A DNA stretch of 64,000 bases from the IMG/VR virus record IMGVR_UViG_3300042564_004737, one strand, 5' to 3'. This stretch comes from a virus (Duplodnaviria; Heunggongvirae; Uroviricota; Caudoviricetes). Position numbers and translations under genes: made by a program. The stretch's first letter is position 1, and each line of letters opens with the position of its first letter. Below the pieces are notes generated by a model. It had not been told where the DNA came from, searched no databases, and saw only the letters and a list, made by a program, of their open reading frames with translations. Positions 1 through 64,000 of this stretch are shown piece after piece.

Positions 1-1
1 C

Positions 2-397
2 ATGATTGCCTACAACCGGCAATTGGTGCTAGACAACCCTGGTGTTGGACTAGACTTCACATTGGATTCGCCACACGAAGTAGTGCCCATCTTGAGCGGA
101 ATAGCATACTACAATACTTCAGCCTGGTTGTGCTGGCGCACTGCATTCCGCGAAGTGCTAAAACTCAAAGCCAGTTTACCTGACGTGGAAAATGAATATC
201 GAATCAAACAGTGGATTAACATTGACAACATGACTCGAATACAGGTCAACGAAGAATGGAGTCGTTGGGGTGCAGAGGATGCTGTTGAATACTACAATGA
301 AGTTGACGGGGATTTTGCAGCTCTTCGAAAGAGCTATGAATGGGCGTGGCTGGCCAGCTATGCGTTCGTCAAACGCAGCTTAGTACCTGATCTATAA
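2..397 (+). CDS. hypothetical protein (only plus-strand ORF in this block; may extend upstream of window)
   Basis: 131-aa ORF from track; no recognisable motif; converges with minus-strand gene at 369. Confidence 0.3.
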   Translation: MIAYNRQLVLDNPGVGLDFTLDSPHEVVPILSGIAYYNTSAWLCWRTAFREVLKLKASLPDVENEYRIKQWINIDNMTRIQVNEEWSRWGAEDAVEYYNEVDGDFAALRKSYEWAWLASYAFVKRSLVPDL

Positions 398-1487
398 CAT
401 AGTCCACTTCACTATCCGTTAACTCAGGATAAATTGGTAAACTCAGCGCTCGTCTACTCAATGAACTTGCAGCACTGAGAAGACTGGGCCCAGCATACTG
501 TTGATATGCATCTAGTTCGTGTAGTGGATGTTTATAATGCACCCGAGTCTCTATGCCCGCAGACTGTAGATCAACTTGTAATTGATCTCGATTGCTGGTG
601 TCAATGACAAACTTGTGGAAACAGTGAGCGAACACATTTGAGTCGTCAATTAGACAACGGAACGGTGCATCTCGAAATGCCGCTATGTAACGCCGTGCAA
701 TGCTTTCTCTGCGAGCTTGCCATTGAGCCAGGTACACAGTCTTGACCATCATTTGCGCACAGTCTACTTCACTCATGCGTGAGTTAGTGCCTGTTTGTGT
801 ATGACCAGATCGTTTGCCGTTGTCACACCAGTTACGGGCATAGTCACATAGATTATGATCGTCTGTGACCACAGCACCACCGTTGCCGTAGTTGTTTAGA
901 TTTTTCATGGGATCAAAACTGATAGCACTAGCTTCGCCCACACGATGGCAATTGTTAGATAACCAGTGTTGTGCTGCATCTTCAATTATCAACGGCCTAA
1001 TACGGCGTAGACTGTCGTGCAATGCTGAACCATACAATCCAATGCCAAGTATAGCTTGGTAATCCAGATCCGGCGGAATGTTACTGAATTTCATGTTGCC
1101 ATATGCATCAGTGTCAATCAAGTGTATGTTCCACCCTGCTCGTACAAATGCATTTGCACTAGCAGGGAACGTCATGGCAGGAATCAATATTGTGGGCGGG
1201 GTTGTCTGGAGATACAGCTTATGCTCTGTGCGGCCTGGGCGGTAATAGCCAGCAAGTATTTCCAAGGCCTGCGTTCCTGAATGACACAGTACTGCATAAT
1301 TGGTATGATTCTTTTGAGCCAACCATTCCTCAAACTGTTGAGTGAACTGGCCGTTCATGAGATTGCCAGATGCTAGAACCTGGTCCGTTGCATCCAGTAT
1401 CTCCTCTCTGAGATTGTTATACTGTCTTTGTAGACCAGTAAACGCTATTTGAAAGCCACTCATAGTAATTTTGGAATCCTTGTTCAA
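369..1487 (-). CDS. DegT/DnrJ/EryC1/StrS-family PLP-dependent sugar aminotransferase
   Basis: 372 aa; 'AVLCHSGTQALE' N-terminal signature and overall layout typical of DegT family aminotransferases. Confidence 0.75.
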   Translation of the reverse strand: MNKDSKITMSGFQIAFTGLQRQYNNLREEILDATDQVLASGNLMNGQFTQQFEEWLAQKNHTNYAVLCHSGTQALEILAGYYRPGRTEHKLYLQTTPPTILIPAMTFPASANAFVRAGWNIHLIDTDAYGNMKFSNIPPDLDYQAILGIGLYGSALHDSLRRIRPLIIEDAAQHWLSNNCHRVGEASAISFDPMKNLNNYGNGGAVVTDDHNLCDYARNWCDNGKRSGHTQTGTNSRMSEVDCAQMMVKTVYLAQWQARRESIARRYIAAFRDAPFRCLIDDSNVFAHCFHKFVIDTSNRDQLQVDLQSAGIETRVHYKHPLHELDAYQQYAGPSLLSAASSLSRRALSLPIYPELTDSEVDYVIDQVLSCV

Positions 1488-2412
1488 CGTCTACTCGGGG
1501 ATCAAAGCCCAGGATGGCTCTTGCACGATCAATGTTCAGTGCTCCGCGGCTGGGAAAGTCTGCATCTTTATCGCGACATTCAATAGTGCCCTTGCCCACA
1601 ATCTTCACAATCATTTCGGCTGCTTGTAACAGGCTCACTGAATGTGATTTGGTAATGTTGTATGTTCGGTTAGCACTCATGATTCTAGTTGCAGCAGCAA
1701 CCACACCATCCGCAGCATCATCCACATAGGTAAAGTCCAGTGTTTCGCCTGCACCGTTGACTTTCAGCACACCGCCACGCATGGCTGTCAGCATGAACTT
1801 GGCCACCACACGATCCTCCACATCAAGAGGTCCGTACACAGCACTGGGCCGAAGTATCACATACTCCATGCCGGTTCTGCGAGCATAGTCCTTGACCAAC
1901 CATTCTCCTGCCAACTTCATGATGCCATATTGCCCTTGCGGTCTGCATTCGTCATCTTCCAGCACTTGATCTGTAAAATCACCGTAGACCATGCTGCTGG
2001 ACATGTACACAAATCTCTTGACCTTGTGCTTTTTGGCACTCTCAAGCAGATTGATCAAGCCACGCATCATGACATCAGCAGCGTATGCAGGGTTAGCATT
2101 GACTACTTTTTGTCTGGGAAAGCTGGCACAGTGTATGATCACTTCTGGAGTTTCAGCAGCAACAATGGCATCCATGCGATCTGCATTTTCAATGTAGTCA
2201 TGATAGTGACTACACGGTGCTAGTTTTTTAAGACGCTCACCGATCAAATAGTCAACTTCTTCACGCGGAATAATACCGTAGGTGGTTTGACTATCCACAA
2301 TGCTTACAGTGTCTTCACGCTGCTGCAAACGAGCTGCCACATTGTGTCCGATCAGTCCTAGTCCGCCAGTTATTAATACTTTCATCGGTTGCCCCATTTC
2401 ATTTGATACCAT
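1417..2412 (-). CDS. NAD-dependent epimerase/dehydratase (SDR, sugar nucleotide)
   Basis: 'KVLITGGLGLIGHNVA' Rossmann GxxGxxG; real start probably the internal M at 2385 (MKVLITGG). Confidence 0.75.
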   Translation of the reverse strand: MVSNEMGQPMKVLITGGLGLIGHNVAARLQQREDTVSIVDSQTTYGIIPREEVDYLIGERLKKLAPCSHYHDYIENADRMDAIVAAETPEVIIHCASFPRQKVVNANPAYAADVMMRGLINLLESAKKHKVKRFVYMSSSMVYGDFTDQVLEDDECRPQGQYGIMKLAGEWLVKDYARRTGMEYVILRPSAVYGPLDVEDRVVAKFMLTAMRGGVLKVNGAGETLDFTYVDDAADGVVAAATRIMSANRTYNITKSHSVSLLQAAEMIVKIVGKGTIECRDKDADFPSRGALNIDRARAILGFDPRVDVEQGFQNYYEWLSNSVYWSTKTV

Positions 2413-2690
2413 GTATATACTTTTTCATCCATCAACATAAAGTCCCCGGCGCTGCTGTAGTCCCAGTATGTTCCGTCTCGATGTATTCCTGCGTGACCAA
2501 AATTTTTCAGCAACCAGTTTTCTGCAGCCATGCCTGGATATCCTTTTATCCTGTACAATAGGATTGGCACAAACCGTTCACCATTCCATACCTGTTTCCG
2601 CACAGGTGACCTTGGCATGACTTCTGCAACGGCATACACTTCTGCATCAATATACTCTATCACTTGATTCCGTCCCATTTGAGTCTCCAA
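2382..2690 (-). CDS. hypothetical protein
   Basis: 102-aa ORF, ATGA-type overlap with neighbours. Confidence 0.4.
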   Translation of the reverse strand: METQMGRNQVIEYIDAEVYAVAEVMPRSPVRKQVWNGERFVPILLYRIKGYPGMAAENWLLKNFGHAGIHRDGTYWDYSSAGDFMLMDEKVYTWYQMKWGNR

Positions 2691-2992
2691 AATGTTTCAT
2701 TCTGTTCGCTGAGTCGTGCCATGATACGATACAACAGGTGGTAGCTTGCGTAATCCGGCTGCTGAATCCAGTAAGGTTTGCCCACAGCATGCTCCATCAC
2801 AAACTTACCTGCGTTTGTTTGTTGCCACTCCCAGATTGGTGCAGCAACATATATGTCCGGATCCTCTACATCGCCCATTTTAATTGTATGCACACATACA
2901 TCACGAAAACGCACTGGCCTGCCGTCTACGATTTTAGTCTCAGCAGCACGTCGGTGCTTGTATTCGTCTTGTTTGTTGTGTACAATTGCCAT
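2660..2992 (-). CDS. hypothetical protein
   Basis: 110-aa ORF; preceded (2996-3008) by TGCTATACT promoter-like motif on coding strand. Confidence 0.4.
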   Translation of the reverse strand: MAIVHNKQDEYKHRRAAETKIVDGRPVRFRDVCVHTIKMGDVEDPDIYVAAPIWEWQQTNAGKFVMEHAVGKPYWIQQPDYASYHLLYRIMARLSEQNETFWRLKWDGIK

Positions 2993-3012
2993 ACGCTAGT
3001 ATAGCACAATAG

Positions 3013-3705
3013 TCAGTTGCTAGCAACCAGAGCGGAAGTCATAGGGAAGATTGCTGCAATGGCCTGAGCACATGCACGAGCAATGTCCATGTGTTCTCGT
3101 TGTGTGCCATTTGCACTTCTTAATTCCATGTAGTGTATCCAGCTACGCAAGGTACCGTTCATGTACATGCGACTCACAGTGAGTCCTTCTGGCAGCACAG
3201 CCCGAGCTTGTTCTTTGGCAATGCCATTGGCAATGGCCCAGGAGTATTCTTGTTTGACGCTGAACAACACACGCTTCTGTGCTCGTTCCCATTCATATGC
3301 CAGCAGCTTTTGCTGTTCGTCGGCCATGTCCAGTTCTATGCTGTTTTGTCTGTTTTTGGTGTCTTGGAATCGTGCCTCACGTAGCACAAACGCTTCGTCG
3401 AGTTCAGCTGTAGGATCAGCATATCGTTGGGAGAACTCTTGGAAGCTGAAACTTCTGTGACGAAGAATCTGTCTGGCGATGTCGCGGGTGGTGACGATTT
3501 CACAACAGGCCGAGACCATTTCAAGTGGGCTCCAGTGTTGGTGTTTGACCAAATATCGAATGAGTCGCTCACTTGTTTCTGTGTTGACTTGACTGGCAGG
3601 ATTGCTGACACGGGCGCAATACGCAATGAGCTCTTGGGCATCGCCCACGCCCAGGTTGGCAAATTCTGCGGTTGGCTGACTGTAGGATACAAGTTTAACA
3701 TTCAT
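3013..3705 (-). CDS. thyX: FAD-dependent thymidylate synthase ThyX
   Basis: 230 aa; 'RHRSFSFQEFSQRY' = ThyX RHRxxxxxxS motif. Confidence 0.85.
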   Translation of the reverse strand: MNVKLVSYSQPTAEFANLGVGDAQELIAYCARVSNPASQVNTETSERLIRYLVKHQHWSPLEMVSACCEIVTTRDIARQILRHRSFSFQEFSQRYADPTAELDEAFVLREARFQDTKNRQNSIELDMADEQQKLLAYEWERAQKRVLFSVKQEYSWAIANGIAKEQARAVLPEGLTVSRMYMNGTLRSWIHYMELRSANGTQREHMDIARACAQAIAAIFPMTSALVASN

Positions 3706-4091
3706 TTGAGTTTGTTTAATATTTTATTGGTTTCTGGTTGAACAAGATTGGCAACAGCCACTACATCCACAACAAAATCTACATCTCTAATTTCTTTATC
3801 CAGTTCTAAAAAGGTACGAGTAAGCATGGTTTCAATTTCATCTATGCTCATACCTTGCTTCTGAAGTGAATTCAAGTTGAAAGTTTTTTGACGGCCACCA
3901 TGTAGTTTAAGTATTACCTTTTTGATACATTCTAGTGGAACGTCAGTTTTTGTTATGTCAGCAATTATGTGTTCCCACGCAGCAATGAAGTCGTCATTTG
4001 GCTCCATCAGCCACCGCAGTCTTGACTTTGTTAGGGCCACGAGTGCGACGAGCTGGCGCAGCTTGTTCGACCTTTGCTGGGGTTTCGCCAA
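3702..4091 (-). CDS. hypothetical protein
   Basis: 129-aa ORF, 4-nt overlap with thyX. Confidence 0.4.
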   Translation of the reverse strand: MAKPQQRSNKLRQLVALVALTKSRLRWLMEPNDDFIAAWEHIIADITKTDVPLECIKKVILKLHGGRQKTFNLNSLQKQGMSIDEIETMLTRTFLELDKEIRDVDFVVDVVAVANLVQPETNKILNKLK

Positions 4092-4761
4092 ACGCTAACT
4101 TGGCAGTGCTGGGGCGTTTGACTGTTGGGTCCATTTTTTCAGCATCTTTTTTCATTTTGGCTGCTTCAGCAATCATTGCTTTGGCATTGGCTTCCATGGA
4201 CTGTGCTTGTGCCAACATGTTGGAAGCAATATCGCGATCACTCAACACACCATTTTCACCGGCTCGCAACACAGGTGGAGCAGTGTAACCAGGTGCAGCC
4301 TTGGCTGCTTGACTTGCTTTGTATTCTGCTTCGGCCTTGCGTTTGACATCAGGAGCAACCATACCGCGACTGGCGTCATTCTCTGCCAGTCTTTTGATGG
4401 CTGCATCGCCTTGTTTCATTTCGTTCAGCATTTTGTTCAGTTCATCTAAACGAAGTTTTGCTGCACCAGTTGGTGTAACCAGCACATCGGCAGTGCGAAT
4501 TTTCTTTATCATTCGTTCCACATGCAATGTTTCGAGGATTGGGCGACCATCTGGAAGATAACTGCGATGCAATGCATCTGCAAATTCTTCAGCAGCTTGT
4601 CCAATGTCGCTTTCTAAAACTTTTTGCACAGCATCTTGCCAGTGTGCGTGTAGAGTTTCTGGATAAATCACTAGACACATGTGATCATCTCCGGGGACCT
4701 GACGGTATACGATGCAGACCTTGCGATCACCGTGTTTACCAACGTGTTTCATAAATGCCAT
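3994..4761 (-). CDS. hypothetical protein, Ala/Lys-rich C-terminal tail
   Basis: 255-aa ORF; basic low-complexity C-terminus. Confidence 0.4.
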   Translation of the reverse strand: MAFMKHVGKHGDRKVCIVYRQVPGDDHMCLVIYPETLHAHWQDAVQKVLESDIGQAAEEFADALHRSYLPDGRPILETLHVERMIKKIRTADVLVTPTGAAKLRLDELNKMLNEMKQGDAAIKRLAENDASRGMVAPDVKRKAEAEYKASQAAKAAPGYTAPPVLRAGENGVLSDRDIASNMLAQAQSMEANAKAMIAEAAKMKKDAEKMDPTVKRPSTAKLAFGETPAKVEQAAPARRTRGPNKVKTAVADGAK

Positions 4762-4763
4762 TG

Positions 4764-4967
4764 TTACTCTCCTTGTGTTTGACTGGCCTGGGATTCTTCC
4801 TGGGCCTTGGCTTGTGCTACTACAGCTTCTAAAAAGGCAGTGAGTTTGTTGTAAACTTCGCCTACTTCTTTCATTTCCGCTGCACGAAATGCGCCGCGGG
4901 TACTGGCAAGATCTATGATGTTTTTCAACAGATTCAAGTCAGCAATGGTAATTTCTTTATTTTCCAT
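4764..4967 (-). CDS. hypothetical small protein
   Basis: 67-aa ORF followed (downstream on minus strand) by hairpin terminator 4989-5019. Confidence 0.35.
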   Translation of the reverse strand: MENKEITIADLNLLKNIIDLASTRGAFRAAEMKEVGEVYNKLTAFLEAVVAQAKAQEESQASQTQGE

Positions 4968-4988
4968 ACAGATATTTAATAAAAAAAA

Positions 4989-5019
4989 CAGCAGTGAAAA
5001 TGTTTTTCACTGCTTATTT
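4989..5019. terminator. bidirectional rho-independent terminator
   Basis: cagcagtgaaaa-tgtt-tttcactgctg hairpin flanked by A-run and T-run. Confidence 0.6.
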
Positions 5020-5039
5020 GGCCAATTAGAGCAAATTGA

Positions 5040-5852
5040 TCATTCAGATAAAAAGCGCCGCCAGCTGTCATTGGCGTCAATCACAGGGTCTAATCCTTCC
5101 ACAGCGGCCCATCCAGGAGGAACAGCAACCACACTGAACAATGCACTGTTTCCAAAGATGTTGTCGGCGTTGGTTTTAAAATTGTCAGGATTGTAATTGC
5201 GAATACACCCCCAGTACAAGTGATAGCCAATGTCGGTCAGCATGCGGTAGATCTTGTCCAGGTGCGGAGACTCCTGTGCTTCGTAGTAGATCAATGGCAA
5301 GTTCTTTTTAATGCTTTCAAGACAGCCCTGTATAACACCCAGTTCAGAACCTTCGGCATCAATTTTAATCAGATTTGGCAGCGGTATATCCGTATCATCC
5401 AACCGTGCTGCCTGTGCGCTGACTCCGGTCTCGTTGTTGATCAGCATCTCGCCGTAGTTGCCCACAATTTCAGGATCAAATGTCTGAATCAAAATGTCAC
5501 CGGCCACATTGGTAGCTGCTAGGTTGTGCAAAGTGACATTGGCAAGTCCTTTGGTATTCTGTTTCAGCATGGCAAAGTTCAACGGATTGGGTTCAAAGCA
5601 ATGAACTTCAGCACCAGTGCTGGCAAATGCAGTGGCATGAACACCAATGTTGGCACCCACATCATACACTACCACAGGCTTGTTTTGTATATTGTTGATG
5701 ATGGAAAGTAAAAAATCAATTTCCGACTGACCATATTCGCCATACAATCTTAGACTACGACCAATTATGGAATCGTTGGTGTAGTAAGTGAATTTTTTGT
5801 GGTAGCGTGTTTTGGTTACTTCTTTCAAAGTGGGTTTGTTGGTTTTCTTCAT
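5040..5852 (-). CDS. FkbM-family SAM-dependent methyltransferase
   Basis: 'VVYDVGANIGVHATAFA' and 'IKIDAEGSELGV' typical FkbM motifs; ATG at 5852 with GGAGGA RBS (track ORF extends to 5900 using TTG). Confidence 0.7.
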   Translation of the reverse strand: MKKTNKPTLKEVTKTRYHKKFTYYTNDSIIGRSLRLYGEYGQSEIDFLLSIINNIQNKPVVVYDVGANIGVHATAFASTGAEVHCFEPNPLNFAMLKQNTKGLANVTLHNLAATNVAGDILIQTFDPEIVGNYGEMLINNETGVSAQAARLDDTDIPLPNLIKIDAEGSELGVIQGCLESIKKNLPLIYYEAQESPHLDKIYRMLTDIGYHLYWGCIRNYNPDNFKTNADNIFGNSALFSVVAVPPGWAAVEGLDPVIDANDSWRRFLSE

Positions 5853-6019
5853 TATACTAGTTCCTCCACAATGCCTAGCACTTCTGCCATTATAAAGCAA
5901 ACACCCGCCATTAGCAAATTACCTGTAATCAAACAGCCGCCTGCCACAATACGAATAGCACTCTTTGCAAGACTAACATAAAAATGGCCGCGGCTAGTAT
6001 CTTTGGGTTGGATTTCCAT
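5852..6019 (-). CDS. small hydrophobic protein (55 aa)
   Basis: MEIQPKDTSRGHFYVSLAKSAIRIVAGGCLITGNLLMAGVCFIMAEVLGIVEELV; stop overlaps MT start (TAATG). Confidence 0.4.
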   Translation of the reverse strand: MEIQPKDTSRGHFYVSLAKSAIRIVAGGCLITGNLLMAGVCFIMAEVLGIVEELV

Positions 6020-6080
6020 TGTGTTTCCTATTGTTGTATTAATTATCTGCTGAGGGGCATGGCCCGCAGATTTATTGCAG

Positions 6081-6323
6081 TTACGACCGTAGTCGTAACT
6101 CTTTATATTTGACTCTAAGATATTGATACACTACGCCGTCGACCCGTAGCGGAAGGTCCAAATGCACACTGACCATTGGACCTTCAATCTCGTTGCGCAT
6201 GACATCACTGCCCACAGTGCCCACCCAGGGAATTTTTTTGTTAAACAATCCTTCTACGCGATCGCCGATGTGATATTGTGCAGTAGGCCTGTGTTCGGCA
6301 AAGTATTCGGCCAGTGTCGCCAT
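6081..6323 (-). CDS. hypothetical small protein
   Basis: 80-aa ORF. Confidence 0.35.
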   Translation of the reverse strand: MATLAEYFAEHRPTAQYHIGDRVEGLFNKKIPWVGTVGSDVMRNEIEGPMVSVHLDLPLRVDGVVYQYLRVKYKELRLRS

Positions 6324-6550
6324 TACACAATTCGGCCGGTTACAGCATAGATCAAATCATCCAAGAGGGATTGATAGTCTTTTCCGTTTCGGCGAGCCAT
6401 CCAGATTTTTTGCACTAGCTCATTAGAATCATATGGTCCAGTGCTGGCGGGTAGTTCTCCGCGTTCTTCTAATTCATCAATCAGATCTTCAGTGTCGAAG
6501 TCGTGCAAGTCGACATCAACTTCAACTTCTTTGTAAACTGTTTTGTACAT
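6323..6550 (-). CDS. hypothetical small acidic protein
   Basis: 75-aa ORF, stop/start overlap. Confidence 0.35.
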   Translation of the reverse strand: MYKTVYKEVEVDVDLHDFDTEDLIDELEERGELPASTGPYDSNELVQKIWMARRNGKDYQSLLDDLIYAVTGRIV

Positions 6551-6567
6551 GGCCGATCCTTACTTGT

Positions 6568-6753
6568 TCATTTAGTAACTTCAACACAGGTAAATTTCAT
6601 TACCTTGGTTGTTCCAGCGGCCATCTTTTCAGCAGCTTTGCCGGCCGCCGCACATTCTTGTTGAGTTCGGAATCCAGGCACTGAAGTCAGCGCCATGGAA
6701 TCCTTGTCACTCATCATACCAACATATGCGAATAGTACTAGAGTCCAGAGCAT
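6568..6753 (-). CDS. hypothetical small protein
   Basis: 61-aa ORF. Confidence 0.3.
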   Translation of the reverse strand: MLWTLVLFAYVGMMSDKDSMALTSVPGFRTQQECAAAGKAAEKMAAGTTKVMKFTCVEVTK

Positions 6754-6754
6754 G

Positions 6755-7555
6755 TTACTTGTTCATCATGAGTGCGTTGAAGTTGCTGGGCACAACAATG
6801 GTCTGCACTCGACCTGCTTTGATACCTTCTGAAATATTCAACATGGCCTGTGCCTGCATGAACGCAATAGAACTGGCACTGTTGTTGGCCAGTGCTGCCA
6901 TACGTCGAGCTTCAGCTTCGGCAGTTTTGACTTCGACTTCTTTCTGTTTGAGTTCGTTTTTGGCCTTGACCAGTTCGTTGGCACTGGCCACAACTGAGTC
7001 TGCTGGCACAATATTACGAATCAGCACCTGACTGATAGTGATCGAACCGTCCAGTTTTTCTTCGGTGAGATTACGAACAATTTCTTCCTTGATGAAGTTT
7101 TCCATGTCGCTACGAGCATCGGCCATGTCCAAGGCTTCGTACTTGCGAGCGGCCTTGTAGATAGCATTACGAGCATTCTGCACAATGTAGTTATACATCA
7201 CAAGAGTGTCGCCACTTTTGCTTTCAGCATGAAAGCTCTTGTTCTTGGTGCTGTATAGTTCAGCCACTTGCTGTGGGTTGATGTTGTAGACCACAACAGC
7301 ATCAAAGTCTTTCATGGTCGAATTGTCTTTGGCCACAGGAGTCATGTTCTCCAAGCTCACATTAACATCCTTGATTGGAAATGTCAGCACATCACCGATC
7401 AAGGTTTGATTGAACGAGCCTGGCAACAGTTCGCCAGATTTTACCTGTTTGTCAAAGCCAACTCGAACACCAACCTCGCCGGTTTCAATGCGAGTGCAAG
7501 CACTGGTAAGAGCCACAGCCGCAGCCACGATAGAAAGTTTAATAACACGATTCAT
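6755..7555 (-). CDS. SPFH/band-7 (prohibitin/flotillin-like) domain lipoprotein
   Basis: start MNRVIKLSIVAAAVALTSAC = signal peptide + lipobox; SPFH-like core with coiled-coil Ala-rich C-terminus. Confidence 0.55.
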   Translation of the reverse strand: MNRVIKLSIVAAAVALTSACTRIETGEVGVRVGFDKQVKSGELLPGSFNQTLIGDVLTFPIKDVNVSLENMTPVAKDNSTMKDFDAVVVYNINPQQVAELYSTKNKSFHAESKSGDTLVMYNYIVQNARNAIYKAARKYEALDMADARSDMENFIKEEIVRNLTEEKLDGSITISQVLIRNIVPADSVVASANELVKAKNELKQKEVEVKTAEAEARRMAALANNSASSIAFMQAQAMLNISEGIKAGRVQTIVVPSNFNALMMNK

Positions 7556-7640
7556 TAGATAACTCCAGTAGAAAAAAGTAAAACACACACCCAAAAGCCC
7601 AAAGCAAAATACAAGGGCCTAATCCAAAAATCACTAATCA

Positions 7641-7827
7641 TTATGATTCCTTAAAATAAAATTACCAGCACTGTCATTACCATGACCACTGCCAGTGACA
7701 CAAGTATACTATAGCCTATGCTTTTTGTCAAGGCCAATTGTTCCTTGCCGTCCATCTTTCTAACAGCAGTGATGCCGAAGTGTATGAGAACAGCAATAAC
7801 GGCAAACGCCAACCAAAGTTTAATCAT
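7641..7827 (-). CDS. small membrane protein (58 aa)
   Basis: MIKLWLAFAVIAVLIHFGITAV...; RBS GGAGTTGAACT-ATG embedded in 3' end of upstream micro-gene. Confidence 0.45.
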
Positions 7828-7847
7828 AGTTCAACTCCAAAAAAATA

Positions 7848-7916
7848 TTATTTGCCCAAGTAGTAGACAACTACAGTGGGACCAATTACACACACAAGGG
7901 CCAATAGTTCAATCAT
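7848..7916 (-). CDS. micro-ORF, 22-aa hydrophobic peptide
   Basis: MIELLALVCVIGPTVVVYYLGK; start ATGA-overlaps upstream stop; GGAGTTGACCC-ATG. Confidence 0.3.
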   Translation of the reverse strand: MIELLALVCVIGPTVVVYYLGK

Positions 7917-8032
7917 GGGTCAACTCCGTGATATTTCAATTGTGGTCTACGCCACACTAACCATCCAATATACAGACCCTGTAGCCATCCAATCGCCAGG
8001 CACATTAGTAATAACCAATCATGGTGTGTCAT
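7913..8032 (-). CDS. micro-ORF, 39-aa hydrophobic peptide
   Basis: MTHHDWLLLMCLAIGWLQGLYIGWLVWRRPQLKYHGVDP; GGAGTTGAAGA-ATG; ends ...GGAGTTGACCCATGA. Confidence 0.35.
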   Translation of the reverse strand: MTHHDWLLLMCLAIGWLQGLYIGWLVWRRPQLKYHGVDP

Positions 8033-8035
8033 TCT

Positions 8036-8251
8036 TCAACTCCGAAATTTATCTGCCACTGTGTAGTAGACGTCCATTCCATCATCCATTGCCTGTAGCA
8101 CTTCATTTAACACATCCTGCACAATCAACTCGGCAAACTTTTTATAGGCTGCTTCAGATTCTTCGGCTGACATGGCTCGCGGCCACGGCGTACCGTCGAG
8201 ATCCACATACAGTCCGGCCTGTTCAGCAAGTTCTTGAATTCGTTCGTTCAT
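8036..8251 (-). CDS. MNER...FAELIV small protein, paralog 1
   Basis: 71 aa; MNERIQELAEQAGL...; start created by GGAGTTGAAGAATGA at end of paralog 2. Confidence 0.55.
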   Translation of the reverse strand: MNERIQELAEQAGLYVDLDGTPWPRAMSAEESEAAYKKFAELIVQDVLNEVLQAMDDGMDVYYTVADKFRS

Positions 8252-8424
8252 TCTTCAACTCCGAAATGTTGTAAGATATTTTTATGGTCATTTGCTTCTA
8301 GACAAATCTCAGCACATTCCCGTACAATCAACTGGGCGAACTTTTCTAGCTTAGTCGGAACGCCTGTTGGATTGTGGACCAGCAGTCCAGCTTCGCGGGC
8401 AAGTTCTAAAATTCGTTCGTTCAC
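8248..8424 (-). CDS. MNER...FGVEE small protein, paralog 2 (GTG start)
   Basis: 58 aa, MNERILELAREAGL...HFGVEE*; GTG start GTGA-overlapping stop of 8421..8849; not in ORF track (<60 aa). Confidence 0.45.
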   Translation of the reverse strand: MNERILELAREAGLLVHNPTGVPTKLEKFAQLIVRECAEICLEANDHKNILQHFGVEE

Positions 8425-8849
8425 TTTGCTATCTCCAGCCTAGTCAGTGCTGAATCAAACTTTTTGTCCGCTGTCCAGCCTGCAAGATAACCGTTGTCCT
8501 TGTCAAACTGTTGTAAAAATTCAGCTTCAGTAATCACTCTGTGTGACACAATCTGCTCGCCCAGGCACTCCTGGCTGAACTCTACAGCCTGTTCCATGGT
8601 CACAGTGTCTCTGGCCCATGATTCTGGCGAGTCTTCTGCCAGTTCCACAGCATACCTCATGCGGTATGATACCAAAGTATCCACCAGCACAATTTTGGTC
8701 TTGGGTTTTTTGCTCATGGTCCAGGAACCATCTTCGTTGTCCTTCCACACAACAGTGTCACCAATTCGCCAACCAACTGACTGCAACAGTTCGTCGCTGA
8801 GTGGCAGAACTAAATCGCCGTTTTCGTCCTGTTCTAGTCTAACAATCAT
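8421..8849 (-). CDS. hypothetical protein
   Basis: 142-aa ORF. Confidence 0.4.
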   Translation of the reverse strand: MIVRLEQDENGDLVLPLSDELLQSVGWRIGDTVVWKDNEDGSWTMSKKPKTKIVLVDTLVSYRMRYAVELAEDSPESWARDTVTMEQAVEFSQECLGEQIVSHRVITEAEFLQQFDKDNGYLAGWTADKKFDSALTRLEIAK

Positions 8850-10123
8850 TTCTTTTTCTCCTCATCATAGTAGGCATGCTGTCCCCAAGGTGGCACAATA
8901 GTTGTGGTACCATGCAAGATCCACACAGTGTCTGCATAGTTCTCATCACCCCAGCTACCGTAAGGGTAACCGTCTGTGAACACCACCAGTCGCTTGGGTT
9001 CAATGTCGTTCTCTTTCAGGTAGTCAAACACACAATCAAAGTCTGTGCCTCCACCGCCCTTGATCTGGTATTCAGTGATGTCTTCTAAATTTTCTGAATT
9101 GTATTGCTGTGGATTGTACACTTCGGTATCAAAACTTGCAACATGGATACGATATGCAGGGAACGATTCCATGATGCCGGCTGTTTCGCTCAGGATGTCT
9201 TTGAGCATGTCCTCACCCATGGAACCCGAAGCGTCAATAAACAGTGCAATATCAATCATGGGATCCAGTTTCATGCCCGGCATCACTGCATCCATGTGCC
9301 AGCCTTTACGGCTTGCTCGCATCCAGGTGTAGTCACTTTTGATAGTGCTCTCCAATTGCATACGCAACAGTTCGCGCCAGTTCATCTGCGGCTCAGTGAG
9401 ATCACGAATAATACGCTGTACACCTGCGGGCAAATTGCCAGCACCATCAGCATCTGCTGCCACAGCAGACAACATGGCTTCTTTGATTTCGTCTTTGATT
9501 TGCCGACGGTCTTCTTCGCTGAGCTTGGGACGACCATTGCCATCTTTGCCGTCGCCATCGCCATCGCCTTCACCATCCAAGTGCTGGTCGATCATTTTGT
9601 CCAGCAATGAACCAATGTCAATCTTGTCTGCGTTTTGGTACAGGATGTCGTACACTTCTTCGGCACTCATGCCTTCGTATTTTTTGTCGTACAGGCAAGG
9701 TACACTGGTAATGAACTCGCCAACATTGTGTTTTTTCAAGTCGCCGTTGACACAGTAGTCGTCAGCAATGTTCCATAACTGTGGATCTCTGTCGCCTCTA
9801 CGGCCGAAGTGATCATATACACAATGCAACACTTCGTGGCCAAACAAGAATTCAACTTCTTTGGGTCGAAGCATTTTGATAAAACGGCTGTTGTAATAGA
9901 AATTACGACCGTCTGTTGCGGCAGTAGGGCACCACTTGTCAGCGTTGACCAGTGTAAGGCGAGTTGCCATGTTGCCAAAGAAACTGGCCTTCAGCAACAG
10001 TCCGACCCGTGCAGTGATCAAAATCTCACGAACTTCACGATCAATTTTAGGGTCAGTTGGGCCAACAAGATCTTTGAACTTGTCGCTGTCTTTGCTGTCT
10101 GCTGTGGTACCTGCTTTGCTCAT
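8846..10123 (-). CDS. VWA-domain protein with N-terminal HExxH metallopeptidase-like region (MoxR-associated, DUF2201/CobT-like)
   Basis: 'HEVLHCVYDHF' zincin-like motif; 'DASGSM' MIDAS-like motif; real start MSKAGTT at 10123 (track start is read-through of promoter, 'CYNIHI'). Confidence 0.6.
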   Translation of the reverse strand: MSKAGTTADSKDSDKFKDLVGPTDPKIDREVREILITARVGLLLKASFFGNMATRLTLVNADKWCPTAATDGRNFYYNSRFIKMLRPKEVEFLFGHEVLHCVYDHFGRRGDRDPQLWNIADDYCVNGDLKKHNVGEFITSVPCLYDKKYEGMSAEEVYDILYQNADKIDIGSLLDKMIDQHLDGEGDGDGDGKDGNGRPKLSEEDRRQIKDEIKEAMLSAVAADADGAGNLPAGVQRIIRDLTEPQMNWRELLRMQLESTIKSDYTWMRASRKGWHMDAVMPGMKLDPMIDIALFIDASGSMGEDMLKDILSETAGIMESFPAYRIHVASFDTEVYNPQQYNSENLEDITEYQIKGGGGTDFDCVFDYLKENDIEPKRLVVFTDGYPYGSWGDENYADTVWILHGTTTIVPPWGQHAYYDEEKKK

Positions 10124-10140
10124 GGTGTTCCTTTGTTGCG

Positions 10141-10160
10141 TTATGTGTATATTATAGCAC
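10141..10160 (-). promoter_or_regulatory. extended -10 promoter (coding strand TGCTATAATATACACATAA)
   Basis: member of repeated motif family; 15-20 nt upstream of RBS/start at 10123. Confidence 0.55.
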
Positions 10161-10221
10161 AAATTGAATTAATGGTCAAACGCTTACAAGCTCAGTTCGG
10201 CTGCACGTTCGCAGGCAGCAT

Positions 10222-10365
10222 TCAGAGAGTTTTGTGCAAGGTACATTTCGTCACGGTACGACGGACTTGACGCTCCTTGTCCGACCAATCGCTTTTCTGT
10301 GCTTCGTGATAAGCAACCAGTTTTTCGGCGTATTGCAGGGCAAGTTCTTGAACGGTGTAAGTCAT
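10222..10365 (-). CDS. hypothetical small protein (47 aa)
   Basis: MTYTVQELALQYAEK...; AAGGAG RBS 6 nt upstream; promoter motif 10386-10404. Confidence 0.4.
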   Translation of the reverse strand: MTYTVQELALQYAEKLVAYHEAQKSDWSDKERQVRRTVTKCTLHKTL

Positions 10366-10385
10366 CTGGGGCTCCTTGTTGCTGT

Positions 10386-10404
10386 CTATGTGTATATTAT
10401 AGCA
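10386..10404 (-). promoter_or_regulatory. extended -10 promoter (TGCTATAATATACACATAG)
   Basis: identical core to 10141-10160. Confidence 0.55.
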
Positions 10405-10452
10405 AATCGGGCATTTTTGGTCAACCAAAAAGTGCAACTCAAAAAGTAATAC

Positions 10453-10743
10453 TCAAATACTACCTAAATTTAAGTACTTTAGTTGGAACCAACTCTGTGC
10501 AGCCTCACTATAAAAGTCCAAGTGAACCTGGTTCTCATAGTGCATTTTGGGTTCATAAGGACTGTCGACTTCGTGTGGTACTAGTCCTTGATGATGTCGA
10601 TATACAAACCCCAGCTCGCGCAGCAGTCGAGTCCTTACTGCCATGCCCATACCAAAGTCTTGTAAAATCTTACTGTAGATTTCTGACCAGTCACTGGGCG
10701 TGTGAAAGATGATTAGATTCTTTTTAACTGTTACTTTGCACAT
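10453..10743 (-). CDS. hypothetical protein
   Basis: 96-aa ORF. Confidence 0.35.
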   Translation of the reverse strand: MCKVTVKKNLIIFHTPSDWSEIYSKILQDFGMGMAVRTRLLRELGFVYRHHQGLVPHEVDSPYEPKMHYENQVHLDFYSEAAQSWFQLKYLNLGSI

Positions 10744-11056
10744 GAGCCAGCTGAAAAAACGCCAGTTCTTCGTTGCCTTTTAAGTAGATGCGATAGTCTT
10801 TGTACACGGTCGAATATGCCCAGTGCAGGTTTATATCTGCATCTTGTAGCACAGCATTACTACGCTTGATCGCAATGCGAGTGTCTACCTCTTGACTCCA
10901 TCCGTATGTGCGATTCATCCAGCGCCTGGCACGGTCAAAATCCAGCACGCCAGTGCAGTGCCAAACAGATTTGGAAAACTCCAACATGTAGTTAAAACTA
11001 GCATGGTGGCTGTGGCGTCGGTCCATATCAGTTACAATGTATTTCATCGTGACCAA
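10724..11056 (-). CDS. hypothetical protein
   Basis: 110-aa ORF. Confidence 0.35.
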   Translation of the reverse strand: MVTMKYIVTDMDRRHSHHASFNYMLEFSKSVWHCTGVLDFDRARRWMNRTYGWSQEVDTRIAIKRSNAVLQDADINLHWAYSTVYKDYRIYLKGNEELAFFQLAHVQSNS

Positions 11057-11370
11057 TTATTCAGCTTGTCATTATACTTTAGTAAAAACCAGTCTAGGTC
11101 TTTTCGCTCTTTTACAAAAAAGCGATGATTTCCGTATTTGGATTCAATTTGATAAATCCAGTTACATAACGGGCGAGGATTCAGGGTTTCAAGTGTTTGA
11201 ATATCAATGCCAGGTCCAAAAGACTGGGTAAAAAAGTCATGCAACTCGGTGAAGTTTTTTCTGCCTTCGTCGTATGAGTTTGGCGAAATAGTAATTCTTT
11301 TGCCCCACAGCCATCCTCCTAGCTTTGCTGGTTTTGAATTACCATGGATATCTTCTAACATTAATCTCAT
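11044..11370 (-). CDS. hypothetical protein
   Basis: 108-aa ORF. Confidence 0.35.
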   Translation of the reverse strand: MRLMLEDIHGNSKPAKLGGWLWGKRITISPNSYDEGRKNFTELHDFFTQSFGPGIDIQTLETLNPRPLCNWIYQIESKYGNHRFFVKERKDLDWFLLKYNDKLNNWSR

Positions 11371-11432
11371 TTGGAATCCTTGTATTGTATAAGCAAAAAG
11401 GGGGCAGTGTTGCCACTGCCCCCACTGCCAAA

Positions 11433-12518
11433 TTAGGCCGAAGCCTGCAGGATGTACTTGCCAAAACGCTGATGGAACTCGTCAAAGTTCTTCAGCTTGG
11501 TGGGCTGGAACGGCAGGTTGTATGTGGTCAGGGCAATACGAGCACCCATCACAGTCAACTCTGTTTCAAAGTTCTTCATCATGTAGCCCAGGAAGTTGTC
11601 GGACATGGCATGGAATTCTTTGTCCGGAATCTTACGAGCCACTGCATCCTTGAGTTCGTAGCACATGGAGATCACCAGGCTGTACATGGCACTGACTTCT
11701 TTGACATCCAGTGTGGTGACTTTGCCGCTCAAGATATCTTCTGGATTGGGCAGTCTAGCACTGATCTTGCGGTGTGCCATGAACTTCACAGCAAGACCTT
11801 CGCCCACAGTGCCTGCAATCAGGTTGGTCAATGTGTCGGCATCGCCGTCATCTTCGCTCAACAGCTCGCTTACAAAAGTCCAGGTACGCGGTGTAGCAAA
11901 AGCTCGTGAGCTGGACTTGGAGTCAAAGTCATACAGGTCCTGTTTGGCAAAGCTCAAATAACCCACCACATCCTTGTGGATGTTGTTTTGCACTGCCCAG
12001 GTCTGGTACGATGCAAAGTCCACTTTCATTTCCTGGTGAATGAAACGATTTGCCAACGGTGTGGGCATACGATAAGTGACACCTTTGTCGCTTTCCCTAT
12101 TGCCTGCGGCCACCAAGACCACATTTTTAGGCAGGCGATACTTGCCAATGCGTCGATTCAGAATAAGTTGATAGGCCGCGGCTTGAACACTGGGTGCGGC
12201 ACTGTTCAGTTCGTCCAAGAACAACACCACAATGGGGTAGTCCCGGGCCATTTCTTCATCGGGCAGTTCAATTGGTGGAGCCCAATCCATCTTGCCCAGT
12301 TCTTTGTTGTAGAACGGAATACCACGAATGTCAGTGGGCTCCATCTGGCCCAGGCGCAGATCGATCATGAGTCCGCCCAGTTCTTCAGTGATGCCTTCTA
12401 CCAATTCGCTTTTGCCAATGCCTGGAGGACCCCACAAGAACAAGGGACGTTTGGCTCGGAATGCTCGTAGCAAACTTTTACGAGCTTGGGTCGAAGTAAC
12501 AGTGCGTGAATCTGACAT
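11433..12518 (-). CDS. MoxR-family AAA+ ATPase (CobS/CbbQ/NorQ-like)
   Basis: Walker A 'LWGPPGIGKS', Walker B 'VVLFLDELN', 361 aa; VWA partner two genes downstream. Confidence 0.75.
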   Translation of the reverse strand: MSDSRTVTSTQARKSLLRAFRAKRPLFLWGPPGIGKSELVEGITEELGGLMIDLRLGQMEPTDIRGIPFYNKELGKMDWAPPIELPDEEMARDYPIVVLFLDELNSAAPSVQAAAYQLILNRRIGKYRLPKNVVLVAAGNRESDKGVTYRMPTPLANRFIHQEMKVDFASYQTWAVQNNIHKDVVGYLSFAKQDLYDFDSKSSSRAFATPRTWTFVSELLSEDDGDADTLTNLIAGTVGEGLAVKFMAHRKISARLPNPEDILSGKVTTLDVKEVSAMYSLVISMCYELKDAVARKIPDKEFHAMSDNFLGYMMKNFETELTVMGARIALTTYNLPFQPTKLKNFDEFHQRFGKYILQASA

Positions 12519-12572
12519 GAAAATCCTTTTAAGTGGTTAATGCGTTTATTATAACAAGAAATGTGTTTGCTG

Positions 12573-12887
12573 TCAATTGGTGTGAACTTTTCGCAACATT
12601 AAAAACAAGTGCTTTTTTTTGCGTGGCAACCATTTTGTTGCAGCCGCGCCACATGTTTTATTCCAAGGACTCCTCATTGTTATGGCACTTTGGAAGTATC
12701 CTTCTTTGGTCAACCCGATCACTGGATCGTAATCGGGTGGTATCCAACTTTCAGGCAGAGTGCAACTGAACTGTCTGGACGCTTTGATCAGACGTGCCAG
12801 CCAATCTACTCGTACATGCTTGCAGTCCTTGCACAGCAATTCCTTGTTGTATTGTTCTTGCCCGTTGCCGGGTAATGCTGATGACAT
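12573..12887 (-). CDS. hypothetical Cys-containing small protein
   Basis: start MSSALPG at 12887; track N-terminus is promoter read-through ('CYNIHI'). Confidence 0.4.
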   Translation of the reverse strand: MSSALPGNGQEQYNKELLCKDCKHVRVDWLARLIKASRQFSCTLPESWIPPDYDPVIGLTKEGYFQSAITMRSPWNKTCGAAATKWLPRKKKHLFLMLRKVHTN

Positions 12888-12908
12888 CAATGACTCCTTT
12901 TGTTGCGG

Positions 12909-12926
12909 TATGTGTATATTGTAGCA
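12909..12926 (-). promoter_or_regulatory. extended -10 promoter variant (TGCTACAATATACACATA)
   Basis: motif family member upstream of 12887 start. Confidence 0.5.
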
Positions 12927-12971
12927 AAAGAGCAAATATCAGTCAACCGCTCAAAAAGTAGTACTAGTGTA

Positions 12972-13583
12972 TTACATGGTAGTTGATATTGATTTGAACC
13001 GTTTGATTGATTCTGATTTGTCCCAAAATCCAATTTGCAATGATTTTCGTGGACCTGTTGTAAACCCTTCAACAGAGTGTAGAGCCTGGGCACATAGCAA
13101 GTGCCAACGGCCGCGTTTCAATCGTGCTCGGCCAACTTCTTTAAGATTGTCATATGAAGTAGGAGCGGCCCATTTCATATCATATGAATCAGGGCCCGAA
13201 GGGTGGGTGTTTCTGATCACCGGATGATTTCCTTCTTGCCAGTATACAGTGTCGACGGCCTGACCGCCCTCGTCTAGTAACCACATCAATGTCCAGTTGC
13301 GACTTTTATCAGTGTGTGGCAGTGCAACGCCGCCCGGTTTTCCATGAAAGCTAATACCAAGATCTGTATAATCCGAACCAATATTTTCTTTAACCCAGTC
13401 ACAGATTTTTTCACTAACAGGATGCCGCCAATAAGTTGTGTTTGGTATAGACACGCCATCTTTACTAGCAGAACGATCAAACGCTCTGCCCAGTAATTCG
13501 TCACGATTGTACGCATCTGCGGTGTCCAGCAATCCGTCGGGTATTGCAGGCAAGGCAGGATAATAAATTAATTGTTCAATCAT
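12972..13583 (-). CDS. possible 2OG-Fe(II) oxygenase-superfamily protein
   Basis: 203 aa; 'LPHTDKS' HxD and downstream His; weak. Confidence 0.3.
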   Translation of the reverse strand: MIEQLIYYPALPAIPDGLLDTADAYNRDELLGRAFDRSASKDGVSIPNTTYWRHPVSEKICDWVKENIGSDYTDLGISFHGKPGGVALPHTDKSRNWTLMWLLDEGGQAVDTVYWQEGNHPVIRNTHPSGPDSYDMKWAAPTSYDNLKEVGRARLKRGRWHLLCAQALHSVEGFTTGPRKSLQIGFWDKSESIKRFKSISTTM

Positions 13584-13599
13584 AGAAGTTTTCCTTATA

Positions 13600-13630
13600 A
13601 AAAATAGGCTGCAACGAGCCTATTTATTTT
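13600..13630. terminator. bidirectional rho-independent terminator
   Basis: aaaaat-aggctgcaacgagcct-atttatttt. Confidence 0.55.
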
Positions 13631-13641
13631 GTGATACAGAA

Positions 13642-14463
13642 TTATTGTCCCAGACCCAGATGCACTGTTGATGGTCTTTTGGCCAGGAATTCTTTGAAAG
13701 CAGTTGATTTTAAAATTTCAGTCAATGCGGACACTGTGTCCTTGGACACTGTGCTCATGCCCCACAGATCTATAGTCACATAGTGATTGGTGTACTTGCT
13801 CGGGGCAAACTGTCCCAGGAATGGCAAACCATAATGATTCTTTGCTGTGGATGCTGCAATACATTTACCGCCGGCACTGACCACAGCTTCAACACCATTG
13901 GCAATGAAGATCATATCAACATCAGTTCCTGCAATCACAGCAGCTCTTGCAGCAGCATTGGCTTCATATGGAATAGTACGAATATTCAGTTTTGGGGAAC
14001 TATTAGCCACAAGATTGGTCCACGGTGGCAGGGTAACAGGTCCAGACGTTATGGCCACTTTATAATTTTGTGTGCCAGTAAGATCTGTCAGGGCAATGTT
14101 TGTTTTTGCAGGCGAAGTACACAGATAGTGTGTTGTGCTGGCCAGATTAGTGACAAATTTAAATGCGGGATAATCTTTTTGTGCTGGGCAAAGACCTGCT
14201 GCATCCTGCATATCTCCGCCACTCATGACAACAAATGAATTTTCTTGAGTTTTTGCCCGGATCAATGCATCATGGCATGACTTGAAAAATTCTTGTTTGA
14301 CTGTGTGGCCCTTGTTCCGAAGACCTTCGATCACCGGCATTGACCATACTTCAGTGCCGCCACCGGGTGGATAATAGTAATTGAAATGATAGGTGTCGGC
14401 CACTGCGGCAGCAGATGCAACAGCAAATGCAATTGCTGTGAAAAACTTAGAAAATTTACTCAT
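13642..14463 (-). CDS. TctC/Bug-family periplasmic solute-binding protein
   Basis: signal peptide MSKFSKFFTAIAFAVASAAAVA; 'YYYPPGGGTEVW' resembles Bug/TctC 'p-GGGtD' motif. Confidence 0.5.
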   Translation of the reverse strand: MSKFSKFFTAIAFAVASAAAVADTYHFNYYYPPGGGTEVWSMPVIEGLRNKGHTVKQEFFKSCHDALIRAKTQENSFVVMSGGDMQDAAGLCPAQKDYPAFKFVTNLASTTHYLCTSPAKTNIALTDLTGTQNYKVAITSGPVTLPPWTNLVANSSPKLNIRTIPYEANAAARAAVIAGTDVDMIFIANGVEAVVSAGGKCIAASTAKNHYGLPFLGQFAPSKYTNHYVTIDLWGMSTVSKDTVSALTEILKSTAFKEFLAKRPSTVHLGLGQ

Positions 14464-14472
14464 AATTTCTCC

Positions 14473-15798
14473 TTAAAAGTTGAATAATACAAATCGGAAA
14501 ATTTCCGATGATACTGACGTTGACAAAAGCATGCCAAATATCAGTGCGACGCGAACAGAAAACTCTTTGACAAAAACCCCAACACATACCGACATGGCAG
14601 TCAACAACAGATACAGACCCAGTTGGTGGTTGGCCATTCCTTCTGAAACACACACTGCCACGCTTACTGCAATCAGGATGGGATAAATTATCTTGTTCAA
14701 CCGAATGTAGAGGGAAATCATACTTTGATAAAACATTCCGGCAACCAACCAATTGACCACATTGACCAGTAACAGTATCACAATCAATGGTCCAGCCAGT
14801 GATGCTATCAAATTGAAACTGTTGTTGATTCCAAATCCGCTGCGTTCGGCCAAGGCCATGATCACTGCTTCGGATGGAATAATAGGCAATGCTAGAAATA
14901 TCAATGGTATCAACACAGTGATGGCAGCTGAATTGTTGGCAGCCTCTGCAGAAACCACTATTCGTTGATTGTTGTTGTTGATCTTTTTTTCCACCACTGC
15001 TGCAACCATTGACGACACAGATGTTCCTATCATAGGCACCAGGCCCATCACAGCACCTATCACGGATCCACGCAGGGATGACAGCACCGGTGGAAATTTT
15101 AATAAATTTGCTAGCCGAGTACGAATACCAAACTCATTCGAATTGATGTCAACACCGGATAAGGTATGCCTTGCATGATGAAATAACTCTGGCAACATTA
15201 GAAATCCAATGAACACCGGTACAAACGGAATGCCACTGGGCAGAAAATCTGCTGCGGATAAAAAATGTTCGCGCCTCAAAACATCGTACCCAATGTGTCC
15301 AATCGTCAGTCCTATAATTGCAAATGTCAGTGCCAGGATCTTTTGTTTGCTGGCCACACTGATCAACACAACAAGCACAGTTAACAATATCAATCTTGGA
15401 GTGTTGTTGATAAAGTACTTCATAAAATCAATGTACTGTGTGGCTGCATAAAAAATCACAACACCCACAACCGATGCTATCAGACTGGATGTGGCCGTGG
15501 CGCTTAGTAGTTCTGCACCACGCCCTTGCCTGAATTCATCATGGCCATACTGCACCGCTGGCACACTGGTGATTTCTCCGGCTATGCCATACACAATAGA
15601 TGGTATGCTGCTGTAGTACTGCACTGAAGACATCATCACTGAATAAAATACAAACAAATCCACCACCGGCAACCCGAGCAAAACAGGATACAAGATCATT
15701 ATTCCTGATGCAGGTCCTACTCCGGGAAATACGCCGATCACAATGCCGCTGGCTATGCCAAGCAGTATGATTGGTAATAGATACAGTAACTCTATCAT
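14473..15798 (-). CDS. TctA-family (DUF112) integral membrane transporter subunit
   Basis: 441 aa polytopic; repeated 'GxxPGxGP' loops (GVFPGVGPASG, GLVPMIGTSVS) characteristic of TctA. Confidence 0.5.
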   Translation of the reverse strand: MIELLYLLPIILLGIASGIVIGVFPGVGPASGIMILYPVLLGLPVVDLFVFYSVMMSSVQYYSSIPSIVYGIAGEITSVPAVQYGHDEFRQGRGAELLSATATSSLIASVVGVVIFYAATQYIDFMKYFINNTPRLILLTVLVVLISVASKQKILALTFAIIGLTIGHIGYDVLRREHFLSAADFLPSGIPFVPVFIGFLMLPELFHHARHTLSGVDINSNEFGIRTRLANLLKFPPVLSSLRGSVIGAVMGLVPMIGTSVSSMVAAVVEKKINNNNQRIVVSAEAANNSAAITVLIPLIFLALPIIPSEAVIMALAERSGFGINNSFNLIASLAGPLIVILLLVNVVNWLVAGMFYQSMISLYIRLNKIIYPILIAVSVAVCVSEGMANHQLGLYLLLTAMSVCVGVFVKEFSVRVALIFGMLLSTSVSSEIFRFVLFNF

Positions 15799-16931
15799 CT
15801 AATTTTGTACTCCCGCGAACTGACTGCATGATATGACTGCACTGATTGTCGATCTGAAGACAACAGCCCCATCCGCACCATGTAAGATTTTAGAGTCTGG
15901 TCCGTTTGCAAAATATGCCAGCCATCGATGTATTTTTTCACAGCCGAAGATTGACGCTGTAGTCCCGACAGCAATGGCAGACTTGTGGAATTTTTTGATA
16001 ATTGGTGCAATACCAGATCAGAGATTTCTTTTGAAAAATCAATTGATTTTACTATACTGTCGTGCTCGGCATTGATCTGTTTTTCCATTTGACTGATCCC
16101 CGGTATCACATCTGGGTCTCGGCCTTGCACTGCACATTTTAAATAGTAATTTTCTGGTTTTTCTAATTCTGCCAAGGTGGTGTTGGTTCGTAAACAATAG
16201 TTCAACATCATGTGACACTGTTTGGCATGCAAGGCTGGCAGGTCAGGAGATATAAAAAAGAACTCTAGGTCGCTGCGGTTCAATGACCCAGAAAATACGC
16301 GGTCTAAAAATCCAAAGTAATAGCCGTCTTTGCGCTGAATCAAATGCGGTTTTTCAAACCCCACAATGGTGCAATAGTTATAACTGTGGTAGGATTGATC
16401 AAAATTGTATTGATGCAGCACAGGCCGGCAGTATTTGATCAACTGATGTCTGAGATTTTTTCCATCGTTTACCATGTAATCTTCCGACGACAGTTGTTGT
16501 TCATATCCAAGAATATCGTCGTGAGTATGAATTGATTTTATATTGATTTTTGTAGTCTTGTCTGGATGATTTTCCAACAGCCAGGTCACTGCTTTTTCTG
16601 GCATCAAATTGTCGACGCCGGATCGTGCGTAACAAATATAGATCTCGTCTATGTGTATGTTGTTGCGTAAAAAAGTGTTGTATATAGTGACCGAGTCAGT
16701 GCCGCCGCTGAACGCCAGTATGAGTTTGTCGTATCTGTTTCTCAGTTGATGTGCTCGTCGGTCACACAGTGTTTGAAAACTTTCTGCTGGTTCTATGGTC
16801 CAATCAATGGCAGAAAACTCATGGTCGTAAAAATCAAATTTTGGAAATGTATGTGGATCGTGTATGGACCCGTGCAGGAACGCCGTGAACGGATTGTCAA
16901 ATCTTATTCCATTGATGTTGTAATAAACCAT
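15795..16931 (-). CDS. PP-loop (adenine nucleotide alpha-hydrolase) ATPase, AsnB/QueC-like
   Basis: 'LILAFSGGTDSVTIYN' SGGxDS PP-loop; 378 aa; promoter motif TGTTATAATATAACAG at 16991-17009. Confidence 0.5.
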   Translation of the reverse strand: MVYYNINGIRFDNPFTAFLHGSIHDPHTFPKFDFYDHEFSAIDWTIEPAESFQTLCDRRAHQLRNRYDKLILAFSGGTDSVTIYNTFLRNNIHIDEIYICYARSGVDNLMPEKAVTWLLENHPDKTTKINIKSIHTHDDILGYEQQLSSEDYMVNDGKNLRHQLIKYCRPVLHQYNFDQSYHSYNYCTIVGFEKPHLIQRKDGYYFGFLDRVFSGSLNRSDLEFFFISPDLPALHAKQCHMMLNYCLRTNTTLAELEKPENYYLKCAVQGRDPDVIPGISQMEKQINAEHDSIVKSIDFSKEISDLVLHQLSKNSTSLPLLSGLQRQSSAVKKYIDGWHILQTDQTLKSYMVRMGLLSSDRQSVQSYHAVSSREYKIR

Positions 16932-17105
16932 TGGCAGTTTTACTGTATTCAGGGAGATTGCTTGTAGAAGAACTCTACTTACGGTAGGCGTTCTGTTATA
17001 TTATAACAGTAAAGACATTGCTATGTCAAGCGTCAATTGGTGATCCGACGTCAACAGATTGTTGGCGTTGCTGATGTTATTTATATCGACTGCACACAAA
17101 CGGCC

Positions 17106-17133
17106 AAAAAAAAAGGCTACCGAAGTAGCCTTT
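17106..17133 (-). terminator. rho-independent terminator (aggctaccgaagtagcct + U-run on minus strand)
   Basis: same hairpin recurs at 25711-25743. Confidence 0.6.
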
Positions 17134-17151
17134 GTGTCCAATCGTGTTGGA

Positions 17152-17991
17152 TTAGAACGAGTGTGATACACGAACACGATATGTGTCAGTGTTGTTGGCA
17201 GCAGTTGTATTGCTGTTAACTTGTGCCACTGCCAATTGAACCGAAGTTCTCTTGCTCAATGCATACTCAGCACCAACTTCTTTGGCAGTGCCATTGCCGT
17301 CGGAATATGCAGCACCCACAGTCACAGCACCCATGGTGTAGGAAGCACCTACCACATAGGAGTCGGCAACATTGAGTTCATTGCGGCTGACACCCGCACC
17401 AACTGTGATGCCTTTTACAGTGGCTTTGGCGCTGGCACGAACACGCTCGGTAGTTTGGTTGTAGTCAACAGCACTGCTGATTGGGCCAACTGTGTAAGTT
17501 GCACCAAATGAGTTTTTGTTTGTGCCGGTGTTGTTGATGGCTCGAGTGTTGCTGACTTTGAATGCAATTCCCGACACTGTGGGTGTTGTATAGCTGACGG
17601 ATTGCACATTGGATTTGGCGCCCAATACGACTCCGTCTTGGCCCATAACTGGTGCATCGCCTAGGCCTAGACCAATGATACCATTGGCGGATTCAACTTG
17701 ACCGACCTTGACTGAACCAACACGAGTTGCAACATCAATATACAGGTCGTTGCCTTCGGTGGCAGTGCCGTTTCCACCAGGTTGAATTTCTGCATAGGCC
17801 TTGACAGTGATGCCATTGCCGATGGATTCCGTAGCAGTGAAGTTGATGTTGCTGGTGTCCATTGGGGACATGGTGGTCGATGAGTTGTCGGCCCGCTTGA
17901 TGTCGTATGCAAGTTTTCCGCCAATTTTGAACTGGGCGTGAGCTGTACCTAATGCAGCCAAAATTGCCACTGCGACTAATGCTTTTTTCAT
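17152..17991 (-). CDS. Gram-negative outer-membrane porin (Neisseria/Burkholderia-type, OmpC-like beta-barrel)
   Basis: signal peptide MKKALVAVAILAALGTAHA; Gly/Thr/Asn/Ser-rich alternating strands; C-terminal '...RVRVSHSF' terminal Phe. Confidence 0.6.
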   Translation of the reverse strand: MKKALVAVAILAALGTAHAQFKIGGKLAYDIKRADNSSTTMSPMDTSNINFTATESIGNGITVKAYAEIQPGGNGTATEGNDLYIDVATRVGSVKVGQVESANGIIGLGLGDAPVMGQDGVVLGAKSNVQSVSYTTPTVSGIAFKVSNTRAINNTGTNKNSFGATYTVGPISSAVDYNQTTERVRASAKATVKGITVGAGVSRNELNVADSYVVGASYTMGAVTVGAAYSDGNGTAKEVGAEYALSKRTSVQLAVAQVNSNTTAANNTDTYRVRVSHSF

Positions 17992-18120
17992 TGTGTATTT
18001 CCTTTGTAAGTATGAACGGGCAGAATTGCCACTCAAGTATTTATTGGTGGTCACTGCAACAACTTAGAAAACAAGCAGTTTACACTGGTTTTCTGGCTAA
18101 ATTGACCGGCAGACACCCAA

Positions 18121-18146
18121 AAGAAAACCCGCCCGGGGCGGGTTTA
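18121..18146 (-). terminator. rho-independent terminator
   Basis: acccgccc-cggg-gcgggt then UUUUCUUUUGGG on minus strand. Confidence 0.6.
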
Positions 18147-18162
18147 GCGAACTGCAACAGTT

Positions 18163-18405
18163 TTACTTGGCAGCTGGTTTAGCTTCTTCTTTTTTAGCAG
18201 CTGGCTTGGCTTCTTCTTTCTTGGCAGCTGGTTTAGCAGCTGGCTTGGCTTCTTCTTTCTTGGCAGCTGGCGCAGCAGCAGCAGGTGCAGCCGCAGGTGC
18301 AGCAGCAGGTGTAATATTAGAAGGTGCAGCTGGTTTAGCAGCAGGAGCCTGGGCAAATGCAGTGGCAGCAGCCACGGCAGCGATAATAGCGATAAGTTGT
18401 TTCAT
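18163..18405 (-). CDS. secreted Ala/Pro/Lys-repeat protein
   Basis: signal peptide MKQLIAIIAAVAAATAFA; tandem AAKPAAKKEEAKP repeats (also visible as DNA direct repeats 18170-18260). Confidence 0.5.
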   Translation of the reverse strand: MKQLIAIIAAVAAATAFAQAPAAKPAAPSNITPAAAPAAAPAAAAPAAKKEEAKPAAKPAAKKEEAKPAAKKEEAKPAAK

Positions 18406-18494
18406 GAAATTGTCCTTTTGTTTAAAAAAATATATATATCTAACAGTACAACGGATTGTTGTACAACATTATATATGCCGCATTACAAATAAGT

Positions 18495-18530
18495 CAAAAA
18501 AATAGGACCCGAAGGTCCTATTTACTATTT
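18495..18530 (-). terminator. rho-independent terminator ending tRNA/tmRNA operon
   Basis: aggacc-uucg-ggucc followed by UUUUUUU on minus strand. Confidence 0.65.
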
Positions 18531-18865
18531 TCTGTTTCTAAGCATAGTTGCTCAAAGCAGTGTTTAGACTGCTAAGGAGTGGCGTTGTGCTGTACGAGCA
18601 GAGAACTTGACGTTCTTACCTGAAACAGTTACTTCACCTGTATTTGCGTTTGCATTTACGGTTTTTGTGTCTACGGCCGAAATACTCCGACCCTAACGGC
18701 TTCTACATTGCCGGACTGTCCATTTCTTTACTTGTGACCCAATCGATAGCCTGGTCATCCCCACCTAAATATACCTCATACACTTAGGTGGAGATGGTGG
18801 GAGTCGAACCCACGTCTTGAATCCTTTTCTGTCTACTTCATACAGTCTTAACTTTTATTTATTTT
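18500..18865 (-). ncRNA. ssrA: circularly permuted (two-piece) tmRNA, ssrA: acceptor piece ~18865-18787, processing hairpin 18763-18786, coding piece 18762-~18500
   Basis: T-arm GTGGG-TTCGACT-CCCAC + 3' acceptor CATCTCC-A-CC upstream of 5' acceptor GGGGATG (G3:U70); 5' piece GGGGATGACCAGGCTATCGATTGGG matches tmRNA 5' consensus; ORF GCAAACGCA...TTAGCAGTCTAA (…HSLAV*). Confidence 0.6.
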
Positions 18866-18870
18866 ATATT

Positions 18871-18945
18871 TGGTCTCAGTAGCAGGAATCGAACCTACGC
18901 TCCTTGGTCCCAAACCAAGAGTGATACCATTTCACCATACTGAGA
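18871..18945 (-). tRNA. tRNA-Pro(TGG)
   Basis: cloverleaf read by hand; anticodon loop TTTGGGA; CCA encoded. Confidence 0.8.
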
Positions 18946-19111
18946 ATTAACTGGGAATCATTTTTGGCAAGTAAGGCACTGCCCTGGGTCCATGCCGTTG
19001 TTGCAGTAACAAACGAGCTTCTTGTGCATCGTTGGCACCAACCCTGTCCAAGAACTCTCGACCGTTTACTCTTACTGTTGCTTCAAATAGTTTCATACAC
19101 ACCTTTAAAAT

Positions 19112-19187
19112 TGGTACATCCTCACGGTTTCGAACCGCGGACCCTCTCCTTGTAAGGGAGACGCTCTACCCCTGAGCTAAGGATGCA
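19112..19187 (-). tRNA. tRNA-Val(TAC)
   Basis: anticodon loop CTTACAA; T-loop TTCGAAA. Confidence 0.8.
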
Positions 19188-19192
19188 AAAAA

Positions 19193-19268
19193 TGGAGCGG
19201 CTAACCGGGTTCGAACCGGTGACGTCTTGCTTGGCAAGCAAGTACTCTACCAACTGAGCTACAGCCGC
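19193..19268 (-). tRNA. tRNA-Gly(GCC)
   Basis: anticodon loop TTGCCAA. Confidence 0.8.
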
Positions 19269-19278
19269 ATATGTTAAC

Positions 19279-19354
19279 TGGTACCAAGAGACGGGATCGA
19301 ACCGCCCACACACGAATTTTCAATCCGCTGCTCTACCAACTGAGCTATCTTGGT
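19279..19354 (-). tRNA. tRNA-Phe(GAA)
   Basis: anticodon loop TTGAAAA. Confidence 0.75.
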
Positions 19355-19355
19355 G

Positions 19356-19430
19356 TGGTGGAAGTAAGTAGATTCGAACTACTGACCCGCAGCGTATGAA
19401 GCTGCTGCACTACCGCTGTGCTATACTTCC
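19356..19430 (-). tRNA. tRNA-Met/Ile2(CAT) copy 1
   Basis: anticodon loop TTCATAC; perfect acceptor GGAAGTA/TACTTCC. Confidence 0.8.
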
Positions 19431-19440
19431 AGAACTGCTG

Positions 19441-19517
19441 TGGGGTATAGTATGGAATTCGAATCCATGCTGACGGAATCACAATCCGTAGTGCTGACCG
19501 CTGACACTAACTACACC
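19441..19517 (-). tRNA. tRNA-His(GTG) with G-1
   Basis: anticodon loop TTGTGAT; extra 5' G; discriminator C. Confidence 0.75.
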
Positions 19518-19641
19518 ATATAGAAACACACTACGGAGTCGAACCGCCTTGCTAGCTCCTCGCCCGAGGATGGCATTCGAGCAACCCATAACACCCGCCG
19601 CTAAACGGGCTCGTCACTCTATGCTAGTGTGTTTTTATATG
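19516..19641. repeat. palindromic element A (terminal IR CCATATAGAAACACACT / AGTGTGTTTTTATATG, ~90-nt structured core)
   Basis: inverted repeat arms 19516-19532 and 19626-19641; abuts tRNA-His 5' end. Confidence 0.6.
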
Positions 19642-19645
19642 ATCT

Positions 19646-19761
19646 GACCATATAAGAACACATTCGTTTCCTAGCTTTACGGCGGCATGCCTGCTCTTTG
19701 GGATAGCACCTGCGTCCAGTTGCTAGGTATCCACTAACCGTTGAATGTGTTCTTATATGGC
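19646..19761. repeat. palindromic element B (IR GACCATATAAGAACACATTC / GAATGTGTTCTTATATGGC)
   Basis: arms 19646-19665 and 19743-19761; nested inner IR cctagc...gctagg. Confidence 0.6.
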
Positions 19762-19867
19762 GTCGCTACCCTCTGGCGGTCAAGCCTGCTCTTGCGACTT
19801 CTTGGCGATTGCCCATCCCCTATGTGTTGTGACTAGCAACCTAGTTGGTCCGGGATCTACCAATACT

Positions 19868-19996
19868 GACCATAGTTGAATACACTCTCGGCGTAAAGGG
19901 CTTTTTCATCGTGCTAGTTAAGCTACTTCGTTGCGTCCGCCCTGCTAACCAAGCAGACTGTCGGGTCAACCAATGATGAATGTATTCAACTATGGC
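19868..19996. repeat. palindromic element C (IR GACCATAGTTGAATACAC / GAATGTATTCAACTATGGC)
   Basis: arms 19868-19886 and 19978-19996. Confidence 0.55.
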
Positions 19997-20044
19997 AACT
20001 TCTAATTCAAGCAAGGGCGTGTGACCATTGAACTCAAATAGTTT

Positions 20045-20149
20045 TACCATATAGAAACACACTATTGTTTTACAATAAACTACGCTCCTGAGTTTCTGCT
20101 CAGGACCCCATAGGTCTGCCTATGTTTTCTAATGTGTTTTTATATGGTA
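20045..20149. repeat. palindromic element D (IR TACCATATAGAAACACACT / AATGTGTTTTTATATGGTA)
   Basis: arms 20045-20063 and 20131-20149; right arm overlaps 3' CCA of tRNA-Lys. Confidence 0.6.
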
Positions 20150-20220
20150 GGACCACCCGGACTCGAACCGGGAATTGGCAGATTAAAAGTCTGCTGTGAT
20201 AACCATTTCACTATGATCCC
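20145..20220 (-). tRNA. tRNA-Lys(TTT)
   Basis: anticodon loop CTTTTAA. Confidence 0.75.
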
Positions 20221-20365
20221 ATACTCAGTCGTGAATTGTCTTTCGAGTGCCAATCCAGACCGACATGGGATCTGGGTTGACACTACATTTTAGCTGTTCG
20301 CTTCATATAGTCTTTCGTTTAAGTTTTGATTATACAACAATTGCAGAATGTTGTCAACTGTTTTT

Positions 20366-20442
20366 GGTGCGTCCTGAGAGACTCGAACTCCCGGCCCCCG
20401 GCTTCGTAAACCAGTGCTCTGATCCAGCTGAGCTAAAGACGC
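20366..20442 (-). tRNA. tRNA-Arg(ACG)
   Basis: anticodon loop TTACGAA; T-arm GGGAG-TTCGAGT-CTCTC. Confidence 0.7.
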
Positions 20443-20450
20443 ATTGAGTA

Positions 20451-20520
20451 GCCCCGGAGGAAGGAATCGAACCTTCATTGGTTGTATACGGACCTGTGTT
20501 ACCATTACACTACAACCGGG
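20451..20520 (-). tRNA. tRNA-like gene, anticodon unresolved
   Basis: good T-arm GAAGG-TTCGATT-CCTTC and 5-bp acceptor, but anticodon arm could not be folded canonically. Confidence 0.3.
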
Positions 20521-20529
20521 ATAAAAAGA

Positions 20530-20604
20530 TGGTGCCCCACGACAGAATCGAACTGCCATCACAGGATTACAAAACCAGTGTACTGCCATTGTACTAGTAG
20601 GGCT
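20530..20604 (-). tRNA. tRNA-Thr(TGT) (tentative)
   Basis: anticodon loop TTTGTAA with two mismatches in anticodon stem; acceptor GCCCTAC/GTGGGGC. Confidence 0.5.
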
Positions 20605-20610
20605 AAAAAT

Positions 20611-20686
20611 TGGCTCCTCAGGTACGGATCGAACGTACGACATCTTCATTAACAGTGAAGCGCAACTACCGCTGTGCTACTGAGGA
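20611..20686 (-). tRNA. tRNA-Asn(GTT)
   Basis: anticodon loop CTGTTAA; perfect acceptor TCCTCAG/CTGAGGA. Confidence 0.8.
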
Positions 20687-20695
20687 ATAAACCAT

Positions 20696-20787
20696 TGGTG
20701 GAGAATAAGAGATTCGAACTCTTGGAGCCAATTACTTGACCCGACAGGTTAGCAACCTGCTGCCTTCGACCACTCGGCCAACTCTCC
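20696..20787 (-). tRNA. tRNA-Ser(GCT), class II
   Basis: 92 nt, long variable arm; anticodon loop TTGCTAA. Confidence 0.75.
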
Positions 20788-20834
20788 GTTATCTCTATTA
20801 TATAGCAGTTGACCAACAGTGTCAACATATATTT

Positions 20835-20910
20835 GGTGCCGCCACGTGAACTCGAATCACGGACCTTTCGCTTATCAAGCGAATGCTCTAACCAACTGAG
20901 CTATGGAGGC
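20835..20910 (-). tRNA. tRNA-Ile(GAT)
   Basis: anticodon loop TTGATAA. Confidence 0.75.
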
Positions 20911-20917
20911 ATTATTT

Positions 20918-20991
20918 TGGCAGAGGGTACTGGGATCGAACCAGTGATGACAGAGTCAAAGTCTGTAGTGTTGCCGCTACACTAACCCCCA
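20918..20991 (-). tRNA. tRNA-Gln(TTG)
   Basis: anticodon loop CTTTGAC; 1-72 mismatch. Confidence 0.65.
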
Positions 20992-20998
20992 ATAAATT

Positions 20999-21074
20999 TG
21001 GTGGAGGATATCAGGATCGAACTGATTACCTACTGCTTGCAAAGCAGCCGCTCTCCCAAATGAGCTAATCCCCC
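20999..21074 (-). tRNA. tRNA-Ala(TGC)
   Basis: anticodon loop TTTGCAA; G3:U70 in acceptor GGGGGAT/ATCCTCC. Confidence 0.75.
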
Positions 21075-21080
21075 GTTTTT

Positions 21081-21157
21081 TGGCCGGCCCTGAGAGATTC
21101 AAACTCCCAACTTCCAGTTTCGAAGACTGGCACTCTATTCGATTGAGTTAAGGACCG
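21081..21157 (-). tRNA. tRNA-Arg(TCG)
   Basis: anticodon loop CTTCGAA. Confidence 0.75.
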
Positions 21158-21162
21158 ATGTT

Positions 21163-21238
21163 TGGCGTACCGCCAGGGATTCGAACCCCGAACCGCTGGT
21201 TTTGGAGACCAGAACTCTGCCAGTTGAGCTAGCGATAC
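21163..21238 (-). tRNA. tRNA-Trp(CCA)
   Basis: anticodon loop CTCCAAA. Confidence 0.8.
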
Positions 21239-21280
21239 ATTTTAAAAATTCAATACAAATTGCCAATAAGTACTGGTGAC

Positions 21281-21970
21281 ATGAAAAACTTTTTCTTACA
21301 CCAACTTGTTCATCAAAGACACCCGGAATATCAACCATTGACTTCAGTGTTGCCGATATGCAATGTCAAAAACTCAATGGCAAAAAGTCTAAAGGCACTG
21401 TCAAAAATTACATACAACAATGATGATGCCTTCCAGGCGTTTTCGGTCAACAGTAAATATTTTGAACTGATGGCCGAAAATCCAAAAACATTCAATGTAG
21501 ACAACATACCACCGGAGACACTGAGACAATGGGTGTACGATTCCGAGTTTGACGAATTACTAACAAAAAATTCTCACATGGAAGTAAAATTACAAGACCC
21601 AATTCTAAAATTTGTTGTCTCTGAATTTTTGAATGCCATTGGGCTAGATCCGGCTCACCTGGCCGTCAGTCGAGCAAAATTAAACATACAAAAACCTGGT
21701 CAAATATTTCCTTTGCATCTGGACCGAGTTCGGCACAATGACTATCATGCTGACGAAAAACAACTTGTGTCGGATCCATCACATGATAGATTTCTAATTT
21801 TTTTAGAAGATCAGCAACCGGGACAAATGTTTCAATTTGACATGTGTAACATAACATGGTCAGCCGGAGACGTGTTCACTTGGAATGCCCGAGACACCAT
21901 GCATGCATCAGCAAATACAGGATATTGGACCAGAAGACTTCTGTTGATTGATGTGGGCAAAAAGACCTGA
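21281..21970 (+). CDS. hypothetical protein (only sizeable plus-strand gene inside the tRNA region)
   Basis: ORF 21260..21970; probable start MKNFFLHQL at 21281. Confidence 0.45.
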   Translation: MKNFFLHQLVHQRHPEYQPLTSVLPICNVKNSMAKSLKALSKITYNNDDAFQAFSVNSKYFELMAENPKTFNVDNIPPETLRQWVYDSEFDELLTKNSHMEVKLQDPILKFVVSEFLNAIGLDPAHLAVSRAKLNIQKPGQIFPLHLDRVRHNDYHADEKQLVSDPSHDRFLIFLEDQQPGQMFQFDMCNITWSAGDVFTWNARDTMHASANTGYWTRRLLLIDVGKKT

Positions 21971-21999
21971 TCTGATTGCCCGTATTTTCTAACACACTG

Positions 22000-22090
22000 T
22001 TGCCAATGTGTGTATTAAAGCACACTCACCCGAATGGACCTTGTCACCTCCGCCTGCTGTCGGAAGTGTGCTTTAATACGCTGTGATTTT
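22000..22090. repeat. palindromic element E (IR TGTGTATTAAAGCACACT / AGTGTGCTTTAATACG)
   Basis: arms 22008-22025 and 22065-22080. Confidence 0.5.
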
Positions 22091-22184
22091 TCGCTCCACA
22101 AAAGGAGTTTCATCCCACAGGCCGCCCGTTTACAACTTGTTTTAAGTGCGTTGTCAGGACCTCGTTTCCTGGGCATTGCTGCTC

Positions 22185-22355
22185 TTATTCACACTTTGCG
22201 ATCTGCGACGGCCCTTGGGCAGTCTCTCGCTGTTTTGCTGCTCGGTGATGCTGTGCGGCACGTTCGACCTTTTTACGGATCAATTGCTTGAACTGTTCTT
22301 TAGTCAGTGTATGCGTTGCCGTCCACTCTGCTTGCTTAATCTTTTTATCTGTCAT
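22185..22355 (-). CDS. small basic Lys/Arg-rich protein (56 aa)
   Basis: MTDKKIKQAEWTATHTLTKEQFKQLIRKKVERAAQHHRAAKQRETAQGPSQIAKCE; AAGGAA RBS; not in track (<60 aa). Confidence 0.4.
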   Translation of the reverse strand: MTDKKIKQAEWTATHTLTKEQFKQLIRKKVERAAQHHRAAKQRETAQGPSQIAKCE

Positions 22356-22367
22356 TGTTCCTTGCTA

Positions 22368-22412
22368 AAATAAAAAAACCCTGGGTTTTTAATCCAGGGT
22401 CCTTGAAGTTTG
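22368..22412 (-). terminator. rho-independent terminator with conserved 5' flank CAAACTTCAAGGACCCTGG
   Basis: on minus strand ccctgg-auuaaaaa-cccagg then UUUUUUUAUUUU; same module at 29418-29460. Confidence 0.6.
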
Positions 22413-22611
22413 TCGGTTACTGCTGTTATGCGCAACTGCTTTCTTCTCGGACCCTGTGATTCGCTGTAATATTCTTGACACGGCCAAAACCGCGTGACCA
22501 CGGCTGAGCCTGGGTCGTTACGCGATGCATGGGGCTAAAAATATTAGTGTTCATCATAAATCCTATTGTATGTTATTTATCATTCTGTGTCAACCACCGA
22601 TGATTTGTTAT

Positions 22612-22687
22612 TGGTAGCGGGACTTGGATTTGAACCAAGGATTGCGAAGGCTTATGAGACCCTGCCGGTGACCGGACCCTTCCCGCG
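22612..22687 (-). tRNA. tRNA-Met(CAT) copy 2 (C1:U72 mismatch, possibly initiator-like)
   Basis: 76 nt; anticodon loop CTCATAA; T-arm CTTGG-TTCAAAT-CCAAG; CCA encoded. Confidence 0.65.
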
Positions 22688-22699
22688 GTAGTTTATTTA

Positions 22700-22763
22700 T
22701 CTATTCTGAAACACACTATCTGCGGCATTGCAGCCCGCATCAGCTTAATGTGTTTTAGAATAG
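22700..22763. repeat. palindromic element F (IR TCTATTCTGAAACACACT / TAATGTGTTTTAGAATAG)
   Basis: immediately 5' of tRNA-Met copy 2. Confidence 0.55.
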
Positions 22764-23100
22764 TGGAGCACTGAGAATACATGCTTACCCAACAACACCT
22801 CGGACATTATTACGATCCTTGCGAGACCGCTTTCTTCCGACTTCCACCAAGACCCTTGCAGGTTTCCTGGTCTGTTGCCAGCATCGCCGTTTTTAAAGAC
22901 AGGCAGTAGTCTTGTCGCCATATGCTATTCTACGCTTTCTATCCCGTTGACCTTTAGAGCCATTCACTGTCGCTAAACAGTTACGAAACTTCCTGCATAA
23001 ACAGATTTCACCTTGCGAGTTACGTCTGACTTGATTCTCTTGCGAGCCAAGTATTAGATGCTTTTCACATACGACCGAGTCAGTCTTTGCTTTTTAATAG

Positions 23101-23176
23101 TTAGATGGATTTGAACCGTCTGCCTACTCCTTAACAGGGAGTTGCTCTACCAATTGAGCTATAACGAACCTACTGC
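23101..23176 (-). pseudogene. tRNA-Asn(GTT)-like element with defective acceptor stem
   Basis: perfect anticodon arm ACTCC-CTGTTAA-GGAGT and D-arm, T-loop TTCAAAT, but only 5/7 acceptor pairs and C-A mismatch in T stem. Confidence 0.3.
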
Positions 23177-23714
23177 GATGTGCTGACTCAGTTGCTGCAT
23201 AAAGTTTTGCTCTACACAATACAACACACCACGTTCCTTTTGTCTTGCGAACTACTCAGACGTCTTTTGCGATCTGTGTTGACCCCGCCTTTCGACAGCC
23301 TCCACTGACCACTCAAACTGCATACAAGCCCTTGGGTGCAACCCCTCGGACCGATACACTACCCTTTCTCATGCCAATTAACTGGACTGGTTTTGTTGTG
23401 AAGTCAGCACCACCTGTTACTTTCCATCTGCTCCGGTTACCCTTGCGGGCCGGTAAGCCGACGTTCTTTCCACAACATCCAGCGTCATTGTTACCTCCAC
23501 CGGTCTTATCAGTGAAGGGACTCTCGCGAGTCTGAGCAGGCTTGTCTAAACGAACCGTTGCTGGCGGAGTTATGTAGGCATACCTCCTTTGGCTGTGTCA
23601 CCACAGTTATTCTTCACTAGACAGCAAGCTGCCTAGTAGGACATTAAACTGCCCCGGAATCTTATTGTAACATCAACTGTTGAACTTGTCAACACCTAAT
23701 TTTACCAAACTTTA

Positions 23715-23818
23715 TATTGTTGAACACACCACTGAAATTGAGTATGAAGGAATCGAACCTTCTTTCACGCCCCACGTACTCGATGCCCGTTTCAGTCAGG
23801 CTAATGTGCTCAACAATA
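23715..23818. repeat. palindromic element G (IR TATTGTTGAACACACC / AATGTGCTCAACAATA) enclosing a tRNA 3'-half-like T-arm
   Basis: inner GAAGG-TTCGATT-CCTTC T-arm without matching 5' half. Confidence 0.45.
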
Positions 23819-23903
23819 TCAAGTAAGTATCTATTGTATGACAAACATCTTTGCTTGTCAAATTGTTTTGGATAAACTGATAAAAAGTTTATCCAACACG
23901 ATC

Positions 23904-23993
23904 TGGTACCAGCGGAGAGAATCGAACTCTCTCAAAGCCGCTAATCTGGCGGAAAGGGCATATAAGACCCCTCGGACTCCAAGTCTCGCTGGC
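23904..23993 (-). tRNA. class-II-length tRNA-like gene (90 nt), anticodon loop CTTATAT (TAT?) uncertain
   Basis: acceptor GCCAGCG/CGCTGGT + A + CCA, T-arm GAGAG-TTCGATT-CTCTC, long variable hairpin; 3-bp D stem; anticodon stem has G:U pairs. Confidence 0.35.
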
Positions 23994-24369
23994 ATATTGA
24001 ATTTGTTAGAGTAGCAGCACCACGTTATTGCTGCCATTCACCCGAATTAACAAGCTCGAGCGGGAGTCGGTAAGTTACTTGGGATACCGGTCCAGTTGAT
24101 ACGCCGTCATGTATGCCGATCCCACTCAAGCGATCAGCCGGGCATCGAACCCGCAACCTTCTACTGTTTTGGTCCTTCGAAGAAACCTAGACAGCGTGAC
24201 TTTCTCTTGCTAACACTCTAACAAAACTTGGCGCCCCTAACAGGAATTAAACCTGTCTACGTTCAGCTTCAAATCTGACTCGCAACACAGTCCAGGGCAT
24301 AACTTGGCGCAGAACATTTCTGTTTTTATCCGTGTCCAGGAATATTACTCCAGACAAAAACTGCAAATT

Positions 24370-24461
24370 TGGGGCATCATGTGGGATTCGAACCCACGCA
24401 AGAAAACCTTGATGATCATTCAAGGTTGAGGCAAACCGCACCCCGTTACATCCTATGACAC
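24370..24461 (-). tRNA. class-II-length tRNA-like gene (92 nt), anticodon unresolved
   Basis: acceptor GTGTCAT/ATGATGC + C + CCA, T-arm GTGGG-TTCGAAT-CCCAC; internal hairpin CCTTGA-ATGATCA-TCAAGG. Confidence 0.3.
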
Positions 24462-24706
24462 CATAAACTAATTAAGAGCTTGTAGACCAAACTACAATTT
24501 ACCGGTTTCTAGACGAACTCTTAAACTTGGTGGTTAGTGCTGTTGCGACACAGCGACATCCCTTGAGCGAGAGCGTAGGAACTTAATCTACGGGTAAACA
24601 CCTCTTGGGTCGAACAGTCAGGACAATTACTTTTGTAAGGCGTACTAAGCAGCGCCTGTTCAGAGCGCTCCCTTTGGGTTACTTTCATTTCCAACTAACC
24701 AAAACT

Positions 24707-24783
24707 TGGTAGGCCCTCTGTGAGTCGAACACAGCACCAACAGATTATGAGTCTGCTGCTCTAACCAACATGAGCTAAGGGCC
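24707..24783 (-). tRNA. tRNA-Met(CAT) copy 3
   Basis: anticodon loop CTCATAA; T-loop TTCGACT. Confidence 0.75.
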
Positions 24784-24791
24784 TGTTAACT

Positions 24792-24866
24792 TGGCGATGC
24801 GTGGGAGAGTCGAACTCCCGTCTCTGGATAGACAATCCAGGATAATGACCGTTATATGAACGCACC
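24792..24866 (-). tRNA. tRNA-Asp(GTC)
   Basis: anticodon arm CTGGA-TTGTCTA-TCCAG. Confidence 0.8.
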
Positions 24867-25100
24867 TAAATTTGTGAAAATGTTATGAGGACTCTTACCC
24901 CACCGTTGTTTGTATAGGCTGCGCGACCCATACGTCCCGGACACATTTTCTGACCCGGCGGTGTTTACTTTGTGGCTCTTGCTTTCCACTTGATTTCGTT
25001 TCCCGGTCGGAACTTCACCGACAATATACTGCAAGCATCTATGCAGCCTTGTTAATTCATCGCCCACAGGATTTGCATTAGGGCTCTGACGAGAAATATT

Positions 25101-25187
25101 TGGTGGATGAGGTTGGACTTGAACCAACAATGCCATTACGACGGAAGATTTACAGTCTCCTGGGGTTACCAATTTTCCTACACATCC
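25101..25187 (-). tRNA. tRNA-Tyr(GTA), class II
   Basis: 87 nt; anticodon loop CTGTAAA; long variable arm. Confidence 0.7.
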
Positions 25188-25194
25188 AAAAACA

Positions 25195-25269
25195 TGGTAG
25201 AGCATAGCGGAGTCGAACCGCTCTTAGTGGACTGAAAACCCACTGTCCTAACCGATAGACGAATGCTCC
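25195..25269 (-). tRNA. tRNA-Glu(TTC)
   Basis: anticodon loop TTTTCAG. Confidence 0.75.
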
Positions 25270-25274
25270 AAATT

Positions 25275-25409
25275 TATTATATTGAAACGCACTCGGCTCC
25301 CCTTACAACCTTGTTCCTGTCAATTCAGGATGAACCTGGCTCAAGTCCAGCGGCTCCCCTTGGTTGTTTGTATCTGTCAATTCAGATTGAAAATGTGTTT
25401 CAATATAAT
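25275..25409. repeat. palindromic element H (IR TATTATATTGAAACGCACT / AATGTGTTTCAATATAAT) with internal ~45-nt direct repeat
   Basis: internal repeats cggctcccctt...tgtcaattcag x2. Confidence 0.55.
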
Positions 25410-25483
25410 TTCTTGCCGTAGCAAGAAAAAATATTAGTAAATTTTTAAAGAATTCTCTTCAGCTACTCGATCGTTTGCTGCTG

Positions 25484-25502
25484 TTATGTGTGTATTATAG
25501 CA
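25484..25502 (-). promoter_or_regulatory. extended -10 promoter (TGCTATAATACACACATAA) with conserved upstream box CTACTCGATCGTTTG
   Basis: same 45-bp promoter region as 29287-29321; drives tRNA block. Confidence 0.55.
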
Positions 25503-25530
25503 CTGATGCGATTTTGTGTCTACCAGCGCC

Positions 25531-25564
25531 ATAAAAAAACCCGCCTAGTTAGCGGGTCTTTGTG
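25531..25564 (-). terminator. rho-independent terminator
   Basis: acccgc-uaacuag-gcgggu then UUUUUUUU on minus strand. Confidence 0.6.
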
Positions 25565-25674
25565 AATGTAGTACTTTTGTTAACTACAATGGCAAAGACC
25601 CCTGGGACAATCACGCTCATAGGCTATCTCATAGATGGCCGGCGTGTTGTTAGCAGTGAATGTGATTTGCGTAA

Positions 25675-25695
25675 TCATAGTGTATTATATATGCC
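25675..25695 (-). promoter_or_regulatory. promoter motif variant (ATATATAATACACTATGA)
   Basis: gtgtattatatatg core. Confidence 0.4.
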
Positions 25696-25710
25696 TTTTG
25701 TTTAAAAGTC

Positions 25711-25743
25711 AAGAAAAAAGGCTATCAAAGTAGCCTTTTTAAC
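25711..25743. terminator. bidirectional terminator (aggctatcaaagtagcct)
   Basis: same hairpin as 17106-17133. Confidence 0.6.
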
Positions 25744-25745
25744 AT

Positions 25746-25833
25746 TGGCGGAAGTGGTAGGATTCGAACCCACGATACCTTGCGATATGACTGATTAGTA
25801 ATCAGCTGCCTTAGGCCACTCAGCCACACTTCC
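25746..25833 (-). tRNA. class II tRNA, Ser-type body, apparent anticodon ACT (unusual)
   Basis: 88 nt; perfect acceptor GGAAGTG/CACTTCC; anticodon arm GCTGA-TTACTAA-TCAGT; D-arm like tRNA-Ser(TGA) at 29145. Confidence 0.5.
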
Positions 25834-26333
25834 TAAACTCGTTCATTGACTCGAACACGATGTCGTGCAGTGGCCAATCCTTTGAAGCGATCCGCAGCAT
25901 AACTGGCAGCAAACGCTTCGGGTTTGACCAATGGTGTTATGTTGCAGGTTCCTTTTATATAGCCAATGGCCTGTGCAATCACACAGCTGGATCCGTGGCG
26001 TTCGTCTGGATTGATGTCCAAGTGTACTTCCACTTCTCGGCCGTTCAGCACTTCGCCCAGCCGATGATACATGTCAGAAACTTTGTACACTTCGTTCATC
26101 AGTCGCATGCTGGGCCGTGCAGTTTTTTGATCATAGTCACGCTCGCGGCACACTTCGCCAAATATCTTGCATCCGCTGTTGCCGTTGATATGCACCACAA
26201 TGGCCAGTGTGTAATCGGCCCACCATTCGTTGTTGATTCGGATTCGTTCGCTGTCGCAACCCAAATAGATGCGAGTCATTGGGCCTTGTGCTTCTATGAA
26301 TTGTTTTACTTTTACAAGATTAATGGTTTGCAT
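25833..26333 (-). CDS. hypothetical protein
   Basis: 166-aa ORF directly abutting tRNA. Confidence 0.45.
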   Translation of the reverse strand: MQTINLVKVKQFIEAQGPMTRIYLGCDSERIRINNEWWADYTLAIVVHINGNSGCKIFGEVCRERDYDQKTARPSMRLMNEVYKVSDMYHRLGEVLNGREVEVHLDINPDERHGSSCVIAQAIGYIKGTCNITPLVKPEAFAASYAADRFKGLATARHRVRVNERV

Positions 26334-26361
26334 AATTTTCTCAAATCGATCAACATAAAAA

Positions 26362-26435
26362 CTGGAGCGGGATGGGGGAATCGAACCCCCGACTTTAGAT
26401 TGGAAATCTAAGGTAATACCATTTTACGAATCCCG
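26362..26435 (-). tRNA. tRNA-Gly(TCC)
   Basis: anticodon loop TTTCCAA; T-arm GGGGG-TTCGATT-CCCCC. Confidence 0.8.
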
Positions 26436-26557
26436 CAATAGTGTACCGATGCTTATACAAGCAGGAGCATTGCTCGGTACCACACAAAGGCAGGATTTAA
26501 AAAGAGCCTGCACTCTGACTACTCTATTTACTCTTTAAAATTCAACTGTGAATTAAC

Positions 26558-26635
26558 TGGAGTAGCGGGTGAGATTCGAACTCACGGTTTTAGGGATTTG
26601 CAATCCCTTGCATTGGGCCTCTCTGCCACCGCTAC
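26558..26635 (-). tRNA. tRNA-Cys(GCA)
   Basis: anticodon arm AGGGA-TTGCAAA-TCCCT; perfect acceptor. Confidence 0.8.
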
Positions 26636-26650
26636 TTTAAAATTCCAGGC

Positions 26651-27253
26651 CTACATTGTAGGACCATTGCCGTTACGAAAACCCACTGACCCACCTTCTG
26701 CTTCGATGCGTTTGATCACATCTTCAAACAGTATCGGTGCAAAGTCAGTCTGTTCCACGCATACACAATGATAGCGTGGATCAATCTCGTCGCTGTACAA
26801 GATTTCACCAGTTCTAGCATCAACTCCACGGGCTTTGCGTACACGATTTGCGTGAGTATGTCCGTGTATGTTGACGCCAAAACGCCCCAAGCTGTCACTG
26901 TGTACAGGAATGTGGCTAAGGATCATGCCGTTCATCACATGGTACGCCCGTAATTCACGAAAGTATTCACGATACTCTTCATCACGGAAGATATCATGGT
27001 TGCCACGGATTAACACCTTGTCGCCGTTCAATCTGGCCAGAGTCTTTAATGCTTTGCGGTTTATAACCACATCACCCAAGTGATATACCTTGTCCGTGGG
27101 TTTAACTCGTTTGTTCCAGGCCGTGACCATGGCTTCGTCCATTTCCTCAGCACTATCCCACGGGCGTAATTTGGTGACACCATCGTTGCGGGTAAAGCGG
27201 CATACACCCATGTGTCCAAAGTGCGTGTCGCTGACTAAAAATACACTAGGCAT
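26651..27253 (-). CDS. calcineurin-like metallophosphoesterase
   Basis: 'VSDTHFGH', 'GDVV', 'GNHD' motifs; promoter motif 27279-27293. Confidence 0.75.
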   Translation of the reverse strand: MPSVFLVSDTHFGHMGVCRFTRNDGVTKLRPWDSAEEMDEAMVTAWNKRVKPTDKVYHLGDVVINRKALKTLARLNGDKVLIRGNHDIFRDEEYREYFRELRAYHVMNGMILSHIPVHSDSLGRFGVNIHGHTHANRVRKARGVDARTGEILYSDEIDPRYHCVCVEQTDFAPILFEDVIKRIEAEGGSVGFRNGNGPTM

Positions 27254-27359
27254 CTTGCCCTCCTTTTCTTGCGTTGTAACCTATATTATAGCAGATTGTG
27301 GCTTTGCAGTCAATCAAACGGCTGTTGTAATTATATCGTACTATAGTTAAATATAGTAA

Positions 27360-27554
27360 ATGAAATATTCTTTGTTGTTTGTGTTGTTGGCAGGCTCTAC
27401 AGCATTAAATGCTGTGGCACCACCAACGGAAAAATTAGACAAGAATGAACAATGGGTGTGTACACTGTGGAGTTGGTCGGGCCAAGCTCCCAATAGAGAA
27501 GTTTGGTGTCGACGCTGGGAAAAGCAATTTAAACCTTATATTCTACGATCATGA
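27360..27554 (+). CDS. small secreted protein
   Basis: signal peptide MKYSLLFVLLAGSTALNA; plus strand. Confidence 0.4.
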   Translation: MKYSLLFVLLAGSTALNAVAPPTEKLDKNEQWVCTLWSWSGQAPNREVWCRRWEKQFKPYILRS

Positions 27555-28036
27555 TTGACCCTGTGACAATTGGCCTGGCATTCACTGCGGCACAGCAAGC
27601 AATTGGCGGCATTAAAAAAGCCATTGCCATGGGCAAAGACATCAACAGCTTATACGGACAGTTTAGTTCATTTTTTCAAAATTGCGACAAAGTTTATGTG
27701 GCCAATGTCAAGCTGATGAATTCTACTTCTTTGCTGAGCAATGGAGAAATTGCTTCAAGATCTTTGCAAACTGCCATGCACAGCAAAGCACTGCGGGACG
27801 CTGAAAAAGAACTTAAAGAAATGCTGATCTGGTCCGGCAACAAAGATGTCTGGGATCAAATGCAGTCCGAGCGAGTGCGTATGTACAAAGAACGAGCAGA
27901 AGTTGAAAGAAAAATGGCAGCAGCCAATCGCAAAGCACAAGAAGACATATTACAAACATTTCTTGTGTTTTCTTGTTTTGTGGCCATTGCAATTCCGGCA
28001 TTTTTTCTCAGCCTGGTAATGCTATCCAGAGCCTAA
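27551..28036 (+). CDS. coiled-coil protein with C-terminal transmembrane anchor
   Basis: 161 aa; C-terminal hydrophobic FLVFSCFVAIAIPAFFLSLVML; plus strand. Confidence 0.4.
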   Translation: MIDPVTIGLAFTAAQQAIGGIKKAIAMGKDINSLYGQFSSFFQNCDKVYVANVKLMNSTSLLSNGEIASRSLQTAMHSKALRDAEKELKEMLIWSGNKDVWDQMQSERVRMYKERAEVERKMAAANRKAQEDILQTFLVFSCFVAIAIPAFFLSLVMLSRA

Positions 28037-28043
28037 CCCAGTA

Positions 28044-28517
28044 TTACACATGCCAGATTTCAACAAACCCTTCTTCTTCGGTAGGCATTTCAAATTTGAT
28101 GATCATATCTTGTACTATTTCATCAGGAATGTGCTTGCCCGGACGACTGTTTAATCTGCGAGCATGTTCCGGTGCATCGGGTGTCCGAAATACCACAGCA
28201 ATGTGCTCATAGTTGGGCAACTCAACAAACTTCTTTCGACGGCTTTTAACTGTGGTGCTGGTCTGATCCCAAACAATATCTAACTGATATGCCGCAGCCA
28301 TGTTAACATTTATCAGCATCTGTTTGACAGCAGTGGGCATGTATTCCTCAAACACTTCACTGTAGGTTTTGCCTTGATCATTGGCATATCCTTCCACATG
28401 CTGATCTGTGGACACATACTTGTGATCTTTTTTATCTTCACCCAACCACTCTTGGTTACGGTACCAAGTGGTTTTGCCCGATGCAGGCACTCCGATCAGT
28501 TGATAACATTTTGGCAT
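28044..28517 (-). CDS. P-loop NTPase, polynucleotide-kinase/AAA_33-like
   Basis: Walker A 'GVPASGKTT' near N-terminus, 157 aa. Confidence 0.55.
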   Translation of the reverse strand: MPKCYQLIGVPASGKTTWYRNQEWLGEDKKDHKYVSTDQHVEGYANDQGKTYSEVFEEYMPTAVKQMLINVNMAAAYQLDIVWDQTSTTVKSRRKKFVELPNYEHIAVVFRTPDAPEHARRLNSRPGKHIPDEIVQDMIIKFEMPTEEEGFVEIWHV

Positions 28518-28540
28518 AGTGTGATTGCTTTTATATACTT

Positions 28541-28617
28541 GGTGCCCTAGGAGAGACTCGAACTCTCAGCTTACGGCTTCTAAGACCGCTGTGTCTACCA
28601 ATTTCACCACCAGGGCA
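28541..28617 (-). tRNA. tRNA-Leu(TAG)
   Basis: anticodon loop CTTAGAA; D-arm shared with Leu(TAA); only 77 nt (short variable arm). Confidence 0.6.
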
Positions 28618-28624
28618 TATATCT

Positions 28625-28798
28625 TTACTTGCTATCTGTGCCACGATCCTTGCTGCTTTTGACAACAACACCGCTGCATAGCTGTGCATCAACCATCATG
28701 CGCTTGAACGCATTGCGTATGGTTTGATCTTTGAATGGCAGCAAGGTCATCAATGTTTTGTTGCGCTTGCTGAACTTAAAAGTTTTTGTTGGGGTCAT
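28625..28798 (-). CDS. small basic protein (57 aa)
   Basis: MTPTKTFKFSKRNK...; track ORF N-terminus overlaps tRNA so trimmed. Confidence 0.35.
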   Translation of the reverse strand: MTPTKTFKFSKRNKTLMTLLPFKDQTIRNAFKRMMVDAQLCSGVVVKSSKDRGTDSK

Positions 28799-28841
28799 GA
28801 TTGCTTTCTTTAATTTAACTTGATTAACTGACTTATTTAAA

Positions 28842-28928
28842 TGGTGCTCCGAGCCGGAATCGAACCGGCACACCCTTGCGAGCGAGAGATTTTAAGTCTC
28901 TTGTGTCTACCTATTTCACCATCAGAGC
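28842..28928 (-). tRNA. tRNA-Leu(TAA), class II
   Basis: 87 nt; anticodon arm AGAGA-CTTAAAA-TCTCT. Confidence 0.8.
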
Positions 28929-28969
28929 ATTGTTCTATTATAACTTGTTTGTTGATCTTTGTCAACCAT

Positions 28970-29055
28970 TGGTGCCCCCACTGAGATTCGAACTCAGATT
29001 TTTTTAAAATACTCCCTTTTGAGGAGAGTGACTTTACCAATTTGTCTATGGGGGC
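28970..29055 (-). tRNA. tRNA-Leu(CAA), class II
   Basis: 86 nt; anticodon loop CTCAAAA; perfect acceptor GCCCCCA/TGGGGGC. Confidence 0.7.
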
Positions 29056-29060
29056 ATGTT

Positions 29061-29135
29061 TGGCGCGGCCAGCAGGAATCGAACCCACATTCACGGTGTA
29101 GAAGACCGCTGTATTATCCGTTATACTATGGCCGC
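29061..29135 (-). tRNA. tRNA-Arg(TCT)
   Basis: anticodon loop CTTCTAC. Confidence 0.75.
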
Positions 29136-29144
29136 AAATTGCAT

Positions 29145-29234
29145 TGGTGGAAGCGGTGAGATTCGAACTCACGGACCCTTTCGAGCCGGCAGTTTTCAAG
29201 ACTGCTGCAATAAACCGGACTCTGCCACGCTTCC
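29145..29234 (-). tRNA. tRNA-Ser(TGA), class II
   Basis: 90 nt; anticodon loop CTTGAAA. Confidence 0.8.
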
Positions 29235-29286
29235 ATTGCTTGTATTAACTTATCTAAATTTTATATTAATGAACTGTACAGCAACT

Positions 29287-29321
29287 ACTCGATCGTTTGT
29301 TGCCAATTGTCTATTGTAGCA
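29287..29321 (-). promoter_or_regulatory. tRNA-operon promoter (CTACTCGATCGTTTG box + TGCTACAATAGACAA)
   Basis: near-identical to 25461-25502. Confidence 0.55.
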
Positions 29322-29344
29322 CAGTCAGCAATCTGTGTCAACTG

Positions 29345-29392
29345 CTTTATTGTACATTGTCATGTAACCATTTCCAATATTCTTCTGCGGTC
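29345..29392 (-). other. possible 15-aa leader ORF (MTAEEYWKWLHDNVQ) with AAGGAG RBS between terminator and promoter
   Basis: strong SD spacing; function unknown. Confidence 0.2.
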
Positions 29393-29417
29393 ATACAGTT
29401 CTCCTTGTAGTGCATAA

Positions 29418-29460
29418 TGAAAAACCCCGGAGTTTTTAGTTCCAGGGTCCTTGAAGTTTG
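29418..29460 (-). terminator. rho-independent terminator with conserved flank (copy 2 of 22368-22412 module)
   Basis: ccctgg-aacuaaaaacu-ccgggg then UUUUUCAUU on minus strand; CAAACTTCAAGGACCCTGG conserved. Confidence 0.55.
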
Positions 29461-29636
29461 GGTTGTTAAATTATTTTAACTGTGCCAACCATTCGGGATC
29501 CGGAACTGTTCTAGTCTCAAAGACGCAGATAGCCCTGTGTTCGAGATACACAAAGAGGACAAGAGTGAGTGAATGGTATTCATTATGATTTATTTATCTT
29601 TTATATCAAACAACAATTATAATCCATAAATATTTT

Positions 29637-30659
29637 ATGCTGAGACTTTCTGACATTCGTCAAGTACAAATTGAATTAACTACCCGTTGCAATGCTCGTT
29701 GTCCCATGTGTATGCGGAACTATCGTGGTCTGGAGTTTAATTCTGGATATCCAGTTACTGAATTAACCCTGGACAACATTAAACAAATACTTCCTGTGAG
29801 TTTCTTACAGCAACTAACATCTGGTGTAAGTTTCAATGGAAATCTCGGGGATTTTGGATTGGCTCGCGATGCTCAAGAAATTGTACACTACTTGGCAGAT
29901 CTAGCAGTACCAGTTTATATCAACACCAATGGCAGTATGCGTACACCTGACTGGTGGGCTGCGTTGGCACGACCCGGCGTTCGCATTGGATTTGCACTGG
30001 ATGGGTTAGCCGACACACACAGTCTATACCGCTTGGATACAGATTGGAATCGAGTCATTGAAAACGCCACGGCATTTATTCGTGCTGGCGGCCATGCCAT
30101 CTGGAGATTTGTTCCATTTGACCATAATCGTCATCAGCAAACAGACTGCAAAAAATTATCCAAAGAGTTGGGATTTGCCAGATTTGAAAACATTGACGAA
30201 GGACGCAACCGTGGCCCAGCATTTACTCGTACAGGTGAATTTACTCATCACATCGGCCAACCGTATGATTCAGGCACACCCGACATCAAACCTTTGTTGC
30301 AAAGTCATCTCACATGGTTTGATCCTGCCACTGTAAAAATTGATAAAGATTGTCAGCCCTTGAATATCACTTGTCAGCACAACCGACTAAAAGAAATTTA
30401 TATTGCTGCTGACGCAACAGTGTATCCCTGTTGCTTCCTGGGGTTCTATCCGACCACAATGAATCATCCCGGCAATCAACAGTTGTTGCCCTTGATCAAA
30501 GAAAACAATGCACTAGAGCACAGCCTTGAACACTGTATTGAGTGGTTCAATGCAGTGGAAGAAACCTGGAAAAAGGACAGCATTGCCGCCGGCAGACTGT
30601 ATGGATGTGTCAACAGTTGCGGTGGCCGAACCGTGGTTACACCAACTGCTGTTGCTTGA
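29637..30659 (+). CDS. radical SAM enzyme with Cys-rich C-terminal (SPASM/twitch-like) domain
   Basis: 'TTRCNARCPMCMRN' CxxxCxxC; C-terminal cysteine cluster; plus strand. Confidence 0.65.
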   Translation: MLRLSDIRQVQIELTTRCNARCPMCMRNYRGLEFNSGYPVTELTLDNIKQILPVSFLQQLTSGVSFNGNLGDFGLARDAQEIVHYLADLAVPVYINTNGSMRTPDWWAALARPGVRIGFALDGLADTHSLYRLDTDWNRVIENATAFIRAGGHAIWRFVPFDHNRHQQTDCKKLSKELGFARFENIDEGRNRGPAFTRTGEFTHHIGQPYDSGTPDIKPLLQSHLTWFDPATVKIDKDCQPLNITCQHNRLKEIYIAADATVYPCCFLGFYPTTMNHPGNQQLLPLIKENNALEHSLEHCIEWFNAVEETWKKDSIAAGRLYGCVNSCGGRTVVTPTAVA

Positions 30660-31356
30660 TATAATCAATTAAAAAGCTGTTCAACACCTGGTGGTGCCCG
30701 GACTCACGATGTCTCATTGTGTCGGGCACCAGGTGTATGGGGGTATTGCCGTAGTTCATAGCCGGAACACCTTGCATGTGTTGCCATTCAACGGCCAGCC
30801 AGGCATAGCCGCCCAAGATGTTAGTAGTTTTCCTGAACAGGTCAAGCCTAGGGTCATGAATGCAATGCTGATACACATCGTCGGCCTGTTGATACACCAG
30901 CACACGGTGTCCACGCTGCTTCAAGTCAGCAATCATGGAAACAATTTTATACATCAGATCCTCAGTGCGATCCAGTATGCTGTAGATTTCACTTTTTAAT
31001 TTGATGTCTACAAATTGATCTGTTTCTGCCGCACCCCAGCCGTACTGCCAGTGTTTGGCAAACTGTTGATTCTGCGGATTGGTCCAACGTCCTTCAAACT
31101 CAGACTGATTTTCCAGGATCGGTATTTCCAGTCGGCTTAAGAAAGTCATTCCCAGTACATAAAAGGTCGGCTGTGTTGTCTGGTAACTGTGTTTGAGTGT
31201 GGTGCGAATAATACGAGTGTTGGCGCTGCCGCCAATGGCCAAACTTTCCGAAGTGTTCATGCCTAGGCGCTCGGCCAAATCCACATGGCCATTGCCAGCA
31301 GCATATGCTTCCATATAACTGCAACCATTCACAACCAAGTGATCAACTGATGCCAT
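30637..31356 (-). CDS. SGNH-hydrolase-like paralog (Cys variant, NGCSY)
   Basis: 'VVNGCSYMEAYAAGNG...ANTRIIRTT' aligns with NGDSHTAGSN...ARILRTT of 36857..37483. Confidence 0.45.
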   Translation of the reverse strand: MASVDHLVVNGCSYMEAYAAGNGHVDLAERLGMNTSESLAIGGSANTRIIRTTLKHSYQTTQPTFYVLGMTFLSRLEIPILENQSEFEGRWTNPQNQQFAKHWQYGWGAAETDQFVDIKLKSEIYSILDRTEDLMYKIVSMIADLKQRGHRVLVYQQADDVYQHCIHDPRLDLFRKTTNILGGYAWLAVEWQHMQGVPAMNYGNTPIHLVPDTMRHRESGHHQVLNSFLIDYIKQQQLV

Positions 31357-32161
31357 GGTCTTGAGTAATACGTCGATACCAATTGTCTGCTATGGCTGCC
31401 TGTCCTGCAGGGCTGGTGTGATATCCAGGATCTTCGCCCACAAACGGGTAGCGGCTATAAGCAGCAAGTACACTTTCTGCTTGGTCTAGCATGATGTAAT
31501 GATCAGGGATCACTTTATTAAATGCATTGCGCCATTGGTGCTCATTGGCATGGTCAAATGGCCACAGCAACACAGGCTGTACTAGAAACTTTAATCCATC
31601 GTGATACATTTGTAAAATACCTTCGTGTATGATCCATTCGTCCTGTTGTTTTTTCCAAGCATTGTCGTAGATGCTGTCAATCCAGGCCTGTACGCCGCGT
31701 TGTGCATCTCGGCTGATGCGAGCCATTCTGTAAGGATGATCAAAATTTTCTGCCAGGGTAAAGATGGTTTCGCAAATCATATTGCTGGGTTCTTTGCCAT
31801 AGTTGACATTTTTCAGGCCGTCTTCTCGCCGGTAACCATTGCCGCGTGTACGATCTTGTAGATGCTTTTCCAGTGGTGGGCCTTCGCCACGGCTGGGCGG
31901 TTGCGTCCAGTCGTACGGTGCTGAGTTTGCTGGAATCTCCATGCGATCCCAGAATGTGGGAGTGACAATGGCAAAGTCCGGCTGTTGTTTGCGAATCTCT
32001 TCCATTTGGATTCTGATGCCGCCGTTGCTACAGCCCTGTCTGGCCAGATTGACCAAGTCCCAGCCCAGTCTAGCTGCCAGTACCTCACTCCAGCTGGTAC
32101 CGTCGTTGCTTTTTGTTGGCGCACTGAAACTGCAACCTGCTACCATTAATTTCTTTTTCAT
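31343..32161 (-). CDS. SGNH-hydrolase-like paralog (Cys variant, AGCSF)
   Basis: 'MVAGCSFSAPTKSNDG' N-terminal block similar to paralogs. Confidence 0.35.
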   Translation of the reverse strand: MKKKLMVAGCSFSAPTKSNDGTSWSEVLAARLGWDLVNLARQGCSNGGIRIQMEEIRKQQPDFAIVTPTFWDRMEIPANSAPYDWTQPPSRGEGPPLEKHLQDRTRGNGYRREDGLKNVNYGKEPSNMICETIFTLAENFDHPYRMARISRDAQRGVQAWIDSIYDNAWKKQQDEWIIHEGILQMYHDGLKFLVQPVLLWPFDHANEHQWRNAFNKVIPDHYIMLDQAESVLAAYSRYPFVGEDPGYHTSPAGQAAIADNWYRRITQDHGIS

Positions 32162-32730
32162 AAATTATACTCGTTTACATGTATGGTGGGGTGAAAATCA
32201 GCAACTATGTCTCGATGCAATGGAAACTCGTTTAGAGAATACACACCCGGTTCTATAGTATATTTAACTGTGCCTTGCCCAGGTCCTGCAAAAGTCACAA
32301 GGTTGGGATGAGGGCCAACAGCTTGATTTACAAACACATGGTGAATGTGTCCGTACTCGCCCTGGGCATTGTGAGTCAATACCAAATCATAATCTGCTAT
32401 AGTTGATTGTATATCAGCACGGGCCGAACCTTCATCAAAGCTGATGTGTTTATTTTCTATATCATGCCAATCGTCTACATATCCTAAAAATTTAGTTTCG
32501 CAATTGCGCCTGTTCCAAAAATTTACAAACTCTTGTCCTCGTGGGTCTGTAGCAGTATAGGTAACATAACATATAGTCCAATGATATTCTGGATGATTGT
32601 GTATAAAACTATAAGCAAAGATCACACAGTCGTCAGGATGCGCAACCACACATACTGCTTTCATAGAATGCCCCTGCTGGCTAAGAAATTGGTATATTGT
32701 GTTTGTTGCACGGGAGTCAATTCGGTCCAT
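32158..32730 (-). CDS. PIG-L/LmbE-family N-deacetylase
   Basis: 'VVAHPDDCVIFAYSF' = AHPDDE-type motif near N-terminus. Confidence 0.65.
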   Translation of the reverse strand: MDRIDSRATNTIYQFLSQQGHSMKAVCVVAHPDDCVIFAYSFIHNHPEYHWTICYVTYTATDPRGQEFVNFWNRRNCETKFLGYVDDWHDIENKHISFDEGSARADIQSTIADYDLVLTHNAQGEYGHIHHVFVNQAVGPHPNLVTFAGPGQGTVKYTIEPGVYSLNEFPLHRDIVADFHPTIHVNEYNL

Positions 32731-33461
32731 GCTCTGCGATGTACACTAACTGTGGTAGCACTGGCCATTGTTTTAAATATACGATCAAAACTGGCCACTT
32801 CGCTGTGACAAAGATTACACGGCTGCAGATTGGATTTTGAAACATTGTACAACGAATTAAAATCACCGTACTGATACTGTATCCATCCTGAATACAAAAT
32901 AAATTCTGTCAGCATGCCTTGACTTTGGAACCAGCTGGCAAATGTCTGTTGAGTGTGGGACTCTATCCACTTGATCATTTCCCGAGCTTGACCATTGTTG
33001 ATTACGAAAGGAACACCACCGGGCCCTAGTTGTTTTACAAGATCAATTCCAAACAACCGGTTGACTATCTCTTGACTGGGCACAAATACCGGATAAATCT
33101 CCAGCTGGCCTACAGCCGGCCTAGATTCCACCTCAGGCATAGGGTTAACAAAAAAAGTTTTAGCATCAAGTATTATGCTCCAATCATTGCTGCTAAAAGT
33201 GCTGGTCAACAATTTTAATGCCTGCTGACTTACCCAACCGTTTTGAACCCATGCATCTCCAAATGTATTTCTTGAAATTATTTGAACATGATCATGAAAA
33301 CGACCCCACCAGGATCGATCAATTTCGGGCACTAGATCTGTGTCTTGATTTATCACTACAAATATAGTACCCAAGTCTTTACCGTAAACTGCTAAACTCC
33401 GCGCTTGAGTTTTTAATGTTTCTAATTCGTCTTGAAATACAATTGTGATTGTATCAATCAT
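32661..33461 (-). CDS. hypothetical protein
   Basis: 266-aa ORF. Confidence 0.4.
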   Translation of the reverse strand: MIDTITIVFQDELETLKTQARSLAVYGKDLGTIFVVINQDTDLVPEIDRSWWGRFHDHVQIISRNTFGDAWVQNGWVSQQALKLLTSTFSSNDWSIILDAKTFFVNPMPEVESRPAVGQLEIYPVFVPSQEIVNRLFGIDLVKQLGPGGVPFVINNGQAREMIKWIESHTQQTFASWFQSQGMLTEFILYSGWIQYQYGDFNSLYNVSKSNLQPCNLCHSEVASFDRIFKTMASATTVSVHRRAWTELTPVQQTQYTNFLASRGIL

Positions 33462-33462
33462 G

Positions 33463-33822
33463 TTAATAATTCTTTAAGAACTTTTCCAAATCACCATACA
33501 ACTGTGCTGTCACTGCTTCGCGGCTGCCAAACATGTATACTCTCACAGGTATGCGTTTTTCAATTTCTATATAGTAAGGAGTTTGTAGTTTGCGATCTAA
33601 CGCCAACACAATGCGACTGGCTGTTGGCTTGATATCTATTCCGTAATGTGCCAGATCCAACACACGACTAAACACATAGTAACCGTGGTCAGTCAATCTC
33701 ATGCCGCCGGTCTTGCGAATGTTTGACCACCAGGATCTTGATGCAGATTCCACAGACTCGTTGAACTCTACTGGCAGCTCTGCTACCAATGCTTGAGTCA
33801 ATTTTAGTTTGTCACGCACCAC
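33463..33822 (-). CDS. hypothetical protein
   Basis: 119-aa ORF. Confidence 0.4.
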   Translation of the reverse strand: MVRDKLKLTQALVAELPVEFNESVESASRSWWSNIRKTGGMRLTDHGYYVFSRVLDLAHYGIDIKPTASRIVLALDRKLQTPYYIEIEKRIPVRVYMFGSREAVTAQLYGDLEKFLKNY

Positions 33823-34111
33823 TGGGCTGAACAGTATCGCCCTGCTTCAACAACACCACAGTGAACTTGTCAGTCTTGAATTGTGCGTTTAACTTCTTTG
33901 AAAGATTGTGAGCATGTCCGGGATTGGAGAAAGAAACTTTCTTGTATTTGGGTCCAGGAGTCTGCACCAGCATGTTGCTGGTCTTGAGATTGATCGGAGT
34001 GTCATCATAGAATACCGCCCACACGCCGGACGAAGACAACACCTGTTCTGTCTTGTAAGTGGCTTTGTTTGTGAGTTCTAAAAGAACTTTGGGTTTGGGT
34101 CTTGACATCAT
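33812..34111 (-). CDS. hypothetical protein
   Basis: 99-aa ORF. Confidence 0.4.
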   Translation of the reverse strand: MMSRPKPKVLLELTNKATYKTEQVLSSSGVWAVFYDDTPINLKTSNMLVQTPGPKYKKVSFSNPGHAHNLSKKLNAQFKTDKFTVVLLKQGDTVQPSGA

Positions 34112-34152
34112 TAAACTCCTACATTTTTATTTATGACAAATATAGGGAGTTA

Positions 34153-34362
34153 TTAGAATGAGCCGCCCCCAACTTCAATGGAAATTTTGTCGTTTTGTTG
34201 GGCAGCAACAGTCATTTCGCGCAGTTGATTCACAGTCAACAGTAGTCGTGTGATATCGGCGTGTAGATCTTTGGCATCTTTCATTGACATGGTAAAGTCT
34301 TTTGCGGCTCTGGCTTCAAAACCCTGTACACGCTCAATGAATTTTTGAATATGGATACTCAT
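34153..34362 (-). CDS. hypothetical small protein
   Basis: 69-aa ORF. Confidence 0.35.
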   Translation of the reverse strand: MSIHIQKFIERVQGFEARAAKDFTMSMKDAKDLHADITRLLLTVNQLREMTVAAQQNDKISIEVGGGSF

Positions 34363-34724
34363 TTTTTAAGATATGTTTTGAGATCTGGCGGAGTCCAACC
34401 GGTGGGCTTGAGTACCTTGCCATCTTCACGCTTGCGCACCTTGCCAGTTTCACGATCAATCTTAGCAAAGTTTGTACTCATGACTTCTTTCCAAGCACCT
34501 TCACCATCAAAGCCAGCACTGTGAATAGCACCAATTGTCACAACTAAAATATCAATCAAGGCATCCAACTGTTCGGTCATGTCGTCGTCGGCAACTGCTT
34601 GTTTGAGTTCAGCATGTTCTTCGTCTATCAGATTCAGATACATGTTGTACTGAGAAATTGCATACGCATCAGTTTTCTGATCGCATGCTCGCATGAACTT
34701 TTCTTGGTCTCTAAACGGATTCAT
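34359..34724 (-). CDS. mazG: MazG-family nucleoside triphosphate pyrophosphohydrolase
   Basis: 'IDEEHAELKQA...EQLDALIDILVVTIG' EExxE/D motif pattern; start MNPFRDQ at 34724. Confidence 0.65.
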   Translation of the reverse strand: MNPFRDQEKFMRACDQKTDAYAISQYNMYLNLIDEEHAELKQAVADDDMTEQLDALIDILVVTIGAIHSAGFDGEGAWKEVMSTNFAKIDRETGKVRKREDGKVLKPTGWTPPDLKTYLKK

Positions 34725-35155
34725 TTTACTTCTTCTTTGCTGTGGAATGGGCCTTGATACGGATAGCGTTGTAGTGCAATCAACTTGGGATCCTGTACCA
34801 ACTTCCATTTACGCCCACGCTTGATAGAATACCATCCGGCAGCAAACCAACTTTTGCTTTTGCGAGTCTTGGTATACAACGGCAAGCGATGTGCCACATC
34901 CCATACAGGATTATAACATCTGCCTGACACAGGAAAGCCATGTACCTGGCTGGTGTCTGGTTTGGTTGGCACCGCGCCTTTTTCAAACACAATGTTTGAT
35001 TCACGAGCCGCAAGTTTAATTGTTTTAAACTGTTTTACTTGATCATGTATGCGAACCTGATAGCCGCCGTTCCATGCTTCGATGTTGCCGACCTTTTGAT
35101 TGTCGTCTTGCAAAATCCAATATTGTTTATCTGCTATTACTTTAGCCACTAACAT
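34721..35155 (-). CDS. hypothetical protein
   Basis: 144-aa ORF. Confidence 0.4.
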   Translation of the reverse strand: MLVAKVIADKQYWILQDDNQKVGNIEAWNGGYQVRIHDQVKQFKTIKLAARESNIVFEKGAVPTKPDTSQVHGFPVSGRCYNPVWDVAHRLPLYTKTRKSKSWFAAGWYSIKRGRKWKLVQDPKLIALQRYPYQGPFHSKEEVK

Positions 35156-36149
35156 TTAGTACTCCTTTATATGTCTCGTTCAACCAACGACCAAAACTGT
35201 CGGCACCTTCGCTGCATCGGACCAAATCGTATTTGCCACAGAACTGCATGAATCTCACACCAACTTGACCAATATCTTTGTGCGACACCTGGTCAATGAT
35301 GGCAAGATCCACAGTGTCTTTGATGGCCTGCGGCTGATGTGTAAGATCGATTAACTGTCTATTGCGCTCGTAGTCGTCCAGCACACGATGTTCTTCGCCG
35401 TTGTGGTCAGTCCAACGCTGCAACATGAGATTGTTCCACGAATAGCCTTTGTTTGTACGATCAGCAAATGCTTCTTCTAGGCCCACCTTGTTCTTGGTAC
35501 CTTTGGTGCGCACTCCTGGATATGCCGAAAACACATTGTCGCTGGTGTCGCCACGCATGCACTTTTCAAACAACAACCACGCAGGGTCTGGAATCTTCTT
35601 GGGTTCTTTTGTTTTCTTGTCAACTACAGGTCGGCCTTTGGCATCAAAGATACCGTCAACTGTGATAAGTTCGTCTGTGATACCATTGTATTGTTTTACA
35701 TTTTGGGCCACCAACTGCACAAAATCTGTGTCGCTGCTGATCACAATGTGTTCGTCTTGGGGATGTAGATTGATCCAGCGAGCAATGATGTCATCGCCTT
35801 CGGCAGTGGGGCATCTAATCACACTACAGTTGGTTCGCTCTGACAAGTATTTAGTCAGGTTATCAAATGCTTCCCAGAACATGGCATCTTCTTCGGCTTC
35901 GGCCTCGGTCAGTGCTGCGCGAGCCACAGCACGATTGGCCTTGTAAGGTTTGTAGTGATCTTTGCGCCAGCTGCGACCTTCCAGTGCAAATACCACATGA
36001 TCTGCTTCAAAGCGTTTGACCACTTTGTTGGCACTCATCAAGGTGGTATGCAGTGCTACTCCGACTTTTTCCCAAGGATCACTGGCGCGAAAAGCTGTGT
36101 GCCTGGCACGAAAGAACATGTTGGCTGTATCAATTAACACATAACGCAT
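35142..36149 (-). CDS. rnh: T4 RNase H-like 5'-3' exonuclease / flap endonuclease
   Basis: 335 aa; 'MRYVLIDTANMFFRARH' N-terminus and acidic clusters (DTDF, DNVF) typical of FEN/53EXO fold. Confidence 0.7.
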   Translation of the reverse strand: MRYVLIDTANMFFRARHTAFRASDPWEKVGVALHTTLMSANKVVKRFEADHVVFALEGRSWRKDHYKPYKANRAVARAALTEAEAEEDAMFWEAFDNLTKYLSERTNCSVIRCPTAEGDDIIARWINLHPQDEHIVISSDTDFVQLVAQNVKQYNGITDELITVDGIFDAKGRPVVDKKTKEPKKIPDPAWLLFEKCMRGDTSDNVFSAYPGVRTKGTKNKVGLEEAFADRTNKGYSWNNLMLQRWTDHNGEEHRVLDDYERNRQLIDLTHQPQAIKDTVDLAIIDQVSHKDIGQVGVRFMQFCGKYDLVRCSEGADSFGRWLNETYKGVLNVSG

Positions 36150-36158
36150 GATAACTCT

Positions 36159-36860
36159 TTAAACTTTGTTGTTGGCATTGATATATTGTAACATAAAACG
36201 ATTCCAAAAGCTATGGCCATCGCTGCCAAAATGCCACGATTTGGGCGTAACTGTTTGGATACCTTGTGCTTGTATTCGAGCACTGTAAGTGCCTGCAGGA
36301 TCATATGGGTCAATATAACTGGTGCCCCAGTCTTTTCGGTCTGTAATTGCACTAAAATCGTTGTTGCCATTGAAGAAGATGTGATTTACACCCAGGCCCT
36401 CCAGATCGGTATGCAGTTGCCAAATTTCATTATGTGCTTGTTTGGTTTTTTCTTTCCAATCAACACCAACTACAAATTCCTTGTAGCGTTGTGTATGTTC
36501 TTCGGGCACATCGTCCTGTCCGCTGGCACCAATTTGATAGTACACACCGTCAATCAACCATTCTTCGCGTTCCCAGGTACTCCATTGAATCACCATCAAC
36601 ACTTCGTCAAAGTTTCGTATTTTGGTCAGCCAATCTCTGGTTGTTCTGAGTATTCTGGTGTTGCTGCTGGCACTCTCGGCACCGCAGTGGAAACTGGCTC
36701 TTAATGCTTTGCTCAAGCGTGTGCCCCAGCTCACTGCTAAATTTTCTGGATGTGGTGCCCGCCCCATGTAAAACAATGGTCCATCGTCCATGGCAAATGC
36801 ATGTGGATTGACTGCTTCTGCTGCTGCGGTATGGCTGTCGCCGTTTACATACAATATCAT
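36159..36860 (-). CDS. SGNH/GDSL-hydrolase-like paralog (Ser variant)
   Basis: 'MILYVNGDSHTAA', 'SNTRILRTT', 'WSTWEREEW' shared with neighbour. Confidence 0.55.
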   Translation of the reverse strand: MILYVNGDSHTAAAEAVNPHAFAMDDGPLFYMGRAPHPENLAVSWGTRLSKALRASFHCGAESASSNTRILRTTRDWLTKIRNFDEVLMVIQWSTWEREEWLIDGVYYQIGASGQDDVPEEHTQRYKEFVVGVDWKEKTKQAHNEIWQLHTDLEGLGVNHIFFNGNNDFSAITDRKDWGTSYIDPYDPAGTYSARIQAQGIQTVTPKSWHFGSDGHSFWNRFMLQYINANNKV

Positions 36861-37483
36861 AGTAATTTGTATTCTTTAATATAATTAACTAACAACCTTG
36901 CCCATTGGGCATGACCGTCGGCGCAATAATGATACCATTGGTCGGCGTTGATACCTTGATTTTTTAAATACCAGTAATAGCTGCTGTCATTGTCATATGG
37001 CCCTATATATTGATTGTTCCAGTTGTAAACATTCAATGGACGAAAAAAATCATACATGCAATTAAAAAACAAATGCTTTATATTTTTTTGTTCTAATTCC
37101 AAATGAAATTTGTAAATATCTTCGTGCCACTTTTGCGATTTAGCAATTAAACTGTCTGGTGTTTGATCTATTACCCATGTTTTGTACCGGTCTAACAGTG
37201 CTGGTGGCAATGCGTCATGCCCGGACGAGTTAACACTGTAATAACTATCTTGATATTTCCATTCTTCGCGTTCCCAGGTAGACCATCCAACCACGATTAA
37301 ATCCACTGTGTTATTGGCAATGTATTCCTGTGTGGTTCTTAAAATTCGAGCGTTGCTGGCTCCGATTTTTGCTAGATTAACAGTATCAGCATCAAATGCA
37401 GCAGATACCAAATTACTAAATCTATCTGCAACAGTTGTATTAGATCCAGCTGTATGGCTGTCACCGTTGAACAAGATCATCAA
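36857..37483 (-). CDS. SGNH/GDSL-hydrolase-like paralog (Ser variant)
   Basis: 'MMILFNGDSHTAGSN', 'SNARILRTT', 'VGWSTWEREEW'. Confidence 0.55.
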   Translation of the reverse strand: MMILFNGDSHTAGSNTTVADRFSNLVSAAFDADTVNLAKIGASNARILRTTQEYIANNTVDLIVVGWSTWEREEWKYQDSYYSVNSSGHDALPPALLDRYKTWVIDQTPDSLIAKSQKWHEDIYKFHLELEQKNIKHLFFNCMYDFFRPLNVYNWNNQYIGPYDNDSSYYWYLKNQGINADQWYHYCADGHAQWARLLVNYIKEYKLL

Positions 37484-37944
37484 GACACTTCTGTTCTGCC
37501 GTCGCCGATGTCTCGTTGTTTAACCACACGACTAGGATTGTTGGCCATTTCCTGTTCCCAGGTTTCCATGACCACATGCCTGCAAACATTTTGAAACCAG
37601 CGATCCACTATGTCGGAATCTTTGTCATCGGGCCGACCTTGATAGCCTGCTCGCACCAGATTGGCCACAAACTTGTCATTCCAGTCCAGTTCAAATGCAC
37701 CCTGATGCAAGTTGTCAGGATCAATGTCCATGCTCAAGATAGCAACCCAAGGTTGTCCTTTTTCTGTAGCAATTTCTTTTTCAGTTTTGACTGGTGCTTT
37801 AGGTTTCTCCGTCCGGGGTTTCGGAGTTTCTGGCGCTGGCTTCTTTTTAAATCTATCAAAAAATCCCATTGTGTTTTCCTTTGTTATGCCAAACTTGTGT
37901 ATAGATGCTGCTGCAAGTTCAACTTGAACCCATTCTCTATACAA
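37480..37944 (-). CDS. hypothetical protein
   Basis: 154-aa ORF. Confidence 0.4.
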   Translation of the reverse strand: MYREWVQVELAAASIHKFGITKENTMGFFDRFKKKPAPETPKPRTEKPKAPVKTEKEIATEKGQPWVAILSMDIDPDNLHQGAFELDWNDKFVANLVRAGYQGRPDDKDSDIVDRWFQNVCRHVVMETWEQEMANNPSRVVKQRDIGDGRTEVS

Positions 37945-38759
37945 AACTGCCCCACATATTCATGATTGCGTTGGTTGTCAGCCAAGTTCAACAGCCCTGG
38001 TTCCCAAAAACTAATCACTTCATCCACAGTGCTGCGTTCAGCCATGGTTATTTGGCCTTTCTCTGCTCGCAACAATTTGATCTTCTGTGGAAAACTGTTG
38101 TAGACGTTCATTGGGCTACAGTAAACTTCCTTGTTGGGGTTGCGCTGTTTCCATTCAAATGCCCAGTCTGGAACTGTGTTGTAAGGTGATTCCGCATCGG
38201 CAGTTACAACAAACTTCAAACAGTCTGCACGGTCTAAAATAGTTTTACTGGGTGCAAGATACTTGACAGCCTTGCCATTCTTCTCAATGCATTTGGGCGA
38301 ACACACCAGTGTGACACCAGTAGGCACATCTGTGTCAGGTATGCCGTTGCTTTCAACCTGCACTGCTTTGTAGTGCAACAACTGTCGTTTCATCCATCCC
38401 GAGATGTTGTCTTGCAGCAAGGGTTCGCCGCCAGTCATTACCAGAACAACTCCGGGATAGTCGTTGCGATCCCGCACTGCCCACTCAGGCACTGGTTTGC
38501 CTTTGCTGACCCAAAAGTCGCGAATAGTTTCATGTGCCTTTTGTTCCAGTTCTGCATAGGTGAACACATCACCGTCATCAAAGAATGTGTCACAGAAACT
38601 GCAATCCAAGTTGCATTTGGCCAGTCGAATAAACAGTGCTGGCAAGCCAGCATAGGGTCCTTCACCTTGTAAGGTAAAGAACATACTGGTCACCATCAAG
38701 GTGTTTTCTTGTGCGTCTTTAAAGTACTTCTTGCCAATGATTTCGTTTGTTCCGAACAT
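37884..38759 (-). CDS. queE: radical SAM enzyme, QueE-like (7-carboxy-7-deazaguanine synthase)
   Basis: 'RLAKCNLDCSFCDTFF' matches QueE CNLRCxxCDT cluster motif; context with FolE/QueD/DpdA. Confidence 0.55.
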   Translation of the reverse strand: MFGTNEIIGKKYFKDAQENTLMVTSMFFTLQGEGPYAGLPALFIRLAKCNLDCSFCDTFFDDGDVFTYAELEQKAHETIRDFWVSKGKPVPEWAVRDRNDYPGVVLVMTGGEPLLQDNISGWMKRQLLHYKAVQVESNGIPDTDVPTGVTLVCSPKCIEKNGKAVKYLAPSKTILDRADCLKFVVTADAESPYNTVPDWAFEWKQRNPNKEVYCSPMNVYNSFPQKIKLLRAEKGQITMAERSTVDEVISFWEPGLLNLADNQRNHEYVGQFCIENGFKLNLQQHLYTSLA

Positions 38760-38767
38760 ATTATCCT

Positions 38768-39388
38768 TTACTTAAATCTTCCAAAAATTGCGCCGCTGTT
38801 TTGCCTGTATCCATCATTGTGCAAATGTCTATATCCTTGCAGCATTAGAAAAGGAATAGCAGCAGAGCACTTGCCAATGAAAACACCTTCTTGCGGATGA
38901 TACCAAGTGTCATCACATATGATAATGCTGTTGTCAGTCATCCTGTTCATCAACAAGATTGCCTGCAACAGGTGTGTTTGCTGACTATTTAGGTTGGTCA
39001 TCTCAATGTTCATTAAATCTCTATACTTCTGTTTGACACCGGCTACAAACCCTTCTTCTGCGCCACCCAACCAGTAATCCCAATCAAAGTTGTCCAGGTA
39101 TGCCAATGATATTTTAACTGCTGGGTCCAACTGTTGTAAAAATTCTTCGCCCTTGGCCTGTGCTAATTTTACATGATCTGGCAGTGTTCCGTCAACCATT
39201 AAATTGCTGGTTGCCCGTTTAATTTGTTCAGCATCCATATCTACACCGTAAAAATCCACCCCACGAGCTTGGCACAGATCCGCAAAGAATCGGGTACTGC
39301 CTTCGCCACGGTCCACTCCAATTTCGATCCAATGGCCGTTGTCAATTGTGTCAATGAATTTTGTTATGTTACGGTAATATGTTCCCAT
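38768..39388 (-). CDS. class I SAM-dependent methyltransferase-like protein
   Basis: 'WIEIGVDRGEGSTRFFA' motif-I-like. Confidence 0.4.
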   Translation of the reverse strand: MGTYYRNITKFIDTIDNGHWIEIGVDRGEGSTRFFADLCQARGVDFYGVDMDAEQIKRATSNLMVDGTLPDHVKLAQAKGEEFLQQLDPAVKISLAYLDNFDWDYWLGGAEEGFVAGVKQKYRDLMNIEMTNLNSQQTHLLQAILLMNRMTDNSIIICDDTWYHPQEGVFIGKCSAAIPFLMLQGYRHLHNDGYRQNSGAIFGRFK

Positions 39389-39872
39389 TGCCTGTTCCTT
39401 CAGTTATTTCCATCCATGTATGGTCACCCATGTATTTTACCTGTGACTGATACACATAATTATCGGGCGGCCCACTACTCCAGTCATTGGGTCCATGATG
39501 AACCAGCAGCATTTTTTCTTTGCGGCGGTCCCAGGCTAGCCAGTAACAGTTGCCTATCACCACTTGAAATTGATACTCTGCTGCATGCACTGCATCTGTT
39601 ACATCCAATCGGCGTTTGATATCCTGCGCTTGCTTTTCCAACACAGCAACCAACTGCATAATTCTATCATGTTCTTGCTGGGCATACATCCTAGCATGAT
39701 TGATCATTATGTCTTTTTGTTTGGTAACAGGAACCAGTTCAAATTTAGCACCACCTGCTTCAGTGCCATACGGCGTGACATTTCGATTGAAGAACGGAAC
39801 AATGGCACCATCTATATCTGCATCAAAGCTATTTCTACCTTTGGCAATATTAGATTTTTTTTCTTCGGTCAT
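39369..39872 (-). CDS. hypothetical protein
   Basis: 167-aa ORF. Confidence 0.4.
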   Translation of the reverse strand: MTEEKKSNIAKGRNSFDADIDGAIVPFFNRNVTPYGTEAGGAKFELVPVTKQKDIMINHARMYAQQEHDRIMQLVAVLEKQAQDIKRRLDVTDAVHAAEYQFQVVIGNCYWLAWDRRKEKMLLVHHGPNDWSSGPPDNYVYQSQVKYMGDHTWMEITEGTGNGNILP

Positions 39873-39885
39873 TGGTGTGTTACAT

Positions 39886-40296
39886 CTATCGCTTGCTTGG
39901 TGCTTTGAGTATACCCCAGACTCGGGCTTTTTCCAGCAGGTCTTGCTCCATTTCGCGGTAGCGTTCGCCCAGCTCTTTCAATTCTTTCCACTCTGATTCT
40001 AGTTGGGTGTTTGGTTGTAAAATGGCCAATCGTTCGTTTATGGCAGCCAGTGTTTTTGTCAAACTCTGGCCGCCAATCACAATATCAGCACCGGGTTGCA
40101 TTTCAATACCATTTTCGCTGATGCTCACTGTACCGGTACTGCTTGTACCAGAAACATTTTTCCATGGAGAAGTATTGATTGTAGAAGTATTGATTGTGTA
40201 GGGCGTTGTCATGTTACTGTCTAATGTGTACTCTGCCGACGACAGATCGATTGTTGACCAGTCTGAATCTACGGATAAGTTTTTTGGCAATTTCAT
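39886..40296 (-). CDS. hypothetical Ser/Thr-rich protein
   Basis: 136-aa ORF. Confidence 0.35.
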   Translation of the reverse strand: MKLPKNLSVDSDWSTIDLSSAEYTLDSNMTTPYTINTSTINTSPWKNVSGTSSTGTVSISENGIEMQPGADIVIGGQSLTKTLAAINERLAILQPNTQLESEWKELKELGERYREMEQDLLEKARVWGILKAPSKR

Positions 40297-40299
40297 TTA

Positions 40300-41106
40300 T
40301 TAAATCTTTCGTGCTTTGACCAACAGGTGCCAGCCTAGATACTCTCTGACAGCTTCTCTCATTGCAGCAGGCATGGCTTCAAACCACGGCTCCAGTTCAT
40401 ATCGGCCTTGCTTGTATGCTTGTACATTATACATGAAACAATGATCCTGCCGCAACCGCTCAATGTGAAATTGCGATCCCAACAGCACTGCAATATCATC
40501 TTTGGTATAGCTTTTGGCATAGGGACACCCGGCCTGTGCTTCGTATTGATCTAGACCTTTATTGATCATGGCCTGTTTCCAACTGTCACGGGCATACACC
40601 ATAAAACGGAATTCGCCACCGGGCTTGAGAGCTTGATGCACATTGTTGATAATTTTATCAATGGCAGGAAAATGATGTATAACACCGTAACTGTAGATCA
40701 AATCAAACTGCGGCAAGCCAATGTACATGTCTCGGTCGCTGGCGTCACCACAGTGGAAATTGCCGTCGAGTTCTTCAACTTCGAATCGTTTACGAGCAAG
40801 TTTGACACTTTCTTCACTGTAGTCTATGCCGTAATAGTCAGCACCGTGACGAGCAAACTCCGCAGCATCAGATCCAATACCTGGGCCAATTTCCAAAACC
40901 TGTTTGCCCTGCCAGAGATGAAAGCCGGCAAACTCCGGAATATGTGGCTCCACTTGGAATCTACGAGCCGATACTTCTTTAAAGAAATCTAAACTGCCAA
41001 TTTCATTTCCGCTGTGTCGAATGTTGCAAGGCTGATTGTTCCAGTATTGTTTGATGCGTTGTTCCAGTGTTGATGTCATGACTATTTCGCCCATACAGGT
41101 TTCCAT
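40300..41106 (-). CDS. class I SAM-dependent methyltransferase
   Basis: 'VLEIGPGIGSDAAEFARHGADYYGIDYSEESV' motif I/II. Confidence 0.7.
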   Translation of the reverse strand: METCMGEIVMTSTLEQRIKQYWNNQPCNIRHSGNEIGSLDFFKEVSARRFQVEPHIPEFAGFHLWQGKQVLEIGPGIGSDAAEFARHGADYYGIDYSEESVKLARKRFEVEELDGNFHCGDASDRDMYIGLPQFDLIYSYGVIHHFPAIDKIINNVHQALKPGGEFRFMVYARDSWKQAMINKGLDQYEAQAGCPYAKSYTKDDIAVLLGSQFHIERLRQDHCFMYNVQAYKQGRYELEPWFEAMPAAMREAVREYLGWHLLVKARKI

Positions 41107-41903
41107 TGAGCCATTTGGTTGTTCGTATCATTGGCTTTTAATTTTTCCCACGGATTTTGTTTGCCGGCAAACACTGCTTCGGCAAACGTGCAGTCTAGAC
41201 CTTGTGATTTCATGTATCCAACCATTTTGATCAAATCTGCCACTCGTCTATCATGCCAGAACTTGTGATGAAAGTCTCTAGGGTCAGTTGGATTACCTTC
41301 CAACATGGGCCGCTTTTCAAAAATTTCGTCGTTGTTGTTGCCGGTCAAATCAAATCTGTCGTGCGTTACATTTACTTCAATACGCTTCCATATATCAAGT
41401 ACATAGGCCTGTTGGCTGATCCATGCGTCACTGATTTGATGTGGACTTAGATATCCAAACATGTCAACCCACTTCCGTGGAACAATGGGAAAAATACTGT
41501 AGGGATGATCATTGTGTGTGTGAAATGCCAGCACTTTGAACTCACCGGTATGCGCAGCTATCACAGTGTCCCAGCCCTGGGTTTCCATAACAGCATCATC
41601 ATTCCAGAAAACCAACCAATCGGCATCGGCATGTCGTGCCAGCCCATTTACATATTCGTTTAGACGAATATATCCCATTGGGGCAAACACATGCGCTTGG
41701 TAGTTTACACCAAGTTGTTCCAATTCTGGTTGCAGTTCCGTTGTAAAATAGTCAACTGTTGCTGTGTCGTCATCATCAAATCCTATCAACACTTGAAACG
41801 AATCAACGTCATCTGCTGTATCAACTGCGCTGAGAATACTGCGCCTTAGTGCTTCTTTGCGGCCTCTAGTGGGCAACAGCAGTGATATACGGTATTCGCT
41901 CAT
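41082..41903 (-). CDS. GT-A fold glycosyltransferase (GT2-like)
   Basis: 'ISLLLPTRGR' N-terminal and 'GFDDDD' DxD-type acidic motif. Confidence 0.45.
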   Translation of the reverse strand: MSEYRISLLLPTRGRKEALRRSILSAVDTADDVDSFQVLIGFDDDDTATVDYFTTELQPELEQLGVNYQAHVFAPMGYIRLNEYVNGLARHADADWLVFWNDDAVMETQGWDTVIAAHTGEFKVLAFHTHNDHPYSIFPIVPRKWVDMFGYLSPHQISDAWISQQAYVLDIWKRIEVNVTHDRFDLTGNNNDEIFEKRPMLEGNPTDPRDFHHKFWHDRRVADLIKMVGYMKSQGLDCTFAEAVFAGKQNPWEKLKANDTNNQMAQWKPVWAK

Positions 41904-41911
41904 GTTGTTTC

Positions 41912-42463
41912 TTATTCAAATAAATCTTCATTCCACTCACGATGTCCTTCACGGAACGCCATGTTGGCTTGTGTTTCACGCACTTCCACACGATAGCACC
42001 ACAAGCGTTTGGATTCTGCCTGACCCCACATGTCTGGAATGTAAACACCATTGACATATTTGTACAGCTGGTCAGCCAGACCTTCGCAGCCTAGTTTGGG
42101 CAGAATAGTCAGTTTGGCCAACTTGCGGCGTTCCATTTCTTTGTAAAACGCCAGTTCAGGATCGTCCTCGGCCACCAATAAAGTGTGATCAAATTGACTT
42201 TCCAATATACCTTTGAGTTCTTTGAGACCTCCATAATCAGCAGCCCAGTTGCGAGCATCCAGATCATTGGTACCAAAGTAAAACTTCATGTTGAAGCTGT
42301 AGCCGTGTATTAGATTACAGTGACTGTCAGCACGCCATTGTCGATAGGCGCAGGGAAAAGAGTCGTGATACTCTTTGGTGCTGGTGTACCTATAGTTCAC
42401 TGGTCTAGTGTTTTGTAAGTTTTCTTCTAAATGACGGATTAAGTCCACTGATGAGTTTGCCAT
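41912..42463 (-). CDS. queD: QueD/6-pyruvoyl-tetrahydropterin-synthase-family protein
   Basis: 'SHCNLIHGYSF' resembles QueD 'CGRLHGHSF'; promoter TGCTATAATCACATAG at 42474-42490. Confidence 0.5.
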   Translation of the reverse strand: MANSSVDLIRHLEENLQNTRPVNYRYTSTKEYHDSFPCAYRQWRADSHCNLIHGYSFNMKFYFGTNDLDARNWAADYGGLKELKGILESQFDHTLLVAEDDPELAFYKEMERRKLAKLTILPKLGCEGLADQLYKYVNGVYIPDMWGQAESKRLWCYRVEVRETQANMAFREGHREWNEDLFE

Positions 42464-42538
42464 TATTTTTCTCCTATGTGATTATAGCATAGGTGGCAGA
42501 GTTTGTAAAGCGGGAGTGACACCAAGACCGCTATGTTT

Positions 42539-42931
42539 TTATTTATGGTAGTTGCCCTTGCCAGGAATGGTATTGCGTACACCTCCCACTGGGTCCTCAA
42601 CATCTCCGTGCCGTCTGGGAATCAAATGAACATGTGGCCACTCGACTGTCTGTCCTGCGGCACTGCCGTAATTCATACCAATATTGAATCCGTCACATTG
42701 ACCATTCTCAATCATGGTCTGTCCATGTATAATTGCATCGTTGAATGCATCCAGTACCACTGACATAGTATTGTGCTTGGGCACAAACAACAGGTGGCCT
42801 GGCGTACACGGATAACGGTCCTCGTACACTGCCACATGGAAGTCTTCTCTTACCAAACTTGTCCATGGAGCAGAACTATCCTCAATTGAACTTGGAATAT
42901 TTTCCGAAAATATGTGAGTTCTATGTTTCAT
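42539..42931 (-). CDS. HIT-family (histidine triad) hydrolase
   Basis: 'EWPHVHLIPRR' HxHxHxx triad. Confidence 0.65.
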   Translation of the reverse strand: MKHRTHIFSENIPSSIEDSSAPWTSLVREDFHVAVYEDRYPCTPGHLLFVPKHNTMSVVLDAFNDAIIHGQTMIENGQCDGFNIGMNYGSAAGQTVEWPHVHLIPRRHGDVEDPVGGVRNTIPGKGNYHK

Positions 42932-45144
42932 TATAAAGCAATCTTGTATTTCAAACCAATTTGGCCTGTGCCATCTTGGCCATATGTTGTTGATAAATTT
43001 AGGCTGTGATTGCGCACAGGTGCATAGTCAACACTGGCGCCAACAAAACCAGTGCGTTGGTTACGGATCTGATTGGTTGCGTTGCTGTAGTGCATGACTC
43101 CATCAGCATCAACACTGGTGGGAACTGTCAAGTTGACTGAGCCACTGGTCACAGTAGGCTTGAAGCCAGCATACAAGTTCACACTGTTGTTCCTCCACCC
43201 TGCTACAGCATAGGCACTGCGAATGTCAGACACGCGATTGACCATGGCGTACTGGTATTGGCCCGCAGTGTTCATAACACCTGCCTGTGCCCATGCACCC
43301 GAAGCGTCTGGGCTGTACAACATGCTGAATTCAGCAGTGGTGGAGCCTGCACTTTGTCCCCACATGCCAGAGAAGTTGACCCAAGGATTGTGTGCCACTT
43401 GTGTGACTGTGGCTTGATACTGCAAGGCTTGCCGATGAAGATCAAATGCTTGGCTGCTGACTCCCACACTGATGTTGGCACCCGTGCCACTGATGGTCAC
43501 ACCTCGGGCTGTGACTGAAGGACCTGCAAATTTACTGCTCCAACTTTGTCCCGCAGTCTGCTGCATGTGTTCCACAGGCTGCACAGTGCTGCCAGCAGCA
43601 GATGACAGGTTCACTGTGAAGTCTCGTTCAAAGCTGTCAACAGCCGACACAGCCGACAGCATGCTGGACACTGATGCATCCATCACACCAGCAATGGCCA
43701 AACCGCCGCTGAGTGGCCGCGCTGTGCCTGTTCGACCTGTGACTGAAACGCCCAGCGACCCCACTGGCTGTGTGGCCCTGTTGAGATCCAACAGCCCATG
43801 GCCCATTTGATCTGCGTTGTAGTTTTTTATGTTTTTATTGGCAGTTTTAAACAGCAGCTGAGCCAGCTGATCACCCTTCATGTAGGGCCACAACTGATGA
43901 ACCACAGCCACTGCACCAGATATGGCAGGTGCAGCAAAACTGGTGCCGCTGCTGGTTCGATATGCACCGTCTGCACCCACAGTTTCAATGGCCACACTGG
44001 GCGCCATCAAGAAGAAGTCTTTGGTGCGATAACTGTCTTGACACACCTGATTCACTGACACTTTGCAAATGTGTCCTGCACCGTTGCCCTCCACTGAGTT
44101 GGTGGTGGTGTTCCAGCCACCTGCAATAATCATCTGCCCATTCATCACTAGTCGGCCGTCTCGGCCCACAGCAGACGCAAACACCGCAGGCGACTGCACA
44201 TAGCCTAGGCCTTGATTGCCTGCGGCCACAACCAGCACCATTTGCTTGCCCAACACCGCAGACCAATCAGTTGGTCGTTCCAAGTTGTAGTAGTTGGTGC
44301 CACCGTAGTTGACATGGTTGCTGTAAAAAGTACCGTCAGCCAACCTGTAAACAGATCTGGTGTAGTCAGCGGCATAGTTCACATTGGAACTCAAGTTAGC
44401 CACCACAATGTCTGTGTACTGCTGTGCCCACACCAGTGCTTGACGAGCTGATGCCATGCTGACGCTATTACCCGTGCCAATCTTGGCAATGGCCAGATTG
44501 GCATCGTAGGCCACACCATGCATGCCTTTGCCGTCACGAGCAGCGGCCGCAATGGCTGCCACCTGGCTGCCGTGACCCACTGTGTCCAATATGCTGGTCT
44601 GTGTGTAGTCCACGCTGTATTTGATTTTTCCAGCAAACTCACTGCCAGCCACAGCAATGCCAGTGTCCATCACCATAATGGTCGAGCCCTTGCCAGTCCA
44701 GCCACGAGCATAGGCATAGTTGGCACCCGTGGCTGAGATTGTTTTGCCAGCCTCACTGGTCAAATACCAGCTGGGGTCAAAACTGGGCACTGCTGTAGGC
44801 GTGCCCATGTTGGGGTTGTTGTAGTAGGTGGCCGCGTTGAAATTGGCATCAAACACTAGCCTGGGCACAGTTGGGATCACCGCTGGAGTCACCGCTGGAG
44901 TCACAGTTGGGGTTACAGGCCGCGCAACAGATGCCACGGCGCCAACTGTTGTGGCACTGATTAGGTCCTTGGCTCGAAGCTTGTTGTTGATGTAGGTGTA
45001 TTTCCATTGTTGGTTAATCACCGTGCCATTGGGTTGTTTTACCATGGCAGTGATATACGCATAGCGAACTACATCAGCTGCTACTGCCAGCCCCATGGTC
45101 ATTGCCATCACGGCAATTGCAAAAAATTTCAATACTTTGGTCAT
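42931..45144 (-). CDS. secreted subtilisin-like serine protease (S8) with large C-terminal beta-rich domain
   Basis: signal peptide; catalytic triad blocks 'VMDTGIA', 'HGSQVAAIAA', 'GTSFAAPAISGA'. Confidence 0.7.
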   Translation of the reverse strand: MTKVLKFFAIAVMAMTMGLAVAADVVRYAYITAMVKQPNGTVINQQWKYTYINNKLRAKDLISATTVGAVASVARPVTPTVTPAVTPAVIPTVPRLVFDANFNAATYYNNPNMGTPTAVPSFDPSWYLTSEAGKTISATGANYAYARGWTGKGSTIMVMDTGIAVAGSEFAGKIKYSVDYTQTSILDTVGHGSQVAAIAAAARDGKGMHGVAYDANLAIAKIGTGNSVSMASARQALVWAQQYTDIVVANLSSNVNYAADYTRSVYRLADGTFYSNHVNYGGTNYYNLERPTDWSAVLGKQMVLVVAAGNQGLGYVQSPAVFASAVGRDGRLVMNGQMIIAGGWNTTTNSVEGNGAGHICKVSVNQVCQDSYRTKDFFLMAPSVAIETVGADGAYRTSSGTSFAAPAISGAVAVVHQLWPYMKGDQLAQLLFKTANKNIKNYNADQMGHGLLDLNRATQPVGSLGVSVTGRTGTARPLSGGLAIAGVMDASVSSMLSAVSAVDSFERDFTVNLSSAAGSTVQPVEHMQQTAGQSWSSKFAGPSVTARGVTISGTGANISVGVSSQAFDLHRQALQYQATVTQVAHNPWVNFSGMWGQSAGSTTAEFSMLYSPDASGAWAQAGVMNTAGQYQYAMVNRVSDIRSAYAVAGWRNNSVNLYAGFKPTVTSGSVNLTVPTSVDADGVMHYSNATNQIRNQRTGFVGASVDYAPVRNHSLNLSTTYGQDGTGQIGLKYKIAL

Positions 45145-45201
45145 TGCGGACCTCCTATATGGTTGGTTAAGTATTCATTATAACAAAAGAATATTTTATA
45201 G

Positions 45202-45528
45202 TCAACTGCGATCCAAATGTTCTAATTTATTGGGAACATTTGTCCATTTTTCATGGTCTGGCAGTGGATCTTTTCGTTTGGTTATAGGCGACCATTTTTT
45301 TGCCAATTCTGCATTGATATCCACAAATGCTTGTAAGTGTGCCGGAACATCATCCTCGGCATAGATAGCATTGACTGGACACTCGGGCACACACACTGCA
45401 CAGTCGATACATCCATCCGGGTCGATTGCTAGAAAGTTTGGACCTTCCACAAAACAATCTACCGGACACACCGCAACACAGTCAGTGTGTTTGCAAAGAA
45501 TACATTCTTCGGTTACAACATAGGTCAT
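45202..45528 (-). CDS. 2x[4Fe-4S] ferredoxin
   Basis: two CxxCxxCxxxCP clusters ([26 protein letters not shown]). Confidence 0.75.
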
Positions 45529-46052
45529 TGGTCGATGTACTTCATCACACTCTCGGGGCTAGAAACACCGTAAGGATCTGGATCTGCGGCACTGGAGTCG
45601 GGTTCCACAAACATTTTTTCTACTTTGCAGTTGTTGATCACTGCCGCATAACGACGACTGCGCAGGCCAAATCCAATCTCACTCATGTCAACTGTCATGC
45701 CCATTCCGTCGGTAAAAGTACCGGCGCCGTCTGGGACGACTTTGATATTTTTAATACCCAGCGATCGAGCCCATTCGTTCATTACAAAGGCATCGTTGAC
45801 ACTGATGCAATAAATCTCATCAATGCCTTTGGCTCGAAATTCTTCAAACTTTTGTTCAAAGCCCGGCAGTTGGTATGTGCTGCAAGTGGGAGTAAATGCT
45901 CCGGGCAGACTAAAGACAATCACTTGTTTGTTGGCAAACAAATCCGTGCTTGTTTTAAAAACAAATTCTCCGCCGATCGGGCAACCGCCATCTTCGGGAG
46001 CTTCGTCGCCTTCGCGAAATGCAAATTTTACATTGGGTACAGTTTGTGTCAT
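45525..46052 (-). CDS. peroxiredoxin (Prx5/AhpC-TSA family)
   Basis: '[12 protein letters not shown]' peroxidatic Cys motif; start MTQTVPNV with AAGGAA RBS. Confidence 0.7.
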
Positions 46053-46068
46053 ATTATTTTCCTTTAAT

Positions 46069-46767
46069 TTAATTACCGTTTCTTGACTGAAGCAAGATAT
46101 TGTCAAAGAATTCCTTCTTTGTTCCTTTGTCGTCCTTGAATGCACCTTTGAGCACTGTGGTCTGTGTCAGACTACTGTGCGCCATTATTCCTCTATTGGT
46201 GCAGCAGCCATGTTCCGCTTCAAGATACACTGCTACATTGTCGCTTTCAGTTGCTTTGGAGATTTCTCGTGCAATGTCATTGCAGAGTTCTTCCTGTAAT
46301 GTACCGCGACGGGCACACCACTGAGCAATGCGAGTGTACTTGCTAAGACCAATAAGTTTTTGAGCAGCAATGATTCCGATATAAGCCACACCGGACACAG
46401 GCTGATGATGATGACTACACATACTACGAAGCTCACTTCTAACCACCAACATACCTTCGTAACGGTCTGCCGAATCATTTGGGAAAGCGGTTGCATCTGG
46501 TGCTGGTTCATATCTACCTGCCATAATTTCATTGAAGTACATTTTAGCAAGGCGGCGTGCTGTACCTTTGCTATTAGGATCATTCTCACGATCAATTAAC
46601 AGTGCATCGAGTACACCCTCAAACGCTACAGTTGCCTCTTCAATAAGATAGTTCTTGTCAAACTCATCTTTAACATACTCGCTGATGTTATCACCAGCCC
46701 AGAAACGCTTGTTGTCGGCTTGCATTCGTTCGCGAAGCACCTGTGCTAAATTTTTACTTGTGTCCAT
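46069..46767 (-). CDS. folE: GTP cyclohydrolase I (FolE)
   Basis: 'RSMCSHHHQPVSGVAYIGI' = FolE CEHH active-site block; start MDTSKNL with GGAG RBS. Confidence 0.65.
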   Translation of the reverse strand: MDTSKNLAQVLRERMQADNKRFWAGDNISEYVKDEFDKNYLIEEATVAFEGVLDALLIDRENDPNSKGTARRLAKMYFNEIMAGRYEPAPDATAFPNDSADRYEGMLVVRSELRSMCSHHHQPVSGVAYIGIIAAQKLIGLSKYTRIAQWCARRGTLQEELCNDIAREISKATESDNVAVYLEAEHGCCTNRGIMAHSSLTQTTVLKGAFKDDKGTKKEFFDNILLQSRNGN

Positions 46768-46832
46768 ACTTTTTCTCCGATGTTGACGCAGTGGATTGCT
46801 TTTGTTGATTGTATAGTATTTAGACTGCAAAG

Positions 46833-47447
46833 TCAATCTACTATGGTAATAGTTCTTAGGTCTGGGTAAGCGACATGCACAGGCACACAGCCTTGGTCCT
46901 TGATTCCTTCCAACATGGCCAGACCTTGAACAGCTTCTTCGGGCGTGGGCTTGTAGTGATATCCAACTTGAAATGTGTGTTGTGCTTGCCAGGGTGATGT
47001 ATTTAGGTCGCGTCCATCATAGCGTTGACGAATCATGATCTCGTATGCTGCTGGATCATCCAACAAGATGGCACCACCACGACCAATATGCAGGGGTTTA
47101 CCGTGTCCAAAACTCAAGCACTGCATGGCACCAGGTCGATACATGTTCTTTTCCAGTCGTCTAGCACTGTCCCAGATTCGAGTGTCATGAATGTGATACT
47201 CACCGGTCCAGACTTCGTTTTCCAGGCCGTACTTGATGCCCAGTTTGTGCATGGTCATGGCCACACTCAGATAGGTAAATGCTGTAAAACTACAGCTTCG
47301 TATCCGGTCATAGCGTAGACAAAGTTCGATGGCATGTGTGCAGCAATCGGTCATGATCACATAAGGTGCGCCGGTGAACTCTGCCAGCGCATGTTCAAAT
47401 TTTAGAATCTTATCAAACATGGGATCGATTGTACCAGGTCCATGCAT
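46833..47447 (-). CDS. hypothetical protein
   Basis: 204-aa ORF. Confidence 0.4.
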   Translation of the reverse strand: MHGPGTIDPMFDKILKFEHALAEFTGAPYVIMTDCCTHAIELCLRYDRIRSCSFTAFTYLSVAMTMHKLGIKYGLENEVWTGEYHIHDTRIWDSARRLEKNMYRPGAMQCLSFGHGKPLHIGRGGAILLDDPAAYEIMIRQRYDGRDLNTSPWQAQHTFQVGYHYKPTPEEAVQGLAMLEGIKDQGCVPVHVAYPDLRTITIVD

Positions 47448-48372
47448 GCGAAATCATGTCATGCAAAGTATGTTTTTGCCATGCGCCGTCCACAGCCATT
47501 CCAAACTTGGCAGCACTGGCAGTAAGTACGGGTGGATCGCCTGGTCGTGCCTGACTAAGTTGAACGACCGCAGCACTGCCAGTGACCTGTTGTGCTGTAT
47601 CAATGATTTCTCTGTTGCTGGTTCCGTTGTTGGATCCAAGATTGTATACGCCTGCTGTGACTTTTGAATCCAGCGCCATGACGTGTGCTCGGGCAATATC
47701 TTCCACATGCACATAGTCTCGTACACAGGTTCCGTCGGGAGTGGGGTAATCAATGCCGTTGAGCACAAATTCTGTACGGTCCCGAATGCTTTCCAGCACT
47801 CGAGCAATGATGTGTGTTGCCCCGGGCTCTTGACCGTGCCGGCCTTGGCTGTCTGCGCCACACGCATTGAAATAGCGAAATGCCACATAGTCTAGACCAT
47901 ATGCACGGTGATAACTTTCCAGGATCTGTTCCACCATCAGTTTGCTTTGACCATAGGGACTTATGGGTTCCTTTGGATCAACTTCATCACACGGAGTCAT
48001 AACAGGGTCACCGTACACTGCTGCACTGCTGCTAAAGATAAATCTGGTTTGCGGCATTGCAGCCATAACAATGTTCAGCAGGTTGAGAGTCTTGACCACA
48101 TTGTTGTTGTAGTAATCACTGGGACGCAGAATGCTAGGGCCAACCAAGCTGGTGCCTGCACAGTGTACAATGGCTGCGGGCCGTACAGAAATCAACTTGC
48201 GATAAGAGTCGTCGCTGTCAAAGTCTGCTTGTACAAAGTCCATAACGTCTTTGAGATGACTTGACAAGGGTCTGCGATCAATACCAACCACAGTGTGCCC
48301 TGCATCTTTCAACAACAGGGCAATTTCGCCACCAATGTAACCAGCAGCACCTGTTACTACAACAGTGCTCAT
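47413..48372 (-). CDS. NAD-dependent sugar epimerase (GalE/UDP-glucose 4-epimerase-like)
   Basis: 'VVVTGAAGYIGGEIALLL' and YxxxK-type SDR pattern, 319 aa. Confidence 0.7.
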   Translation of the reverse strand: MSTVVVTGAAGYIGGEIALLLKDAGHTVVGIDRRPLSSHLKDVMDFVQADFDSDDSYRKLISVRPAAIVHCAGTSLVGPSILRPSDYYNNNVVKTLNLLNIVMAAMPQTRFIFSSSAAVYGDPVMTPCDEVDPKEPISPYGQSKLMVEQILESYHRAYGLDYVAFRYFNACGADSQGRHGQEPGATHIIARVLESIRDRTEFVLNGIDYPTPDGTCVRDYVHVEDIARAHVMALDSKVTAGVYNLGSNNGTSNREIIDTAQQVTGSAAVVQLSQARPGDPPVLTASAAKFGMAVDGAWQKHTLHDMISHAWTWYNRSHV

Positions 48373-49571
48373 GATTCGATCTTTCTCACATGATATTTGT
48401 CTTGTGCCACATGATCACGATATCGATTGCCTGCACGATTCCATTGTTCGCCGCGGCCTTCAATGATATCAACCACACGATCAACTGTGCCGTTGTTCCA
48501 GTCGCTGATCAAGCCCATGTTGTGATGTGGTTCACGCAGCAAGTTTTGCATCTTGTGATAAGCATCATCTATGCTCCAGGGAACATAAAGTCGATTAGGA
48601 TCGTTTGCAAAAGTTTCAGGAAAGCTACGATAAGCAGGATAGAGCACATTAGCTCCAAGAGTGTCAGCTTCCGAGACGGTGTTGCTAACCCAGTCCTGTA
48701 AAGCACAATTGAACAATACACGAGTGTCATTGAGATGATCATAATATTCATTCTTGCTTATGTTGTCATAGATTTTTAACTTGCCGGCTGCTTCCATGGC
48801 TCTAGCACGGGTCACAAATTCAGGATTGTTGCTGCGCAATGCACCGCCGGAGTAGATGGCAAACTCACAAGGCTCCGTGGTGAGTTCACCGTACATCTCA
48901 ATCAGATCCATGAAGAAGCCCGGTTGTTTTTCTTGATCAAACCTAGCTGCAAAACCCACTCGACGAGGGCGTTCTTCAAATGGTCGGACTTTTTCCGCAC
49001 CGCCGATGCGTTCCAGTACTTCTGCCTTGCCGAACGCCAAGCCTGAGATGTTGTAGATAGGAGCAGTCCAGCCTGCAATACGCATGTGAGCAACCATTTC
49101 TTCGTTGGTAGCAAGCACACCTGTCACAAACTCATTGACCATTTTTTCATACAGGCCCATCCACTTTTCCATGCCCCATACATGAACAAAATCATCAGGA
49201 TCAATGGCCTGAGCAAGACAGCGAACATAGATCCTAGGACGCTGATCCGCATCCACTTGATCAAGAATATAAGGCAAGCTCTCGATACCGGGCTGAAACA
49301 TGTCTTCAAAGTAGATCACATCTTCACTTGTGACTTCTCCTCGGCGCATCATTTGCACAAGATTCATCATTTGGCTCATGCCAAAGTAACTGCGGCCGTG
49401 TGCATCCAACACCTGTCCCACGCTGATACTTTGTGTGTTGTCAATGGTGCTGCCTGGAACATAAACTACATCCAACCCTCTACGATCGAACACACGACGG
49501 TTCCATTCAGTCAGTTGTAGAGTGTACCTTGCTTCATACGACTCCAAACCACAATAAAATAGTTTTCTCAT
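48369..49571 (-). CDS. hypothetical protein (possible glycosyltransferase)
   Basis: 400-aa ORF, start created by GGAGTTGAAGAATGA overlap. Confidence 0.35.
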   Translation of the reverse strand: MRKLFYCGLESYEARYTLQLTEWNRRVFDRRGLDVVYVPGSTIDNTQSISVGQVLDAHGRSYFGMSQMMNLVQMMRRGEVTSEDVIYFEDMFQPGIESLPYILDQVDADQRPRIYVRCLAQAIDPDDFVHVWGMEKWMGLYEKMVNEFVTGVLATNEEMVAHMRIAGWTAPIYNISGLAFGKAEVLERIGGAEKVRPFEERPRRVGFAARFDQEKQPGFFMDLIEMYGELTTEPCEFAIYSGGALRSNNPEFVTRARAMEAAGKLKIYDNISKNEYYDHLNDTRVLFNCALQDWVSNTVSEADTLGANVLYPAYRSFPETFANDPNRLYVPWSIDDAYHKMQNLLREPHHNMGLISDWNNGTVDRVVDIIEGRGEQWNRAGNRYRDHVAQDKYHVRKIES

Positions 49572-49855
49572 TCTTCAACTCCAAAAAAATGTTCTCTAAT
49601 GGCCACATAACTATCAACACCGCATTGGACATATCCACCCCAATGCGTGTCCTTCATCATGACTTCATCTTCCAACACAGGTTTGTATTGTTCTTCAACC
49701 TGCCGCAAGCATTCCGTCACAATCAACTCGGCGAACTTTGTATCATAAGATTCCGAATACACTTTCAATGCTTGTTCTCGGTCTGTGATTTTAATCATAG
49801 CATCAAGAGCATATTTTTTAGCCTGTTCGGCAAATTGTTTAATCTTCTCGTTCAT
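49568..49855 (-). CDS. MNEK...FAELIV...FFGVEE small protein, paralog 3
   Basis: shares MNExI..(F/L)AEQA, FAELIV(T/Q)(E/D)C and terminal GVEE* with 8036..8251 and 8248..8424. Confidence 0.55.
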   Translation of the reverse strand: MNEKIKQFAEQAKKYALDAMIKITDREQALKVYSESYDTKFAELIVTECLRQVEEQYKPVLEDEVMMKDTHWGGYVQCGVDSYVAIREHFFGVEE

Positions 49856-50240
49856 TTAGTCCTTGTACTCGGTTCAATACATCTCGATCAATTTGCGCGG
49901 CCATTGCCTGTGTAGCAGTCATGGCATACTTTTTGTCAGGATAATGGGTGTATGCATATTTTTCAGCCGAATCACTAGATCGACCCATGTTATTGACTTT
50001 GTCTTCCATGTCATGCATACGTCTATTTAGATGATTCATGTCTTCGAACAATCTTCTCAGAGGTCCATGGTTGCGACTGTGTTCTGTTTTGATTTCAGGA
50101 CGAGTCAGTAGCACTATCATCATGAGACCGCGCAGCGCATCCATCACACGCGGATCTTGACTGGTCATAGCTTCGTCGAACATGTCAACAAAACGCTCAA
50201 GGTCAAAGTCTGCCAAATCTTTTTCTCTGCTTGCACCCAT
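49839..50240 (-). CDS. hypothetical protein
   Basis: 133-aa ORF. Confidence 0.4.
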   Translation of the reverse strand: MGASREKDLADFDLERFVDMFDEAMTSQDPRVMDALRGLMMIVLLTRPEIKTEHSRNHGPLRRLFEDMNHLNRRMHDMEDKVNNMGRSSDSAEKYAYTHYPDKKYAMTATQAMAAQIDRDVLNRVQGLNERED

Positions 50241-50241
50241 G

Positions 50242-51108
50242 TTAGCATTTCTCCAATAAGTTGTAAAGTGTTCTGGAATCTGTTGGAAACGTATCTAGTC
50301 CATCACACCGTATTTCGTAACCAACTGCTCGTAGTCTCTGTTGCACAATAGCTTCTGCTATGAGGTTAATGGGTTGCCACTCCAGTGGTTGATTATTAAT
50401 AGAGCAATCAACTATACGATCTAACAAGTCAAACTCGTCTACAATGTATTGCTGTTTTTTTGTCCAATCAGCAATAAACAAATCAAGATCGCCGGTCGGT
50501 GTTAAATTAAGAAATTTAAAAATGCGTTTGAAAGTATTCTTAGTATCATACAGTATATCAGTATTGCACACTTTTAAATATGTATCGGGCGCTTGATGTT
50601 GTGACTCAATCCATTCCTGCACCCATGGAACATAAAACAAACTAAACCATTCTCGCAACTCCCATGACTGCATTTGGTCCCAGTGAGTATAATTTTGATT
50701 CCAGTTTACAATGTCATGAGTATTATTGTAACAAAAAATATCAAGGCCGAGGTTTAGTTTTTCACCAAACGCTATTTTGTGATATTGAAATAAAATATTA
50801 AGTTCGGCTGCTCGTAAGGAATCAGCATGTAGTATTATTGTGTTGTGTATGAGCTTATTGTTCAAAAACGCTTGTAGTATTTCAGGAAAATGTTGTTTTT
50901 TAAATGGATATATTGGGGTGGATATATCTACCACAGATTTTGGAGTTATTGATTCCATATCAGTTGGGTGAAACGCTTTTTCAAATGAATGCATAGATCC
51001 ATCCGACAACACTTCTCCATTGACCTTGTTGAATTTGTCTGTATACGACCTTAGCACAAATTCAACAGTTGATCCAAACATTCCTGGAACAAAAAATATT
51101 GTAACCAA
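50242..51108 (-). CDS. hypothetical protein
   Basis: 288-aa ORF. Confidence 0.4.
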   Translation of the reverse strand: MVTIFFVPGMFGSTVEFVLRSYTDKFNKVNGEVLSDGSMHSFEKAFHPTDMESITPKSVVDISTPIYPFKKQHFPEILQAFLNNKLIHNTIILHADSLRAAELNILFQYHKIAFGEKLNLGLDIFCYNNTHDIVNWNQNYTHWDQMQSWELREWFSLFYVPWVQEWIESQHQAPDTYLKVCNTDILYDTKNTFKRIFKFLNLTPTGDLDLFIADWTKKQQYIVDEFDLLDRIVDCSINNQPLEWQPINLIAEAIVQQRLRAVGYEIRCDGLDTFPTDSRTLYNLLEKC

Positions 51109-51111
51109 GAT

Positions 51112-51333
51112 TTAAATATTTCTGTTTAACCTACGAGCATCTTCGGCCCACATGTCACGAGCGTTTTTACCCTGCGTGAACTTGTTGTATTGCTGCCAGG
51201 CATAACTTTTGAAGTTATACAGGTCTGCTTCATTGTAACGATATCCAAAATCGCAACAAAATTCCAGAAAGGTTCCTAGTTCTTCCAGTGCTGCTGTAGA
51301 CTTGGGGTTGGCTTGTACGAGTTGTTTGGCCAT
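51112..51333 (-). CDS. hypothetical small protein
   Basis: 73-aa ORF. Confidence 0.35.
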   Translation of the reverse strand: MAKQLVQANPKSTAALEELGTFLEFCCDFGYRYNEADLYNFKSYAWQQYNKFTQGKNARDMWAEDARRLNRNI

Positions 51334-51372
51334 GATGTTTCTTTTTTAAAGGTTGATGAGATTTAAAAATTT

Positions 51373-51846
51373 TTAAATTTTTAAAGAGAGGTTAGGACGA
51401 GAAAGTTCATACTTGATCAAGCAGCCGTTTTCATTGTCTTCGGATACTTCAATCCACACAGCTCTGTCCGGATATCGCTGTGCAATCTGTATATATATGT
51501 CATCTGCGATCATCTCGCAACTTTTGTAGTCAAGGCTTAGAACGGAATCCGTATTATTGTTATTGTCGGTATGTTTAGGCCGGAACAGGTTTTCGAGCCA
51601 GCGTTTGAATTGGATGAACTCGATGTCCCGGTCATTATGGAACACATCGATCCACACCCTGAAATGAAAGATGTGGCGATGAGGATGGCCCAAAAACGAT
51701 ACATCATATTCATCTCCTGTGGCCAACGCTGGATCTGTCAGCGCCGCAGGGTATTTATGTATGCCTTCTTTTTGGAATGTGACCCAGACTTTGCGTTCGG
51801 CCTTTTCCACGATGCGATCTATTGCTTCTCGTTGTGCTTGTATCAT
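51373..51846 (-). CDS. hypothetical protein
   Basis: 157-aa ORF. Confidence 0.4.
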   Translation of the reverse strand: MIQAQREAIDRIVEKAERKVWVTFQKEGIHKYPAALTDPALATGDEYDVSFLGHPHRHIFHFRVWIDVFHNDRDIEFIQFKRWLENLFRPKHTDNNNNTDSVLSLDYKSCEMIADDIYIQIAQRYPDRAVWIEVSEDNENGCLIKYELSRPNLSLKI

Positions 51847-52133
51847 TTTTGTAGTAGTTCCATGGTTACAATTTTACCCACACTTTCAGACAAGTTTTCT
51901 TCTGGTGTGACAATATATAATTTAGAGCGACGATCCTCTGATTTCCTATGATAATAACTGGTTTCTATCAAGGTGCCGCCCAACACTGTTTGTATTCTAA
52001 AGGTTAATGGGTCTGACAATTCAATACTATCATCATCTCTGCTTCCTAGGGCATAGACTACATCGTTTTCTTGTAGATTGTGGTTGAAATCCCAACCCCA
52101 TTTCATCATTCTTGACCATAACCATCTAATCAT
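51843..52133 (-). CDS. hypothetical protein
   Basis: 96-aa ORF. Confidence 0.35.
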   Translation of the reverse strand: MIRWLWSRMMKWGWDFNHNLQENDVVYALGSRDDDSIELSDPLTFRIQTVLGGTLIETSYYHRKSEDRRSKLYIVTPEENLSESVGKIVTMELLQK

Positions 52134-52639
52134 TTTACTACCTCGTCTTTGTTGTACTGATCCCAGTCAGTGAATGCTGTGCGACTTTGTAATTTGTGTA
52201 CACTGTGACACCACACTCCAGGATTGGTAGCAGCAAAGTCTTTGTCGTCCAGTTTGAGTGTGGCGTTGTAGCCCAGCTGGCGTATGTAAGGCAGCTTGAC
52301 CGATATCATGGGAATGAAGTTGTGATGTTCGGTGAATCCGCTTTCTAACAAGCCTTCCACGGATTTGACATCTATGTCTAGGGTGCATAGATAACCTCGG
52401 TCTAGGAATGGTCCAATCATGTTCTCCCAGTCTAGCCAACCACGAGCATTGATGTCATAGTTGGGAAAACTCTGGTTGGCGCCAAAGTAGATGTGTTCGC
52501 AGCCTGTTAGGTGTGCAGCAATGTCATCCACTGACTGCACACCCACCACAAACAGAGTTTTCTTTCCCAATGCAGGAGTGTGTTCTACTTCTGTTCCAGT
52601 AAAGAACTTTACCGAATCGTCGTGATCTTTTCTAATCAT
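52130..52639 (-). CDS. hypothetical protein
   Basis: 169-aa ORF. Confidence 0.4.
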   Translation of the reverse strand: MIRKDHDDSVKFFTGTEVEHTPALGKKTLFVVGVQSVDDIAAHLTGCEHIYFGANQSFPNYDINARGWLDWENMIGPFLDRGYLCTLDIDVKSVEGLLESGFTEHHNFIPMISVKLPYIRQLGYNATLKLDDKDFAATNPGVWCHSVHKLQSRTAFTDWDQYNKDEVVK

Positions 52640-54198
52640 AAACCTAAATCTTCTTGAATTGCAATTCGATCGTCTATTGCTTGTTGTGATTGTACATTAT
52701 CATCGACCTCGTCGTCAACTGTTTCGAACAATGCGTTGAATTGTGAACGAGCGTTTTTGGCCTTCTTGCCTTTGAATCCGCGAGTGCCGACTATGTCCAT
52801 CCAATAACGATCGTACTGTTCAATGATGGCTTCTGCTTCTGCTCGATCTGGTGTAGCAAAGATTGCTTCCACAATGTCTTCAAACTTGGTGTAATCGCCA
52901 TTGGTGTCCCACATCATTTTGGGTCTTGATCCAGCATCAAATTCTCTGTTGGCCCGTTGCACTGATTCCAAATGTAACCACACATTATGACCCATCAACA
53001 AAGCATAGCTGAAACTGTCCCAACTTGTTTTGCCTTCTTTGCCAATCTTATTTAGGTCACCGGGTTTGTAATAACAAATATCTTTCATCTGCAGATGTTG
53101 GCTGATGGGACTTTCGTCGAATTTATCAACCAGGCCATCTGCCACCACTGCTTGTCCATACGGGCGTGTGTCTGTGCTGTACTTTTTGTCATCCGCAATG
53201 GGATTCATTCTGTAACTCCACTTGCCATTGTGTGGCAGCACAATCTCGTGATACACTTGACCATTGGCAGTGGCCAGGAATGGACTGGCACAATCAAAAG
53301 AAATGGTAAATTCTGGATTCACATACTTTCTAACTGCTCGCTGAATCACAGTCAGCAGCACGGCCCATTCCAACTTGCTGGTACCCAAAAAGTGCATCCA
53401 ATCGTGAATACCTGGTTGCAACAAATTGTCATGTCGCAATGCTACCAAACGCTTGAGCACCAAATGCACATCACACATGTTCTGTCCGCCCATGCTCCAG
53501 CCGTTGAAGTGAGTGTCTGGATACTTGACAGGATCGCAGTAGTCTTTCATTAGGTCGTACCAGCGATCAGCGTCGGCATGACTGGCACCCTGCAGAACAT
53601 TCAACACTTTCATGCCACCATTTTTAACACCTTTACGATGTTTCATAAAGTATTCGTTGTTGTATTTGGTAGCGTCAACTGCTTCTTGCAGTGTTTTGAT
53701 ACCGCACTTGTCGCTGGCATTCTTGTCATGAATAACCCAGGTAGGGATATCCAGAGTCATGCCGTATGTGGCAACACCGTCTAGCCATTTGAGAATAGAT
53801 TCGCGCTTCTTTTGTGCTTTGGCACAGCCCGAGTTGGCTTTCCAATCGCCTTCCCACAGACCTTTGGCAATCTGGAATCCACCCGAGTCGCCTAACACGA
53901 GTGTGCCAGGCTCACGATTACGAACCATATCCTCTGACCAGTCTGGTTTGGTAAGATCTAAGTTGGCGTGTCCACCTGAATACAGACTCCACCGATATGG
54001 AAACAATGCTTGCTGGCTGTTGAGCCAGTTCAGTTGTTCCATATCAGGAATACCTGCGGGCATACGACCTGGCTCCACATAGGGACCATTTACTGGATCA
54101 CGCTGCTTGCCTACAAAGGTGGCGTAGAATCCACTAATAGCCGGCAAAAATATGGCGTAATCTTTTTGCTTGGCTGTTAGATTGTCTTGTTCCATCAC
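52636..54198 (-). CDS. dpdA: tRNA-guanine-transglycosylase-family protein, DpdA-like 7-deazaguanine DNA transglycosylase
   Basis: 'TLVLGDSGGFQIAKG' = TGT catalytic DSGGFQ motif; 520 aa; co-occurs with FolE/QueD/QueE. Confidence 0.6.
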   Translation of the reverse strand: MMEQDNLTAKQKDYAIFLPAISGFYATFVGKQRDPVNGPYVEPGRMPAGIPDMEQLNWLNSQQALFPYRWSLYSGGHANLDLTKPDWSEDMVRNREPGTLVLGDSGGFQIAKGLWEGDWKANSGCAKAQKKRESILKWLDGVATYGMTLDIPTWVIHDKNASDKCGIKTLQEAVDATKYNNEYFMKHRKGVKNGGMKVLNVLQGASHADADRWYDLMKDYCDPVKYPDTHFNGWSMGGQNMCDVHLVLKRLVALRHDNLLQPGIHDWMHFLGTSKLEWAVLLTVIQRAVRKYVNPEFTISFDCASPFLATANGQVYHEIVLPHNGKWSYRMNPIADDKKYSTDTRPYGQAVVADGLVDKFDESPISQHLQMKDICYYKPGDLNKIGKEGKTSWDSFSYALLMGHNVWLHLESVQRANREFDAGSRPKMMWDTNGDYTKFEDIVEAIFATPDRAEAEAIIEQYDRYWMDIVGTRGFKGKKAKNARSQFNALFETVDDEVDDNVQSQQAIDDRIAIQEDLGL

Positions 54199-54917
54199 TT
54201 GCTCTGTGCTGGAAGAATGTAGTTATAAACAGCAAGTCCTGAATCCACAGTGATCATTGCTGCACCGTCATCACTGATCCGGACAATCTTGTCGCCAGCA
54301 AGATTCATAATGCTGATGAATGTCACAATAGGCCACGACCATGCTCGTTTGAGCTGTCCTGTGATGTTTGGTTGAAACACAAAGTTTCCAGCGTGAGTGC
54401 TGTGATCGCCAAAGAAGAACATCAAGTCGGTACCATCGGTTTTTGCTTGAAAGTTGGTTTCTTCGGCGTTGGCCTGTGCTTGCATTTTCAAACGCAGGAT
54501 ACTGGCCACAGTTGGTTCAAACTCAATGTGCCAAGTTGGTGTTTTAAATTTATAGTTCTTGAGCTGGTCGTTCACCATGCCACTGGCCATAAAGCGATAG
54601 CTGTTTTTAAAGTCGCCAGCAGCGTTTTCAAATGCAATACCATCTGGTTCGCCTGTGGTCTTGCGTGTGATACTGAGTTTGGCGTTCTCGCGGTATTCCT
54701 GAAGATTCAACAAGATTTTTAACTTGTTTAAATTTGGCATGCCAAAGGTACCAACAAAATCTGCCACTGGTCCAGCAAACTTGCCTTCCACTACTACCGA
54801 ACGGTCTTCTGCCACCGCAGCAATAACTGTTTCTTTGTCGTCGCCTGTGATTTTAACCAAGTCAATTACACCCAAATCGAGTGTGTGTTGAACCAGGTCT
54901 AGTAAATGATCTTTCAT
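54195..54917 (-). CDS. hypothetical protein
   Basis: 240-aa ORF overlapping dpdA start. Confidence 0.4.
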   Translation of the reverse strand: MKDHLLDLVQHTLDLGVIDLVKITGDDKETVIAAVAEDRSVVVEGKFAGPVADFVGTFGMPNLNKLKILLNLQEYRENAKLSITRKTTGEPDGIAFENAAGDFKNSYRFMASGMVNDQLKNYKFKTPTWHIEFEPTVASILRLKMQAQANAEETNFQAKTDGTDLMFFFGDHSTHAGNFVFQPNITGQLKRAWSWPIVTFISIMNLAGDKIVRISDDGAAMITVDSGLAVYNYILPAQSK

Positions 54918-54950
54918 GTTTTATTTCTCCTATAGTGTATTGTATATGGT

Positions 54951-55985
54951 TTATTTAGATTTTGCAAGTGGTTTGGGTAATATTTTTGCCAATGTTTGTC
55001 CGCCTTTTAGACTAGTGAGTGTTCCAGGTTTACGCAATTCCAGCCAGGTGAGATTCAGCTTGTCGGTCCACATAAACTGCTGTTGATATTTGAGTCGCTT
55101 GGCTGCGGCTTTGACACGCCTTCCTGGTGTATAAAAACAGAAGTTTTTTTCAACCAATGCCACACAATGAGCACGATCGCAATCATTGAATGTCATGGCC
55201 AGTGTGCCGCCAGGTCTTAGTTTTTTAAATATAATTTCCAAATAGTTTTCTACCACTTCAATCGGTGTGAATTCAAAGAAATTAAATGCCAGACACAGTC
55301 CCAGTTGATTGTCTGGTATTGCAGCCAGCACATCAGTTGTGACCGGAGATTCTTCGTATGTTCTTAATCTATTTTGATACTCAGCATTGAATTTACTCCG
55401 AGCTGGTGCCAACAATGCATGACTGTAGTCAACAAGATACAATGGATCCAGTGCTACCAAATCATCAATGAAAGTTTCTTTTCCCGGTCTAATGATCAAT
55501 CCAGCATACTTCCAGTCTACAAAAGATTTTATTCTGTCCAACAGCATCTGTTGAGTTTCTGGACTTATTGCTAGACTACGGTCAATGATTTGTTGGTTGA
55601 CTTGGGCGTTGGTGCTGTCGGACAAATGACCGTATCTAGTAGACTCTTCGTTGTACTGTGCTGTGCTATCTTTATAGTAGGTCTTTTCAACAGTTTCAAT
55701 TAAGGAATCCAGTTCTTTTACCAACTCGTCCAGTGTCAATCCAAATTGATTAAAGATGTCAACTAGATTATTTAAATCTTCTTCTATCGACTGCGTGAAA
55801 GATCGCGGCTGTATCACACTGTTTTTCACAGTATGCACAACATCGGCCAATTTATGTCGAGCATGATACTGTATATCTGCCACATCATATTCCAGCAGTT
55901 GATTGCGGTAGGCAATGAGTTCGCTTAGTTTCATATCTTTACCATTCAAATAAATTTTGGAATGTGTTTTCTGTGTTGGTTGCAC
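54951..55985 (-). CDS. hypothetical protein, possible SAM-dependent methyltransferase
   Basis: 'FKKLRPGGTLAMTF' post-motif-II-like block. Confidence 0.3.
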   Translation of the reverse strand: MQPTQKTHSKIYLNGKDMKLSELIAYRNQLLEYDVADIQYHARHKLADVVHTVKNSVIQPRSFTQSIEEDLNNLVDIFNQFGLTLDELVKELDSLIETVEKTYYKDSTAQYNEESTRYGHLSDSTNAQVNQQIIDRSLAISPETQQMLLDRIKSFVDWKYAGLIIRPGKETFIDDLVALDPLYLVDYSHALLAPARSKFNAEYQNRLRTYEESPVTTDVLAAIPDNQLGLCLAFNFFEFTPIEVVENYLEIIFKKLRPGGTLAMTFNDCDRAHCVALVEKNFCFYTPGRRVKAAAKRLKYQQQFMWTDKLNLTWLELRKPGTLTSLKGGQTLAKILPKPLAKSK

Positions 55986-58596
55986 TGGGCAAGTCCCACT
56001 CCATTACACCCAACAGGTTGTCAATCTTCTGATCCACCACAGTGGCCTCCATCAATCCGTCATCAAACGGCAGTTCCTTGAACCACTCCGGCAAGCGTTG
56101 TTCGTCTGTGGGATAGCCAATGCTGGTCCAACCCAGTGCATTGCTCTTGAGTTTGCACACAATTGTTTTCATACCATCCACAATCTGCATTGAATAGTTG
56201 TCACTGTTCATGCGTCTCAGATTGTTCCAGTTCATTGCAGCTCTGACATGGCCAGGCATGTTGGCTTTGCCTTGGCGTGTTTCTTCTGCTGCATATTTGG
56301 TCAAGTTGTTGACACGCTTGGGCGATCCTTTTTCCCAGCCGGGTCGATCCATGAACTCGTATTTGAATTCACGGATGCGTTCAATGATGCTTTCTTTTTG
56401 TGCTCCACTCAACGCAAGATTCAAAATCTCCAACAAGAAGTCTTGAATCACTTTGGGTGTATCACTGCGCTTGAGGTCAAGCCCCATGACTTTTGTCTTG
56501 CCCAGCGCACCATTGACGTCCAATCGCTTGCCTTCAAGGTCAATGATGTTTACAGCATAGCGTTTCTTTGTGATGAACAGGCCACGATCTGCCACCAGCT
56601 CGCGGCCGGCTTTGATCAACCCGCCCATGTCTCGCGGACAATGGAATGCCTGCTCCATAAAACCCGGGAATGAATCGTTTACTTGATCTGCAATTGAGTC
56701 ATACAAAGCAATACAAGTTTCCTTGCTCCACTCCATGCGACCTTGCTCTACTTCGGTCTTGATTGCCGGCCAAGCACTGAAGTAACATGAATCAGTGTCG
56801 CCGTATATCACAGCATCGCCGGTATGATCATACTTGCCAGTGATACATTCATTGATGTAAGCATCCATGTGTCGGGCAATGGCACGGCCTGTCAGTGTGG
56901 TACTCTGACCAATGCGATGGTCAAAGAATCTGCAACCGGGATTCAGCAGGGCTCCGTACAAGCTGTTCAAGTTGATCTTCTTGACCAGTTGCCGCTTGTC
57001 CCAGAATGCTTCTTCTTTTTTGTCTTTGGCATCTTTTTTCTTGGCCTGCATTTCTTTGCGTTCACTATACCATCGTTCCAGCAGACCGGGAATGATACCT
57101 TTCTTTTCGTAAGTGATAATGGTTCCGTTGGCAGTCAAGATCCATGGACGATTTGAATCAAACACAATGGACCACATCTCAGCCGCTGAATACACATTGG
57201 TCTCGCCATCTTGCCAATCCACTGTGAGTTCAGTGCCGCGTTGTTGTTCCATCACCGCAGTGTATTCCAAACTGCCGAACAGGCCCTCCCACGCTGCTGC
57301 AAAACTTGCGCCACCGTTCATTTTGTCTTTGATGTAACGATCAGTCATGATGGGTCGCAGTTGACCTATCACAGTTTCTGGACCCATGTTCATGGCACGA
57401 ATTGCCGATGGATACAGGCTGTTGATGTCAACCGAACCAATCCATTCACTCATGCCCTTCTTGGGATATGCCACATAGGCACCTGCGGCCTGAGTGTTGT
57501 CGTCAGTGAGCTGTTGCTTGCGATTGGGCACAACCATGCCACGCTCGTGTGCTTCGTTGATAATGGCCTGGTCAGTCACAGCAACTGCACCCATTGTGGT
57601 CTGTAGCAACACAGTGTTGGCATGTGCCAGTGTGTTGGCCAGATCCAAAAACTGTAGTTTCTTGTCCAGCTTGTCCAACAGTGCAGTATCTTGTCTGTTG
57701 TAGGCAATGAATGTTCGGAAGTGTTGATTGTACAGTTGATCCAGTGTGCCTTCAAACTGTGTCTTGCGCTCGCCTAACTCGTGTTCGGCAATGGCATCCA
57801 GGCTGTAGCTGTGTCGTTCTTCATATGTGTATTTGCGATACAACTGCATATAGTCCATATGCACACGACCGATCAGATCGTATGTTTGTTGTTCAGCACC
57901 AAAGCGTTCAAATTGCCTTGGTTTGGGAAACTGCCCCCACAGACAGAACTTGCGTGTGTCGTCTTTGCTGAGTATGCGAGTGATACGATTCACTGTGTAG
58001 GGAATGTCGTAGCCCTCTGAATTCCAACCGCTGAGTACATCGGCATCGTCAATCAGGTCCAGAAACATTTTCAGCATGTCTGCTTCGTTGTCAAACAAGA
58101 ATGTGTTGTCAAATTCAGCAACCAGTTCTTGTGCAGTAGCCATGCTGATACTTTTGGGCGGCACAGCCAATGTGACCAACTGATCCAGCCAGTTCAAATA
58201 AACAGAAATGGCAGTGATGGCATTGAACGGATCGTGAGTGGGAGAAAACCCGCGCTCTTTGTCAAAGTCTACTTCAATGTCAAAAAAGGCCGTTTGCAGT
58301 TCTGGGGCAACAGCATCTTTGTAGTTTTCTTCAAAGCATCTAAAGATGGGATTGATATCGCTTTCATACAACTGCTTGCCGCCGTGCATGCGAACTTCTT
58401 TGCGAAATTCTTTGTTGTTGCGTGTGCTGAATCTTGACACAGGTGTGTCGTAGATGCTGCGGAACTTGCCACGGGCATCATCATAGTAGAAGATGTAGTT
58501 GGCTGGATATTCTTTGTAGACTCTCTTGCCGCCTTGGCGTTCTACAACATGGATGCGATCGTGCTCACGATCAAACAGTGCGTCTACATAACTCAA
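55939..58596 (-). CDS. family B DNA polymerase (T4 gp43-like) with 3'-5' exonuclease domain
   Basis: 885 aa; exo I 'FDIEVD', polymerase motif C 'YGDTDS', motif A 'DINSLYPSA'. Confidence 0.85.
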   Translation of the reverse strand: MSYVDALFDREHDRIHVVERQGGKRVYKEYPANYIFYYDDARGKFRSIYDTPVSRFSTRNNKEFRKEVRMHGGKQLYESDINPIFRCFEENYKDAVAPELQTAFFDIEVDFDKERGFSPTHDPFNAITAISVYLNWLDQLVTLAVPPKSISMATAQELVAEFDNTFLFDNEADMLKMFLDLIDDADVLSGWNSEGYDIPYTVNRITRILSKDDTRKFCLWGQFPKPRQFERFGAEQQTYDLIGRVHMDYMQLYRKYTYEERHSYSLDAIAEHELGERKTQFEGTLDQLYNQHFRTFIAYNRQDTALLDKLDKKLQFLDLANTLAHANTVLLQTTMGAVAVTDQAIINEAHERGMVVPNRKQQLTDDNTQAAGAYVAYPKKGMSEWIGSVDINSLYPSAIRAMNMGPETVIGQLRPIMTDRYIKDKMNGGASFAAAWEGLFGSLEYTAVMEQQRGTELTVDWQDGETNVYSAAEMWSIVFDSNRPWILTANGTIITYEKKGIIPGLLERWYSERKEMQAKKKDAKDKKEEAFWDKRQLVKKINLNSLYGALLNPGCRFFDHRIGQSTTLTGRAIARHMDAYINECITGKYDHTGDAVIYGDTDSCYFSAWPAIKTEVEQGRMEWSKETCIALYDSIADQVNDSFPGFMEQAFHCPRDMGGLIKAGRELVADRGLFITKKRYAVNIIDLEGKRLDVNGALGKTKVMGLDLKRSDTPKVIQDFLLEILNLALSGAQKESIIERIREFKYEFMDRPGWEKGSPKRVNNLTKYAAEETRQGKANMPGHVRAAMNWNNLRRMNSDNYSMQIVDGMKTIVCKLKSNALGWTSIGYPTDEQRLPEWFKELPFDDGLMEATVVDQKIDNLLGVMEWDLPSATNTENTFQNLFEW

Positions 58597-58671
58597 TCAT
58601 TTTCTCCGTTTATGGCCGGTGGGCCGTGATTCATGCTCGTATCGTGAGCGACTCGCTGTTTAAAACAGTAC

Positions 58672-58935
58672 TTATAATGTCTTGCCCACAGTCTCAAGAA
58701 TTGTTTCCAGCAATTCGTGATCCTGTTTGGCCTTGCCAAATTCAGCTTTGTGTGCCAATTTGATGGCCTTTTTCAACACACCGGGTTTGATCTCAAGTTC
58801 TTCTGCAATGGCCTTGATGGTGTCGTTGAGACCGCCGGTGAGTGTTTCAATCTCCTGAGTCACTTGCATGCCCTCATTGATGATTGCTGTCAGTTTGATC
58901 TTTTGGTCGCCGTTGAATGTCTTTTGTTGTGTCAT
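58672..58935 (-). CDS. hypothetical small protein
   Basis: 87-aa ORF. Confidence 0.35.
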   Translation of the reverse strand: MTQQKTFNGDQKIKLTAIINEGMQVTQEIETLTGGLNDTIKAIAEELEIKPGVLKKAIKLAHKAEFGKAKQDHELLETILETVGKTL

Positions 58936-59097
58936 AGAATACTCCGATTAAAAAGTTATTATAACATGGATTTTGTTGATGTCAACTCATTTTGGTAATA
59001 AGCTCACTTCCAGTAAGCCGAGTAGCGAATTCGGTTCACTGCGCCAGCAGCCGGCGCACACTTATATAACGCAAAGGTCCTAAGGTAGTGTGTTCTG

Positions 59098-59499
59098 TTA
59101 TTTTCCTGCCACTGCTAGTGCAGCGCCTTTGTTGAAACTGGGACTCCATGGACTATTGCCCAGCTTTAGTCCTTTGCGTTTGCTCCAGTCATATCCGGCT
59201 CTGTGTCCCGAACAGTCTCGGGTGCATTCTGATCCAAGAAAAGTCAATTCGCGCAGTTGATCTCGTGTCCACCGGTCAGGTATCACGCCATGCTTGGCCA
59301 CAAACGCATCGTGCAATTGTTTGCCGGTGATGCCGTGGTCTCTGGCAATGGTCTGCATCATGTGGTCAATTGCGCTGTAACCCTTAGGATCGTCGAGATC
59401 TTTTTCAAGATCCTCCACTGCACCTTCTTTCACAATTGCAAATTCACTAGCTCTCATGGAATCAGTTAACAAGTTTGTTGTATGGGCTAACAGACGCAA
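59098..59499 (-). CDS. hypothetical protein
   Basis: 133-aa ORF. Confidence 0.4.
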   Translation of the reverse strand: MRLLAHTTNLLTDSMRASEFAIVKEGAVEDLEKDLDDPKGYSAIDHMMQTIARDHGITGKQLHDAFVAKHGVIPDRWTRDQLRELTFLGSECTRDCSGHRAGYDWSKRKGLKLGNSPWSPSFNKGAALAVAGK

Positions 59500-62400
59500 T
59501 GCCCGCTAATCTTTTCATGCCAGCAAGAGAATCTTCCGCCACAGGTGCTGCTGCAATATCATTACCTTGATCATCTAATCCTGCCTGTGCCATCATTGCA
59601 GCTAATTTAGGATTTTTAGCCTTCATTGCAGCTATTGCTGCGGCTTCTGGATTTCCACCTGCGGCCATGGCAGTGTTTGCTGCTTGCACAATATCTACTT
59701 TCTTACCTGCTGGATTAGTTGCTGGTGAAGTTGTTCGCGGCTGAAACATGCCAGTCGTTGTTGGTGCTGCTGGCGCAGCTACAGGTGCAGCTGGTGCTGC
59801 TTTAGCTTTATTTGCTGCTGCTGCTGCTTGGGCAGCTTGTATATCAGCTTTTTCTTTCGCTGCTAATTCTGCGCCGTAAGCAGTTAACTCACCAGTCTTG
59901 CCGCTATATCTAGCAGTTGGTGAATCAGGTGTTGGTTCTTTTGCAGCCACAGATGCTGCTGGCGCAGCTACAGGTGCAGCTACAGGTACTGCTGCTGCTG
60001 GCGCAGGTGCTGCTGCTTTAGCTTTATTTGCTGCTGCGTAAGCAGCTTCTTTAGATTTATTTGGTGTTAGCAATCCAGGTTTTTTGGGAGCTGCCGCCGC
60101 TGCTGTTGTTGTTGGCAATGTAGCTGCTGGCTTATTTCCTGTCCAGATCTGGTTGGAGCGAGGAGCAGCCTCATGTATGGCCCTGATCGGGAGTCCAGCA
60201 GACTTCAACATGGATTCTAACTCGTCGCCTGCTGACTCTGACACACCTTCTTTTATCTCAGCGCCTCGTTGTCGTTGAAGCTGCGCCGCAGCCCGATTGA
60301 TTGAAGCCCACCGACCACCCATATGATGGGTCTGCCCGTGATTTGGTCCAGGAACTCCTAATTTTTTAGCAACTTGTTCAGGAGTCATACCTTTGGCCAG
60401 TAATGCCAAGGCCTCAGCATCTTCTTTTCGTGACGCATCGGTTGATCGTGCTTGAGCAGAACCAGCAGCGCCAACGCCAACAGCACCAGCGGCTGCTGCA
60501 CCTAAGCCTTGTAAGAATCCTCTGCGGCTTAGATCTTCCTCTATGCCATGTTTTTTCATCAATCGACCAATTTGACTGTCTGGATTTGGTCGATTGCCAG
60601 ATTTTAAAAACGCACGGATCATGCCTAACTCTTGTTGCTTGCGTTCATCAGACCGATCAACTGCAGGTCCAGTACCGGTGTTGTCACTGCTGTCTGACTG
60701 GGGTTCATAGTACCAGCCCCGACCCGGGTCGTCGCCGCCAGTTTGAGTTGGCTTATTAAATTTGAAATAGGCGATCTGTTTATCACCCCAGTAGCCTTTG
60801 AACACGCCAGTGGCATCATCAAAGTCTTCACGATCAAAATGATCTGCTTCAAATTGACCAAAGTAATCCGCACTGCGACGATATGACTCTGGCGTGGGAT
60901 ACTTGTAAGGATCATCGCCGATGTCGTCGTCGCCACCACCTGAACCGGGAGCAAATTCATTCAGGCCTTGTGCAGCATACTTGGCGTACACATTGCTATT
61001 TTCGCCGTAGCCATGTCGTCGAGCCAGTTGTTGCAATTGCTCTCGTGTCTTGCCTTGGAAGTATTCTTTCTTTTCGGCGTCGGACATTTGACGAATTTTT
61101 TCTTTGATTCGAATCACTGCCGCTGGCATGGCACCTTCCGCCACAGCTGGTTGTTTTGCTGGTTGTTTGACTGTGGTATTCACACTGGAATATCCAGTAG
61201 GGCCACTGAAATTAGGAGTCTTGGCAGGTGCAGGTTTAGCAGCACCTGCAGCTCGCGCAGCTTGACGACGAGCAACTTCTCTACGACCAACATAGCCAGC
61301 ACCTTGTGGATCCTCACCTGGAAATTTGCCAGCTGCTGCTGCGGGTGCTGTTGGCTTGGTTGTAGTGGCGGTAGCTGTTGTTGGTGTAGCAGTTGTCGGT
61401 GCTGTTGGTGTAGCAGTTGTCGGTGCTGTTGGCGTAGCTACTGTTGGTGCTGTTGGTGTAGCTGTTACTGTAGCAGCAGCAACTGGTAGACCCATTTTAC
61501 TGTAAACTGAAGTTACCACTTCTTGTGGCACGCCTTGTGTGACCAACCAAGCAGCCAATTGATCTGAATCACTGGGTTTTCCCTTTTGATGCCAGTTCAT
61601 CTTGAGTTTTTCTTTGGTCACGTTGGTAGTAAATTGACGACCAAATGTGCTCAGTGCACCACCTACTTTGCTGAGCCCACGGCTCAGCAGGCCGGGTTTT
61701 TTGGCTGCAGGTGCAACTGGAGCACCCGCCATGTCGGGACGATACAATGCCGGGCGTGTGCTTCCAGGCACACCCTTGAGTTCCATGATGGCTTTACGGT
61801 ATCGGTCAACGTTTTCAAACACTGTGTAGGCGCCAGCAGTGGTTAAGTTCACAGTTTTGCTCTTGCGTCCTATGCTTTCGTTCAATTTCCAATTCAAGAT
61901 GGTTGTTTTTTTGTCAATCAACTGACTGACCGGCAATCTTATTAACTTGACAGATTCTGTGAATCCTTTTGGTCTTATTGAACCGCTGCCGCCGCTGCCG
62001 GGTGTGTAGTTTGATGGATACATGGGCGCTAGGCCTGGTTTGGTAGCTTTCATAGATCCGTCTGGCTGTAGTTCAGCACTTGGAAAACGTTTGGTAAAGT
62101 CTGCCTTCCAGGCATCATATGCGGCTGTTTGTCTGGCCAGTTCGTCAGCGGGCAAACCAGCGTTTGGTGGAATAAAACTACCCTTGTCGTTGACAGGAAT
62201 GCCGTATTCTAATTTTTGTCCCAGTGAGTCAGTGCTGGTTGGTCCTGATTGACTGTAATCAATAGGAGCAGAATATTTTCCTGGATCAGCAGCAGCTTGA
62301 CTCACATCAGCAGCGTCAACCCCTCCTAGGCGTTCCAGGCTTCCAGTTTGTGTGATAGAACTGTCAGGCACATTGCCTTTGGCAATGTCGGCCATGGTGT

Positions 62401-63862
62401 TGGCATTGGTACCCACGCCGCCGGCATAAACGTCGGCTCCTGATGCAGGCGGCAAGGTGATTTCTTGTCCAGGAAATATCACATCAGGATTGAGATTCTG
62501 GCCACCTACTGCGCCAGCGTCTGCTGCCAATTGTGGATTTAGCCCAACTAGTTCTTGTACCGATACACCGTTTGCTTGAGCAATCTGACTCAGTGTGTCG
62601 CCGGCTTGCACAGTGTATGTAGGCAAGTCAGGACCAGGTACAAATGTAGACGCCGCGGCAGCTGGATCGGTACCAGCGGCCGCCGCACCAGCTGCTGGGT
62701 CTGCCCCAAACATACCAGCAATAGATTGACCTGCCCAGGCCAATGCTGCTGCACCTGCACCTTTGCCAAACACACTGCTTAGTTTTTCGCCTTTGATTGC
62801 TGCGTCCAGGGCATAGGTTAGGCCAGCAATGACTGGAAGACTTGCACCACCTGTGGCCAGGCCTGTAATGGCCACCAATGCTGCTTTGGCAAATCCAGCA
62901 GACTTGGGATATTTCTTTACCAGCATGCGATACTTTTTGATCGCCTGCATTACTGCACCTTTTTGTCCGCCGGCCAGGCCAGCCAGGGCATCAGTGGCCT
63001 GATCATAAGCAGTGTCAACTGCTGACACAGGCACAGAATTCTGTACACCGCTCAACACCGTGTTGACCGAATCTCTGATACTGGCTGCAAGATCTGTGGC
63101 CTTGTCTTTGCCGCGTCCCAGCATGGTACGATTAGTGCCAGTTGCTGTGTTGGTCATTCCTGCTTCTGCGTCGGCAAACACCTGTAGAATTTCTTTTTCG
63201 CTCATGCGGCGTTCGGCAAGATAGCGTCCCACTTGCTTGAAACTGCGATAAACAGGATCTTGCAACAGCAAGGATTCGTCAATTCGTATGCGTTTGTTTG
63301 GCTCAGTAATTATTGTTTTAGAATTATTATGACCTCCCGCCATGCCCGACTCGTCCAGGCCACGGTCCTGGCGCCATTTGCGAACACTCTTGCCACGATC
63401 GCGACCGCTGCCTAGTTTGGGTCTATTATCGCCTAACTTTTCCGCCACACCTTGCTCTCTTAGCGGAGGAAATCTAGCCAGACTACGAATGAGTTGACTG
63501 GTCCAGCCCGAAACATCGCTTGACCCAATTTCGTCAACATCGCCTACGAAGTCTGCAATTTCGTCAATGGCCATTCCAACCACATCGGGGCCGTATTTGG
63601 CCAACACTTCGGGATGTTGTGTTATGATTCTGCGAGTGATAGCATTGGTCACTGAACTGTACTCACGGTTTTCTGTCACACCTTTGGTATCGTTGGCAAA
63701 CTGTTTCTTGGTTGCTTTGACAATGCCCTTGAATCTCTTGTTGCCACGAGCATAATCACCGGCCGCATCAGCAGCAGTGGCATCGGCACCAGCAGCTTTT
63801 TTGTAACTGGCCAAGGTGTCTGGACTCAACTCGTTTAATTTATACAGCTCATTTAAAATCAT
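59462..63862 (-). CDS. giant virion-associated protein with LysM domain (tape-measure / internal lysin-like)
   Basis: 1466 aa; LysM 'YTVQAGDTLSQIAQANGVSVQELVGLNPQL'; TATPTAPT linker repeats and Ala-rich low-complexity stretches. Confidence 0.5.
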   Translation of the reverse strand: MILNELYKLNELSPDTLASYKKAAGADATAADAAGDYARGNKRFKGIVKATKKQFANDTKGVTENREYSSVTNAITRRIITQHPEVLAKYGPDVVGMAIDEIADFVGDVDEIGSSDVSGWTSQLIRSLARFPPLREQGVAEKLGDNRPKLGSGRDRGKSVRKWRQDRGLDESGMAGGHNNSKTIITEPNKRIRIDESLLLQDPVYRSFKQVGRYLAERRMSEKEILQVFADAEAGMTNTATGTNRTMLGRGKDKATDLAASIRDSVNTVLSGVQNSVPVSAVDTAYDQATDALAGLAGGQKGAVMQAIKKYRMLVKKYPKSAGFAKAALVAITGLATGGASLPVIAGLTYALDAAIKGEKLSSVFGKGAGAAALAWAGQSIAGMFGADPAAGAAAAGTDPAAAASTFVPGPDLPTYTVQAGDTLSQIAQANGVSVQELVGLNPQLAADAGAVGGQNLNPDVIFPGQEITLPPASGADVYAGGVGTNANTMADIAKGNVPDSSITQTGSLERLGGVDAADVSQAAADPGKYSAPIDYSQSGPTSTDSLGQKLEYGIPVNDKGSFIPPNAGLPADELARQTAAYDAWKADFTKRFPSAELQPDGSMKATKPGLAPMYPSNYTPGSGGSGSIRPKGFTESVKLIRLPVSQLIDKKTTILNWKLNESIGRKSKTVNLTTAGAYTVFENVDRYRKAIMELKGVPGSTRPALYRPDMAGAPVAPAAKKPGLLSRGLSKVGGALSTFGRQFTTNVTKEKLKMNWHQKGKPSDSDQLAAWLVTQGVPQEVVTSVYSKMGLPVAAATVTATPTAPTVATPTAPTTATPTAPTTATPTTATATTTKPTAPAAAAGKFPGEDPQGAGYVGRREVARRQAARAAGAAKPAPAKTPNFSGPTGYSSVNTTVKQPAKQPAVAEGAMPAAVIRIKEKIRQMSDAEKKEYFQGKTREQLQQLARRHGYGENSNVYAKYAAQGLNEFAPGSGGGDDDIGDDPYKYPTPESYRRSADYFGQFEADHFDREDFDDATGVFKGYWGDKQIAYFKFNKPTQTGGDDPGRGWYYEPQSDSSDNTGTGPAVDRSDERKQQELGMIRAFLKSGNRPNPDSQIGRLMKKHGIEEDLSRRGFLQGLGAAAAGAVGVGAAGSAQARSTDASRKEDAEALALLAKGMTPEQVAKKLGVPGPNHGQTHHMGGRWASINRAAAQLQRQRGAEIKEGVSESAGDELESMLKSAGLPIRAIHEAAPRSNQIWTGNKPAATLPTTTAAAAAPKKPGLLTPNKSKEAAYAAANKAKAAAPAPAAAVPVAAPVAAPAASVAAKEPTPDSPTARYSGKTGELTAYGAELAAKEKADIQAAQAAAAANKAKAAPAAPVAAPAAPTTTGMFQPRTTSPATNPAGKKVDIVQAANTAMAAGGNPEAAAIAAMKAKNPKLAAMMAQAGLDDQGNDIAAAPVAEDSLAGMKRLAGIASVSPYNKLVN

Positions 63863-64000
63863 TATGCTTCCTCTATATAATCTGCTGACTCGTCTGTTGC
63901 TTTGTCACGCCCCAGATACATTTCCAATGCCATGTGTGCTTGGTCTAAATTTTTAAAACGGCTCTTCATTGAACGGCCGTTGTGTCGTATTTCAAATCCA

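Follow-up and report, generated by a model that had tools for sequence, protein, structure and literature searches.

The window considered here, that is, the whole 64,000-nucleotide stretch of DNA that was analyzed, belongs to a freshwater jumbo phage, a relative of PA5oct that is both abundant and uncultured, and it carries a deazaguanine gene set that is real, though very divergent. The reading that we favor, with modest confidence, is that these genes form a 7-deazaguanine DNA-modification module of the QueC-less, DpdL type and that a hexose is added to the deazaguanine. We infer the sugar only from precedents and from genes that have stayed together in six or more phage lineages. A sugar-bearing modified 7-deazaguanine has not been described before in phage DNA, and the modified base of this phage may carry one. 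Every open reading frame (ORF) on which an earlier note had drawn is present at its reported position on the minus strand (Table 1). The deazaguanine module proposed in that note, an enzyme of the tRNA-guanine transglycosylase (TGT) superfamily together with FolE, QueD, and QueE, was borne out by family HMMs, structure, and profiles.

Table 1. Features of the putative deazaguanine module and its borders in the window
Feature	Coordinates	Strand	Basis or remark
Family B DNA polymerase (PolB), upstream module border	55939..58596	-	PF03104/PF00136 on homologues
Probable sliding clamp, 240 aa, context	54195..54917	-	Invariably flanked by PolB and the DpdA-like gene
Divergent TGT-superfamily transglycosylase, DpdA-like, 520 aa	52636..54198	-	Structure and profile evidence
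Conserved partner, 169 aa	52130..52639	-	Invariably the gene immediately after the DpdA-like one
DpdL, QueD paralogue, proposed 7-carboxy-7-deazaguanine decarboxylase	51373..51846	-	phrog_17812, motif
GT4-type GT-B glycosyltransferase, 400 aa, candidate deazaguanine decorator	48369..49571	-	Pfam matches of homologues, fold
UDP-glucose 4-epimerase GalE, likely sugar-donor supplier	47413..48372	-	TIGR01179, PF01370
Half-size DegT-like, PLP-type protein (mini-DegT), 204 aa	46833..47447	-	PF01041, 2.5e-14
GTP cyclohydrolase I (FolE)	46069..46767	-	PF01227, phrog_2197
HIT-family protein, frequent module member	42539..42931	-	PF01230, 3.4e-08
QueD-like 6-carboxytetrahydropterin synthase	41912..42463	-	PF01242, phrog_2389
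GT-A-like glycosyltransferase, in a subset of relatives	41082..41903	-	phrog_14945, 2.5e-12
Class I SAM methyltransferase, following GT-A in some relatives	40300..41106	-	PF13649, 1.8e-18
QueE-like 7-carboxy-7-deazaguanine synthase, radical SAM	37884..38759	-	phrog_2076, NCBIfam
5'-3' exonuclease / RNase H, downstream module border	35142..36149	-	PF02739, 5.5e-20

The identities of the three early-pathway enzymes held up in searches with family HMMs. FolE matched PF01227 above the cut-off (3.5e-39; 134.5 bits) as well as phrog_2197 (2.4e-44) and was present in 23 of 24 related loci. The QueD-like protein also exceeded the PF01242 cut-off (1.6e-13; phrog_2389, 3.7e-35); it carries a CxxxHGY variant motif, and the HGY variant was found in 51 of 52 homologues from the lineage. 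The QueE-like protein matched phrog_2076 (1.6e-44) and five NCBIfam QueE models, from TIGR04322 at 5.9e-18 to the weakest at 3.9e-09, all below their equivalog cut-offs, and the cluster motif CNLDCSFC is readable in its sequence. From established pathway knowledge and these family assignments it follows that FolE, QueD, and QueE would convert GTP to 7-carboxy-7-deazaguanine (CDG).

DpdL, which the earlier note had not recognized, was present in all 52 related loci. The protein matches phrog_17812 (2.9e-33), its LGHPHRHIF segment conforms to the motif LxxxHRHxF that defines DpdL (PMC10516641), and tblastn matched it to phiST CGPG_00067, which is DpdL, and to ACP17 gp125. In the literature this QueD paralogue is proposed to decarboxylate CDG to 7-deazaguanine, an activity inferred even for the type member, and the same reaction may take place here. 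None of the ORFs scanned was a QueC, in agreement with the earlier note, because the module is of the QueC-less, DpdL type known from Cellulophaga phage phiST, which makes dDG with FolE, QueD, QueE, DpdL, and DpdA3. The product had previously been described as preQ0-type bases; with QueC missing and DpdL present, the pathway would instead end at CDG or 7-deazaguanine.

The 520-aa protein would most likely insert the base after replication, replacing guanine in the double-stranded DNA of the phage with the deazaguanine. The protein's DSGGFQ motif (positions 53872-53889; residues 104-109) is the only one in the six-frame translation of the window, whose own residue frequencies would predict 0.0016. 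The protein had no match among Pfam (including PF01702), PHROG, NCBIfam, PADLOC, or PDB-sequence entries, and its TGT nature emerged from structure and profile evidence. Failure against TGT-family HMMs had been offered as a refutation. This is literally what was found, yet it does not refute the assignment because the DpdAs of ACP17 and X1, phiST DpdA3, and even nt-1 DpdA2, which comes from a Vibrio phage and has been validated by experiment, fail the Pfam TGT model too. The AF2 model (pLDDT 90.7) had TGT enzymes as all of its top 11 Foldseek matches in the PDB, and matches in BFVD included nt-1 DpdA2 (2.8e-9). Alignment of the family with hhalign gave 92.6% against nt-1 DpdA2 and 90.8% against E. 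coli Tgt with the motifs in register, including both catalytic aspartates, predicted to be Asp104 (DSGGFQ) and Asp302 (FDCASP). Residues S74, D104, S105, G107, P152, H269, and D302 are invariant in the family alignment. The family HMM matches a PF01702-positive protein (6.7e-20), and iterative searches seeded with nt-1 DpdA2, X1 DpdA, and ACP17 gp123 converged on the same family. As modeled, the protein is a TGT fold that keeps both catalytic aspartates.

One possibility is that this enzyme acts on tRNA, placing a deazaguanine at position 34 of phage or host tRNA-Asn, -Asp, -His, and -Tyr, and that the glycosyltransferase makes a glycosylated queuosine-like base comparable to eukaryotic galQ and manQ. 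Vertebrate queuosine is indeed glycosylated by glycosyltransferases, and the window encodes 30 tRNAs, among them Asn(GTT) twice, Asp(GTC), His(GTG), and Tyr(GTA), so that all four GUN anticodons are phage encoded. The best solved structural matches of the 520-aa protein are also tRNA enzymes. However, nt-1 DpdA2, its closest viral structural relative with a tested activity, acts on DNA, and the 520-aa family, by alignment and reading of the sequence, has not conserved the zinc subdomain of the tRNA enzymes, with the CxCxxC...H motif found in TGT and DpdA. Genomic position also argues for DNA. The module appears to be inserted in a replication block, and in every lineage the DpdA-like gene has a fixed place between polymerase/clamp and primase or FEN genes, the ACP17- and X1-type clusters included. 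PolB was present in 76 of 80 related loci, the probable 240-aa clamp in 78 of 80, and the exonuclease downstream of QueE in all 80. The Phosso homologue of the 240-aa protein is annotated as a sliding clamp, and its position is kept in PA5oct and Vibrio phage 2.275.O. Furthermore, PA5oct shares the DpdA-like, GT-B, DpdL, and QueE genes with this phage, its DNA is reported to resist restriction enzymes with G in their sites, and the phage is attacked by modified-G sensors. From the replication-block position and the PA5oct restriction phenotype, DNA is most likely the substrate, and we regard a tRNA target as improbable.

The component pointing to a sugar is the GT-B glycosyltransferase, which the earlier note had not picked out. 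The protein in the window falls below Pfam thresholds, and its homologues carry PF00534/PF13692. Its AF2 model (pLDDT 82) had BshA, MshA, PimA, PglA, and glycogen synthase as top Foldseek matches (5e-12); as read from the alignment, the window's protein has lost the first Glu of the EX7E pair typical of GT4 enzymes. Identity was 87-95% among the best 120 of at least 7,988 cluster representatives, and the gene is, judging from sequence, under strong purifying selection. The neighboring epimerase, earlier called GalE-like, passed the TIGR01179 galE equivalog cut-off (294.5 versus 262.3 bits; PF01370, 6.4e-57). GT-B and GalE, found in 39 of 40 and 32 of 34 related loci, respectively, are fixed module parts in about 95% of relatives. 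GalE would convert UDP-Glc to UDP-Gal, and the GT4-type enzyme may transfer a hexose from this supply to the deazaguanine, either as the free base before insertion or once it is in DNA. Eukaryotic tRNA queuosine bears galactose or mannose. The huimycin and dapiramicin pathways provide GT4 and methyltransferase precedents on 7-deazapurines, HuiG being a GT4 enzyme that N-glycosylates a 7-deazapurine during huimycin biosynthesis (bioRxiv 10.64898/2026.04.15.718813).

FolE, a PTPS-like protein, an SDR, and GT-B are also enzyme classes that could make a glycosylated pterin, an auxiliary metabolite unrelated to nucleic acids, like cyanobacterial tetrahydrobiopterin glucoside. A Synechococcus elongatus PCC 7942 phage has a close GT-B homologue (65.6% identity), and the BH4 glucosyltransferase 5ze7 ranks 45 among the GT-B Foldseek matches, although it is no nearer than dozens of other GT4 enzymes. 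This explanation is highly improbable: the SDR is a bona fide GalE rather than a sepiapterin reductase, and QueE and the TGT-fold enzyme, both fixed module members, have no role in pterin glycoside synthesis.

It is somewhat unlikely that the modification is a plain DpdL-type one (dDG, dCDG, or similar) and that GT-B, GalE, mini-DegT, GT-A, and the methyltransferase act elsewhere, with targets such as host envelope glycans, a virion protein, or a different DNA base. Their adjacency to the Que genes would then reflect mere build-up of DNA-modification or anti-defense cargo. For example, phiST forms its dDG with no glycosyltransferase, and GT-B is not obligatory for DpdL-type systems because phiST, RHph_I1_18, and Bakedbeans have DpdL but, in the stretch examined, no GT-B. 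DpdA and QueE enclose a clear insertion hot-spot, occupied in various relatives by ferredoxin, peroxiredoxin, an S8 protease, a GIY-YIG gene, or a 288-aa ORF, and plain 7-deazaguanine has no obvious O- or N-acceptor at C7. Random cargo, however, would not be expected to produce the association observed. Seeding from GT-B, DpdL lay within 8 kb in 35 of 41 independent viral loci, FolE was found in 30, and a recognizable TGT-like ORF, often directly downstream, in 15; the family thus occurs almost exclusively with DpdL and Que genes. It is found in the Que/DpdL clusters of PA5oct, Acidovorax ACP17, Xanthomonas X1, Sinorhizobium Phosso, and cyanophage BUCT-ZZ01, adjoining DpdA and DpdL in each (EST35_0316/0317/0318 in PA5oct; gp123/124/125 in ACP17) and in contigs L015-L017. 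This adjacency is kept in a T4-like cyanophage, Busanvirus ACP17, Xanthomonas X1, a 469-kb rhizobiophage, and PA5oct, which share nothing else. As for another base, no pyrimidine hydroxymethylase was seen in the window, and its thymidylate synthase is ThyX.

Gene order supports the favored reading of a sugar-bearing deazaguanine to the extent that a sugar core, GT-B and GalE, often with mini-DegT, GT-A, and the methyltransferase, is syntenic with the module across the lineage. The 80 IMG/VR loci have the fixed order DpdA-169aa-DpdL-GT-B-GalE-miniDegT-FolE-HIT-QueD-GT-A, and more distant relatives have a compact PolB-clamp-DpdA-(GT-B, 169aa, DpdL, GalE, FolE)-QueE-154aa-FEN arrangement. The tailoring cluster of about 25 kb proposed earlier stands for this core, but most of the rest is variable cargo. 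Pfam confirmed the class I methyltransferases, PIG-L, HIT, ferredoxin, peroxiredoxin, radical SAM, DegT, SDR, and FkbM proteins. Two of the four reported SGNH-hydrolase paralogs match a family, DUF6071, and the other two match none; the PP-loop ORF (15795..16931) has its SGGTDS motif but no family match. PIG-L, DUF6492, the SPASM enzyme, and two ORFs of 239 and 272 aa each occurred in only one or two of the 80 related loci, the S8 protease in one, ferredoxin and the PP-loop protein in three each, and peroxiredoxin in none. Among the sugar genes at 0.4-5.9 kb, DegT was found in none and FkbM in one, and the 21 matches to the SDR (1417-2412) all fell on the GalE ORF itself. All the genes in this tally, together with the two SGNH-like ORFs that match no family, are sporadic or remote.

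The remaining members are associated with the module to differing degrees. The 169-aa protein, a probable further component with no family match in Pfam, PHROG, or NCBIfam, was present in 61 of the 62 related loci with enough flank, and its homologue, ACP17 gp122, lies directly upstream of the ACP17 DpdA. Mini-DegT was present in 26 of 30 loci and the HIT protein in 15 of 24, a count limited by flank length. The GT-A-like protein matched PF00535 at only 0.021, and the order FolE-HIT-QueD-GT-A(-MTase) was found in 9 of 24 loci. The methyltransferase (phrog_22502, 3.1e-63) was present in 16 of 80 QueE loci, and together with GT-A it may extend the decoration in some relatives.

The DpdA-like protein, a 520-amino-acid (520-aa) product, carries the motif DSGGFQ, which is seen once in the window against 0.0016 occurrences expected by chance. 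Nothing in Pfam, PHROGs, NCBIfam, or PADLOC matched this protein, PF01702 did not match it even at an E value of ≤1, and comparison with PDB sequences, either with phmmer or with a 60-sequence profile, returned nothing meaningful. These blank library searches indicate that sequence-only methods are blind to its clade. The earlier note had taken the protein for a TGT and had expected TGT-family HMMs to recognize it. Literally they do not, but this failure is uninformative because the validated DpdA2 of Vibrio phage nt-1 and other DpdAs (phiST DpdA3, ACP17 gp123, and X1 DpdA) likewise fail PF01702. The PADLOC models likewise missed every protein tested, nt-1 DpdA2 included, and tblastn of E. coli Tgt against phages recovered only bacterial-type tgt and no phage DpdAs. 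The TGT-like protein of a metagenomic contig (L015) does pass PF01702, at 28.0 bits versus a cutoff of 26.3, and an HMM of the DpdA-like family matches that protein at an E value of 6.7e-20.

Fold, profile alignment, and iterative searches agree that the DSGGFQ protein belongs to the TGT superfamily. Its AF2 model (pLDDT 90.7) has the predicted (beta/alpha)8 fold of TGTs. In a Foldseek search of the PDB, ranks 1 to 11 were TGTs only (bacterial, archaeal, and eukaryotic; E values of 1e-6 to 8e-3, probability of 0.99 to 1.0), followed by generic TIM barrels with E values above 0.04; TM-scores were modest (0.37 to 0.52). Among the phage transglycosylases that the model matched in a viral structure set was R9TGF0 of Vibrio phage nt-1 (Foldseek E value of 2.8e-9). 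By position and length (464 aa, between FolE and QueC of nt-1) R9TGF0 is VPFG_00171, which we infer to be the same protein as nt-1 DpdA2, for which insertion of preQ0 into DNA was found experimentally (Cui et al. 2023, PMC10516641). The hhalign probability was 92.6% to nt-1 DpdA2 (171 columns) and 90.8% to E. coli Tgt. In the profile alignment DSGGFQ, LDIP/FDEC, VLQG/IIQG, GWSMGG/GYAVGG, HFLG/YLMG, and FDCASP/FDCVMP are in register, and in hhalign D104 and D302 align with TDSGGFQ and MFDCVMP of E. coli Tgt and with DSGGLQ and SYDSS of nt-1 DpdA2. The registered motifs indicate that both catalytic aspartates, the general acid and the nucleophile, are retained. Residues S74, D104, S105, G107, P152, H269, and D302 are invariant in 60 to 62 diverse family members. 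Iterative searches from nt-1 DpdA2, X1 DpdA, ACP17 gp123, or the L015 protein converged, with E values that refer to a small local database, on one set that holds all 80 lineage homologues; E. coli Tgt joins when the seed is the Pfam-positive protein.

The likeness to bacterial Tgt thus comprises the TIM barrel and the aligned DSGGFQ, LD(I/E)(P/C), (V/I)(L/I)QG, G(W/Y)xxGG, and FDC (nucleophile Asp) motifs. In contrast to bacterial Tgt, the DpdA-like protein is about 140 residues longer, fails PF01702, sits in a replication block, and lacks the CxCxxC...H zinc site, of which by eye only C375 (DIC) and H404-N405 (GHN) are left. In the region of the predicted pocket for the 7-substituent, the segment GGQNMCD takes the place of GGLAVGE. 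Where it has HN, the homologue of Vibrio phage 2.275.O has CQN (by eye); that homologue adjoins QueF, QueC, Gat, FolE, and a YhhQ-like gene. Among functionally tested viral proteins the closest relative is nt-1 DpdA2, which shares the TGT fold and the location within a Que cluster. However, identity to nt-1 DpdA2 is about 21% over 171 aligned columns, and nt-1 has QueC plus ArcS, preQ0 and G+ derivatives, and no adjacent glycosyltransferase. The hhalign match to phiST DpdA3 was weak (77.8% over 82 columns), and there was no BLAST-level similarity to either nt-1 DpdA2 or phiST DpdA3. Compared with these two inserters, the protein looks like a member of a separate DpdA-like clade. Clustering at 50% identity divides the family into 927 clusters; at 90%, more than 6,877 clusters score E values of ≤0.001 against the window protein, and the best 120 are 75 to 93% identical to it. 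This would be a large, highly conserved, TGT-fold clade of inserters that standard annotation libraries miss entirely.

FolE, QueD, QueE, and DpdL share a block with the DpdA-like gene, both here and in 80 relatives. The ORFs named in the earlier note lie where it placed them, and its FolE, QueD, and QueE families are supported by Pfam, PHROG, and NCBIfam: FolE passes PF01227, the QueD-like protein passes PF01242, and the QueE-like protein matches phrog_2076 (1.6e-44) and, with scores under the respective cutoffs, five QueE models of NCBIfam. Family support was also obtained for GalE, DegT, the methyltransferases, PIG-L, HIT, ferredoxin, peroxiredoxin, and the radical SAM/SPASM enzyme. As that note had it, no QueC was found among the 51 window ORFs scanned with Pfam, PHROG, and NCBIfam. 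Its proposal of a preQ0-type product did not hold, because the missing QueC is explained by the presence of DpdL, which marks a QueC-less branch rather than the preQ0 branch. The DpdL ORF matches phrog_17812 and, by tblastn, phiST CGPG_00067 (32.6% identity, E value of 7e-7) and ACP17 gp125 (53.8%, 5e-36). The DpdL signature LxxxHRHxF appears as LGHPHRHIF at residue 52, as LSLNHRHLF in phiST, and as a motif of this type in 82 of 98 lineage homologues. DpdL is a QueD paralogue, with LxxxHRHxF replacing CxxxHGH, that is a proposed decarboxylase of 7-carboxy-7-deazaguanine (CDG) and occurs in phages with DpdA, FolE, QueD, and QueE but without QueC (Cui et al. 2023, PMC10516641). Heterologous tests of its activity failed, and ACP17 DpdL plus DpdA yielded no dDG in E. 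coli (PMC10516641).

A close known counterpart of this gene content is found in phiST, in which FolE, QueD, QueE, DpdL, and DpdA3 give dDG (Cui et al. 2023, PMC10516641). Both have FolE, QueD, QueE, a DpdL with LxxxHRHxF, no QueC or QueF, and a TGT-superfamily inserter beside a DNA polymerase. Unlike the window, phiST has an inserter of 259 aa rather than 520 aa and lacks the glycosyltransferase GT-B, GalE, and the 169-aa partner protein. The QueD-like protein has CNLIHGY rather than CxxxHGH, a His-to-Tyr change shared by 51 of 52 lineage homologues; compact relatives are without a canonical-type QueD and keep DpdL only. The PP-loop ORF that the earlier note had counted in the module was rejected as a QueC substitute and is not counted here because neither a family nor a PDB entry matches it, its distance from the module is 21 kb, and 3 of 80 related loci have it; an iterative search gave no link to cluster proteins. 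In X1-type clusters (L014, L015, and L017) a PAPS-reductase-family (PP-loop) protein of 171 to 179 aa lies two to three genes upstream of GT-B and is a candidate for activation of the CDG carboxylate; the window showed no counterpart.

Synteny was sampled in two sets of 80 IMG/VR loci, one centered on DpdA-like homologues (≥59% identity) and the other on QueE homologues. Downstream of DpdA the gene order is near invariant: DpdA, the 169-aa protein (no family match at E values of ≤1), DpdL, GT-B, GalE, mini-DegT, FolE, HIT, QueD, GT-A, and sometimes a methyltransferase. More distant relatives have a compact form in which PolB, the clamp gene, and DpdA are followed by GT-B, the 169-aa protein, DpdL, GalE, and FolE in varying order and then by QueE, a 154-aa protein, and FEN.

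Coordinates of features in the window and their presence at related loci with enough flank; the QueD, HIT, and GT-A counts are limited by the 10-kb flank
Feature	Coordinates	Strand	Loci with feature	Remark
DegT	369-1487
SDR	1417-2412
Metallopeptidase-vWA protein	8846-10162	-		Part of chaperone pair
MoxR AAA+ ATPase	11433-12518	-		Part of chaperone pair
TctC-like periplasmic binding protein	13642-14463	-		Assigned by eye
TctA-like permease	14473-15798	-		Assigned by eye
PP-loop ORF	15795-16931
Porin-like outer-membrane protein	17152-18054	-		Phage encoded; assigned by eye
Permuted tmRNA	18564-18847	-		RF04321, 89 bits
GOLLD RNA, full length	22768-23232	-		RF02032, 197 bits, E value of 3.5e-54
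tRNA-Asn	23095-23169			Enclosed by GOLLD RNA
DUF6071 paralogues, tandem pair	36159-37483	-		SGNH-like, GDSH motif
QueE-like	37884-38759
GT-A	41082-41903		9/24	Flank-limited
QueD-like	41912-42463	-	17/24	Flank-limited
HIT	42539-42931		15/24	Flank-limited
Secreted subtilase	42931-45144	-		737 aa, PF00082
FolE	46069-46767		23/24
Mini-DegT	46833-47447		26/30
GalE	47413-48372	-	32/34
GT-B	48369-49571	-	39/40
DpdL	51373-51846	-	52/52
169-aa protein	52130-52639	-	61/62
DpdA-like	52636-54198	-
344-aa protein	54951-55985	-

Several neighboring genes proved not to belong to this core. As core tailoring enzymes, PIG-L, DUF6492, and the 239-aa and 272-aa ORFs were rejected (1 of 80 loci each), as was the SPASM enzyme (2 of 80); ferredoxin (3/80), the S8 protease (1/80), and peroxiredoxin (0/80) are also noncore. 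The sugar genes at 0.4 to 5.9 kb fared no better, with DegT at 0 and FkbM at 1 of 80 loci; the 21 matches of the SDR coincide with the GalE ORF and are therefore cross-matches. This phyletic pattern resolves the tailoring cluster of 25 kb described in the earlier note into a conserved core of about 9 to 16 kb plus inserted variable cargo. GT-B and GalE are fixed members, whereas PIG-L, DUF6492, SPASM, and the 0.4- to 5.9-kb sugar genes are not core. The observation on which that note was built is thus confirmed and its interpretation partly supported: it is probably a DpdL-type deazaguanine DNA modification system, in which an apparently new clade of long-form DpdAs joins a conserved glycosyltransferase/GalE pair.

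The module is interrupted by the subtilase, whose N terminus resembles a signal sequence. At the same spot, relatives have unrelated secreted proteins of 815 to 845 aa (FG-GAP in one), which identifies it as a variable cargo slot. The DUF6071 pair, located between QueE/154-aa and FEN, is present at 54 of 80 related loci and thus is a semiconserved neighbor of the module. The 344-aa protein, which sits between PolB and the clamp gene in 70 of 80 relatives, bears a weak signature of class I methyltransferases, with matches to PF08241 (0.005) and to phrog_4752, "tRNA methyltransferase" (2.8e-4), and may be a further nucleic-acid modifier.

GT-B (400 aa) itself matched no curated family model. PF00534 was matched by 22 of 29 aligned homologues (best, 7.2e-15), and the family of the Xanthomonas phage X1 homologue has precomputed PF00534/PF13692 assignments. 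The AF2 model (pLDDT 82) had 315 PDB matches at E values of ≤1e-3, the top Foldseek matches being BshA, MshA, PimA, PglA, and glycogen synthase, and the motifs NRFDxEKRP and (I/S)EA are conserved. The model predicts a GT4-type GT-B enzyme with a two-Rossmann fold, its C-terminal domain being of the donor-binding GT4 type. Like the T4 alpha- and beta-glucosyltransferases, it would be a phage GT-B enzyme decorating a modified base after replication with a UDP-sugar, but the T4 acceptor is hydroxymethylcytosine. An identity as a T4-like DNA glucosyltransferase was rejected, T4 enzymes being absent among the 50 Foldseek matches listed. Also rejected was an identity as a BH4 glucosyltransferase (5ze7 ranks 45 in Foldseek); synthesis of a pterin glycoside, in a cluster that holds FolE but also QueE and a DpdA-like gene, appears highly improbable. 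GalE scores 294.5 bits against TIGR01179 (cutoff, 262.3), and its GxxGxxG and YxxxK motifs are readable; because this neighbor passes an equivalog cutoff, a UDP-Gal-type donor is suggested.

The glycosyltransferase also accompanies DpdL elsewhere. It lies between the DpdA-like gene and DpdL in PA5oct (EST35_0317, between 0316 and 0318) and in ACP17 (gp124, between DpdA gp123 and DpdL gp125). The order is GT, DpdA, DpdL, QueE in X1/BUDD and DpdL, GT, FolE, QueE in Phosso, and the family is also found in the Que/DpdL clusters of the T4-like cyanophage BUCT-ZZ01 and of three large metagenomic contigs. A reverse search seeded from X1-type glycosyltransferases alone gave 41 viral loci, 35 of which have DpdL within 8 kb of the glycosyltransferase; FolE (30/41), QueD (23/41), QueE (22/41), and a recognizable TGT-like ORF, often directly downstream (15/41), were also present. 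In at least six unrelated phage lineages, DpdL-type clusters have this GT4 glycosyltransferase as a specific companion. In phiST, RHph_I1_18, and Bakedbeans, DpdL is present with no glycosyltransferase within the stretch examined, so that some DpdL clusters have the enzyme and others lack it. We regard it as rather unlikely that the product is simply dDG or dCDG and that the sugar genes act on something else. In BUCT-ZZ01 (L013), a gene annotated as xanthine-guanine phosphoribosyltransferase (7093-7554) lies between QueE and QueD and hints at a nucleotide-level (prereplicative) route in that phage; a second GT4-like protein is encoded at 9010-10353 (PF13692 at 3.4e-5).

In the known pathway, GTP is converted to H2NTP by FolE, then to CPH4 by QueD and to CDG by QueE. 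Read together with what is shown here (enzyme families, fold, and conservation of catalytic residues and synteny), this suggests that FolE, QueD, and QueE would carry GTP to CDG and that DpdL would act on CDG, with decarboxylation as the proposed reaction. The DpdA-like enzyme would exchange G in phage DNA, and GT-B, fed by GalE, may glycosylate the deazaguanine. Candidate acceptors are N2, as in huimycin, or C7 through C-glycosylation; if DpdL is no decarboxylase, the C7 carboxyl or amide would be an alternative. The biosynthesis of huimycin and dapiramicin includes the decoration of 7-deazapurines by GT4 and methyltransferase enzymes (bioRxiv 10.64898/2026.04.15.718813). The likeness to those pathways is one of enzyme class: a SAM methyltransferase and a GT4 enzyme (HuiG) decorate a 7-deazaguanine scaffold, and the GT4 enzyme glycosylates the base. 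Those pathways, however, yield secondary metabolites of actinomycetes, are based on preQ0 and hence need QueC, and involve no transglycosylase. Queuosine in eukaryotic tRNA is glycosylated as well. By analogy, these two precedents, together with the association statistics and the absence of dDG from ACP17 DpdL plus DpdA, support glycosylation of the deazaguanine.

The genes that mark the module in PA5oct, a Pseudomonas jumbo phage (Wroclawvirus), are annotated as hypothetical. PA5oct has the DpdA-like gene (36% identity), GT-B, DpdL, QueE, clamp, PolB, and FEN in the same order as the window but differs in that GT-B directly follows DpdA and in that a full GalE, mini-DegT, HIT, and GT-A are missing. 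PA5oct DNA is resistant to restriction enzymes with G sites and is attacked by nucleases that sense modified G. Iyer et al. (2021) ascribed to PA5oct a "deazaguanine synthesis/incorporation system"; its transglycosylase may therefore already have been recognized. The restriction resistance of PA5oct, the position of the DpdA-like gene in a replication block, and the activity of nt-1 DpdA2 support DNA as the probable target of the DpdA-like enzyme. Action on tRNA instead would find its substrates at hand, since the phage encodes all four GUN tRNAs, yet in view of that support for DNA we consider it very unlikely.

Deazaguanine modification of DNA is a major phage counterdefense, and eight derivatives are known. 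To our knowledge, none of the eight bears a sugar. Tentatively, and short of thinking it probable, we propose that the product in the window's phage is a glycosylated 7-deazaguanine and a new DNA hypermodification, for example, a galactosyl or other hexosyl dDG, dCDG, or dADG. Its core would consist of the long-form DpdA, the 169-aa partner, DpdL, the GT4 glycosyltransferase, and QueE. The base would have a wide distribution that takes in very abundant jumbo phages of fresh water as well as the cultured phages PA5oct, ACP17, Xanthomonas X1/BUDD, Phosso, and cyanophage BUCT-ZZ01, and it would account for the failure of DpdL plus DpdA alone to yield dDG in E. coli. Our literature and full-text searches turned up neither a glycosylated deazaguanine in phage DNA nor any base chemistry for PA5oct, X1, Motura, ACP17, Phosso, or BUCT-ZZ01. 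Glycosyltransferases are unmentioned by Cui et al. 2023 (PMC10516641), where "glycosyl" occurs 0 times. If true, the proposal would define a new class of DNA hypermodification, account for the modified G of PA5oct, a candidate for therapy, clarify the real role of DpdL, and provide new enzymes for site-specific DNA glycosylation.

When 37884-54198 was compared by megablast with 50,697 phage records, no close DNA relative emerged, and exact-sequence look-up of the window's DpdA-like protein returned no record. A 100% identical copy of this protein is present on one IMG/VR contig, and JGI, ENA, and Tara metagenomes contain thousands of near-identical homologues of the region's proteins, encoded on contigs of 290 to 360 kb. 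The window is part of the genome of an uncultured jumbo phage, and nearly all its genes are called on the minus strand. The window encodes a family B polymerase and a MoxR/vWA-metallopeptidase pair; this chaperone pair is typical of "group 2.2" jumbo phages (PMC7824862). There are also 30 tRNA genes, a permuted tmRNA, and a GOLLD RNA. The tRNA array extends over 18.8 to 29.2 kb, includes all four queuosine-family tRNAs (Asn twice, Asp, His, and Tyr), and has the tmRNA at its end; ARAGORN calls a tmRNA* at 18473-18878 with the tag peptide ANANTGEVTVSGKNVKFSARTAQRHSLAV. The TctC-like ORF had no Pfam match at E values of ≤0.01, and PF03401 TctC was found on a relative; the TctC family and the GC content of 45% may point to a freshwater betaproteobacterial host. 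The GOLLD RNA, which lies within the tRNA array, fits an origin in a lake phage.
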